Below, in pieces: positions 1 to 44,594 of a stretch of DNA of 44,594 nt. Location: positions 1 through 44,594 of the forward strand of contig JAPKCQ010000001.1 in the NCBI GenBank assembly GCA_026421165.1, read 5' to 3'. Each line of letters begins with the position of its first letter. The stretch's first letter is position 1. Under the pieces are notes generated by a model. The model was not told the origin of the DNA. It did not search any database and saw only the letters and a program-made list of their open reading frames with translations. Source of the stretch: Lewinella sp. (lineage in GTDB: Bacteria > Bacteroidota > Bacteroidia > Chitinophagales > Saprospiraceae). A program made the position numbers and the translations under genes.

Positions 1-35
1 TCGGTTGGAGTAATGGGGTTTGTTTGCGGATGGAA

Positions 36-224
36 ATAGATGCTAGGAACTAGGGGACTAGAAGCTAGAAACTAGGGAGCTAAAAACTAGGAACTAGGGA
101 ACTAGTGGTCTAACTCCTAGTTTCTAGCTCCTAGTTCCTAGCTCCTAGTTCCTAGCTCCTAGTTCCTAGCTCCTAGTTCCCAGCTCCCAGCCCCTAGCTC
201 CTAGTTCCCAGCTCCTAGCTCCTA
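36..224. repeat. Palindromic array of degenerate 7-8 nt CTAG-core repeats
   Basis: CTAGGAA/CTAGAAG/CTAGAAA units (43-105) are followed by reverse-complement units CTAGTTC/CTAGCTC (117-224). The last unit contains the stop codon of the 222..1382 gene. Confidence 0.95.
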
Positions 225-1382
225 AAGCCCCGGCACCAAATACCGCATCAAATAAACCAACGCAACACTGATCAGCAGCCCAAAGGAGACCTTGGCCAGG
301 TCTCGTCCAACGTCTTTGAACGCGGCATTGAGGTTCAGCCGACCAGGTACCGTTTCCATGTAGGCAACGGAGGCGCGGCTGATCATTGCAGCGGCCATGG
401 TGGGAATAATCCAGTCGATGTCCGTAGCCTTGTCTTTCAAGTAAACTACGTAGCCGATCAGCAGTAGGATGATAAGGTTAAGTACAATACCGGCGTAGTG
501 CCACGTCTGAGCCTTTTTAACATCACTCGGTTCCTTGATTAGCTCAATGGTGTAGCGGATGGCAATCTCTCGGCCAGCCAGAAGGCCCAGGAATACCCAC
601 GTTGTGGACATTGGAACATTGCTGAATTCCTTAAAGAACAACAGAAGGATACCGTAGACAAAATCGACGATCGTAGCCGAGCGAATGTCCGTAGTATTTG
701 TCTTTTCTCTTACGATCTTCTGAATATTTCCACCTTTGCTGTAGAAAATGAAGGCGAGCATCGCTAGTAATACCGTTAGTGAAAGGGTAATTTCCATACC
801 GGTAAGCGACCGGGGAAGGTATACGTAGATGTTGGCAAAATCCTGGATCAGCCACTGTCCCCACAAGAAACCAGTGGAGCACCACTGTAGGACGGTCCAG
901 TTGCGCTTCTGGGTTTTAGTGATCTTATTATCGATAAACTGCTTATCGAGCAGTTTGGTCACCAACTGCCAAACGATGATTGCAACGCAGAAGGCTAGGG
1001 CGTAGCCGAGGATGGATTTTTCCGTCATGTCCCAAAGCCCCTTCGGTTTAAAGAAGGTCAGGACCAGGAAGCTGGTACTAACGGGTATTCCCGTTCGCGT
1101 CAGCAGCATCAGTACCAGTGGCGGCAGCAAATAGGGCCAGCTCATATTCTCTACGAAGGCGTATTTCTCTAGGCGGCCGTAACTAACGTCACCCCCGTAA
1201 GAAAACCAACCGTAGATAAGCGTAGCGGCGAGGATAGAACCCGCAAAACCCCAGAGCACGTACCAGGGCTTTTCCTCGTTGGATGACAAAAAGGTGCCGA
1301 GAGTTTGGATCGAGTCGTTTCCAACAACGGCGTAGCCGGCGAGGATAAAACCGACCCACATGATGATGAGCGTGGGGTCCAT
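222..1382 (-). CDS. Multi-pass membrane protein, distant PiT/PHO4 phosphate-transporter-like
   Basis: About 10-11 hydrophobic segments. GNDSIQT resembles the PiT GAND signature, and paired GIPVSTS / NVPMSTT resemble the PiT PVSTT motifs. Confidence 0.7.
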   Translation of the reverse strand: MDPTLIIMWVGFILAGYAVVGNDSIQTLGTFLSSNEEKPWYVLWGFAGSILAATLIYGWFSYGGDVSYGRLEKYAFVENMSWPYLLPPLVLMLLTRTGIPVSTSFLVLTFFKPKGLWDMTEKSILGYALAFCVAIIVWQLVTKLLDKQFIDNKITKTQKRNWTVLQWCSTGFLWGQWLIQDFANIYVYLPRSLTGMEITLSLTVLLAMLAFIFYSKGGNIQKIVREKTNTTDIRSATIVDFVYGILLLFFKEFSNVPMSTTWVFLGLLAGREIAIRYTIELIKEPSDVKKAQTWHYAGIVLNLIILLLIGYVVYLKDKATDIDWIIPTMAAAMISRASVAYMETVPGRLNLNAAFKDVGRDLAKVSFGLLISVALVYLMRYLVPGL

Positions 1383-1448
1383 GAAGTTACCGCGTTTAAA
1401 GTAGTTCGTTTACAGAGCGGAAAGATAGACGGGTTTGTTCGGTTGTCA

Positions 1449-1465
1449 GGTTAACTCAGGGTTAA
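1449..1465 (-). promoter_or_regulatory. TTAACC-N5-TTAACC direct repeat (11-bp period) upstream of the PiT-like gene; Pho-box-like
   Basis: GGTTAA at 1449-1454 and 1460-1465, about 21 nt upstream of a -7-like TATCTTTC (1427-1420). Confidence 0.4.
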
Positions 1466-1497
1466 GTAGTCAAATAGCTACTATTTGACTACTTGAC
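1461..1497. repeat. 17-bp stem hairpin immediately after the pfkA stop codon
   Basis: GTTAAGTAGTCAAATAG-cta-CTATTTGACTACTTGAC, with one G-U pair and no U-tract. Built from AGTCAAGT/AGTCAAAT octamer units. Confidence 0.85.
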
Positions 1498-1499
1498 TT

Positions 1500-2486
1500 C
1501 TAAATGGCGAGAATGGACGCCATCCGAATCAAGGCCTCCCGTGGTTTCTTCTGCTTGGTAATCGCTTCCTCGAACGGGCAAGTGAAAATAGCGTCGTTAA
1601 CAACGCCGACGGCAACGTTTTCTTCGCCTTCGAGCAAGAGGTTTACGGCGTGGTGGCCAAGGCGGCTGGCCAGAACCCGGTCCAGTGCGGTAGGAGCTCC
1701 GCCGCGTTGCAGGTGGCCGATGACGGTGACCTTGGGCTCCATGCTTGCCAGTTCGTCTTTAATCAGGGCAGAGATACCCGCCGCGCCGCCCAGGTGGTGA
1801 CCCTCTGCGACGATGACGACGCTGAAGAGCTTGCCGCGGGCCTTGTTCTTGCGGAGCACCGACTTGAGGTCCTCCACATCGGTCTCCGCCTCGGGGATGA
1901 GCACTGAGCTGGCGCCAGACCCGATGGCCGTGTGCAGGGCGATGTAACCGGAATGGCGGCCCATCACCTCGACAAAGAAGAGGCGGTTGTGGCTATCGGC
2001 CGTATCGCGGATCTTATCCACGGCTTCAATGGCGGTATTTACGGCGGTATCGAAACCGATTGTGTAATCGGTGCCGTAGAGGTCGTTATCGATTGTTCCG
2101 GGAACGCCGATGAACGGGATGTCGTACTCCTCGCTGAAAACCTTGGCTCCGGTAAAAGTACCGTTGCCTCCGATGGCAATACAGGCGTCGATGTCGTAGG
2201 CCCTAAGGTGTTCGGCGGCCTGAGCACGGCCTTCTGGTGTCATAAATCGCATAGACCGTGCCGTTCGTAAAACCGTACCTCCACGCTGAATGATGTTGGC
2301 GACATCGCGCCGTTCCATTCGCTTAAAGTGCCCGTCAATCATACCTTCAAAGCCACGTTCAATACCATAAACATGGAGTTTGTTCCAGGCGGCGGTCCGG
2401 ACCACGGCGCGTATGGCGGCATTCATGCCCGGAGCGTCTCCTCCGGAAGTGAATACGGCGATTCTGCGGATGTTCTCTCTTTTCAT
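1500..2486 (-). CDS. pfkA: ATP-dependent 6-phosphofructokinase
   Basis: Motifs TSGGDAPGMNAAIR, GGTVLRTAR, PGTIDND, VEVMGRHSG and GHLQRGG. Confidence 0.98.
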   Translation of the reverse strand: MKRENIRRIAVFTSGGDAPGMNAAIRAVVRTAAWNKLHVYGIERGFEGMIDGHFKRMERRDVANIIQRGGTVLRTARSMRFMTPEGRAQAAEHLRAYDIDACIAIGGNGTFTGAKVFSEEYDIPFIGVPGTIDNDLYGTDYTIGFDTAVNTAIEAVDKIRDTADSHNRLFFVEVMGRHSGYIALHTAIGSGASSVLIPEAETDVEDLKSVLRKNKARGKLFSVVIVAEGHHLGGAAGISALIKDELASMEPKVTVIGHLQRGGAPTALDRVLASRLGHHAVNLLLEGEENVAVGVVNDAIFTCPFEEAITKQKKPREALIRMASILAI

Positions 2487-2533
2487 ACTTCGTTTCTTGG
2501 GGGTGGCGGTTGGGGCGGCGCGAAGATAAGTAT

Positions 2534-2703
2534 TTTAGACGGCTACGCCTTTTAGGTCTTCGTTGGAGACACTTCGCTTTAGGCTTCCGCATGCTGGAGT
2601 AGCACCGGAGCCGTGCGGCAGCCTACCTTAAAGCGAAGCGTCTACAAGAGCCGAATGAGTCTAAAAGGTCAAGAGCCGTATGAACGCGCGCAGCGTGTCT
2701 AAA
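2534..2703. repeat. Long imperfect palindrome (~170 nt), REP/MITE-like
   Basis: Nested arms ACGGCT/AGCCGT, CCTTTTAG/CTAAAAGG, CTTCGCTTTA/TAAAGCGAAG and CCGCA/TGCGG. Outer TTTAGAC/GTCTAAA overlaps the upstream gene's stop codon. Confidence 0.75.
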
Positions 2704-3544
2704 TACTCATCCGATGAAAATCTGCCAGTGCTTCAATAGGCTTGTGCACAAAACGACCTACTCTCATGTCGCGCTCGTGCATAGCGGCAAGCAGAATAGG
2801 TTTAAAGTGAAAGGCGATAGAGCCGATAAAGCTTACCGGAACGTCGAGATGACCGCGGTATTTGCGGACGTGACGATCGAGAAACTCAGCGAAGCTAGTG
2901 AACACAATTTTCTGAATCAGCGGGTGCTCCTGGTGTTCGCCCATGAAACGGGTAAAGCTTGCGAGGTAGGTGTTGGGGATGTCGGACTCGTAGACCCTGT
3001 CCAATACTTCCGATCTATCAATTTTGGAAAACTTCTCGAAGGCGTCCGTTAGGTCGTCATCAAGTTCGCGGTAAAAATAGGAACGCAGTAGGGCTTTGCC
3101 TAGGTGGGAGCCGCTGCCCTCGTCGCCGAGCATGAAACCAAGGTTCGTTACGTTGTCCGTTACGTCGTCTCCGTCGTACGAACAGGTGTTGGACCCGGTG
3201 CCGAGGATGCAGGCGATGCCGGGATTACGGCCGCAGGCGGCGCGGGCAGCACCGAGTAAATCATGCATTACAAGGACCTTGGCTTCGGGCCAGGTTTGCT
3301 GTACGCGGTCCTGAATTATCTGTTTGCGTTTGTAGTCCCAACAGCCGGCGCCGTAGTAATGAACTTCCTTCGGCTTCAGGCCAGGCAGGAGTTTATTGGT
3401 CAGCTTGTCCATCTCTCCGTAGAACAACTCTCTGGGATGTACCACGGGGTTGTAACCTTCGGTATGTACGTAAGAAGTTTCGCCATCTTTGGCTACCCAG
3501 GCCCAGTCGGCTTTGGTGGATCCGGAGTCGGCAATCAGTAACAT
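2699..3544 (-). CDS. BadF/BadG/BcrA/BcrD-type ATPase, N-acetylglucosamine-kinase-like
   Basis: ASKHA motifs LIADSGSTKADW, DLLGAARA, ILGTGSN, LGDEGSG and FIGSIA; upstream of pfkA. Confidence 0.85.
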   Translation of the reverse strand: MLLIADSGSTKADWAWVAKDGETSYVHTEGYNPVVHPRELFYGEMDKLTNKLLPGLKPKEVHYYGAGCWDYKRKQIIQDRVQQTWPEAKVLVMHDLLGAARAACGRNPGIACILGTGSNTCSYDGDDVTDNVTNLGFMLGDEGSGSHLGKALLRSYFYRELDDDLTDAFEKFSKIDRSEVLDRVYESDIPNTYLASFTRFMGEHQEHPLIQKIVFTSFAEFLDRHVRKYRGHLDVPVSFIGSIAFHFKPILLAAMHERDMRVGRFVHKPIEALADFHRMSI

Positions 3545-3597
3545 ATTGGGTGTATTTTAGCCCTGCGAAGGTAGTGTATATTTTACACTAAGTAGGG

Positions 3598-3616
3598 GGC
3601 GCTGTCGCAGGATGCA
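3598..3616 (+). repeat. Dispersed motif copy 1 (long form)
   Basis: GGCGC TGT CGCAGG ATGCA, followed by AAG. Confidence 0.85.
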
Positions 3617-3712
3617 AAGAAAGTTTTAAGGAGTAACACGGGGCAGATGCGCGGCTTTCCTAAACGGTGAGAGCTTGTGGAAGACTAAATCCAACATTTT
3701 TATATAGAATCC

Positions 3713-3743
3713 TTGCTTTGTAAAACAAATGTGTTTAAATTTG
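3713..3743 (+). promoter_or_regulatory. Bacteroidota primary-sigma promoter
   Basis: TTG (3713-3715), 20-nt spacer, TAAATTTG (3736-3743); matches TTG-N19-21-TAnnTTTG. Confidence 0.65.
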
Positions 3744-3826
3744 TGTCGATTAGTTGTTACTTCCAACATTTATTTGATTCGCGTTATTTGATTATTTGTC
3801 CTTCCTGGTTGCAAAAACAAAGTAAA

Positions 3827-4717
3827 ATGTCCGTTACCTCAACTCCCCAGTCCACTGCCGTGGGCCGTTTCGCCGCGAAGGCTTTTGATTACGCTATACA
3901 TTATGGTGTAGAGATTTCCCTGATCGTACTGATCTTATACTTCTGTATTAGTAGGGGGCTGAGTTTCAGTATTGATATTTACGACCCGCTTCCTCCGCAG
4001 GGTGGGGCGGTGGTATCTGAGGCGTCGGTTGGTGGCGAATGGTTCTCGGGTATTGGGTCTTCGGCCACTGCTCTGTTAACTTCTTTCACAGCACCTGCTA
4101 CCGAGCCCATTTTACTTACCGACGAGAAAACAGTTGCCATTGCATCAGCGCACGATGGATTCAACGAAGTAGCTCGTACCGATGACCCCGCACCACACAT
4201 CAGTAATATGACGCTCGTTCTCAGCCCCGACTATGGCGAACGTAAGGGCCTGCCTAAGCGCATCATCAAAGCCAAAAAAGAACGCGTGCAGGTCTACCTG
4301 CGTCGCTACGCCAAAACTGCCCAGCAGGAAATGGCTGCTTCGGGAATCCTCGCTAGCATAACCTTGGCGCAGGGGCTGCTGGAGTCCAACGCAGGAGATA
4401 GTAAATTAGCGGTGAATTCCAATAATCACTTCGGGATCAAATGCCGTAGTAAATGCCTAGGTTGTACCTGCCGCAACTACGGGGACGACACCCGCTACGA
4501 CATGTTTCGGGTCTTTACCTCCGCCGCCGAATCCTTTCGTGAACACTCCAAGTTGCTCAATACAAAACGCTACGCCAAACTAAAAAGCTACGGTACTGAC
4601 TACGTTAAGTGGGCCCACGGACTAAAATCTTGCGGCTATGCGACCGACAAAAAATATGGCCATAAACTGGTGAAGATCATCGAGAACCTCGGGCTGGATC
4701 AGTATGATAGAAGCTAG
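3827..4717 (+). CDS. Membrane-anchored GH73 glucosaminidase (FlgJ-like peptidoglycan hydrolase)
   Basis: LAQGLLESNAG (catalytic Glu), NNHFGIKC and GYATD motifs plus an N-terminal TM segment. Start moved to ATG 3827, downstream of the promoter and after an A-rich leader. Confidence 0.88.
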   Translation: MSVTSTPQSTAVGRFAAKAFDYAIHYGVEISLIVLILYFCISRGLSFSIDIYDPLPPQGGAVVSEASVGGEWFSGIGSSATALLTSFTAPATEPILLTDEKTVAIASAHDGFNEVARTDDPAPHISNMTLVLSPDYGERKGLPKRIIKAKKERVQVYLRRYAKTAQQEMAASGILASITLAQGLLESNAGDSKLAVNSNNHFGIKCRSKCLGCTCRNYGDDTRYDMFRVFTSAAESFREHSKLLNTKRYAKLKSYGTDYVKWAHGLKSCGYATDKKYGHKLVKIIENLGLDQYDRS

Positions 4718-4860
4718 AAACTAGGGTTGCCGCACGGTGAAACGCAATTGTTGACTTCGCTCGTCGTAGCTCTGCCTTGGAGAATAAAGCAAATTTCTTA
4801 GGTAGTGCCGCCGCGAACGAAGTGAGCATTTCCTTGCGACAGCACTAGTTTTTAGCTTCT
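4709..4860. repeat. ~150-nt imperfect palindrome between convergent genes
   Basis: AGAAGCTAGAAACTAGGGTTGCCGCA pairs with TGCGACAGCACTAGTTTTTAGCTTCT, and inner ACTTCGCTCG pairs with CGAACGAAGT. The arms begin with CTAG heptamers at the GH73 stop codon. Confidence 0.85.
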
Positions 4861-4888
4861 GACGCCTAGTTTACCGCAGCACGAGTTC

Positions 4889-5746
4889 CTAATTTCTACC
4901 CTTAAGCCACTCAAGCACAATCTCGTTAAAGGCGAGCCGGTCCTCCAAGTTACAAAGGTGCCCCCGCCCTTCCATAACTACGAGCTCCGCCAGCGGCTGG
5001 TGCTTCTTGGTGTAGCGTTTGGCGGCATCCAGAAAAACGTGGTCCTGGCTTCCGTTGATGAGTAGGCTTGGCGTCTTCAATTCTTGGTTGTAGAATTTGC
5101 CGACTACGCTGAAGAAATCTTTGTACAGCCCGAGCCACTTCAGGAACTCACCCGGCGCGAGTTTTAGTGACTGCTTCCGGTACTGATCGCGGCTAAACTT
5201 GTGGTTCTTACGTGGCATCACGACCAGGATGAACCCGTCGTATATCCAACGGAAGGGGACGAAGTAGCTCATGAACTTACCGAAGTGGGCGAAATTGCTG
5301 ATCCGCCAGTCTGCCTTAAAGACTCCTCCACACATGATCATGCTCATCATCATTTCCGGCCGGCGAGCGTTGAGCTTTTGTAAAATGATGCTGCCTAACG
5401 ACAAGGCAATGAAGTGGGCCTTAGTTACACCAGCATGAGCAATGGCTCGCTCCAGGTCATCGGCGATGATGTCGAAATCGTAGACGCGGTAGCTAGGTTG
5501 CAGGTCTTTGCTGTAACCATGGTCGCGCATGTCGATTAAAAGCAGATTATAGAAAGGCTTAAATCCCTCGATCTGAAATTTCCAGGTAAGGGAGCTACCG
5601 CCTGCGCCGTGGATGAAAATCATCCATTCAGCGTCGGCCTTGTTCGTAAGGTGGGTGGTATAGTTAAGTAGATTTTGCAAATAAGCGCGCTTATACCGCA
5701 AATGTAACACGTGGAAGGCGATTGCTTGTGGGAAGGAGCTAATCAT
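4889..5746 (-). CDS. Alpha/beta-fold hydrolase
   Basis: FIHGAGGS, DMRDHGYS, nucleophile elbow ALSLG, GSQD and GHLCN. Start uncertain. Confidence 0.88.
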   Translation of the reverse strand: MISSFPQAIAFHVLHLRYKRAYLQNLLNYTTHLTNKADAEWMIFIHGAGGSSLTWKFQIEGFKPFYNLLLIDMRDHGYSKDLQPSYRVYDFDIIADDLERAIAHAGVTKAHFIALSLGSIILQKLNARRPEMMMSMIMCGGVFKADWRISNFAHFGKFMSYFVPFRWIYDGFILVVMPRKNHKFSRDQYRKQSLKLAPGEFLKWLGLYKDFFSVVGKFYNQELKTPSLLINGSQDHVFLDAAKRYTKKHQPLAELVVMEGRGHLCNLEDRLAFNEIVLEWLKGRN

Positions 5747-5995
5747 GTCTTCGGTAATAGAGCAAAATAGTCTCTATCCCTTAAAGTGTAAGGCTTCTGT
5801 TAACCCAATGTATCAATACTTATCACAAAAATACGCATACATTAACCCAGCATTAAATCATGAACACCAACGTATTATATCGAAGGAATCGACTTGTTCG
5901 TCTTCAGTTCCTGATGGATATTTGCTACATCCTATTAAGGAAATCTCCCACCCATCCGCAAGGAAATAGTCTTTACTGCTTCGATTTTAGACCAA

Positions 5996-6604
5996 ATGGC
6001 TTACCTCCAAACAAATCAATACCTTCAACTCGGCATCTTCCGCCTTGAGGATGTTTGTGTGCGGGTACAAGACGGAATGACGGGCTTTCTACGCACAGCA
6101 GCACTGGAGAAAAACCCTGAAATAGAAGCAACCTTTCGATGGTTACGGAAGCGAAAAATTCGCATTGCGCTCATTAGTGACTCGAACCGTGAAGACACCG
6201 AAATTTTGCTGGATCGCTTAGACTGGAGGGTAGGGGAGGATGAATTGATCCAGCTCGTTTTAACCGATCAGGAAGAAGAAAAGAATCCTGTCCGAAAAAT
6301 CCTTGACTTAGCAAATTTACCGGATGGCCACCTTGCTTTTTCCTTACTTGATACTCCACGTTTGCTGCAAGCTGCTCATTTTAGCGAGGTACATTTTAAC
6401 CTAGGCGTCATGAACGGCCGCTGTAACTACGCGGAGCTGAACGGGACACCCCATCACGCTCTACTCGACGGGGCAGTACAGCTGCCCGACTTCCTTTTGA
6501 AGAACCTGCCGGCGGTTAATCCTTTAGCCGACCAGCCAGTCCGCTCCCGAGTCCGTCTTCCCTTGCTTTGGTTGCCGCGGAGAATGGCTGGGTTTATGTG
6601 GTAG
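5996..6604 (+). CDS. Degenerate HAD-superfamily (phosphonatase/PhnX-like) protein
   Basis: C-terminal DTPRLLQAA..GVMNG..AELNGTPHHALLDGAVQLPDFL resembles phosphonatase-like HADs. The motif-I Asp appears replaced (LGIFRLED). Confidence 0.6.
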   Translation: MAYLQTNQYLQLGIFRLEDVCVRVQDGMTGFLRTAALEKNPEIEATFRWLRKRKIRIALISDSNREDTEILLDRLDWRVGEDELIQLVLTDQEEEKNPVRKILDLANLPDGHLAFSLLDTPRLLQAAHFSEVHFNLGVMNGRCNYAELNGTPHHALLDGAVQLPDFLLKNLPAVNPLADQPVRSRVRLPLLWLPRRMAGFMW

Positions 6605-6647
6605 GATAGTCGCGTAAATCTCACATCGAATCCCCCCCTTAGAGTGT

Positions 6648-6655
6648 TACCTTTG
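6648..6655 (+). promoter_or_regulatory. -7 element of the ftsY promoter
   Basis: TACCTTTG ending 30 nt before the ATG. Confidence 0.6.
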
Positions 6656-6684
6656 CTTCTCGTAAACCGCTAACACTAAAAGAC

Positions 6685-7662
6685 ATGAGCTTTTTCAAGA
6701 AATTTTTCAATAAAGAGAAGAAAGAAGACCTCGATAAAGGACTGGAAAAAACCAAAGCTGGCTTCTTTGACAAGATCAGCAGAGTGGTAGCGGGCAAAGA
6801 CACCGTCGATGAAGAGGTACTCGATGAGTTAGAGACGATCCTGATCTCCAGCGACGTAGGCCTGGATACCACCATAAAGATTATCGAACGCATCGAAGCC
6901 CGAGTAGCCGAAGATAAATACGTCAATACCAGCGAACTGCACCAAATTCTCCGTAGCGAGATTGTAGATCTGCTTTCAGCGCAGAACGACGTTGACTACG
7001 AAGGCTACGAATTACCCCTCACCGAAGGAGGTGGCCCCGCCATCATCCTGGTGGTTGGCGTAAATGGTGTGGGTAAAACCACCACCATCGGCAAAATTGC
7101 CAACCAGTACCAGAAGCAGGGTAAAAAAGTAGTTCTCGGTGCCGCGGATACCTTCCGGGCTGCAGCCGTCGATCAGCTCAAGATATGGGCTGATCGCGTA
7201 GGCTGTGATTTCTACTCAAAAGGGATGTACACCGACCCCGCCGCAGTGGCTTACGAAACTACCAAGTACGCAATCGACAATAATTGTGACGTGGCGATAA
7301 TTGACACGGCAGGCCGCTTGCATACCAAGTTCAACCTGATGAAGGAACTTTCTAAAATAAAAAGATCAATTACCAAGGCGCTTCCTTCTGCGCCCCATCA
7401 GGTCCTCTTGGTCCTGGACGCAACCACCGGCCAAAATGCCATTGAGCAAGCCAAGGCTTTTACCGAGGCAACCGACGTAACTGCACTGGCCCTTACGAAG
7501 TTAGATGGAACCGCAAAGGGCGGAGTAGCCATTGGGATCACCGATTCTTTCCGTGTTCCAATTCGTTATATCGGCGTGGGAGAGGGCATTGAGCACCTCC
7601 AGGTTTTTAACAAACGGGCCTTTGTGGACAGTTTGTTTGGCGGCGAAATGAAAATTTCTTAA
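6685..7662 (+). CDS. ftsY: Signal recognition particle receptor FtsY
   Basis: GVNGVGKTTTIGK, DTFRAAA, DTAGRLH and TKLDGTAKGG. Confidence 0.98.
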   Translation: MSFFKKFFNKEKKEDLDKGLEKTKAGFFDKISRVVAGKDTVDEEVLDELETILISSDVGLDTTIKIIERIEARVAEDKYVNTSELHQILRSEIVDLLSAQNDVDYEGYELPLTEGGGPAIILVVGVNGVGKTTTIGKIANQYQKQGKKVVLGAADTFRAAAVDQLKIWADRVGCDFYSKGMYTDPAAVAYETTKYAIDNNCDVAIIDTAGRLHTKFNLMKELSKIKRSITKALPSAPHQVLLVLDATTGQNAIEQAKAFTEATDVTALALTKLDGTAKGGVAIGITDSFRVPIRYIGVGEGIEHLQVFNKRAFVDSLFGGEMKIS

Positions 7663-7713
7663 CTTTTCTTTGGGGATTTGTGCACATTTTTTGAAAGAGT
7701 TAGTTTACTCTTC

Positions 7714-7890
7714 CGAATCGCGCAAACGAAAGAAGCCGATATCATCCGGCAAGATGAAATCGGCTCCAGTTTCTTCGTGTGATTCGTAAGCTTCAGTGAG
7801 GACCACGGCAATGGTTATTCTCGGTGAAGTAGGTTTTTTATTCTCTAATTCAGCTTCTTTGTTCAGTGAACGGGAAGGAGAAGCTGTGAC
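7714..7890 (+). promoter_or_regulatory. Structured intergenic RNA with three hairpins, two with an identical CGGCAA loop; possible attenuator
   Basis: Stems 7714-7786 and 7790-7830 have CGGCAA loops (7747-7752, 7806-7811). A T-tract follows at 7834-7842, then a third stem at 7851-7886. Confidence 0.5.
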
Positions 7891-7908
7891 ATACAAATTC
7901 ACACTATT

Positions 7909-10900
7909 ATGTATAAAGTAACCCGCTTACTTTTGTCAACACTGTGCATGTTGACGTGGGCAAACGCCTCACTCTCAGCACAAGTTACAACTTACGAAGT
8001 CAGCTTTGCAAGTATTTCCTTCATAAATCTTCAATTAAATGATGACTGCGCCCGCGACATCATTTATATGAACCTCCTCGCAGGAGACGATGATGTCGAC
8101 GGCGACGGTATCGTGCCTCCCCAGGAAGCCTTTATCATTGAAATTGACGACGACGCGCCAGAGAACGGCCCCATCGTCGACGGCACTGGAATGTTTAACT
8201 ATACTATTCGTCCTAATCCGGACAGTGTGGTTATAGGCTTCACCTATGGCTCCGGAATAATCACCGCCCGCGATGCGACGCCACCCCAGCAGTTTGGCGT
8301 TGCCTCCCTTAGTTCAAGCTCATTCTTTACTCCCCAGCTGCAGAACCTTACCATAAATACCCTGCCGTCCAATGTCTCGCGAACCTTCCTGGTGGATGGA
8401 ACAACGAGCTTTCCCATTATGAGTTCCGTCTCTGCCGAACTCGTAAACTGCCTTCTCGTGAGCGGTGCAATTCCACGCTTCACGGATGCTTGTTCCAGCG
8501 TCACCGTCGTTGTTTCCGACGAAATAATTGAGAACGACCCCTGCGGTGATATCATCATCCGGCGGACCTTCATAGCTACCGACGGTAGTGCCGATTTTGC
8601 CTCGCCTGATGGCCTTGGTGGTAACGGCGAAACCGTTGTCAGCTACAACATCGTACTCGAACGGCCAAGCGCTGATAGTGTGTTTGCGCCGATTGACCTC
8701 GTTGCCTACGAATGCAGCGATCCCGCGCTTGTCAACGGTAACTTTCCCGACCCAAGCCCAGAAGATTATCCTTTCCTTAATGGACCAGACGGTCCGGTTT
8801 TCCTAGGTGACGTTTACGGCAACGTCGGCGCATCCTTTACCAACAGCGGTTCCGTACAGCTCTGTAACAATACCATTAAGTACGTTCGGACTTATACCGT
8901 CATCGACTGGTGTAACACCGATAACGTCCAGACCTTTACTCAACTCGTGAAAGTTGGCGATACCGGCGCACCCACTATTTTGCATCCTACCCAGGATCTC
9001 AACTTTGATCAGGTAGCTGACGGCGGTCCACTTGTGTTCAGTACCAATGCTCCCGGCTGTGGTGCTTTTATAGTCACTAGCCTGGGCGGCCTTAGCATCA
9101 CCGATGGTTGCTCTCAACTGATGAGCGTTACCGCTTTTGTACTCCTTCATGGCGACGAAAATAATATGACCGGAGCGATCGACGTAAATGCGGCCAACGC
9201 AAGCAACCGCCTGACGCCTTTCTTGCCCGCCGGTGCACACACCCTTCGCTACGTAGCTGAGGACGAGTGTGGAAACATAGCAACCTCTGACCTCGATATC
9301 CTTATTGAAGACCACTCCGGCCCGGTAGTTATCGTTGAAGACGCTCTCAATGTAGCCCTTAGCAACAGTGGCTTTGCTACTGTGCTGGCAACGGACCTCG
9401 ACGAAGGCTCCTACGATGGCTGTACTGACATCACAATTGAGATTGCCTTCGCCAACGTTAACTCTCTACTACCCATTGGCACCTTCGGCCCGAGCATAAC
9501 CCTGAGCTGTATCGACCTTGACCAGGAGGTAACCGGCATTCCGGTGATCATCCGCGTAACCGATGAAAACGGCAATACGAACAACCGGATGTCCGTCCTC
9601 AACGTGGTGGATAATACGGCCCCGATTTGTATCGCACCAGGTAGCATAAATCTTACTTGTGCCGAAGCCGACCAGTTACTACCCGAAGACGTGAACGTGT
9701 TCTTCAACGCTGACCCCGAGGGTACGGTCGAGATGTTCAACGAACTCTTTGGAGAGGTGACTACGCTGGATAATTGTGGCAACGAATTTTCTTCCCAGAG
9801 CATCGTCTCCAACGTCAATGACTGTGGAACGGGTACGGTAAACCGTTCCTTTACCGTGACCGATGGGCAGGGCTTTGCTTCCGCCCCCGGTTGTGAGCAG
9901 ATCATCAACATACGCGGTGTTCGTAACTATACCGTTGAGTTCCCCGGCGATGCCTCGGCAACCTGTGGTAATATGCCCGACGTGAATGACTTCGTCTACA
10001 CCCCATTTGGTTGCGATTTGGTAGTGTCCTTCGTAGAAGTGGATACCTTCTTTGCTGCCTCCGACGCCTGTTTCAAAATCCGCCGGACGATCGAGATCAT
10101 CAACTGGTGTGAATACGACGGAAACGGAAACTTCTACACCATCCGCCGTGATGCGGATAACGACGGAAATACGGAGGAATCCACTTTCCTACACGTCATA
10201 CCCAACGGCAATATCGACGCTGCGGACGACGTCGCCGTATTGGATCAGGACGGCAACCGCAACAACATGAATAACATTGGCTTCGTAGACGTAGACGATA
10301 ATTTCACTGCCTTCGGTGTGGATAGCGATAACGACGGAGACACTGGCTACGCAAATTCTGAAAGCCGTGGTGCTTTTCGCTACATCCAGTTCATTAAGGT
10401 GTACGACAACATCGCCCCGACCATCACTAATATTTCTTCCGACGTGGCCAACAGTGAAGACTGCAGTGGCGGCGGTATTCAGATCGACTATACCGTTACG
10501 GATGATTGCGCAGGCGCAAACATCAGTACTAGCGTTGAACTCGACCTCAACTTCGTACCCGGCGGCGGCTTTAATGCCACCCGAACCTTGGGGTCTAGCG
10601 AAGTATTTGACGACGGAAACGGAAACTTTAACGTGATCCTCTCCGGCTTGGTGGCCGGCCAGCACGCCATCCGTGTAGCAGCCAACGACGGCTGTGGTAA
10701 CGTGAACGGACGCATTATTCAGTTTGATATTCAGGACAATAGCTCGGTAACACCGATCTGTATTGGTCGCCTCACCTTCGTTCTGATGAACAACGGAGCC
10801 GGTGGCGGAGAAGCGCTCGTTGAAGCGGACGACTTTATAGTCAGCATCGACGGCAACTGCAACAACGTAGAGGTAGATTACTCGATCTACCGGGACTTCG

Positions 10901-12285
10901 AGTTCAATAATCCCGACTTCAGCCCCGGAACGAACCGGCCCGATTTTCCGATCGGCTGCGACGATGTCGGTGAGGTTATTGTCCAGGTTTACGCCTTCAC
11001 GCCCAACGGTGAGGCTGAGTTCTGTACGGTTCGGGCCGTCGTTGAAACCTCTCCAACGGTTAGTTGTACTTCCGCTAACGTGGCTTCCTTATCCGGTTTC
11101 ATTACCTCTCCCGCTAACGAACTACTCGACGGTATTGAGGTCCATATCAGCGACATGGACACGATGGACGATATGCTCTACACCGATGCCAACGGCAGCT
11201 TCCTCTTCCCGGCGCTTTCCGAAGGCCACGGGTACATGATCCGCCCCAGTATGCCGGACGAAGTGAACCTCCGCCGGGTCAAAACCAGCGACATCACCAT
11301 CATTGGTGCTCACGCCCTCGGTGCCATCCTGATAGAAGAGCCTTACCGTATGCTTGCGGCCGACGTGAACGCTGACGGTTACATCGATATAGGTGATATG
11401 ATCGCCATTCGCCGCGTTATTCTTGGCCTTGACCAGACCTTTACCGAAGGGCCGACCTGGCGCTTCATTCGCCGCGACTTCGACCTTAACGGCCTGGCCG
11501 AAGGTTGGAACCCGAGCATCTTTCCTACTACCTACCAGGTGGAAGAGCTGTCTGGCCACAACCGTGAGGCAGACTTCATAGCCATCGAGGTTGGTGATGT
11601 ATTCGTGCAGCCGGGTAGCCGCGAAAGCCACGCGCTTACCGCAACCGACGCAGTACTAGCCGCGGGGGAAACCATCGACCTAGAGATTACCGCTAACGAG
11701 TTGACCGGTTTCCAGGGCACGATCGACGCCGCTTCCGGCCTTGTGATCGAAGGGTGGAGCTCCGAAGTACTCGGTGCTGGAAACGTCAACGATGCTTACC
11801 TCCGCCAGGGCTTGCTCGCAGTGAGTTACGACGGTCAGGAGTTGGACGGCACTGCTTCCGTCCTCACTCTGCACCTGCGCGCCGTCGCCCAGAATATCCG
11901 CATAAGTGACCACCTTAGCGTTACGGATAGAATGACCTACCCCGAAGCGATTCTGAAGGGTGGCAACACGGCGACCTTGAGCCTTGAATTCAGCGAGACC
12001 ACGGGCGGCGCAGACATTGTACTGCACCAGAATTTTCCCAACCCGGTGACCGCTCAGACCAACATCGTATTTGAACTCCCGACCTCCAGCGAAGTACTAC
12101 TGGAAGTGTATGACCTGCAGGGCCGCCTCGTAACGAAGCGCTCTATGGAAGGCCAAACCGGGCGCAATACGATTACCCTTTCGACCTACGACGACCTGAA
12201 CAATTATACCGGAGTTCTGACCTACACGATTACCGTGGGAAAGACCCGCCTTACGAAACGCATGACCGTGGTTGCCGCCCGGTAA
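7909..12285 (+). CDS. Large secreted Cys-rich repeat protein with dockerin-like motif and T9SS type A C-terminal domain
   Basis: Signal peptide; repeated Ig/HYR-like units (DxCGN, RTxxVIDWC, DNxAP); DVNADGYIDIGDMIAIRRVILG; C-terminal LHQNFPNP..YDLQGR..KRMTV. Confidence 0.88.
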   Translation: MYKVTRLLLSTLCMLTWANASLSAQVTTYEVSFASISFINLQLNDDCARDIIYMNLLAGDDDVDGDGIVPPQEAFIIEIDDDAPENGPIVDGTGMFNYTIRPNPDSVVIGFTYGSGIITARDATPPQQFGVASLSSSSFFTPQLQNLTINTLPSNVSRTFLVDGTTSFPIMSSVSAELVNCLLVSGAIPRFTDACSSVTVVVSDEIIENDPCGDIIIRRTFIATDGSADFASPDGLGGNGETVVSYNIVLERPSADSVFAPIDLVAYECSDPALVNGNFPDPSPEDYPFLNGPDGPVFLGDVYGNVGASFTNSGSVQLCNNTIKYVRTYTVIDWCNTDNVQTFTQLVKVGDTGAPTILHPTQDLNFDQVADGGPLVFSTNAPGCGAFIVTSLGGLSITDGCSQLMSVTAFVLLHGDENNMTGAIDVNAANASNRLTPFLPAGAHTLRYVAEDECGNIATSDLDILIEDHSGPVVIVEDALNVALSNSGFATVLATDLDEGSYDGCTDITIEIAFANVNSLLPIGTFGPSITLSCIDLDQEVTGIPVIIRVTDENGNTNNRMSVLNVVDNTAPICIAPGSINLTCAEADQLLPEDVNVFFNADPEGTVEMFNELFGEVTTLDNCGNEFSSQSIVSNVNDCGTGTVNRSFTVTDGQGFASAPGCEQIINIRGVRNYTVEFPGDASATCGNMPDVNDFVYTPFGCDLVVSFVEVDTFFAASDACFKIRRTIEIINWCEYDGNGNFYTIRRDADNDGNTEESTFLHVIPNGNIDAADDVAVLDQDGNRNNMNNIGFVDVDDNFTAFGVDSDNDGDTGYANSESRGAFRYIQFIKVYDNIAPTITNISSDVANSEDCSGGGIQIDYTVTDDCAGANISTSVELDLNFVPGGGFNATRTLGSSEVFDDGNGNFNVILSGLVAGQHAIRVAANDGCGNVNGRIIQFDIQDNSSVTPICIGRLTFVLMNNGAGGGEALVEADDFIVSIDGNCNNVEVDYSIYRDFEFNNPDFSPGTNRPDFPIGCDDVGEVIVQVYAFTPNGEAEFCTVRAVVETSPTVSCTSANVASLSGFITSPANELLDGIEVHISDMDTMDDMLYTDANGSFLFPALSEGHGYMIRPSMPDEVNLRRVKTSDITIIGAHALGAILIEEPYRMLAADVNADGYIDIGDMIAIRRVILGLDQTFTEGPTWRFIRRDFDLNGLAEGWNPSIFPTTYQVEELSGHNREADFIAIEVGDVFVQPGSRESHALTATDAVLAAGETIDLEITANELTGFQGTIDAASGLVIEGWSSEVLGAGNVNDAYLRQGLLAVSYDGQELDGTASVLTLHLRAVAQNIRISDHLSVTDRMTYPEAILKGGNTATLSLEFSETTGGADIVLHQNFPNPVTAQTNIVFELPTSSEVLLEVYDLQGRLVTKRSMEGQTGRNTITLSTYDDLNNYTGVLTYTITVGKTRLTKRMTVVAAR

Positions 12286-12317
12286 TGCTGGTTCTTTAGT
12301 GTGAACCGAAACTTTTA

Positions 12318-12373
12318 GAGAGTAGCGCGACCCTGCCTTTTCCTTCGGGAATTGGTGGGGTTATGCTCTTTTT
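12318..12373 (+). terminator. Probable intrinsic terminator with cUUCGg loop
   Basis: ACCCTGCC..TTCC-TTCG-GGAA..GGTGGGGT, followed by a T-rich tract. Confidence 0.55.
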
Positions 12374-12424
12374 AGGATAGGCGGTGGTTATTTGTGGTTC
12401 ACTACTTACTACACTATCTATTTG

Positions 12425-12443
12425 GGCGCGGCCGCTGGATGCA
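12425..12443 (+). repeat. Dispersed motif copy 2 (long form, 1 mismatch)
   Basis: GGCGC GGC CGCTGG ATGCA, followed by AAG. Confidence 0.75.
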
Positions 12444-12625
12444 AAGACAGTTGAAAAGCAAGGGACTACCGTTGCAGGCGAGGAGGGATGAATACGGTCT
12501 GCCTTCTCTACAGCAGGCCCGTGGCGGGGTGTCTTAGCCGACCGCCTTACGCTACTGCCGGACGTGGCGGTAGACCGTCGTCGACTTTTTAGCGGATGGG
12601 CTGTTCTGGAGAGGTATTTCAACAG

Positions 12626-12661
12626 AAAAGGTCCCGAATTTCCGGAGGGAAATTCGGGACC
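12626..12661 (-). terminator. Intrinsic terminator
   Basis: Perfect 14-bp stem GGTCCCGAATTTCC/GGAAATTCGGGACC with TTTT on the minus strand, about 40 nt after the stop at 12703. Confidence 0.85.
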
Positions 12662-12702
12662 AGGGAAATATTTAGCAGGCCAACAACTGGCTAAATAGAA
12701 AC

Positions 12703-15700
12703 TTATTTAACGAATTTACGGGCAATCAACTCGCCGCTTAGTTGCTTAATTCTAAGGACGTAGGTGCCTTGGGGAAGGCCTGATACGTCGATGTCTTGCT
12801 TTTCGGTAGTAATTGTCACTTGAGTAATTTGCTGACCGGCTGCATTGAAAATTATCGCTTCGCCTTCGCCGTTCACTACCGTCAGGTGGTTCACTACGGG
12901 GTTAGGGAAAATGCTGGTACCAGTTTCTAGGTCAGTGCCGTTGCGTACGCTGATGATCTCGGAGTACCCGAACGTACCGTCTAGGTCGATCTGCTTGAGG
13001 CGGTAGTAAGTCACCTCGCTGGTCAGTGGCGCATCGAAGTACGCGTAGTTGTGCTCGCTGAAGCGGGACTGGTTGGCGGGCACGAAAGCTACTTGTTCGA
13101 AGCGCCGGCCATCGTCAGACCGTTCTACGTCAAAGCCGGAGTTGTCCACTTCTTCAGTAGTGGTCCAGTTGAGCATATTGCCTTTGCCGGTGGGGGTGCC
13201 GTTGAAGCTTAGGAATTCCACGGGGAGGGCAGATGCTGGGAAACCGAGCATAAACAGACCGTTACCGTGGGTACCAAGTACTGCTTGGTTATCACTGGGA
13301 CGCAAACGCATGAAACTGCCCACGGCATAGCCGATGTCGTTCGGGCCTGGAGTACCCGTAACGCTTCCGACTCTTTCCCAAGTCGTAGTCGCGCCACTCA
13401 GGACATCCGTTGCGTAAAGACCGGTAGAGGTGCCAACCAGGTAGATGGTTTGAGTTCCTACTCTAACCATAAGGGCGGAGCGTACAGAAGCCAGGGCGAC
13501 TGCTGATGCGCCAGGACCTTCTACTTCTGTCCAGGCCGGAGAAGCTACGCTAGCATCAGTAGTGTGCCAGACACTGGAAACACTGTAATTAGAGTAAGTT
13601 ACCATGACTTCTTTATCGTCTTCGGGGTTGACACTGATGTCACTTACAAAACCAGCACCTGGAGTAATTTCTACAGGAGCTGCACTTGCACTACCATAAG
13701 CAGGGTCGCTCAGGCGGAAAACCTTCCCGCCTACGGTACCGAAGTAAAGTTTACGGGCGGCGTCAGAGGCACTGTAGCTTCCGTTTGCGGCACCAGCGGC
13801 GCTGCGGGTGGTTTCGAAGGTGGAAATAGCCGAGCCTGCTACTACTCCGGTCATATCTTCCCATCCGGTACTTGCATCTCCGGTAATGGTGCCGTTTGTA
13901 ATTCCACTTGCGCTAGTAGTACGTAGCAGGTTGCCACCTGTGGTTGGGTAGTAGAGAAGCTGAGTGTTGTCAGCATCAAGGTAAATACGGGAGAGGAAGC
14001 CTTGGTCCTTTCCTGTGGGCGTAATATAGGTCTGAACACCATCGTCAATACGCATAAGACCACCGAATTGCCAGGCAGTCAAAATAGAATAATTAGCGAA
14101 ACTGGTGCCGCTAATAATGGCAACAGAGGTGCCATCTACTGTGGGGCCGACCTCAAGGCCTGCGGCAGTCGTAGGCTGGATAGTGAAGGCATTGTCCTGG
14201 GCGGCACCGGCGACGAACTCAGACCCATTCACTGGATTAATATCGGCACTGTAATACTGGTAAGTAACGTATCCGTTATTTTTCGATGACCAATCATAGC
14301 CGTTGTCGTCTCCGGAGGCTGTTTTGATGGTTCCGGTTACGTCCGTACTGCGGAGACCACCGTCATTGCCCGACCACATTATATCATCATTGGTTGGGTC
14401 GAAAATAAGGATGTGGTTGTCGACGTGAAGGTTAATAGTATTAGCACCCTGCTGGCTTCCTCCGATGAAGTCGTAAACTTCCGTGGAGATGTTGTAGCGG
14501 TAAATCTCAGTTCCGCCAAAGTAAATATAATTGGCATCGTTAGGTTTCCCGACCATGCACATATTGTAACCACCCTGTAGCTCTAGCACTTTCGTTGGAG
14601 CACTACCAGTGTTGCAATTGCCAACCTTATCGGTGAGGTTGTTCCATACACCGCTTACCAAGACTTGAAGGCCAGCTCCAGAATCTCCAGAGTTAGTGCA
14701 GCTAAATGTAACGTTAAGTTGGAAGAATGCGGCAATATTTGGAGTGTTCCCGAGGTTAGTGAGAACGATACGACCAACGCCGTTGGCATCCAACTGAGCT
14801 CCAGTACGGACTTGCGTCCAGCTTATACCATCAGCAGAAGAGTGGATACCTCCGTTGGCGTCTGCGCCGTTAATCGACGCGTAAAAAGTGCTAGAGGGGG
14901 AGTTGTAGATAAGGTCACCGAAACGGCCAAAAGTTGACGCTGACCCCAGTACCGCGCTCCAGTTGGCGCCGCCGTCATCAGACCTCAGCACCGCTTCGCC
15001 TACGGATGCCAAAACATCACCGTTAGTAGGATTAACCAGTATTTTACCGATGTAGTCAAAATCATTGTCAAATATCACTTGGTTGCCGGCCCGTGTCGAC
15101 GCAAGCGGTGACCAGCTTGCGCCATTATCCGTAGACTTGAGAATACCGTAGCCAAGGTAGGTTGCTCCTCCTCCCGAAGTAGAGTTGCCAACCTGTTCAC
15201 CGGTACCTGCGTACCAGGTATCCTGATTGCCTGTACGCGGATCTTGCGCTACGGTGGTAAGGTTATGGATCTCTCCTGCTGGGGTGACGCGTATCCAAGA
15301 GCCTCCACCGTCGGTAGATCGGAATATTCCACCCGATACGCCACCGGAAATAATTACGCCGGTACTGGCGGTGGTATTGCGCACGTCAAAACCAATTGCT
15401 CTGGTACGTCCACCATAGTTGTCCGGTCCTTTGGAGGTGATGGTAATGGCGGGCAATGTTTTACCCGGCTCGACTAGTGACATCGGGAAAGCTGGGGTGG
15501 TATAAGCCGCTTTCATTTCTGCTTCGCGAACGCCTCTAGGAATTAGTCCAGTTGTAGGGTTCTTGAGCATGTTGAATTCAGCTTCCATTCGTGCGACAGG
15601 GTTTTCGCGCTTTTCGCGGTCCATTTCAGTGGTGGAGAAAGTAGTTCTGTCGTCTTGGGAAGTATCACATCCGGTAAATACGGCGAGCAGACAAGCCACT

Positions 15701-15732
15701 ACAGTAAGTTTAAGTAGGTATATAGGTTTCAT
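12703..15732 (-). CDS. BNR/Asp-box beta-propeller (VPS10/GH74-like) protein with T9SS type A C-terminal domain
   Basis: RSTDGGGSW, KSTDNGASW, RSDDGGANW and SSADGISW boxes; LPVEFLSF Ig-like module; IFPNP..LPQGTYVLRI..KFVK CTD. Start moved to MKPIYLLK, a signal peptide ending FTGC. Confidence 0.85.
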   Translation of the reverse strand: MKPIYLLKLTVVACLLAVFTGCDTSQDDRTTFSTTEMDREKRENPVARMEAEFNMLKNPTTGLIPRGVREAEMKAAYTTPAFPMSLVEPGKTLPAITITSKGPDNYGGRTRAIGFDVRNTTASTGVIISGGVSGGIFRSTDGGGSWIRVTPAGEIHNLTTVAQDPRTGNQDTWYAGTGEQVGNSTSGGGATYLGYGILKSTDNGASWSPLASTRAGNQVIFDNDFDYIGKILVNPTNGDVLASVGEAVLRSDDGGANWSAVLGSASTFGRFGDLIYNSPSSTFYASINGADANGGIHSSADGISWTQVRTGAQLDANGVGRIVLTNLGNTPNIAAFFQLNVTFSCTNSGDSGAGLQVLVSGVWNNLTDKVGNCNTGSAPTKVLELQGGYNMCMVGKPNDANYIYFGGTEIYRYNISTEVYDFIGGSQQGANTINLHVDNHILIFDPTNDDIMWSGNDGGLRSTDVTGTIKTASGDDNGYDWSSKNNGYVTYQYYSADINPVNGSEFVAGAAQDNAFTIQPTTAAGLEVGPTVDGTSVAIISGTSFANYSILTAWQFGGLMRIDDGVQTYITPTGKDQGFLSRIYLDADNTQLLYYPTTGGNLLRTTSASGITNGTITGDASTGWEDMTGVVAGSAISTFETTRSAAGAANGSYSASDAARKLYFGTVGGKVFRLSDPAYGSASAAPVEITPGAGFVSDISVNPEDDKEVMVTYSNYSVSSVWHTTDASVASPAWTEVEGPGASAVALASVRSALMVRVGTQTIYLVGTSTGLYATDVLSGATTTWERVGSVTGTPGPNDIGYAVGSFMRLRPSDNQAVLGTHGNGLFMLGFPASALPVEFLSFNGTPTGKGNMLNWTTTEEVDNSGFDVERSDDGRRFEQVAFVPANQSRFSEHNYAYFDAPLTSEVTYYRLKQIDLDGTFGYSEIISVRNGTDLETGTSIFPNPVVNHLTVVNGEGEAIIFNAAGQQITQVTITTEKQDIDVSGLPQGTYVLRIKQLSGELIARKFVK

Positions 15733-16156
15733 AGTAAGATTGATTGACACTCCTGTAATGGGGAGAATCGAGAGGGTGAAACTAAAGAAGAAGGTGAATA
15801 ACTGTTCAAGAAGAGTCCTGCGTTTAGGCATTGACTATACTAGTACTTGTATGACTGTCGTGGTCGCTACGCTTATTTTATGAAAAGGCCAGGTGGTTGT
15901 TTTTTAGTGATGCCGTATGAGTAACTTGTAGGCATCCCTTAAGGTGAAATGCCTTTTTGTATGTGGCGGGTACTGTCACAGGTTCAAAACAAAATGTGTA
16001 AGGTGCATACTTGTGTATTCTTGATTTGACTTAAAAGTACTAAATATTACGTGTTTGAATGAATTTTAATTCACCGTTAGTAAAAGCCTGGAGTAAATGG
16101 GGTAAGCCACAGCGGTGGTATAACAGAGAGGTAATGTCCTTTAATTCACCTTCCAT

Positions 16157-16174
16157 TGTGCCTGCGGTTGCGCC
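16157..16174 (-). repeat. Dispersed motif copy 3 (2 mismatches)
   Basis: Minus strand GGCGC AAC CGCAGG CACA, followed by ATGGAAGG. Confidence 0.7.
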
Positions 16175-16323
16175 TAAAAAACAGCCTGGCTTGGTATTAT
16201 CCCAGGAAAACGTACCTTCATTGCCAATAACTGCTATCAGGTCCACAAGTCAGTAAAATCGCTGATAGTTTGTGAATCCCGGCAGTATTACCCATTTTAA
16301 CCAATAAACCAAAACCCTAAAAT

Positions 16324-18069
16324 ATGCGCAAGCACACCGTTAGATGGCTCCTGCCATTCCTGCTTCTGCTCCCGGTCTTATCCTGGGCGCAAGACGAACG
16401 TCCTCCCGTTACCCGGGCATATTTCATCAATAACGCCTACGTGGTTCAGGAACCGGGTAAGGTGATTGATCTCGGCGGCGTCATCATCCGCAACGGCCTC
16501 ATCGAGGCGGTCGGTAAGGGCCTGAAGGCTCCGTTGGACGCTAAGACGCTGGAAGGCGACTCTCTCTACGTCTACGCCGGCTTCATTGAAGGCTTGTCCC
16601 ACACTGGCGTTCCGAAACCTAAGCAGCCCGAACGTGGCAGCCGCCCAGAGGTGAAAGACCCAGGTAACCCGCCCAACGACGTCGCGGGTATTCAACCCGA
16701 ACGGTCGGTAACTGACCTGATGAAGGCCGATGATAAATCAGTAGCCGATATGCGTGCTCTTGGTTTTACCGCCGCCCACGTAGTACCTCACGGTGGCATG
16801 TTGCCCGGGCAAGGGGCTATCGTTCTGCTGGGAGGAGACAATGAAAGGGAGATGGTACTGCGGGCAAATACCTCTTTGTACTCTGCTTTCGAAGGCGGAC
16901 AGCGGGTGTACCCGGTCACCACCATGGCCATCATGTCAAAATACCGCGAACTATACAAGCAGGCCGAGCAGGTGAAGGGCCACGCCGGCAAGTATGCCGC
17001 GAACTCTAGGGGAATGGCCCGGCCGGAATACGACGACGTGCTGGCAGCCTTCTTTCCCGTGATTGATAAAAAGATGCCCGTCTTCTTTGAAGTAGAAGAC
17101 ATCAAGGAAGTGTACCGCGCAATGGGCCTTTCCAAAGAGCTCGGCTTTAACCTCGTACTGGCCGAAGTGAGCCGTGGCCAACTGGTTATGGATAAGCTCA
17201 AAAGCACGAATACTCCCGTCTTCCTCACCCTGGACCTGCCAAAGGCAAAGAAAGAGGATAAAAAAGAGAAGGGTGATAAAGACAAAGGCGATAAAAAAGA
17301 GACCGACGAGAAGGATACTGATGAGAAAGACGTCGACAAAAAAGAAGGGGACAAGAAGGTGTCTCCCGAGAAGAAGATGATGATGGACAAGGCGGAAGCC
17401 CGTCGTGATGCCTCCCGGAAGGAACTTGAAGAACAAGCAGCAATGCTGGCCAAAGGCGGCATCACCTTCGGCTTCTCCACCCTGAACGTAAAAGCCAGCG
17501 ATGTCCGCGCCCACCTTGGCCGGATGATCAAAGCCGGGCTTACCGAGGATCAGGCACTCGCCGCACTGACTACGAACCCCGCCAAAATGCTCGGCATCGC
17601 CCAGGTCGCAGGTACGGTCGAGAAAGGTAAGATCGCTAACCTCGTCGTGACCGATAAGCCCTACTTTGCGGAGGGCTCGAACGTCCGCTACGTAATCGTT
17701 GACGGGATGCCGCATGAGTACGAGGTCAAGAAGAAGAAAGGCCCGTCGGATCCTGATGCCGTCGTAATGGCAGTAGGGGAATGGAACATCACCATCCAGG
17801 TGCCCGGGCAGTCCACCGAGAGTATGGTCACGATCACCGACGACGGCGGTAGCCTGAGCGGTACGATAGCGTCTGATGGGGATTCACGGAACTTATCCGG
17901 CGTCTCACTCGACGGTGATAACCTCACTTTTGGTTCTAAGTTCGAGGCCGGTGGCCAGTCGATCAGTCTTTCTTTCGACCTCATCATCGACGGTGACAAC
18001 ATCGAAGGATCGGTTAAGGCCGGTGGCTTTGGTTCCTTCGACGTAGAAGGCAGCCGTGCGCCGAAATAA
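16324..18069 (+). CDS. Secreted amidohydrolase-fold protein with degenerate metal site, K/D/E-rich insert and extra C-terminal beta domain
   Basis: Signal peptide; YAGFIEGLSH in place of DxHxH; ALTTNPAKMLG..GTVEKGKIANLVV. Confidence 0.85.
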   Translation: MRKHTVRWLLPFLLLLPVLSWAQDERPPVTRAYFINNAYVVQEPGKVIDLGGVIIRNGLIEAVGKGLKAPLDAKTLEGDSLYVYAGFIEGLSHTGVPKPKQPERGSRPEVKDPGNPPNDVAGIQPERSVTDLMKADDKSVADMRALGFTAAHVVPHGGMLPGQGAIVLLGGDNEREMVLRANTSLYSAFEGGQRVYPVTTMAIMSKYRELYKQAEQVKGHAGKYAANSRGMARPEYDDVLAAFFPVIDKKMPVFFEVEDIKEVYRAMGLSKELGFNLVLAEVSRGQLVMDKLKSTNTPVFLTLDLPKAKKEDKKEKGDKDKGDKKETDEKDTDEKDVDKKEGDKKVSPEKKMMMDKAEARRDASRKELEEQAAMLAKGGITFGFSTLNVKASDVRAHLGRMIKAGLTEDQALAALTTNPAKMLGIAQVAGTVEKGKIANLVVTDKPYFAEGSNVRYVIVDGMPHEYEVKKKKGPSDPDAVVMAVGEWNITIQVPGQSTESMVTITDDGGSLSGTIASDGDSRNLSGVSLDGDNLTFGSKFEAGGQSISLSFDLIIDGDNIEGSVKAGGFGSFDVEGSRAPK

Positions 18070-18123
18070 GTGGGCACTTTAGCTCCTCAAAACAACATTC
18101 ATTCACGCTTTGGAAATACCAGC

Positions 18124-19476
18124 ATGAAAAAATATAACTTACTCTTCCTTCTGCTTTTCGCGGTGGCCGCAACCTTGCCAGCCCAGACGGAGAAAGGCAG
18201 CATCCACATTAAAAACGCTACCGTAATTACCATCACTAAAGGTGTACTGGAGAATACGGACGTCGTAGTTACCGACGGTAAGATCACCGGCATCGGCAAA
18301 TCACTGAAAACGCCAAAGGGCGCTAGAGTGGTGGATGCCGCAGGCCAGTTCGTCATGCCGGGCATTATCGATGCCCACTCTCACATCGCGCTCGATGCGG
18401 TCAACGAAGGCACCAACATCGTCACGGCTGAAGTCGAAACTGGTGACGTGATCGACCCGCTCGACGTGGCCATCTACCGCGCCCTGGCCGGTGGGGTAAC
18501 CGCTACCCACGCTATGCACGGTTCGGCCAACGCCATCGGCGGACAGTGCGAAACGATCAAGCTTCGCTACGGCACCTACGACCCCGAAGAACTCAAGATG
18601 GAAGGCGCACCCCGCACCATCAAGTTCGCCCTCGGCGAAAACCCAATGCGCGTTCACGGCGAGGGCAGTGGCCTTCATGCCCGCACCCGGATGGGCATCG
18701 AGCAGGTGTTCCGTCGGGCCTTCTCCGAAGCACGCGACTACATGGCCGCCCAGGAAGACTACAATAAAAAAATGGCTTCCGATCCCCAGGCCGTCCCACC
18801 GATGTACGACCGCCGGATGGAAGCTCTGGCCGATATTCTCCGCGGCGACATCATCATCCACTGCCACTCCTACCGGGCGGATGAAATTCTGATGCTGATG
18901 AACGTCTGTAAAGACTTTGGCGTCACTAAGCTCGTGTACCAGCACGTCAACGAAGGCTTCAAGGTCGCACCCGAACTCGCTGAGTTCGGCGCTATGGCTT
19001 CCGTCTTCGCAGATTGGTGGGCGTACAAATTTGAAGTGTACTACTCTACGGCTTATAACGCTGCTATCCTGACCCGCAACGGCGTGGTCACCTCCATCAA
19101 TTCCGATTCCGGCGATTACATCCGTCACCTCTACCACCAGGCCGGTAAGACCCAGCGTTACGGTATGCTGACGGACAACGAAGCCCTCCGGCTCATTACC
19201 CTCAACCCAGCCATCCAGCTGGGCATTGAGGATAGGGTAGGATCGCTTGAGAAAGGCAAGGACGGCGACATTACCATCTTCAGCGCTCACCCACTCTCCG
19301 TTTACGCCATCCCCCAGATGACCATCGTTGACGGCGTCGTTCGCTTCGACATCAAGGAAGACAATGACGACATGCGTCTATCCGTAGATCCCGAAGACAC
19401 CGAGACCATGATGCTCGACTACGACGACGATCACCGGTGTATGGAAGGCACTGCTGAGGAGCTTTTTAAGTACTAG
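18124..19476 (+). CDS. Secreted metal-dependent amidohydrolase with intact metal ligands
   Basis: PGIIDAHSH, KFALGENP, HCHSYR, QHV, NSD and ITLNPAIQLG. Start moved to ATG 18124 (MKKYNLL signal peptide). Confidence 0.9.
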   Translation: MKKYNLLFLLLFAVAATLPAQTEKGSIHIKNATVITITKGVLENTDVVVTDGKITGIGKSLKTPKGARVVDAAGQFVMPGIIDAHSHIALDAVNEGTNIVTAEVETGDVIDPLDVAIYRALAGGVTATHAMHGSANAIGGQCETIKLRYGTYDPEELKMEGAPRTIKFALGENPMRVHGEGSGLHARTRMGIEQVFRRAFSEARDYMAAQEDYNKKMASDPQAVPPMYDRRMEALADILRGDIIIHCHSYRADEILMLMNVCKDFGVTKLVYQHVNEGFKVAPELAEFGAMASVFADWWAYKFEVYYSTAYNAAILTRNGVVTSINSDSGDYIRHLYHQAGKTQRYGMLTDNEALRLITLNPAIQLGIEDRVGSLEKGKDGDITIFSAHPLSVYAIPQMTIVDGVVRFDIKEDNDDMRLSVDPEDTETMMLDYDDDHRCMEGTAEELFKY

Positions 19477-19535
19477 TGGATTGATATAGAAGTGATTCTG
19501 TCTACTAATTTCAACACCATAAAAATCAAGAATCA

Positions 19536-20843
19536 ATGCGATTCAATAAAAATATAATTCTTTACTGCCTCGTCTGCCTGTTTATGGCCGGCCAGCTCTC
19601 CGCCCAGGTGGTGGGTAAGGCAACCAAAGGGGCGTTTCTGCTGAAGAACGCCACGATAGAGACCATTACCAAAGGCACCGTAAAGGGTGACCTTTTAATT
19701 GAAGATGGAAAAATCACGGGAATTGGTGGCGCGGTAACCGTACCGGCTTCCGCCAAGGTGATCGACTGTAGCGGAAAAACCATCTATCCCGGTTTTATCG
19801 ACATGGGCACGAGCCTCGGTCTGGTGGAAGTCAGTTCCATCTCGGTAACCAATGACAATAATGAAATTGGCGACATCAAGCCGTACCTCGAGGCCCTCAC
19901 CGCCGTGAACCCGAGTTCGGTTGCCATTCCCGTTACGCGGGTAAGTGGCGTTACTACGGTGATCGCGCAGCCAAGCGGCGGGCTCATTGCTGGTACTGCG
20001 TCATTGATTAACCTTATCGGTTACTCTCCGGACGAGATGTATGCCGGCTTCAAGGCTATCCGGCTTAATTTCCCTTCTTCAGGTGCGCGTGGTCGTCGTG
20101 ATCGCCGGAGCCCGGAAGATCGTAAAAAGAACGAAGCCAAAAAGCTGAAGCAGTTGAATGACCTGTGGGAGGAGACAAAGCTCTTTGCGAAGATCAAGGA
20201 AGCGAAAGGGAGTGACGCCTCCATTCGGCAGGAGTACAACCCTACGCTGGACGCAATGATCTCCACGGTCAAGGGAGAGCAAATGGTACTGGTGGAGGTG
20301 AACGCTGAAAACGATATCCTCTCCGCACTGAAGTGGATCAAGGACAACGAGATCAAGGCAATCCTTACTGGTTGTGCCGAAGGCTGGCGGGTGGCCGATG
20401 AGATTGCTGCTTCTGGCGTTCCCGTCGTTACCGGTCCGGTCATCAGTATCCCGACACGGGGCTCTGATCGTTATGACCGGGCCTATGCTAATGCTGGAGC
20501 GATGAAGAAGGCTGGCGTTACCGTCGCCATCAGAACCGACCAGACGGAGAATGTACGTGATCTTCCGTTTCACGCTGCGTTCGCTGCGGCTTACGGGATG
20601 GGCCGCGAGGCTGCGCTGGAGGCCATCACCATCGTTCCCGCCCGCATGATGGGCCTGGAGATGGAGCTGGGTTCGCTGGAAGTTGGTAAAATTGCTAATC
20701 TGTTCATCTGCGATGGTGATCCGTTTGAGACGAAGACACAGATTGAACAGGTCTTTATTCAGGGGTGGGAAATTCCGATGGACAGCCGCCACTCATTACT
20801 ATATGATGAGTTCCTTGACCGTAGCCCGGGCGTAAAGAACTAA
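19536..20843 (+). CDS. Secreted amidohydrolase-fold protein lacking HxH
   Basis: Signal peptide; YPGFIDMGTS; ITIVPARMMG..GSLEVGKIANL..GDP. Confidence 0.85.
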   Translation: MRFNKNIILYCLVCLFMAGQLSAQVVGKATKGAFLLKNATIETITKGTVKGDLLIEDGKITGIGGAVTVPASAKVIDCSGKTIYPGFIDMGTSLGLVEVSSISVTNDNNEIGDIKPYLEALTAVNPSSVAIPVTRVSGVTTVIAQPSGGLIAGTASLINLIGYSPDEMYAGFKAIRLNFPSSGARGRRDRRSPEDRKKNEAKKLKQLNDLWEETKLFAKIKEAKGSDASIRQEYNPTLDAMISTVKGEQMVLVEVNAENDILSALKWIKDNEIKAILTGCAEGWRVADEIAASGVPVVTGPVISIPTRGSDRYDRAYANAGAMKKAGVTVAIRTDQTENVRDLPFHAAFAAAYGMGREAALEAITIVPARMMGLEMELGSLEVGKIANLFICDGDPFETKTQIEQVFIQGWEIPMDSRHSLLYDEFLDRSPGVKN

Positions 20844-20871
20844 CAGACTAATGATTTAATGGTCTAATACG

Positions 20872-20889
20872 GGCGCGGACGCAGGTGCA
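20872..20889 (+). repeat. Dispersed motif copy 4
   Basis: GGCGC GGA CGCAGG TGCA, followed by ATGTAAG. Confidence 0.9.
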
Positions 20890-20943
20890 ATGTAAGTTGA
20901 ACGGCGGCGCTCCCTGGAGATCATGCTGACAAAATAGAGCGAC

Positions 20944-20987
20944 AACACGGCTTCTGATGGATGAAATCAGGGGCCGTGTTTTGTTTT
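20944..20987 (+). terminator. Intrinsic terminator of the amidohydrolase operon
   Basis: AACACGGCTTCTGAT/ATCAGGGGCCGTGTT stem followed by TTGTTTT. Confidence 0.8.
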
Positions 20988-21146
20988 ACCACCGTAAATC
21001 CTGTAGGGATTGAACCACGATAGCCGGGGGCGCAGAAAGTTGTGTTAGCCACGGGCGGAGTCCTGGCGCTGCATAATCGACAGTCTCTCGCCAACGGCGC
21101 TGAGCGCCGTATTGGAGATTACGAACCCTGCCACCTAACCTCCTAA

Positions 21147-21164
21147 TGCACCTGCGGCCGCGCC
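21147..21164 (-). repeat. Dispersed motif copy 5
   Basis: Minus strand GGCGC GGC CGCAGG TGCA. Confidence 0.9.
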
Positions 21165-21349
21165 TTAAAAGACTCCCACCAAAGAGACCTTTTATATAAG
21201 GACAAGCCCAAAGTGGTTAATTTTGCTTAGGTGGCGGTCCTATAGCCTCGAAACGGTGCCCCTGTATAGCCAGCTCGGTCTAATTCATTGTCTCCGCAAG
21301 AAATTCGCTCCCACCAATAAAAACGTTAGGAACTATAAAGAACAATGTT

Positions 21350-21357
21350 TACCTTTG
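21350..21357 (+). promoter_or_regulatory. -7 element of the rpsL operon promoter
   Basis: TACCTTTG 66 nt upstream of the rpsL ATG. Confidence 0.7.
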
Positions 21358-21423
21358 CGCTCGCTTTTCAAGGAGGTAGGCCTCTAGTAAATAAAAGAAA
21401 GCGCAGCTAAAGCAAATAAACGT

Positions 21424-21798
21424 ATGCCTACAATTAATCAGTTAGTCCGCAAAGGACGCAAGCAGATCGTAGAAGCGAGCAAGTCTCGTGCACTTGATTC
21501 CTGTCCCCAAAAGCGCGGTGTATGTACCCGTGTTTACACTACGACGCCTAAGAAGCCGAACTCTGCCCTCCGTAAGGTGGCGAAGGTTCGTCTTACGAAC
21601 GGCATCGAGGTAATCGCTTACATCCCGGGTGAGGGTCACAATCTCCAGGAGCACTCCATCGTGCTTATCCGTGGAGGCCGTGTAAAGGATCTTCCTGGTG
21701 TACGATACACGATCGTTCGCGGTGCACTTGATACGGCCGGAGTTTCCGAACGTCGTCAGGCTCGTTCCAAGTACGGTGCGAAGCGTCCTAAGAAGTAA
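21424..21798 (+). CDS. rpsL: 30S ribosomal protein S12
   Basis: [22 protein letters not shown] and [10 protein letters not shown]. Confidence 0.99.
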
Positions 21799-21908
21799 CC
21801 CTCACCTTGCTGGTGTCGGTATTATTAACTTAAGTAAGATGAGCTTTCTCTTGATAGAAGGCCATTTGGTAACTGGGTTCTCCCCACAGCCATCTGAAGT
21901 AAAATGTT

Positions 21909-22385
21909 ATGCGTAAAAGAAAACCAAAAATTCGAGTCATTGCTCCCGATCCCCGTTATGGAGATGCGATGGTGACTCAGTTTGTGAACATGCTCATGTT
22001 CTCAGGCAAGAAATCTACTTCCTTCCGCATCTTCTATGATGCGATGGATATCATCAAGGAGAAAGTCTCCGCTGAGGAAATCGACGAGTTCGAAGTATGG
22101 AAACGTGCTTTGAACAACGCTATGCCTCAGGTAGAAGTACGTTCTAAGCGTATCGGTGGTGCTACTTTTCAGATTCCTACGGAAATCCGCGCCAAGCGCA
22201 AGATGTCCATTGGTATGAAGTGGCTCATCAAATTCTCCCGCCAGCGTTCCGGTAAAGGAATGGCGGAGAAGCTGTCCTCTGAACTCCTCGCAGCAAGCCG
22301 CAACGAAGGACTTGCCGTGAAGCGTAAGGAAGATACGCACAAGATGGCCGAGTCGAACCGTGCCTTTGCCCATTATGGAAGATAG
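21909..22385 (+). CDS. rpsG: 30S ribosomal protein S7
   Basis: PDPRY, RIGGATFQIP and HKMAESNRAFAH. Confidence 0.99.
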   Translation: MRKRKPKIRVIAPDPRYGDAMVTQFVNMLMFSGKKSTSFRIFYDAMDIIKEKVSAEEIDEFEVWKRALNNAMPQVEVRSKRIGGATFQIPTEIRAKRKMSIGMKWLIKFSRQRSGKGMAEKLSSELLAASRNEGLAVKRKEDTHKMAESNRAFAHYGR

Positions 22386-22487
22386 AAATTAGAAGCTAGA
22401 AACTGGACAACCAGTTTCTAGCTCCTAGTTCACTAGCTTCTAATTCCTAGTTTCTAGTCTCCTAGTTTCTAGCTTCTAACCTCTAAT
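22383..22487. repeat. Palindromic CTAG-core heptamer array
   Basis: Starts at the rpsG TAG. AGCTAGAAACTGG-acaa-CCAGTTTCTAGCT stem is followed by about 8 TAGTTTC/TAGCTTC units. Confidence 0.92.
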
Positions 22488-22512
22488 TATATCCCCTCTA
22501 AATCCTCCTGCC

Positions 22513-24645
22513 ATGGCAACGGATCTTAAATACACCAGAAACATCGGTATCGCCGCGCACATCGATGCCGGCAAGACCACCACTACCGAGCGTATTCTTT
22601 ACTACACCGGTGTCAGCCACAAGATTGGTGAGGTACACGACGGTGCTGCTACCATGGACTGGATGGAGCAGGAGCAGGAGCGTGGTATCACGATTACATC
22701 TGCCGCCACTCACACCAACTGGAAGTGGAAAAATCAGAATTACGTTTTCAACATCATTGATACTCCTGGACACGTTGACTTTACCGTAGAGGTAAACCGT
22801 TCCCTGCGTGTACTCGATGGTTTGGTATTCCTTTTCTGTGCCGTATCCGGCGTAGAGCCTCAGTCTGAGACCAACTGGCGCTTGGCTGATAACTATAAAG
22901 TACCACGTATCGGTTTTGTAAACAAGATGGACCGCTCTGGTGCTGACTTCCTCAACGTTGTTAAAGACGTAGAAGAGAAGCTTGGCTCCAAGTCTATCCC
23001 ACTGCAGATTCCGATCGGTGCTGAAGAAACTTTCATTGGTGTTGTTGACCTCATCACGATGCAGGCCATCCAGTGGAACGAGGATGACCAGGGCATGACT
23101 TTCGAAGTCATTGATATGCCTGCTGACCTCGTTGACACCGTCAACGAATGGCGCGAGAAGTTGCTCGAAGCCGTTGCTGACTACGACGACTCTCTCCTGG
23201 AGAAGTACTTCGAAGATCCCGAAAGTATCACCATAGAGGAAGTACGTAGTGCCGTCCGCGACGCCGTAACCGACGCCGCCTTCGTACCAATGATGTGTGG
23301 TTCTGCCTTCAAGAATAAAGGAGTTCAGGCTGTACTTGATGCAGTTTGTGCTTACTTGCCCAGCCCGCTGGACATCCCACCGGTTAAGGGTACTGACCCT
23401 GACGACGAAGAGAAGATCCTTTATCGTGCACCATCTGTGGATGAGCCGTTTGCGGCTCTCGCGTTCAAGATCGCTACCGACCCCTTCGTAGGTCGCCTCG
23501 CCTTCATGCGCGTTTACTCCGGTGTACTCGAAGCTGGCTCTTACGTGAAGAACACCCGCTCTGGTAATAAAGAGCGTATTTCTCGCCTCTACCAGATGCA
23601 CGCCAACCAACAGCAGGCGATCGATAAGGTAGAAGCTGGCGACATCGCCGCTGCCGTAGGTTTCAAGGACATCCGTACGGGAGACACCCTCTGTGACGAA
23701 AAGCACCAAATTGTACTTGAGTCAATGGTATTCCCCGATCCCGTGATCGCTGTAGCCGTTGAGCCTAAGACACAGAAAGACCTCGACCGTTTGGGTATGG
23801 CACTCTCCAAGCTTTCCGAAGAGGATCCGACCTTTACGGTTCGCTACGACGAAGACACGAACCAGACCATCATTGCTGGTATGGGTGAGCTTCACCTGGA
23901 AATCATCGTTGACCGCCTCAAGCGTGAGTTTAAGGTAGAAGCCAACGTTGGTGCACCGATGGTGAGCTACAAAGAGGCGCTCTTCAATACCGTTGAGCAC
24001 CGTGAGCGTCTGAAGAAGCAGTCTGGTGGCTCCGGTCTCTTCGCTGACATGAGCTTCACCCTCGGCCCCGCCGATGAGGAGTTCTTGGAAAGCGAAGACT
24101 TCAAGGGCGGTAAGGTTAACCTGCAGTTCGAGTGGGCCATCGTTGGTGGATCTATCGATAAGAACTACCAGAAGCCAATCCGCGAAGGGTTCCAGTCTAT
24201 GATGAAAAACGGCATCCTTGCCGGTTACAACATTGACAGCATGAAGGTTAAGGTGTTCGACGGTGGCATGCACTCCGTTGACTCGAAGCCACTGGCTTTC
24301 GAACTCTGTGCAAAAGAAGGCTTCCGGGAAGCAGCGAAGCTGTGTGACCCTAAGTTGCTTGAGCCCATCATGGAGGTAGTTATTGTAACTCCTGAGGAGT
24401 ACACCGGTAACGTAATCGGTGACCTCAACCGCCGTCGTGGCCTGCCGAAAGGCCAGCAAACGATGAACGGTGGTGCCATCAAAATCACCGCTGAAGTGCC
24501 ACTGGCGCAGATGTTTGGTTACGTAACCGATCTCCGCACCATCACTTCCGGCCGTGCGAACTCTAGCATGACCTTTGCCCGCTTCTCCGAAGCACCAAAG
24601 GGTGTTGCTAAAGAGGTGATCGCCGAAGCACGTGGTGAAGCTTAA
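22513..24645 (+). CDS. fusA: Elongation factor G
   Basis: [33 protein letters not shown] and GMGELHL. Confidence 0.99.
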
Positions 24646-24658
24646 TAACTGATAATTT

Positions 24659-24706
24659 ACTCCCGCTCCGTCCGGCCACGCGTCGGGGAGCGGGAGTTCT
24701 TAACTT
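24659..24706 (+). terminator. GC-rich hairpin between fusA and rpsJ (terminator/attenuator or processing site)
   Basis: ACTCCCGCTCC/GGAGCGGGAGT stem followed by TCTTAACTTT, a weak U-tract. Confidence 0.5.
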
Positions 24707-24801
24707 TAAATGACTGCCGGAAAGCCGGACGAACAGTTAACCTCAATTTGAAAATCTAACTTTCTTCAGGAACTCATTTTTGAAGAATCAATTATCAAGG
24801 C

Positions 24802-25110
24802 ATGAATCAAAAAATTCGCATCAAACTGCGTTCTTACGATCACAACCTGGTAGACAAGTCTACCGAGAAGATCGTGAAAACCGTAAAGAACAGTGGGGCC
24901 ATCGTAACCGGCCCGATTCCGCTGCCCACCGAAAGGGATATCTACACGGTACTGCGCTCGCCGCACGTGAATAAGAAATCCCGGGAGCAGTTTCAATTGC
25001 GCACACACAAGCGCCTGATTGAAATCTACACCCCCAACCAAAAAACGGTGGACGCGCTTTCGAAGCTCGAACTCCCCTCTGGTGTAGACATTCAGGTAAA
25101 GCTTACGTAG
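24802..25110 (+). CDS. rpsJ: 30S ribosomal protein S10
   Basis: [19 protein letters not shown] and [12 protein letters not shown]. Confidence 0.99.
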
Positions 25111-25364
25111 TAAGTTTAGACTTTTGGTCCGTTAAGAAGTTAAGGCTACTGCTGTCACAAGCGGAAAGGCTAACGACCTAACTTACTAGATGCCTACACG
25201 ATCTATCAGTTGCTTTACGCAATCCAAATCTCTGTTTTGTCCCGTTTAACGATGGGCCAGGGTAGAGGCTATTTTTTAACTGTTCCTTTTCCGCTTAGCG
25301 CGGTTTAGGGATATTCGTTGCCCGCTCCACAATTAGTGAGACGGCAATATCCAAATCCAGACCA

Positions 25365-25985
25365 ATGAACGGAATTATTGGTAAGAAGGTAGGAATGACT
25401 TCCATCTTCGACGAAGCGGGCCGCAACATGGCCTGTACCGTAATCGAAGCCGGTCCCTGCGTAGTAACGCAGGTGAAGACCATCGATACGGACACTTATA
25501 ACGCAGTACAGCTTGCTTATGGCGAGCGTAAGGAGAAGCACTCCAGCCAGCAGATGGTAGGCCACTTCAAGGCAGCCGGCACCACGCCTAAGCGCGAGGT
25601 GGTTGAGTTCCGCGATATGGAAATCAACAAGGCACTTGGAGACACCGTAACCATTGAGGACGTATTTGCAGAGGGCGACGAGATCGTTGCTGTTGGTACT
25701 TCTAAAGGTAAGGGCTTCCAGGGTGTAGTTAAGCGTCACAACTTTAAGGGTGTGAACGATGCTACTCACGGTCAGCACAACCGCCAACGTGCACCGGGAT
25801 CGATCGGTGCCGCTTCCTACCCAGCAAAGGTCTTCAAGGGCATGCGTATGGGTGGTCGTGACGGTGGTGACCGGACGAGCATCAAGGGCCTCAAGGTTCT
25901 TAAGATGTTCCCCGAGCGTAACCTGATCCTCGTTAAGGGTGCCGTTCCCGGCCCCAAAGGCGGTGTTGTAATCCTCCACAAATAA
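25365..25985 (+). CDS. rplC: 50S ribosomal protein L3
   Basis: [20 protein letters not shown] and RAPGSIG. Confidence 0.99.
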
Positions 25986-26061
25986 TTAAGCCAGCCGGGC
26001 CCGCTGCCTCTTTTACCCTTTCATGTGGTACTAGCAAGGCACGGACCGTAAACTATACAAA

Positions 26062-26691
26062 ATGAAACTTCAAGTTCACAGCGCAACAGGTTCCGGTACG
26101 GGTCGTGAAGTGGAACTGCCCGAAAACATTTTCGGTGTAGAACCTAACGAGCACGCCGTTTACCTCGCGGTAAAGTCTTACCTGGCCGCCCAGCGTCAGG
26201 GTACGCACAAAGCAAAGGAGCGTGGCGAAGTCGCCGGTTCTACCCGAAAGCTGCATAAGCAGAAAGGTACTGGTGGCTCCCGTAAGGGCGACATCAAGAG
26301 CGGAATCTTCCGCGGTGGTGGCCGTATCTTCGGCCCTCGCCCACGTACCTACAGCGTGAAGCTCAATAAGAAAGTTGCTCAGGCCGCTCGTGCCTCCGCT
26401 TTCTCCGTTAAGGCTTCTGCAGGTGCGATCAAACTGGTCGAAGACCTCAAGTTCGATGCCCCGAAGACGAAGGACTACATCAAGTTCCTCCACGATCTCG
26501 GTGCTACCGAAGGTAAGGTGCTCTTCATCACGGCTGGACACGATGCACACGTCTATCATTCCGGCCGTAACCTGGAGAATAGCGCTGTCCTCAGTGCTAA
26601 TCAGGTTAGCACTTACGACATCATGAAGGCCGGCACGGTCCTCGTTGCTGAAGGTGCCATTGACGTACTTAAAAAGCAATTCAACCAGTAA
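26062..26691 (+). CDS. rplD: 50S ribosomal protein L4
   Basis: RQGTHKAKERGEV, QKGTGGSRKG and GGGRIFGPRP. Confidence 0.99.
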   Translation: MKLQVHSATGSGTGREVELPENIFGVEPNEHAVYLAVKSYLAAQRQGTHKAKERGEVAGSTRKLHKQKGTGGSRKGDIKSGIFRGGGRIFGPRPRTYSVKLNKKVAQAARASAFSVKASAGAIKLVEDLKFDAPKTKDYIKFLHDLGATEGKVLFITAGHDAHVYHSGRNLENSAVLSANQVSTYDIMKAGTVLVAEGAIDVLKKQFNQ

Positions 26692-26796
26692 CAGTTACTA
26701 ATTTTTCAAGTGCTGATAGTCGTGTAAAAACGATTTGATTAGCTCCTTAGGTCGCAAATCAAATCGTTTTCACACGACGCACTTGAAAAGTTACTG
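26686..26796. repeat. Long near-perfect hairpin in the rplD-rplW spacer
   Basis: TTTTCAAGTGC/GCACTTGAAAA, GTCGTGT/ACACGAC and AAAACGATTTGATT/AATCAAATCGTTTT arms. Confidence 0.9.
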
Positions 26797-26849
26797 ACGG
26801 AATACCATCAGCTCCCCGACCGAAAGGAAAGGATCAAACACAAATCAAA

Positions 26850-27146
26850 ATGGCTAAGACTATTCTTATCAAGCCGGTAGTGTCCGAGAAGGCTGAGTTG
26901 CTTTCCGAGACGCCTGGTCACTACACCTTCGTAGTTGCCAAGACGGCTAACAAAATCGAAATCCGCAAGGCCATCGAAGGGCGTTACGGTGTAACGGTAG
27001 ATCGGGTTAACACCATGATCATGCCGGGAAAAACTAAAAACAGATCGACCAAGTCCGGACTTCTCCGCGGCCGCGTGTCTTCCTTCAAGAAGGCAATCGT
27101 AACGCTCGCCGAAGGTGATCGTATCGAACTCTATGACGAAGTCTAA
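26850..27146 (+). CDS. rplW: 50S ribosomal protein L23
   Basis: KPVVSEKA, ANKIEIRKAIE and KKAIVTL. Confidence 0.98.
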   Translation: MAKTILIKPVVSEKAELLSETPGHYTFVVAKTANKIEIRKAIEGRYGVTVDRVNTMIMPGKTKNRSTKSGLLRGRVSSFKKAIVTLAEGDRIELYDEV

Positions 27147-27241
27147 ATTAATCACCCGTTGAGTGGGGAGCCGTTGGTGGTCGTGGTCGATCAATAAACC
27201 GACGCTTTTGCTCCGATATTCAGCGAGAAAATTGTGCAATA

Positions 27242-28078
27242 ATGCCAATCAGAAAGTTTAAGCCGGTATCTCCCGGTTCCCGCTTCCACGTCGGAAATAA
27301 ATTCGACGAGCTGACGGGAGACAAGCCGGAGAAAAGCCTGCTCGCTCCCATTAAGCGGAGCGGAGGCCGTAACGGCACCGGTAAGATGACTGTTCGCCAG
27401 CGTGGTGGCGGTCATAAGCGCCGTTACCGTGTCGTTGATTTCCGTCGTAACAACGACGGTGTCGCGTGCACAGTAAAGACCATCGAGTACGATCCGAACC
27501 GTACCGCATTTATCGCCCTTCTGGAGAACCCGGAAGGCAAAAAGTCCTACATCATCGCCCCACAGGGCCTGAAAGTTGGTGACGTACTGCACACTGGTGC
27601 AGAAGCTACTCCAACGATAGGAAACTGCCTCTTTTTGGGTGACGTGCCACTGGGTAACCAGATTCACGCCATCGAGCTTCAACCCGGTAAAGGCGCAGCT
27701 TTGGCCCGCTCCGCCGGTACGAACGCTACCCTGATGGGTAAGGAAGGTAAGTTTGTCTCCGTCAAGCTCCCTTCCGGCGAGGTTCGCCGTATCCTTAAGA
27801 CCTGTCGTGCTACCATCGGTACAACGTCTAATCCTGACCACAGCCTCACGGTTGCCGGTAAGGCCGGTCGTAACCGCTGGAAAGGACGTCGTCCTCGCGT
27901 TCGTGGTGTAGCCATGAACCCAGTCGACCACCCAATGGGTGGTGGCGAAGGCAAAGCTTCAGGTGGTCACCCACGCTCACGCACGGGTATCATGGCCAAA
28001 GGCCAGAAGACACGCAGCGTCAACAAGGCAAGCAACAAATTGATCATCACCCGTCGTAAGACGAAGAACAAGAAGTAA
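27242..28078 (+). CDS. rplB: 50S ribosomal protein L2
   Basis: [21 protein letters not shown] and [17 protein letters not shown]. Confidence 0.99.
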
Positions 28079-28081
28079 CCC

Positions 28082-28351
28082 ATGGCACGTTCGCTAAAGA
28101 AAGGCCCCTACGTTTTCCACCGTCTCTACGAAAAGATCGTAAAGGCTCAAGAGAGCGGTCGCAAGGGCATGATCAAAACCTGGTCACGTTCTTCTATGAT
28201 CATTCCTGACATGGTAGGCCTCACTATCGCTGTTCACAACGGCAAAACCCACGTCCCCGTTTACGTTACGGAAAACATGGTAGGTCACAAACTCGGTGAG
28301 TTTGCTCCTACTCGTTCCTTCCGCGGCCACGGTGGCAAAAAGGGCAAGTAA
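28082..28351 (+). CDS. rpsS: 30S ribosomal protein S19
   Basis: RSLKKGP, KTWSR and [13 protein letters not shown]. Confidence 0.99.
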
Positions 28352-28429
28352 ACTAGCCTCTTAGATTGTTAATCTACTAGTCTTTATAGTGCTCTACGCA
28401 CTTAAGTTTACACAATAATTCAATATTCA

Positions 28430-28447
28430 GGCGCGGTCGCAGGTGCA
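28430..28447 (+). repeat. Dispersed motif copy 6
   Basis: GGCGC GGT CGCAGG TGCA, followed by GTGGAAAGG. Confidence 0.9.
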
Positions 28448-28473
28448 GTGGAAAGGATGAATTAGCAGGGGAC

Positions 28474-28504
28474 TTGTCCGCATTGCTTTTTATTCGTACT
28501 TTTG
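28474..28504 (+). promoter_or_regulatory. Candidate internal promoter upstream of rplV
   Basis: TTG (28474-28476), 20-nt spacer, TACTTTTG (28497-28504). Confidence 0.6.
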
Positions 28505-28619
28505 TACCCGCGTTCGCGCCCCCTTTAATTGAGTGAAGGTAGAGTAAGGTCTCGTGGCATTGTGCTTAAAGCTAAATGTTGCCCGCTTTACTAACCCGTT
28601 CCCTCGAAAACCTCCAATA

Positions 28620-29024
28620 ATGGAAGCAGTAGCAAGTTTAAATAGCATTCCGATGTCGGTGCGTAAGATGCGCCTGATCATCGACCTCATCCGCGGTAAG
28701 GAAGTGGGTGTGGCTCTCGGAATTCTTGAGTTTAGTAAGCAGGAAGCTGCAATCTGGATCAAGAAAGACCTCCTGAGCGCCGTCGCCAACTGGGAATACA
28801 AGACCGGTGGCACTGAAGCAGCAGACGAGTACAATCTGTACGTGTCCGAAGCCTTTGCCGATTCCGGCGCGCAAATTAAGCGTTTCCGCCCAGCTCCTCA
28901 CGGCCGTGCCCACCGTATCCGGAAGCACAGTTGCCACATCACCATCAAAGTTTCCAACCGCGTCCAGCTTCCCAGCGAAGTAGAAGGTACCGTAGTTGAA
29001 ACCGAAACCGAAACCGCAGAATAA
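28620..29024 (+). CDS. rplV: 50S ribosomal protein L22
   Basis: [15 protein letters not shown] and [16 protein letters not shown]. Start moved to ATG 28620. Confidence 0.98.
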
Positions 29025-29025
29025 C

Positions 29026-29814
29026 ATGGGACAGAAGACTAATCCAATTGGTAACCGTCTTGGTTACATCCGCGGATGGGACAGCAACTGGTTTGCTGAC
29101 AAAGAATACGCCGCAAACGTAATTGAAGATGCAAAGCTTCGCGCTTATCTCAATAAGCGTATCGAGAAGGGCGGTATCGCCCGCGTCATCATTGAGCGCA
29201 CCCTCCAGCGGGTAACGTTGACGATTCACACCAGCCGCCCCGGTATCATTATCGGTAAGGGAGGTAACGAAATCAACCAGCTCCGCGAAGAACTTCGCCG
29301 CTTGACGAAGAAAGACATCCAGATCAATATCATCGAAATCCGCAAGCCTGAGCTTGACGCCGCTATCGTGGCCGAAAGTGTAGCTAAGCAGATCGAAGCA
29401 CGGATCAACTACCGTCGCGCCATCAAGATGGCTATCGCTGCTACCATGCGCGCAAGTGCAGAGGGTATCAAGGTTCGCATTTCTGGCCGTCTGAACGGTT
29501 CCGATATGAGCCGTACGGAAGAGTTCAAGGAGGGCCGTACGCCACTCCATACTTTCCGTGCCGATATCGACTACGCCAACAAAGAAGCCCACACCGTTTA
29601 CGGTCGTATTGGCATCAAAGTATGGCTTTGTAAAGGTGAGGTTCTCGGTAAGCGTGACCTTAACCCGAACGCTGGTCTGTCTACCAAAGGTGGTGACCGC
29701 GATCGCGGTGGCCGTGGTGGACGTAGTGGCGGCGGTGGTCGTGACAACGATCGCCGTAGTGGCGGCGGTGGTAGCGGAGGCAGCGGCGGCGGTGGCCGTG
29801 GCGGACGCCGCTAG
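29026..29814 (+). CDS. rpsC: 30S ribosomal protein S3 with RGG-rich tail
   Basis: [23 protein letters not shown] and [14 protein letters not shown]. Start at ATG 29026. Confidence 0.99.
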
Positions 29815-29818
29815 ATAG

Positions 29819-29925
29819 TCGTCTTTTAGTTCGTTGGTCTTTTAGCTTTTTAAGCTGGGAACATATTAACGAACTAATAGCCTATCACGCTAACGAACGA
29901 ATAGTCCAATTGACTACCGAACTAC
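29819..29925. repeat. Palindromic degenerate octamer array
   Basis: TCGTCTTT TAGTTCGT TGGTCTTT TAGCTTTT, then the inverted arm TAACGAAC TAATAGCC TATCACGC TAACGAAC GAATAGTC CAATTGAC TACCGAAC. Confidence 0.75.
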
Positions 29926-30027
29926 TAAAGGCCGCCTAGCGGCTTTCGACTCAACCGCCGTAGGCGAGAGAACAACTGACCTGGGAGACATCAAAACTAT
30001 GTTTTGCGCTGTTCCCAAAACCTTGAG

Positions 30028-30079
30028 AGCAGGGCAGCTAGTAGCGAATCATCGCTACGGCTGCCTTGCTTTATTTGTT
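30028..30079 (+). terminator. Intrinsic terminator inside the S10 cluster (rpsC-rplP spacer)
   Basis: AGCAGGGCAGCT-a-GTAGCGA / TCGCTAC-GGCTGCCTTGCT stem followed by TTATTTGTT. Confidence 0.7.
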
Positions 30080-30135
30080 CCGGAAAAAAAGGGAAACTTT
30101 GCTCCTGCAAACTTTCTAAAGTCCGGATAAAATAT

Positions 30136-30143
30136 TATCTTTG
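30136..30143 (+). promoter_or_regulatory. Candidate internal -7 promoter element upstream of rplP
   Basis: TATCTTTG, downstream of the terminator and 79 nt before the ATG. Confidence 0.6.
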
Positions 30144-30222
30144 CCCCGCTCTAAGGGCGACCTGGGCAAGTTCAGGGTATAAGCGATGTGTTTTTAGCCG
30201 TTTAGCCTCAAAATTTCTAGTA

Positions 30223-30642
30223 ATGTTACAGCCGAAAAGAACTAAATACCGCAAGCAGCAGAAGCTCCGTAATAAGGGTTTAGCAAACCGCGGTAATACG
30301 GTGGACTTCGGAACCTTCGGCCTTAAGAGCCTGGGCTCCGGACGGATTACCAACCGCCAGATCGAAGCCGCACGTATTGCCATGACGCGCCACATGAAGC
30401 GTGAAGGTAAAGTGTGGATCCGTATCTTCCCCGACAAGCCGATCACCAGCAAGCCGCTGGAAGTACGTATGGGTAAGGGTAAGGGCGCTCTCGACCATTG
30501 GGTCGCCAACGTACAGCCCGGACGGATCATGTTCGAACTTGACGGTATTACCCGTGAAGTTGCTCTGGAAGCCCTGCGCCTTGCCGCTCAGAAGTTGCCA
30601 GTACTGACCCGTGTGGTTACCCGCATTGACTACGAAGGGTAA
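30223..30642 (+). CDS. rplP: 50S ribosomal protein L16
   Basis: [20 protein letters not shown] and RMGKGKG. Start at ATG 30223. Confidence 0.99.
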
Positions 30643-30709
30643 AACTACCCAATTTAAAAATTATCCGCTCCCATCAATATTCGGGATGTGGTGCAACCTT
30701 AAGAAACTG

Positions 30710-30970
30710 ATGGCGAGTAATAAATCAGTCGAGTTGCGGAATGCCTCCGATGCCGATCTTCAGGATCAGCTGACAGAGACCACCGCGAGCCTCGAAAAAA
30801 TGAAGTTCGACCATACCGTGAACGGTATCGAGAACCCCCTGCAACTGCGGGTAATCCGTCGCGACCTCGCGCGGATCAAAACAGAAATCCGTCGTCGCGA
30901 ACTTGCGGCCATGTCTCCTGAGGAGATGGCCAAACGCGACCGCATTCTTATCCGTCGTCGTAAAAAGTAA
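30710..30970 (+). CDS. rpmC: 50S ribosomal protein L29 with basic C-terminal extension
   Basis: ENPLQLRVIRRDLARIKT; lies between rplP and rpsQ. Start at ATG 30710. Confidence 0.95.
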   Translation: MASNKSVELRNASDADLQDQLTETTASLEKMKFDHTVNGIENPLQLRVIRRDLARIKTEIRRRELAAMSPEEMAKRDRILIRRRKK

Positions 30971-30976
30971 TCTAGC

Positions 30977-31399
30977 ATGAGCAACGAGGAAACTAAAGAG
31001 CAGGAGGGCACTGTCGTCGAGACGACCCCCACCGTGCCGGAAACAGTAGCCGAAACCGTTGATACCGCTGCCAAGGCAGAAACGGTAACTGAAGCAACTG
31101 CAACAGTAATCAACCACTTCGCCCCTGAAGAGGAAGCTGAAGAAACTGGCCGCAACGAGCGCAAGACTCGTATCGGTCTCGTCGCAAGTAATAAGATGGA
31201 TAAGACTATCTCTGTTACGATTGAGCGCCGCCTTCAGCACCCAATTTACGGCAAGTACGTAAAGAAGAGCAATAAGCTCATCGCTCACGATGAGAATAAC
31301 GAGTGCCAGATTGGTGACCTCGTGAAGATCATGGAGACCCGTCCCCTAAGCCGTCGTAAGCGCTGGCGTCTGGTTTCCGTAATCGAGAAAGCTAAGTAA
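30977..31399 (+). CDS. rpsQ: 30S ribosomal protein S17 with acidic N-terminal extension
   Basis: [22 protein letters not shown] and [13 protein letters not shown]. Confidence 0.98.
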
Positions 31400-31433
31400 T
31401 TAACCGTTTACGGCAACCATAAATAGCTAACAA

Positions 31434-31802
31434 ATGATCCAACAGGAATCACGGCTGCGCGTAGCCGACAACAGCGGTGCCAAAGAGGTACTCTGTATTC
31501 GCGTACTGGGCGGCTCTAAGCGCCGTTACGCCAGCATCGGCGACCAGATCGTCGTAACGGTTAAGGAATCTTCTCCGGGCGGTAACGTAAAGAAGGGTAC
31601 GGTAAGTCGTGCTGTTGTAGTGCGGACCCGCAAAGAAATTCGTCGTAAGGACGGTTCTTATATCCGCTTTGACGACAACGCCGTTGTCCTTCTTAACGCA
31701 AGTGAGGAGCCGCGCGGCACTCGCATCTTCGGCCCCGTTGCTCGCGAACTTCGTGACCGCGACTACATGAAGATTGTATCACTCGCCCCGGAAGTACTCT
31801 AG
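31434..31802 (+). CDS. rplN: 50S ribosomal protein L14
   Basis: [17 protein letters not shown] and [12 protein letters not shown]. Confidence 0.99.
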
Positions 31803-31823
31803 GGCACCAAATTAAACCATCCA

Positions 31824-32183
31824 ATGGCTAACAAAACCTACAAGGATAAGCAGAAGCGTCATACGCCGAAGCTTAAAATCAAAAAGGGAGACATGGTCGT
31901 GGTTATCGCTGGTGCCGACAAGGACCGCGCTAAGCCCCGCGAAGTACTCCAGGTACTACCTCACGAAAACCGCGCCGTCGTCGACGGAGTGAACATTCGT
32001 AAGAAGCACCAGAAACCAACTGAAACCGATCAGGGTGGCATCGTCGACAAGGCGGCCTCCATTCACATTAGCAATCTGATGCTCGTCGATGCCGACAATC
32101 AGCCCACCCGCGTAGGACGCAAGGCTGACGAAAATGGCAAACTGGCGCGTTTCGGTAAGCGTAACGGTAATATCATTAAGTAA
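31824..32183 (+). CDS. rplX: 50S ribosomal protein L24
   Basis: KOW motif IKKGDMVVVIAGADK and IHISNLML. Confidence 0.97.
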   Translation: MANKTYKDKQKRHTPKLKIKKGDMVVVIAGADKDRAKPREVLQVLPHENRAVVDGVNIRKKHQKPTETDQGGIVDKAASIHISNLMLVDADNQPTRVGRKADENGKLARFGKRNGNIIK

Positions 32184-32746
32184 TGAGCTATACTCCCCGA
32201 CTCAAGAAGAAGTACGACGAGGAAATCAGGGCTAAGCTGCAAGAGCAGTTTAACTACAAGAGCCTAATGCAAACGCCTCGTCTGCTTAAGATCTGCATCA
32301 ACCAGGGTGTAGGTAAAGCAACTCAAGACCGCAAACTGGTAGAGAACGCATCTAAGGAGATGACGCTCGTCGCTGGTCAGCAGGCTGTGATTACTCAATC
32401 TAAGAAATCAATCTCCAACTTCCGTCTTCGTGACGATATGGGCATTGGCGCTAAGGTTACCCTTCGCCGTGAAAAGATGTACGATTTCCTCGACCGCTTG
32501 GTCTCTACTGCCCTGCCACGTGTACGTGACTTCCGTGGTATCAACGATAAGAGCTTTGACGGCCGTGGTAATTACACCATGGGCATTACTGAGCAGATTA
32601 TCTTCCCTGAGATCAGCTTGGATGACGTTCCAAATATTACTGGCTACGACGTAACTTTCGTTACCAGCGCAGAGACCGACCAGGAATCCCTGGCACTGCT
32701 CAAGGCCCTAGGCCTTCCATTCAAGAACCAAAATAACGCGAAGTAA
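32183..32746 (+). CDS. rplE: 50S ribosomal protein L5
   Basis: [19 protein letters not shown] and [10 protein letters not shown]. Confidence 0.99.
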
Positions 32747-32747
32747 G

Positions 32748-33017
32748 ATGGCTCGTAAATCACTTATCGCCCGCGAAAATAAGCGTGCACGCATGGTTGC
32801 CAAGTACGCCGAGAGACGTACTGCCCTCAAAGCTGAAGGCAACTGGGACGAGCTTGATAAGCTCCCCCGCAATTCCAACCCAATCCGCCTGCACAACCGC
32901 TGCGGTCTTACCGGTCGCCCAAAAGGCTACATGCGTAAGTTCGGCCTCTGTCGTGTTAAGTTCCGTGAAATGGCACTTAACGGATTGATTCCTGGAGTTC
33001 GCAAAGCATCTTGGTAG
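32748..33017 (+). CDS. rpsN: 30S ribosomal protein S14 (89-aa form with incomplete zinc motif)
   Basis: [14 protein letters not shown] and [11 protein letters not shown]; only two Cys. Confidence 0.99.
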
Positions 33018-33110
33018 TCAATTAGTCTTTTAGTCTATTAAACTGTTCGTCCATCAGGATAACAGGTAATGTACTAGAGGATTGACAGGCTAACAAACTA
33101 ATAGTCTAAT
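33015..33110. repeat. Palindromic degenerate octamer array starting at the rpsN stop codon
   Basis: TAGTCAAT TAGTCTTT TAGTCTAT TAAACTGT TCGTCCAT, then TAATGTAC TAGAGGAT TGACAGGC TAACAAAC TAATAGTC. Confidence 0.75.
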
Positions 33111-33167
33111 CTTTAACAGCTCCGGAAGTTCCTATCGGGAAAACCACAGAGCGCAACCTATAGCAAA

Positions 33168-33578
33168 ATGGCCGTAACGGACCCAATCGCTGATTTTTTG
33201 ACCCGTATTCGCAACGCGCAGATTGCCGGTCACCGAGTAGTTACTATTCCCTCTTCCAAGACGAAGAAGCGGATGACTGAGATTCTTTACGATCAGGGTT
33301 ATATCCTGAAGTACAAGTTTGACGACGAAGCCGGAAAGGGTAAGCAGGGAGAAATCTCTATTGCACTCAAGTACGAAAAAGACAGTAAGCGCCCCGTCAT
33401 TCGTAAGCTCATCCGTATATCCAAGCCGGGTCTGCGTCAGTACGTAAAAGCTGACGCTCTTCCACGTGTAATCAACGGCCTTGGTATCGCCATCGTTTCT
33501 ACTTCGTACGGTCTGATGACCAACAAGCAGGCCAAGCAAGACAACCTTGGCGGCGAAGTACTCGCTTACATCTATTAA
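33168..33578 (+). CDS. rpsH: 30S ribosomal protein S8
   Basis: [21 protein letters not shown] and [10 protein letters not shown]. Confidence 0.99.
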
Positions 33579-33671
33579 TCAAATTCAGTTTAACGTCTGC
33601 AGGATAGAATCCATTCCCACCTCTGAAGGGTGGCAAGGTGATCATTCGTAAGACAATTAAATCAACAGGAT

Positions 33672-34229
33672 ATGTCCAGAATTGGCAGAAATCCCATCAG
33701 CGTACCTAGCGGCGTCAACATCGACGTTAGCAAAGGAAACCTGGTAACCGTTAAGGGCCCCAAAGGGGAACTTACTCAGCAGGTCAGCCCTGACCTGGGA
33801 ATCGAAATGGAGGATGGTATACTTACCGTCACCCGCCCTTCTAACAGCAAGCGCCTCCGCAGCTTCCATGGTCTCTACCGTTCGCTGATCGCGAATATGA
33901 TCGAAGGTGTGACCAACGGCTACGAACTCAACCTTGAGGTAGTAGGTGTAGGTTACCGCGCTGAGAACAAGGGCAACCTGTTGATCATGACGCTGGGTTA
34001 CTCTCACCCTATCTACTTCATGGTACCCCAGGAAGTAACGGTGGAAACCGTCAGTGCCAAGGGTAAGGCCCCGATCGTAAAGCTCACGTCTATGGACAAG
34101 CAGCTTGTCGGTCAGATTGCTGCCAAAATCCGTGCGCTTCGCAAGCCTGAGCCTTATAAAGGAAAAGGTATCAAGTTTGTCGGTGAAGAACTTCGTCGCA
34201 AGGCTGGTAAAACCGCCGCTAAGAAGTAA
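33672..34229 (+). CDS. rplF: 50S ribosomal protein L6
   Basis: MSRIG, GVGYRA, LGYSHP and [11 protein letters not shown]. Confidence 0.99.
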
Positions 34230-34290
34230 GGTCCCTAACCCCTGGCTCTCTTTCGGGAGGATCACGCTGGGGATTCAAAAAAAATTAGCA

Positions 34291-34644
34291 ATGCAACTCA
34301 CAAAACTTAAGCGGAGAAAGCGGATTCACAGCCGCGTTCGCAAGAGCATTTCCGGTACGCCGGAGCAGCCCCGCCTGAACATTTTCCGTTCCAATAAATT
34401 CATTTACGCCCAATTGATTGATGATGTCAATGGCGTAACCCTGGCGCAGGCTTCCAGTTTTGAAGCTTTAATTGCACAGGAAGGTGACAAAGCCTCGCAG
34501 TCTACTGCCGTTGGTAAGCTCATCGCTGAGCGCGGACAGGCTGCCGGCGTCTCTAAAGTTCTCTTCGACCGGGGAGGATATCTTTTTCACGGACGGGTGA
34601 AAGCCCTCGCTGAAGGCGCCCGTGAGGGTGGCCTTAAGTTCTAA
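34291..34644 (+). CDS. rplR: 50S ribosomal protein L18
   Basis: [10 protein letters not shown] and [26 protein letters not shown]. Start at ATG 34291. Confidence 0.98.
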
Positions 34645-34655
34645 ATAGCACTACA

Positions 34656-35222
34656 ATGGCTGATAACAGAAATTCGGGCGGTGGCCGCAACCGTCGTGAC
34701 AATGACCGCAAGGGCAAAAAGGGAGATAACGCTTCCAAAGAACCAGAATTGCGCGAAAAAATGGTTGCCCTAAACCGGGTATCCAAAGTAACAAAAGGTG
34801 GTCGTACATTCACTTTTGCTGCCATCATGGTGGTTGGTGACGGAAAAGGCAAAGTAGGTTCAGGATCCGGTAAGGCCCGTGATATCTCCGAAGCCATCCA
34901 GAAAGCTACCGATAATGCTCGTAAGAGTATGATCACGGTGCCACTGCACAAGGGAACTATCCCTCATGAGCAGCTGGGCAAGTACGGTGCAGGTAAGATT
35001 CTCCTTAAGCCCGCATCTGAAGGTACTGGTGTAATCGCCGGTGGTGCCATGCGCGCCGTCCTCGATATCGCAGGTGTTAACAACGTACTGGCCAAGTCAC
35101 AGGGTTCTTCCAACCCACATAACGTGATCAAAGCCACCATTGATGCGCTGAAGAAGCTCCGCAGCCCGATGGAAGTCGCTAAGCAACGGGGTATTTCCAT
35201 GGAAAAACTGTTCGAAGGGTAG
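34656..35222 (+). CDS. rpsE: 30S ribosomal protein S5
   Basis: [18 protein letters not shown] and GSSNPHNV. Confidence 0.99.
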
Positions 35223-35322
35223 GGTTCCTCTCCCTCTAACCCCCTTTCGCTACGTGGCTTCCTTCAGAGGCCCTGGGGAGAGGGGAGAACAAAAGTCCTG
35301 ATAACAGTAAAATTAAGTCAAC

Positions 35323-35502
35323 ATGGCTAAGATTAAAATTACCCAGGTTAAAAGTGTGATCGATCGCCCGAAGAAACAGAAGGCAACGATCCAGGCTCTT
35401 GGCCTCAAGCGCATGCACCAGACCGTTGAGCGGGAGAATACTCCTGTGATTCTTGGAATGGTTAAGGCAGTTAGCCACCTTGTTAAAGTAGAAGAAGCCT
35501 AA
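35323..35502 (+). CDS. rpmD: 50S ribosomal protein L30 (59 aa, absent from the supplied ORF track)
   Basis: Hand translation [59 protein letters not shown]; lies between rpsE and rplO. Confidence 0.97.
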
Positions 35503-35602
35503 GGTCAGATCGTTACAAGTTAGACCGTTGGTGTATAGTCCGTCAGGACATGCTGACAGTTAGCTGACAAACCTTCTTTGCTGGCACGATAGTTGCTCCG
35601 AC

Positions 35603-35620
35603 TGCACCTGCGTCCGCGCC
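35603..35620 (-). repeat. Dispersed motif copy 7
   Basis: Minus strand GGCGC GGA CGCAGG TGCA, followed by GT. Confidence 0.9.
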
Positions 35621-35651
35621 CTCAAATGCTTCTTAAAAAATAAAGTCCGTA

Positions 35652-36098
35652 ATGGAACTAAACAATCTCAAACCAGCCGCCGGCGCTACTAAGTCCGGTA
35701 AGCGAATCGCACGTGGACAGGGCTCCGGCCGTGGTGGAACCTCCACCCGTGGCCACAAAGGCGCCAAGTCTCGTAGTGGTTACAAAAGTAAGCGCGGATT
35801 CGAAGGTGGTCAAATGCCCCTCCAAATGCGTCTCCCTAAACGTGGTTTCAATAGCCCGAATCGTGTGGAGTACGTTGCTTTTAACCTTGATCGCCTTCAG
35901 GCTATCAGCGAGAAGCACGGCATTACTGAAATTACCCCCGCTGCCCTGTACGCTGCCGGTATCATCAAGAAGAATGATCTGGTAAAAGTACTTGCTAACG
36001 GTGAGCTTACCTCTGGCCTCACGGTAACGGCACACGCCGCTTCCGTTAAAGCCAAGGAAGCCGTCGAGAAGGCGGGCGGTTCTCTCACCATCTCCTAA
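35652..36098 (+). CDS. rplO: 50S ribosomal protein L15
   Basis: RGQGSGRGGTSTRGHKG and GFEGGQMPL. Confidence 0.99.
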   Translation: MELNNLKPAAGATKSGKRIARGQGSGRGGTSTRGHKGAKSRSGYKSKRGFEGGQMPLQMRLPKRGFNSPNRVEYVAFNLDRLQAISEKHGITEITPAALYAAGIIKKNDLVKVLANGELTSGLTVTAHAASVKAKEAVEKAGGSLTIS

Positions 36099-36110
36099 AT
36101 TACTCGTACC

Positions 36111-37478
36111 ATGATGAGGTTCTTTGAAACACTAAAAAACATCTGGTCGATCGATGAGCTGCGTAAGCGAATTCTGTTTACGCTCTTGCTGATCGCCATC
36201 TACCGCCTGGGTTCTTACATCGTACTCCCGGGTGCTGATGTGGATGCACTCACGGCGTCGCTTGAAAGCCAGGGTGGTGGTAATGACCTCCTTGGACTAA
36301 TCAACCTGTTCACAGGTGGCGCATTTAACAATGCTTCCATTATGGCTCTGGGTATCATGCCGTACATCACGGCAAGTATCATTGTCCAGCTGCTTGGTTT
36401 TGCCGTTCCCTACTTCCAGCGCCTACAAAGCAAGGAAGGAGAGTCGGGCCGTAAAAAACTTAGCCAGATTACCCGTGCCCTCACGGTAGCTATTACTCTA
36501 GTTCAGGGTGCAGGTTATCTCGCTTACATTTCGAGTAACGGTGCCAGGTCTGCTCAGGTAGACGAGTCTATCTTCTGGCTGTCTGGTATTGTCATCCTTT
36601 CCACTGGTACGATCTTCGCGATGTGGTTGGGCGAGCGAATTACTGACCGAGGTATTGGTAACGGTGTATCCCTCCTGATTACGGTGGGTATTATCGTTGG
36701 CCTTCCAACGGCGTTTGGCTTCGAACTTGTTGATAAGTCTGACCGTCTGTTACTATTTGCCCTTGAAATGTTTGGCTTCTTCTTCGTCACCATGGTAACC
36801 GTAATGGTCGTGACTGGCGTACGTAAGATTCCGCTGCAGTTCGCGAAGCGAATGGTTGGCCGGGGTAGCGCTGCTGCGCCTACTAGTACCGAGCGCGACT
36901 ACATTCCATTGAAAGTTAACGCTTCCGGTGTAATGCCGATCATCTTTGCTCAGGCTCTGATGATTCTTCCGGTAAGTCTTGCCGGTTTTGGTAGCAACGA
37001 GGCGCAGACCAGCTGGCTTGTTCAGCAATTCAATGACTTTACTTCTCCGCTTTACAACGTGATCTACTTTGTTATGGTGGTTCTCTTTACCTACGTCTAT
37101 ACGGCATTGGTAGTAAACCCTGGCCAGTACACAGAGTACTTACGTCGTCAGAACGCCTTTATTCCCGGCGTTCGTGGTGGTGCAGAAACGGAAGAGTACA
37201 TTGATGCAATTACCAGCCGGATTACTCTCCCAGGATCTGTCATTCTTGGTCTGATTGCCATTCTTCCCGCTATCGTAGCAGGTCTTGGTGTCAACCAACA
37301 GTTTGCCATTTTCTTCGGTGGTACTTCCCTGATTATTATGGTTGGCGTTGTACTTGATACACTGCAACAGATCGAAAGCTACTTACTAATGCGTAAGTAC
37401 GATGGACTTGTTAAAGAAGGACGCCTTGAAGGCCGCGGCGGTAACAGCCGTATGCAGAGCCTTGGAGCTGACTTCTAA
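36111..37478 (+). CDS. secY: Preprotein translocase subunit SecY
   Basis: LGIMPYITASII, MWLGERIT..GIGNG, GVMPIIFA and GGTSLII. Confidence 0.99.
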   Translation: MMRFFETLKNIWSIDELRKRILFTLLLIAIYRLGSYIVLPGADVDALTASLESQGGGNDLLGLINLFTGGAFNNASIMALGIMPYITASIIVQLLGFAVPYFQRLQSKEGESGRKKLSQITRALTVAITLVQGAGYLAYISSNGARSAQVDESIFWLSGIVILSTGTIFAMWLGERITDRGIGNGVSLLITVGIIVGLPTAFGFELVDKSDRLLLFALEMFGFFFVTMVTVMVVTGVRKIPLQFAKRMVGRGSAAAPTSTERDYIPLKVNASGVMPIIFAQALMILPVSLAGFGSNEAQTSWLVQQFNDFTSPLYNVIYFVMVVLFTYVYTALVVNPGQYTEYLRRQNAFIPGVRGGAETEEYIDAITSRITLPGSVILGLIAILPAIVAGLGVNQQFAIFFGGTSLIIMVGVVLDTLQQIESYLLMRKYDGLVKEGRLEGRGGNSRMQSLGADF

Positions 37479-37502
37479 GAGGTCTATCCAGCACAGATAA
37501 TA

Positions 37503-37546
37503 CAAAACGCCCCCTTCGGAATTCCGGAGGGGGCGTTTTGCTTTTG
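37503..37546 (+). terminator. Intrinsic terminator after secY
   Basis: CAAAACGCCCCCTTCGGA/TCCGGAGGGGGCGTTTTG followed by CTTTTG. Confidence 0.9.
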
Positions 37547-37719
37547 TATATATTGCTTTACACTGTACTAATAGTGAGCTCTAAATAAAACCAAGATGAC
37601 TGGTATTTGGAATGGGTAATCCTGTTCCCGAGCACGTAACCTTTATAAAAGCTGGTGATGTTGCTCAGAATATTAGGTAAGCGCTACCCCTGTATTCCCC
37701 GTCGAGAAGAACCTTTTTC

Positions 37720-39108
37720 ATGCTAAACAAAATTGTAAAAACTGTACGTCTTTCCCTCGATGACAAAGGGTACGATTACACTGGCGGGTCGGTCCGCAAA
37801 GCGATCGCCCTTCTGGCTATTCCGATGATGCTGGAGATGGCAATGGAATCTGTCTTTGCGCTGGTGGATACTTTTTTCGTCGGTAGAATTGGCAACGGAG
37901 CACTTACTACCGTCGGTCTTACCGAGGTGATGATGACTCTGGTGTACAGCATCGCCATCGGGGTAAGTACGGCGCCAATGGCGATGGTTTCTCGTTTTAT
38001 AGGCGAGAAAGACCCGGCAAAGGCTGGCTTGGCGGCAGGGCAGGCCATTCTGCTCGGTGTATTCGTTAGCTTACTGATTGCCATACCTGGCTTTGTGTAC
38101 GCCGGAGACTTGCTGCGGTTTATGGGCGCTACCGAAACTGTGGTCGCCGAGGGGGTTGGGTACACCCGTATTATGTTCGCGACCAATGTGGTGATTATGC
38201 TGCTGTTCGTGATCAATGGTATATTTCGGGGAGCTGGGGACGCCGCCAAGGCGATGCGGGTACTCTGGCTTGCAAATGGGATCAACATTGTCTTGGATCC
38301 GATCTTCATTTTTGGACTGGGGTTTATTCCGGCAATGGGGGTGGAGGGGGCCGCAGTAGCCACTTCTATTGGTCGAGGTATTGGTGTGGGTTACCAATTG
38401 TATTTATTATTTGGTAACCGCTCAGTGGTTAAAATGGGCGCACGGGCTTGGCTTGTGAATTGGGAAATGCAAGGGCGGATCGTGAAAATCGCTGCGAACG
38501 GAGCGCTTCAGTACTTGATTGCTTCTGCGAGCTGGGTTTTTCTGATGCGAATTGTGGCCGGCTTTGGTGAGGCGGCTGTGGCGGGCTACACCGTCGCGAT
38601 ACGGCTTATCATCTTTACGATGTTACCAGCTTGGGGACTAGCAAATGCGGCGGCGGCCTTTACTGGGCAGAACCTCGGGGCAAAGAAACCGGACAGGGCG
38701 GAACAAGGAGTCTGGTTGGCGCTGAAAATGACCGTGATTTACTTTGGGGTACTGTCTGTTCTCTACTATTTTTTGGCGGGGCCGCTGGTGCAGGGCTTTG
38801 TTAAAGACGCAGAGGCTGTTGGCTATGGTATTGAGGCTCTACGCGTCTTTGCCATCGGCTACGTGTTTTTTGGCCTAGGCATGATTCCGGTTCAGGCGCT
38901 CAATGGCGCCGGTGATACCCGGATGCCAATGCTGATGAATTTCGCCTGCTTCTGGTTACTGGAAATCCCGTTGGGCTACTGGCTGGGCTTGGAGATGGGG
39001 TATGGGGTAGAAGGTGTCGTCTGGGCGGTAGTAATTGCTGAGGTAGTGCTCTCTGGGCTCGCCCTGTGGGTGTTCACGCGGGGGAAATGGAAGCTTATGG
39101 AGGTTTGA
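37720..39108 (+). CDS. MATE family efflux transporter
   Basis: About 12 TM segments; LVDTFFVGRIG, GIFRGAGD, NIVLDPIFIFG..MGVEGAAVAT and GQNLGA. Confidence 0.95.
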   Translation: MLNKIVKTVRLSLDDKGYDYTGGSVRKAIALLAIPMMLEMAMESVFALVDTFFVGRIGNGALTTVGLTEVMMTLVYSIAIGVSTAPMAMVSRFIGEKDPAKAGLAAGQAILLGVFVSLLIAIPGFVYAGDLLRFMGATETVVAEGVGYTRIMFATNVVIMLLFVINGIFRGAGDAAKAMRVLWLANGINIVLDPIFIFGLGFIPAMGVEGAAVATSIGRGIGVGYQLYLLFGNRSVVKMGARAWLVNWEMQGRIVKIAANGALQYLIASASWVFLMRIVAGFGEAAVAGYTVAIRLIIFTMLPAWGLANAAAAFTGQNLGAKKPDRAEQGVWLALKMTVIYFGVLSVLYYFLAGPLVQGFVKDAEAVGYGIEALRVFAIGYVFFGLGMIPVQALNGAGDTRMPMLMNFACFWLLEIPLGYWLGLEMGYGVEGVVWAVVIAEVVLSGLALWVFTRGKWKLMEV

Positions 39109-39272
39109 TCTTATGCCTGCGGATTGTCACCTCTGGGAAGTGATCAGGATTTTTGTTTCTTTTCATTGGAAAAGATCGCCTTCGGCAGGGCGGTAACGTC
39201 GGAGAAATGATAGCCTTGGGATAGACCATAAAGCGTTGCCCTTCAACCCGTACAGTACCGGCGCTAGCGCCC

Positions 39273-40826
39273 TTAATGAAAGACAAAGTGGAGGACAAGC
39301 AGTGAGAGTGACAGCCCCAGGCCCAGCCACGCTACGCCCTTGCTATCCGCAACGAACAGCTCTTTGAAGGGACGGAGCCGGTTGCGCCCTGGCAAAAGCT
39401 GAAAGACAACGAAGAGCACAACGATAACGACACCGGCGCGGACGAAGTAGTTCATATCAGGCGCGAGGTACTGGATGGCCAGGTTTAATGGTGCGGAGGC
39501 GATGAAGGCTATTAGCGTGGTAGATGGCACTGGGGCAATGAGCAGTACGGCGGAGAGAATCACCATCACAATGCCGCAGTTGACGTAGTACCTAAGTTCG
39601 TTGAGGGTGTGGGTGAAGGCGGCCTCCGGGTTGTTAAACTTGAGGTACATCAGTGTTAGCCCCATCGCGATGCCAGTAAGCAGGCAAACCAGAATGGTCT
39701 TTTTGCCAGCAGCAACCATCTCCGGTTCAGTAGCCTCCGGTTTTAGGTAGCGTTTGTAAACGTCGACGCTCCAGAGTGTGGCCAGGCTATTGAAGGTGGA
39801 ATCGACGGTAGACATCAGGCTCGCGAATAATGCGCAGAGGATGATGCCCTTCAGCCCGACGGGCAGGTAGGTATTGACGATGTAGGGAAATGCACCATCC
39901 GGATCATCCAGGCCTTGCTCTCCAAGGATACCGTAGAGCGCAATGCCGGGAACGATGATAATGACGGCCATTAGGTACTTCGTAACGCCTCCAACCATCA
40001 GGCCTACTTGTGCCTCACGTAGGCTTCTCGCGGCCAGGCTACGCTGAACCACCGCCTGGTTGGCACACCAGTAGTTGATGTTGAGGAAGAATAGGCCGAA
40101 AAGTAAGGTCCACGGTAGTTTAGGATGATCCGCCGGTAGGTGAAGGTGCATTAACTGTGGCGTCTTCACGTAGAGTTGGCTCCAGCCGCCCAGATGGTGT
40201 ACGGCGACCAGGGTTACAACTATACCACCGATCAACAATATGGCAAACTGGATGATATCGGTCTTAACTACGGCCGCCAACCCACCGAGGTAGGTGTACA
40301 CCGCAGAGAACACCCCTAGGGCAATTACTAAAACTCCAACCCGAACTAAACGTACTTCACTTATCCAAAGGAAATAATCTCCGAAAACTAGGTCGGCCGC
40401 GTAAGCACCCCAGAACAAGGCTCCGCCGAGGGTGATGGTAGAGAACAGCGCCAGATTTGCCAGACTGTAAGCCAGGGCGACTCTCGGCCCCACTTTTCGT
40501 TCGATGAACTGTGAAATGGTGATAATCCGTTCGCTCAGATACATTGGAACGAAGAGAAATGCAGCCAGCAAAATACCCTGAACCGCATTGATCTCCAGGT
40601 TCGCCTGGGCCAGTCCGTACAGGTAGGCCGAACCCATCATCCCCAGGAACTGGTAGCCCTGGATGTTGGTCGCGATTGTCGACATCGCTACTGAGGGCCA
40701 GCGGAGGTTGCGACCAGCAAGAAAGTAGTCTTCGGTAGTGACGGCTTCGCCCGCCTTATTGCGCCCGGCTAAAGCGACCAGCATGATGGTGATGAAGTAG
40801 GTGGCTACTATTAGGAGGTCGATCAT
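39273..40826 (-). CDS. Sodium:solute symporter (SSS/SLC5) family
   Basis: DYFLAGR, YTYLGGLAAVVKTDIIQ, YWCANQAVVQRSLAA and ASLMSTVDS. Confidence 0.95.
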   Translation of the reverse strand: MIDLLIVATYFITIMLVALAGRNKAGEAVTTEDYFLAGRNLRWPSVAMSTIATNIQGYQFLGMMGSAYLYGLAQANLEINAVQGILLAAFLFVPMYLSERIITISQFIERKVGPRVALAYSLANLALFSTITLGGALFWGAYAADLVFGDYFLWISEVRLVRVGVLVIALGVFSAVYTYLGGLAAVVKTDIIQFAILLIGGIVVTLVAVHHLGGWSQLYVKTPQLMHLHLPADHPKLPWTLLFGLFFLNINYWCANQAVVQRSLAARSLREAQVGLMVGGVTKYLMAVIIIVPGIALYGILGEQGLDDPDGAFPYIVNTYLPVGLKGIILCALFASLMSTVDSTFNSLATLWSVDVYKRYLKPEATEPEMVAAGKKTILVCLLTGIAMGLTLMYLKFNNPEAAFTHTLNELRYYVNCGIVMVILSAVLLIAPVPSTTLIAFIASAPLNLAIQYLAPDMNYFVRAGVVIVVLFVVFQLLPGRNRLRPFKELFVADSKGVAWLGLGLSLSLLVLHFVFH

Positions 40827-41190
40827 GCTGGTCTATTGGTAGTTTGGTCCGTTGGCTCTTTGGCCAGTTGTGGGGCAAGGTAGATATTGACCGTGACAAA
40901 GGCGCAGAGTACGTACTCGGACAGAACTAATGCGGTATTCTGATCGGGTAGATTTTGAGTCTGAACGAGGCGAAAACGTAAGCAACACTACGGTGCTACC
41001 TGCGTTTTTTGCCGCATCAGCGGCCAAAATTTACGAAGTCAAGTTAGTACATTAATACCATCAGGATACCAAGTATCAAGAATACAAATAAGCAGTATTC
41101 CCTGGGCTTTTTAGGAACGTCGATTTAATACAGTATTGTTGATGTTGTCCTTTAAGGACGGCACAGAGTCAGCCTGAAGGCTAAAAACAG

Positions 41191-41979
41191 TTATGCAGCC
41201 ACTCTTTGCATCTTTCGTAAGACATCCACGTCTGCGGCCGGGGCGAAGAGGAGTTCTCCTTTACGGTCATCTACTATTTCGAGGTGTAGTTGCTTCGATA
41301 GCTCTTTGGCCAAGTTACCAAGTTGTTGGCAGTAGGGTAGGGAGTTGCCCATGGCGGCGTAGTGATCGATGATGCCAATGCGGAAGAGATCGTGGGGGTC
41401 AACGTAGTTGATGAGTTCGCGCAGGTCGGCTTTGGCGGCTACCTTTTGCTTACGGAGGCGGAGTTGTTCGTGCAGGTCGGCCATGGTGCAGCCTACGATC
41501 TGCTCGCGGCGGTAGTGGTTCCAGTACTCGGCTGAGCCGCGCTTGCGTGAGTAGTGCGCCAGGTGGCGGGTTTCGGCAGCTTTCTGGCAAGTAATGCGGG
41601 CGAGGGCCTTTACTTGCTCCAGTAGTTCAAGCGTTTCGGTGACGGAGAGTTGGACTTGCTCTGGGTAGACGTCCTCTTCTTTACTTAGGCGGGTGGCTAC
41701 GGCCTGTTTTACCTTTGACTTTGAGGACAAAGCGATGAGCTTACCAAACTCGAGACACAGGTAATATTCCTTTACAACGTTTCCCTTACAGCGCGGATCG
41801 CGGGCGTAGTCCTTCATCCCTTCGGGGCAGCGGATGCCGTCGGCGAACTGGTAAACATCTTTCAACCAGTGACGGACGTTGGTCTGGTAGTGGTTATCGT
41901 TAAGGCCAAGGGCACGGTGCAGCTCGGAAGCTTTTACCACGCGGGTACCTTTCTTTGAGATGTGGATGCTGATATCCAT
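41191..41979 (-). CDS. AntA/AntB-like phage-antirepressor-type DNA-binding protein
   Basis: VVKASELHRALG and KEYYLCLEFGKLIAL resemble AntA (ARELH..EYxLxLxxAKxLAM); helical C-terminal domain. Confidence 0.6.
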   Translation of the reverse strand: MDISIHISKKGTRVVKASELHRALGLNDNHYQTNVRHWLKDVYQFADGIRCPEGMKDYARDPRCKGNVVKEYYLCLEFGKLIALSSKSKVKQAVATRLSKEEDVYPEQVQLSVTETLELLEQVKALARITCQKAAETRHLAHYSRKRGSAEYWNHYRREQIVGCTMADLHEQLRLRKQKVAAKADLRELINYVDPHDLFRIGIIDHYAAMGNSLPYCQQLGNLAKELSKQLHLEIVDDRKGELLFAPAADVDVLRKMQRVAA

Positions 41980-42004
41980 TGTTTGAAAATTGCTGTTGTT
42001 GCTA

Positions 42005-42036
42005 CAAACTTAAGGTAGTGTGTTGTTTATTGCAAA
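42005..42036 (-). promoter_or_regulatory. Consensus Bacteroidota primary-sigma promoter
   Basis: Minus strand TTTG (42036-42033), 20-nt spacer, TAAGTTTG (42012-42005); 25 nt before the ATG. Confidence 0.8.
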
Positions 42037-42203
42037 TTTCAAACAAATTATTTTTCACTTTTGTGTGATTATTTTTATTTTACCAGTGGTTTGTGAGTGT
42101 TTGTACGCGATTTGGTGACGGTTGGGGTGAGGGGCTACGGGGCCCCGGGCTCGCTGGTCGATGGGCTTACTACAGGGTAATTGCTATGCGGCAGCTGGTG
42201 TTG

Positions 42204-42340
42204 TAGGCGAGTGGGTCACTGAATTACTACCGCAAGTACGACTTACGGTGCTTCGCTTGTTCATCTGAGGCGAAAAAGAGCGAAATACGTAGCGGTGCTA
42301 GTCGTAGCTCAGTGACTTGTCGACTCTGTTACTCAACCTA
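42204..42340. repeat. Long imperfect palindrome
   Basis: GTCACTGA/TCAGTGAC, TACGACT/AGTCGTA and TTCGCT/AGCGAA arms. Confidence 0.55.
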
Positions 42341-42343
42341 CTT

Positions 42344-42362
42344 TGCATCCTGCGTTTGCGCC
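42344..42362 (-). repeat. Dispersed motif copy 8 (long form)
   Basis: Minus strand GGCGC AAA CGCAGG ATGCA, followed by AAG; 2 nt after the stop of 42365..43060. Confidence 0.85.
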
Positions 42363-42364
42363 GC

Positions 42365-43060
42365 TTACTTACCGACATCTCCTGAGAGAATCATCTTGAA
42401 CCACCACCAAACCAACAGTGCGGTATCGCCTTGATAATCCTGTTCGCGCAATGCTTCTTTATAGGCTGCCATGACTGCTTCGTCGGACGTCAGGAAATTG
42501 CGGAGTGTTTTCAACAGCTTGGTATAGCGCGGGAAGTCAGCGGCCGGCGGAATATCTTTTGCACCGAGCCGGGCGCAGATCAGCATCAGATCGGCGGTAG
42601 AGTAGGGGGCATACACTTCGGGGTACTGCCCCATAAGGTAAAGCGAGGCCATATTATAGTCATCGTCGTGGTTGTGACTGGGCGTTTTGTCTTTGGGGTG
42701 CTGGTCGCGAAAGCGGTTGAATAGCTCGTTGATGTAAAAAACGAAGCGCCCGATGCGGCCTTCGAGCTGGCGGTCTTCGCTGAAGAGGTCGCGAAAGGCA
42801 TCGCGGACGAAGTCGGGCTCCCAACGCATCAGGGCTAGCATCGCGCGTTTGGGGTCGTAGCCGCCACGGCGGTAATGCCTGCGGTTGGTTTTGGAGTCCA
42901 GCGCTTTGTCGTAAACTTCGGCGAGGTCTTTGGCCTCTACGTTAAAGTGGGCTTGCCAGTTTCGCTGGGTTTCCCAGAGGGGTAAAAATACCTGGGCCTC
43001 TTCAGTTTTTAGCCACTCCGGGAAGGTGGCGAGGTAGGCTTTTATCTTGGGTACCTGCAT
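42365..43060 (-). CDS. Hypothetical protein resembling the N-terminal domain of some McrB-like AAA GTPases
   Basis: WETQRNWQAHFNVEAKDLAEVYDKAL, EPDFVRDAFRDLFSE..LEGRI and SLYLMGQYPEVYAPY; no P-loop. Confidence 0.55.
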   Translation of the reverse strand: MQVPKIKAYLATFPEWLKTEEAQVFLPLWETQRNWQAHFNVEAKDLAEVYDKALDSKTNRRHYRRGGYDPKRAMLALMRWEPDFVRDAFRDLFSEDRQLEGRIGRFVFYINELFNRFRDQHPKDKTPSHNHDDDYNMASLYLMGQYPEVYAPYSTADLMLICARLGAKDIPPAADFPRYTKLLKTLRNFLTSDEAVMAAYKEALREQDYQGDTALLVWWWFKMILSGDVGK

Positions 43061-43112
43061 ATTCCCACAAAGATGCAGAAAAATGAGTGGGCGGGTTAAC
43101 CATAAAGAATCA

Positions 43113-43177
43113 TAGGGACGCGAATAGAATAAAACCGGATTTTCTGACCTAGCGTTTTTATTCTATTCGCGTCCCTA
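43113..43177. mobile_element. Miniature inverted-repeat element with 20-bp perfect TIRs flanked by TA
   Basis: TA-GGGACGCGAATAGAATAAAA, 21-nt spacer, TTTTATTCTATTCGCGTCCC-TA. Confidence 0.55.
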
Positions 43178-43196
43178 AGAGAGTACAAAGCCAGCG

Positions 43197-43649
43197 TCAT
43201 TCGTGGGTGACTTCAGTAACTCTTGCTGGGTGTCCGGTAGTATTTAAGAAATTCATCAGACTGTCTTTTCCTGGTTTTCCGGAAAGCCTCTCGTCGTACA
43301 GAAATAGGTCTACACCGGGCTGTAGGAGCCACGGCAGGCGTGCGGAGAGTTCCGCTGCGCTTTCACTGGGGTAGCCGCTTACCAGCACGCGGTAACCTGC
43401 GGCGGTCAGGCTGTCTTTGTAGGCTTTAAGGTGGTCATTGTTCCACTGTGTGGTGTCGGTCAGGAGAACCAGGTTACGGGACACGGCTCGTTCGGGTGGG
43501 GGCTCATTTGGCGCGCACGCAGGTGCAATGAAAGTTAATAGGAGCAGGGTGGACAGTACCGCCGTTCGCTTGAAGGACGGGAAATTCTCGCCGATCCGCG
43601 AAATTTGCCGGAATCCGAGATTCAATTCGTGGAGAAGGGTAGTGTTCAT
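43197..43649 (-). CDS. Putative lipoprotein, truncated/degenerate SGNH (TesA-like) fold
   Basis: KRTAVLSTLLLLTFIAPAC signal and lipobox; GYRVLVSGYPSESAAELSARLPWLLQPGVDLF resembles TesA block II-III; overlaps the queG stop by 4 nt. Confidence 0.55.
   Translation of the reverse strand: MNTTLLHELNLGFRQISRIGENFPSFKRTAVLSTLLLLTFIAPACAPNEPPPERAVSRNLVLLTDTTQWNNDHLKAYKDSLTAAGYRVLVSGYPSESAAELSARLPWLLQPGVDLFLYDERLSGKPGKDSLMNFLNTTGHPARVTEVTHE
43510..43527 (+). repeat. Dispersed motif copy 9 (inside a CDS)
   Basis: GGCGC GCA CGCAGG TGCA, followed by ATGAAAG. Confidence 0.85.
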
Positions 43650-44575
43650 AGCCCAAGAAAGTCAATATTACGTCGCAGCCCCACGTATTTGGTTCGTTTC
43701 ACGGCTGACTTCTGAAAGACCCGCAGGAATACTTCCTCCGTCATCTCGGTCATCTCGCGCTGGTTCATGGCGGGTAAATCGGGGTGAGCGTCGAAGGCGG
43801 GCTCATGGTGGGGCTCGCTGAATCGGTTCCAGGGGCAGACCTCCTGGCAGATGTCGCAACCAAAAGCCCAGCCTTCCATCCGACCGGCAAACTCTTCGGG
43901 GATGGCTTCGCGCAACTCGATGGTTAGGTAACTGATGCATTTGGAACCGTCCACTATGTACCCCTGCGGAGAGATGGCCTCCGTCGGGCAGGCATCGATG
44001 CAGGCCGTGCAGGTGCCGCAGTAGTCTTTGATCTGTGTATCCGGCGCAAGGTCGAGGTCGGAGATGATCTCGGCCAGAAAGAAATAGGAACCGGCCTTGG
44101 GGTTGATGAGCAGGGTGTTCTTGCCCGTCCAGCCAACGCCCGCACGTTTGGCCCAGTCGCGCTCCATCACCGGCGCAGAGTCTACGAACACCCGCCCGTC
44201 GATGGGCGCTCCGACGAGTAATTCGAGCTCCACCACAAGGTCCTTTAGCTTGTGCCTAATCACCTTGTGGTAGTCTTGCCCGTAGGCGTAGCGGCTGATC
44301 TTAGGCGCCTCCAGGCTGGGCGTATCGTCTTCCGGGAAGTAGTTGTAGAGAAGGGAAATTACGCTCTTCGCTCCGGGGACGAGCTTGGTCGGGTCCACTC
44401 GTTTCTCGAAATGGTTTTCCATCCAGCTCATGGTGCCGTGCTTTCCCTGGTTGAGCCAATCTTCGAGGCGCTTTGCTTCCTCATTCAGTCGTTCGGCCTT
44501 GGCGATGCCTACGAAGGCGAAGCCGGCGGCTAGGGCGCGGGCTTTTACTTGCTTTGAGAGAGATAAGTTGGTCAT
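43646..44575 (-). CDS. queG: tRNA epoxyqueuosine(34) reductase QueG
   Basis: ISRYAYGQDYH, FVDSAPVMER, CGTCTACIDACPT, CISYLTIE and GCDICQEVCPWN. Confidence 0.97.
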   Translation of the reverse strand: MTNLSLSKQVKARALAAGFAFVGIAKAERLNEEAKRLEDWLNQGKHGTMSWMENHFEKRVDPTKLVPGAKSVISLLYNYFPEDDTPSLEAPKISRYAYGQDYHKVIRHKLKDLVVELELLVGAPIDGRVFVDSAPVMERDWAKRAGVGWTGKNTLLINPKAGSYFFLAEIISDLDLAPDTQIKDYCGTCTACIDACPTEAISPQGYIVDGSKCISYLTIELREAIPEEFAGRMEGWAFGCDICQEVCPWNRFSEPHHEPAFDAHPDLPAMNQREMTEMTEEVFLRVFQKSAVKRTKYVGLRRNIDFLGL

Positions 44576-44594
44576 AAGGGGTGAATTTTAGACG

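Follow-up and report, generated by a model that had tools for sequence, protein, structure and literature searches.

The window analysed here, a stretch of 44,594 nucleotides (44.6 kb), comes from a marine Neolewinella bacterium and holds, among other genes, rpsL, rpsS, rplV, rpmD and rplO. Scattered through it are copies of an 18-19 bp motif, of which an earlier note had listed nine. All nine lie at the coordinates and on the strands given there, and at least five further copies had been overlooked:

3598..3616, + strand: long-form copy, AGGATGCA, exact match, in the spacer between divergent genes
4091..4107, - strand: compensatory T-A stem variant (GCT-loop-AGC), on the antisense strand within gene 3827-4717; overlooked earlier
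11871..11889, - strand: 6-nt-loop variant within the long gene 7909-12285; overlooked earlier
12425..12443, + strand: long-form copy in which the variable base following the stem is T, 1 mismatch, between convergent genes
16157..16174, - strand: degenerate copy, stem intact and tail altered, 2 mismatches to the short form, intergenic
20872..20889, + strand: short-form copy, exact, past the stop of gene 19536-20843 and facing the 21147 copy
21147..21164, - strand: short-form copy, exact, upstream of rpsL, with a canonical -7 promoter box (21350) 186 bp away
28430..28447, + strand: short-form copy, exact, in the rpsS-rplV spacer, left half of a face-to-face pair
28504..28520, - strand: right half of the rpsS-rplV pair; overlooked earlier
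35603..35620, - strand: short-form copy, exact, in the rpmD-rplO spacer, spanned by RNA contigs
38775..38791, + strand: in-frame copy encoding LAGPLVQ, in gene 37720-39108 (MATE-like by inspection); overlooked earlier
39255..39271, - strand: weaker copy with C after the stem and a TAC tail, between convergent genes; overlooked earlier
42344..42362, - strand: long-form copy, exact, immediately past the stop of gene 42365-43060
43510..43527, + strand: short-form copy, exact, on the antisense strand within gene 43197-43649 (encodes APACAP)

Shuffling of the window gave expectations of 0.02 and 0.10 copies even when two mismatches were allowed, and the observed counts were reached in none of 100 shuffles. 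The copies had been described as mostly solitary, which does not hold for the 28430 copy, paired as it is with 28504-28520; across relatives this copy is either present by point change or lost. At 38775-38791, the copy gives a gap-free alignment in each of the 12 relatives' loci holding the ortholog, and it is decayed in G001, a relative in which the 6-nt loop is the usual form.

The expectation of a genome-wide site with hundreds of copies was borne out: the genome contains 416 exact short and 88 exact long copies, far above the 0.025 and 0.004 expected under an order-5 Markov background. A relaxed consensus finds 1,069 copies, compared with 7 for the reversed-consensus control, and the element totals about 1,100-1,300 copies. 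While eight of the nine listed copies are indeed intergenic, this does not extend to the genome, where 477 of the 1,069 copies (45%) lie inside genes as called by our own gene caller; 432 of 3,296 called genes carry one. These in-gene copies are biased in reading frame, with 3 in one frame versus 34-135 in the others. When 20 in-gene sites were compared with orthologs, 11 aligned ungapped, with residue-for-residue overprinting, and 9 aligned with gaps, so that insertion is possible for these 9. Copies in orthologous spacers decay by point changes, and 107 of the 1,069 have flank sequence in common with a site far away. A literature search found no published description of the element.

The element can be written as TTTTG-GC-N-loop(4-6)-N'-GC-[A/G/T]GG(A)TGCA, followed by a purine-rich tail that carries G[G/C]TT and (A)GCA[A/G]. 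Its structured part comprises 17-19 conserved nucleotides plus flanks and is asymmetric, with a long one-sided tail. The 18-19 bp motif is real, but with the 5' T-tract and the tail the conserved footprint reaches about 45 nt, and what had been taken for a variable central triplet is four bases forming the hairpin loop. In the strict-tail table, the third stem pair (positions 3/8) is G-C in 753 copies, T-A in 25, C-G in 6, G·T in 5 and A-T in 3, with 1 non-pairing; 39 of 40 third-pair variants keep pairing. The flank signature is missing from sites where only one base of the pair has changed, to T-C (7) or G-A (5), and the T-A copies have it. The T-A copies also obey the spacing rule described below (1 seen versus 12.5 expected), as do those with accepted 5- and 6-nt loops (2 seen versus 10.9 expected, and 0 versus 17.8). 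Since the T-A copies have nearly one common loop, they may represent one sub-dialect rather than independent events, and no third-pair swap was found in 0.8 Mb from relatives (61 G-C, 0 others). The lone hairpin is marginally stable (-2.6 kcal/mol), with non-significant folding z-scores, and G·T wobble is tolerated on the GGCG...TGCA strand alone. Because the stem covaries, the wobble is confined to one strand and the spacing is strand-specific, an ordinary duplex binding site, such as the protein-binding or nucleoid-organiser site proposed earlier, is unsupported. Recognition probably takes place on single-stranded DNA, with the element folded as a hairpin.

Copies are spaced along each strand separately, at one per 7-8 kb. 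Same-strand neighbours within 1.7 kb number 19, whereas 190 are expected, and only 16 of 162 pairs 250-1,700 bp apart are same-strand (p=2e-27). The exclusion reaches 2-5 kb among same-strand copies and is absent between opposite-strand copies; it is seen for in-gene and for intergenic copies alike and persists among pairs sharing 8 bp or less (9 versus 94 expected). It recurs in G290 (1 versus 11.6 expected, 64 gaps) and in G016, which uses a different dialect (3 versus 18.5 expected). Neighbouring copies alternate in orientation in 492 of 666 cases (74%), compared with 415 +/- 10 in within-contig shuffles, an alternation for which same-strand exclusion suffices alone, and copy density is even along the genome (contig dispersion 0.51). 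Pairs facing each other within 250 bp show a 4-fold enrichment; the inner sequences of 64 face-to-face pairs gave 4 cross-matches only. The spacing curve is reproduced by a toy model of single-strand redundancy whose scale is 2.5-4 kb; strand specificity is built into it, making the scale its sole informative output. The spacing fits any process acting on randomly chosen single strands, beyond import.

The element is indifferent to the direction of transcription and of replication. By orientation to the gene, in-gene copies divide 243/234 and copies in codirectional spacers 144/146; on putative leading and lagging strands they number 357 and 365 (p=0.79), where genes number 1,250 and 1,002. 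In the G022 sample, the counts for replication orientation were 16/21 and 13/13. A polarised site of the Chi or KOPS type was rejected, in agreement with the earlier note, given the absence of replication skew and a long structured element in place of a 5-8 nt linear word; nor is this genome-wide, non-polarised site a regulon operator. Sigma-54 sites have GG-N10-GC spacing. A sigma-54 site was likewise rejected, as the element's spacing is N13-14 and a single ordinary rpoN was matched in the genomes (45/47).

Among Neolewinella genomes, 34 of 47 carry the same word and 11 more carry related dialects; over most of the genus, copy numbers run from hundreds to above a thousand. No such word was found in the 100-160 kb sampled from each of G224 and G383, and comEC, comEA-like and addA genes are equally present in these two genomes, which counts against the self-tag reading given below. 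In G016, a 25-kb low-GC segment forms a gap in site coverage and holds two foreign-dialect sites. Relaxase-bearing contigs, 75 kb in all, carry 2 sites against an expectation of about 10. Site density in G000 is flat over codon-typicality quintiles (0.24-0.25 per kb), with no core-gene enrichment by this proxy. Exact viral matches are mostly single and chance-like.

The reading that we tentatively prefer, in line with the uptake or self-recognition signal suggested earlier, is a species self-tag that would be recognised in single-stranded form when DNA is taken up by natural transformation, and that biased recombination would spread. It rests on traits resembling those of uptake sequences (frame-restricted coding copies, residue-for-residue overprinting, dialects) together with stem covariation, same-strand exclusion and the lack of orientation bias. 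A host protein would bind the hairpin and its flanks once the donor duplex is reduced to one strand, acting at or behind ComEC, and strands of a few kb bearing a site would be favoured for import, protection or RecA loading. As the entering strand would be random, each strand would need its own sites; a second same-strand site within one fragment length would add little and so decay, while an opposite-strand site would never be on the same molecule. Through biased recombination, sites would be driven into spacers, signal peptides and the variable loops of proteins, and co-evolution of tag with reader would give dialects. The genome has comEC, dprA and a comEA-like gene, all of them generic, and no reader protein was identified. 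Transforming DNA enters as single strands through ComEC, and Riemerella columbina, also a member of the Bacteroidota, prefers its own DNA by a mechanism described as unknown in these sources (PMC12378983, PMC7965970). The analogy with uptake sequences is inexact, because such spacing is absent or far weaker in the two USS genomes compared below and because, according to PMC7811141, known uptake sequences are bound at the cell surface as duplexes.

A different process on single strands could leave a similar pattern. In a Chi-like scheme, which we consider unlikely, a helicase or nuclease on exposed single strands would be halted or unloaded at the hairpin, self DNA would be protected on either strand, and dialects would turn over through an arms race with parasites. 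With even per-strand spacing, the path from any random break to a site in the right orientation would be as short as possible; AddA-like helicase-nuclease genes also occur, and the site is asymmetric. Known Chi sites, however, are short linear words with leading-strand skew, which is missing here; the hairpin would need to fold outside an enzyme channel, relaxase-bearing contigs survive nearly site-free, viral matches look like chance, and fast dialect turnover is unexpected of a repair signal. Somewhat less probable again is a priming or loading site of the ssi/PAS type, at which a primase, RNA polymerase or PriA-like protein would bind the hairpin on a single-stranded template; complementary strands would start, for example, opposite the T-tract, and any exposed or imported strand would become duplex within a few kb. 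The element is similar in build to RSF1010 ssiA, which according to PMC4434180 is a hairpin whose 5' tail and first G-C pair are read specifically, with GTG on its 3' side; our element likewise joins a hairpin to specifically conserved single-stranded flanks. Per-strand tiling suits template coverage and priA is present, but there is no leading- or lagging-strand bias, a spacing of 7-8 kb is too wide for Okazaki priming, and the long form lacks the GTG. Profiles of two AEP-type primase families yielded no cognate primase in 47 genomes (PF08800 in 5/47, PF01896 in 0/47), and DnaG of two congeners looks ordinary except for a proline-rich insert.

It is improbable that the copies are targets or relics of a transposase or endonuclease that acts on single strands, of the REP/RAYT, Ssn/NTS or relaxase oriT type, spreading by copying. 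Such enzymes do read single-stranded hairpins with an oriented flank (PMC11893778), and the enriched face-to-face pairs, the gapped in-gene segments, the flanks common to distant sites and three Y1 transposase matches in G000 would suit them. Against this, NTS are given in the same source as 2% intragenic and clustered, whereas our copies are 45% intragenic and over-dispersed, the inner sequences of face-to-face pairs rarely match, and orthologous spacers decay by points. The three Y1 matches lie near contig ends, which cut off their far flanks; two of the contigs are site-free and one has a single site 0.5 kb off. No small GIY-YIG gene was found in G000 (632- and 483-aa frames only; the assembly is gapped and dnaG is missing from it) or in G001 (635, 476); small GIY-YIG genes occur in G002 and G016. 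A REP/REPIN-RAYT system was rejected, the copies being 45% coding and over-dispersed, with unrelated inner sequences and no Y1 gene flanked by copies; the REP-like core proposed earlier is accordingly weak, and the earlier view that this is no REP doublet family stands. An oriT mimic was also rejected, as the one relaxase family searched, MOBP (PF03432), occurs in 5/47 genomes and is absent from G000. An RNA-level or promoter element, either an RNA hairpin acting within pervasive transcripts, sense and antisense alike, or a variant promoter, appears equally improbable. The reverse strand (..CTTTGCA) resembles the 3' half of the Bacteroidota -7 box TAnnTTTG (PMC9723704), and wobble pairs suit RNA as much as DNA. 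Yet the element points to a downstream sense gene 193 versus 158 times (where the canonical -7 word gives 260 versus 13 and the background of this orientation test is 9.6% versus 7.0%), the conserved A of the box is missing, and there is no sense or antisense bias; a Bacteroidota sigma-A promoter was rejected, the element lacking both downstream-gene orientation and that A. RNA contigs, a weak indication as contigs only, start at 21369-21380 in 3 of 4 runs (2 studies), close to the canonical box (21350) rather than to the 21147 copy, and in X1 and X2 they continue through the rpsS-rplV pair and 35603. Rfam gave no relevant match, and no Flavo-1 match in the window. We regard as very improbable indeed a double-stranded chromosome-architecture site, whether a nucleoid protein site or an orientation-dependent loop-extrusion barrier. 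Alternating orientation and even density would fit it, but same-strand exclusion alone yields the alternation, and the acceptance of pairing-preserving double changes, not single ones, with loops of 4 to 6, is unlike independent duplex half-sites.

To our knowledge, only Pasteurellaceae and Neisseriaceae have an established sequence-specific way of recognising incoming DNA as self, and there it acts on duplex DNA. The self-tag would make the present lineage a candidate for the third, with a proteome-reshaping signal of the same abundance, structurally different and with a spacing rule missing from the tested uptake sequences. Stated in full, and with slightly more reserve, the possibility is a species-specific hairpin barcode on single-stranded DNA, placed every 7-8 kb per strand and read by an undescribed reader after strand separation; it would be the third self-DNA recognition family to serve gene exchange, with no precedent in Bacteroidota and none that acts on single-stranded DNA structure instead of duplex sequence, and would rewrite about 1 gene in 8. 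Under any of the rivals, some enzyme would read a hairpin on randomly exposed single strands chromosome-wide, something seen in none of the systems compared below. The signal is defined down to single bases, the genome itself supplies stem-breaking and compensatory controls, and the genus has named, cultured species, so the reader could be fished with an oligonucleotide. How Bacteroidota prefer their own DNA thereby becomes testable, with a possible key to transforming these degraders of algal polysaccharides.

The element shares features with several known systems. Chi, recognised by RecBCD/AddAB, is a self-mark read on a single strand, a linear word of 5-8 nt with leading-strand skew. Our element is likewise an abundant, orientation-specific mark alongside an AddA-like gene; unlike Chi, it is structured, long and unskewed and changes within a genus. 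REP/REPIN/BIME elements with RAYT and Flavo-1 (Rfam RF01705), a Bacteroidota repeat, are also abundant and lineage-specific, with some inverted doublets, and Flavo-1 is similarly indifferent to transcript orientation; these are extragenic, longer-stemmed copied units, in contrast to pairs without common inner sequence here. USS (Pasteurellaceae) and DUS (Neisseriaceae), as portrayed in PMC2817400 and PMC2397512, arise through mutation and recombination and resemble our element in being non-palindromic and present hundreds to thousands of times in either orientation, and in their lineage dialects, under-representation yet common occurrence in genes, reading-frame bias and some inverted pairs. 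Here too, the element is strongly over-represented on either strand with no polarity relative to genes or replication, and its in-gene copies show frame bias. USS and DUS differ in being linear 9-12 bp words bound as duplex at the surface, rather than a covarying hairpin in a ~45-nt element. Within 0.2 mean spacings, the observed/expected ratio of same-strand copies is 0.10 here versus 0.48 in H. influenzae (178 sites) and 0.78 in Testudinibacter (194 sites), and orientation alternates in 74% versus 56% and 59%; both controls are USS genomes (Pasteurellaceae). The NTS/SRM repeats with Ssn GIY-YIG nucleases, as presented in PMC11893778, are oriented hairpin repeats in hundreds of copies that are read on single-stranded DNA and modulate natural transformation; NTS are 28 nt and clustered, flanking ssn, unlike the evenly tiled 3-bp stem described here. 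PriA primosome assembly sites have a similar anatomy of hairpin and flank, with one orientation per strand. The same is true of RSF1010 ssiA/ssiB with the RepB' primase, whose single-stranded flanks are specifically read (PMC4434180). In contrast to such ssi/PAS sites, which are long-stemmed and number one or two per plasmid or phage, about a thousand copies here tile a chromosome and overprint its genes.

The motif is real. Each of the nine copies that the earlier note had placed in the window is there, far in excess of shuffle expectation, but its list was incomplete and missed five further copies. The whole-genome scan against a Markov background that it had suggested found 416 perfect matches to the short form and 88 to the long form in the genome under study (G000; 4.50 Mb in 485 contigs, 98.9% complete), where an order-5 model expects 0.025 and 0.004. 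A relaxed consensus, GGCG[CAG]NNNCGC[AGT]GG[AG]?T[GA]C, finds 1,069 copies vs 7 with the reversed pattern, and a looser, structure-based pattern finds 1,350 vs 76 in the control. Congener uL2 proteins either match exactly or group with ones source-labelled Neolewinella, and we therefore assign the genome to that genus (Saprospiraceae, broad sense). Neither the motif nor strand-specific tiling is described in the literature searched, which left most subscription papers outside its reach and whose supplementary repeat tables may mention the motif; as far as this search extends, the motif is undescribed.

The single-mismatch spectrum in G000 shows GGCG, CGC, GG, T and C to be near-invariant, together with four free bases, one variable base following CGC and an optional additional base preceding TGCA. 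The flanks are less strongly conserved than this core and consist of a T-tract at -7 to -2 and, after the core, a tail rich in purines. In that tail, G[G/C]TT lies close to +24, and (A)GCA[A/G] lies at around +31 to +36 and shifts by a few bases. GCG and CGC can pair as a 3-bp stem. With both partners of the third pair varied and the tail fixed, G-C occurs 753 times, T-A 25, C-G 6, G·T 5, A-T 3 and a non-pairing combination once; with a looser tail, 35 T-A copies are flanked as usual and conform to the spacing rule described below, the caveat on this covariation being that the T-A copies have nearly one common loop. The single changes T-C (7) and G-A (5) lack the tail signature and look like chance. 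The outer two stem pairs are fixed in sequence, with T·G tolerated at pair 2/9 (7 copies) and eight non-pairing C-C cases at pair 1/10. Since the wobbles are G·T on the GGCG...TGCA strand and A·C on its complement, it is the GGCG...TGCA strand that folds. Loops of 5 bases (31 copies) and 6 bases (48 copies) are real variants. The isolated hairpin is weak (-2.6 kcal/mol; mean pairing probability 0.4 at 20 C over 298 sampled sites), so that a stabilising protein would be needed. No stem swap at the third pair was seen in 0.8 Mb of relatives' DNA, and longer-range pairing between T-tract and tail gave no convincing covariation (top z 3.8, many pairs having been compared).

Copies on one strand avoid each other. 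Within 1.7 kb, 19 same-strand pairs were seen where 190 were expected, a ratio that returns to 1.0 by about 6 kb, and because of this exclusion adjacent copies mostly lie on opposite strands (492 of 666; for shuffles, 415 +/- 10, maximum 448). Of the 162 pairs separated by 250-1,700 bp, just 16 have both copies on one strand (p=2e-27). Sites within genes (15 same, 168 opposite, 149 expected) and between genes (17 same, 124 opposite, 182 expected) both follow the rule, as do pairs with little common sequence. It recurs in a relative, G290 (1 short gap vs 11.6 expected among 64; G-numbers denote genomes of relatives, C-numbers contigs and L-numbers loci), and in G016, which uses a different word (3 vs 18.5; 40 of 52 alternating), and is absent from a promoter-word control. 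Deletion between close direct repeats does not explain the spacing: pairs that share no more than 8 bp are just as depleted (9 vs 94), and the close pairs that survive resemble each other at least as much as background pairs do. Opposite-strand pairs are face-to-face 155 times (95 expected) and back-to-back 66 times (100 expected); we dropped the idea of directional action drawn from this asymmetry, which may simply reflect where copies stand relative to stops (after them) and starts (before them). For the USS of H. influenzae, same-strand O/E is 0.48 under 540 bp (178 sites, 240 kb), an effect partly common to opposite-strand pairs, and for that of Testudinibacter it is 0.78 (194 sites, 160 kb); both Pasteurellaceae controls are again at about 1 at greater distance. 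In an illustrative toy model, redundancy among same-strand neighbours only fits at a scale of 2.5-4 kb, whereas a strand-blind version depletes the same- and opposite-strand classes alike.

The earlier note held its nine copies to be mostly intergenic and the motif unpolarised; genome-wide, the second point is borne out, but in-gene copies are common. In our own gene calls for G000 (3,296 genes, 81% coding), 477 of the 1,069 copies lie within genes, at 0.13 per kb, vs 0.75-0.83 per kb across all three kinds of spacer. There is no transcription bias, either within genes (243 sense, 234 antisense) or in codirectional spacers (144 and 146), while the control, the canonical -7 promoter word, has a strong orientation preference (260 vs 13). 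Nor is there KOPS- or Chi-like polarity: on contigs whose leading strand was called from fourfold-site skew, holding 722 of the 1,069 sites, leading and lagging copies number 357 and 365, vs 1,250 and 1,002 genes. The chromosome of a relative, G022, sampled in twenty pieces, likewise shows no replication bias, at low power. Coding copies occupy five of the six frames and spell GAAAGA, ARPQVQ, APAAAP, CTCGRA (often a signal-peptide end) and LHLRPRP. For 20 in-gene sites with orthologs among sampled relatives (33 alignments), 11 are ungapped, as in GAVAGAV vs EQVNAAV within a protein 87% identical, and 9 lie within gapped segments; in orthologous spacers, gain, loss and point decay of sites are all seen. 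Many copies in G000 stand at codons 10-25 of secreted proteins, where they spell a CTCGRA/CTSVRAQ end in frame P1 and thereby shape the signal-peptide sequence.

These properties bear unequally on the possible functions. Stem covariation indicates a structural reading of one strand, and a duplex architecture site is accordingly the least probable of the explanations weighed here. Indifference to gene direction favours DNA over RNA, making an element acting in RNA or as a promoter improbable; a selfish nuclease target we consider equally improbable. Indifference to replication direction counts against fork-linked roles. A Chi-like stop on exposed strands is unlikely, and a hairpin for priming or loading somewhat more so; Chi sites are skewed along replication direction, which the motif is not. 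Finally, redundancy confined to one strand implies that each strand is assessed apart from the other. A process that acts on single strands a few kb long, picked at random, agrees with all four properties, and natural transformation is the best-known process of this kind: according to PMC12378983, a single strand comes in by way of ComEC and is passed on to SSB, DprA and RecA. We therefore tentatively favour, while holding it at somewhat less than even, a self-tag read on single-stranded DNA during natural transformation. The motif itself is structurally defined and directly testable; the function is what we infer.

G000 encodes comEC, a comEA-like gene and dprA. These are generic, and the divergence from G016 of ComEC (38% identity) and the ComEA-like protein (32%), vs 73% for UvrD, is not diagnostic. 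Besides UvrD and an AddA-like protein, a second large UvrD-family helicase of about 1,080 aa is present (G000:C279:3-1118; G016:C104), with no match at such strength in the relatives G186 and G383. The G000 assembly is without dnaG, probably through an assembly gap, though G002 and G016 have it, their DnaG carrying a proline-rich insert. A strong HHH_3 match in a frame of 710-763 aa, putatively Tex-like, occurs in G224 and G383 and was not found in the word-rich G000, G016 and G186, possibly reflecting loss of Tex.

If the motif is a self-tag, biased recombination, described for uptake sequences in PMC2817400 and PMC2397512, would yield both dialects and overprinted proteins. GGCG-N4-CGC-N-GGTRC has 212-1,651 copies in 34 of 47 genus genomes, G000 among them, and fewer than 100 in the other 13; at 2 mismatches, none of 248 genomes from other genera of the family exceeds 100 matches to the original word. 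The 13 low-count genomes are mostly dialect users.

Dialect words in low-count congeners
G001 and G010: GCGRCGGAGCGCAGG(A)TA
G009: TTTTRGACTTCCGCAGGT
G020: GC-closed hairpin, then AGGGGCAAG
G016: GRCT-NN-CAAAGTAGC, 792 copies, no other genome having more than 2

In 10 of the 13, a shared-ends pattern outnumbers its reversed control by a factor of two or more, and G016 has its own word; neither this pattern nor the dialect search assigned a word to G305 or G307. In G016, a 25-kb lower-GC stretch (C60, about 29,300-54,800; L145-L146) lacks the resident word and holds two G000-type sites; it probably came in as an island from a different dialect group. In G011 and G012, contigs bearing a relaxase hold 2 sites in 75 kb vs about 10 expected from genome densities. 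At least 123 loci on viral contigs matched, and among the matches listed most are single or Gly-Ala-repeat chance matches. Viral loci L096 (two in 6 kb), L108, L079, L067, L118 and L119 carry a copy with full flanks; these contigs are possibly Neolewinella phages or prophage flanks. De novo search of 100-160 kb each from G224, G202, G383, G375 and G390 found no comparable dispersed word. Alongside its dispersed word, G001 has clustered, REP/BIME-like tandem repeats of 35-36 bp with CGCGGTAGAG (L163, about 182.8-183.1 kb of C43).

Several identities were rejected. A promoter was our own first idea, and the orientation tests ruled it out; RNA contigs gave a weak hint against it, and four runs over window positions 2000-17500 gave patchy, low cover that showed nothing. 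A sigma-54 mimic has the wrong spacing, rpoN being single and ordinary. Neither REP/RAYT-like placement nor flanking of a Y1 transposase was found, nor, for Ssn, a small repeat-flanked GIY-YIG gene in G000 or G001. An oriT mimic of MOBP type was set aside as a MOBP relaxase (PF03432) is present in 5 of 47 genomes, G000 not among them, and the AEP primases searched for (PF08800 and PF01896) are not general across the genus. Rfam returned only four low-complexity plant or animal miRNA matches, below gathering score. Distinct from the motif are CTAG-rich tandem repeats of 7/14 bases (CTAGCTC/CTAGTTC type; window 32-250 and 22380-22490, and genome-wide), partly inverted, 3' of genes and among the top gapped words of G000; in relatives, these spacers hold hairpin repeats of other simple heptamers. 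Upstream of rplV, window 28554-28620 holds a conserved block (GAGTGAAGG..AGAGTA...TTACTAACCCGTTCCCTCG), found in G000-like and G001-like genomes and absent from G009, G016, G020 and G224, which is a candidate cis-regulatory RNA without an Rfam match.

A second word, TTTT-R-GCG-N-AAGC-S, a GC-GNAA-GC mini-hairpin following a T-tract, is abundant in several other Saprospiraceae genera (up to about 820 copies; carriers include G149, G278, G186, G173, G232 and G261) and is not enriched in 145 sampled genomes of other families. In G149 it shows no same-strand exclusion (17 vs 17.9 of 99 gaps, with a looser pattern), and so we do not count it as the same system, of which it is possibly an ancestor or sister.

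Among known systems, the motif would work much as DUS and USS do; these are, however, linear, duplex and strand-blind, and the motif is none of these. NTS/Ssn (PMC11893778) and ssiA (PMC4434180) have in common with the motif the reading of a hairpin in single-stranded DNA, but differ from it in placement and in their cognate enzymes.
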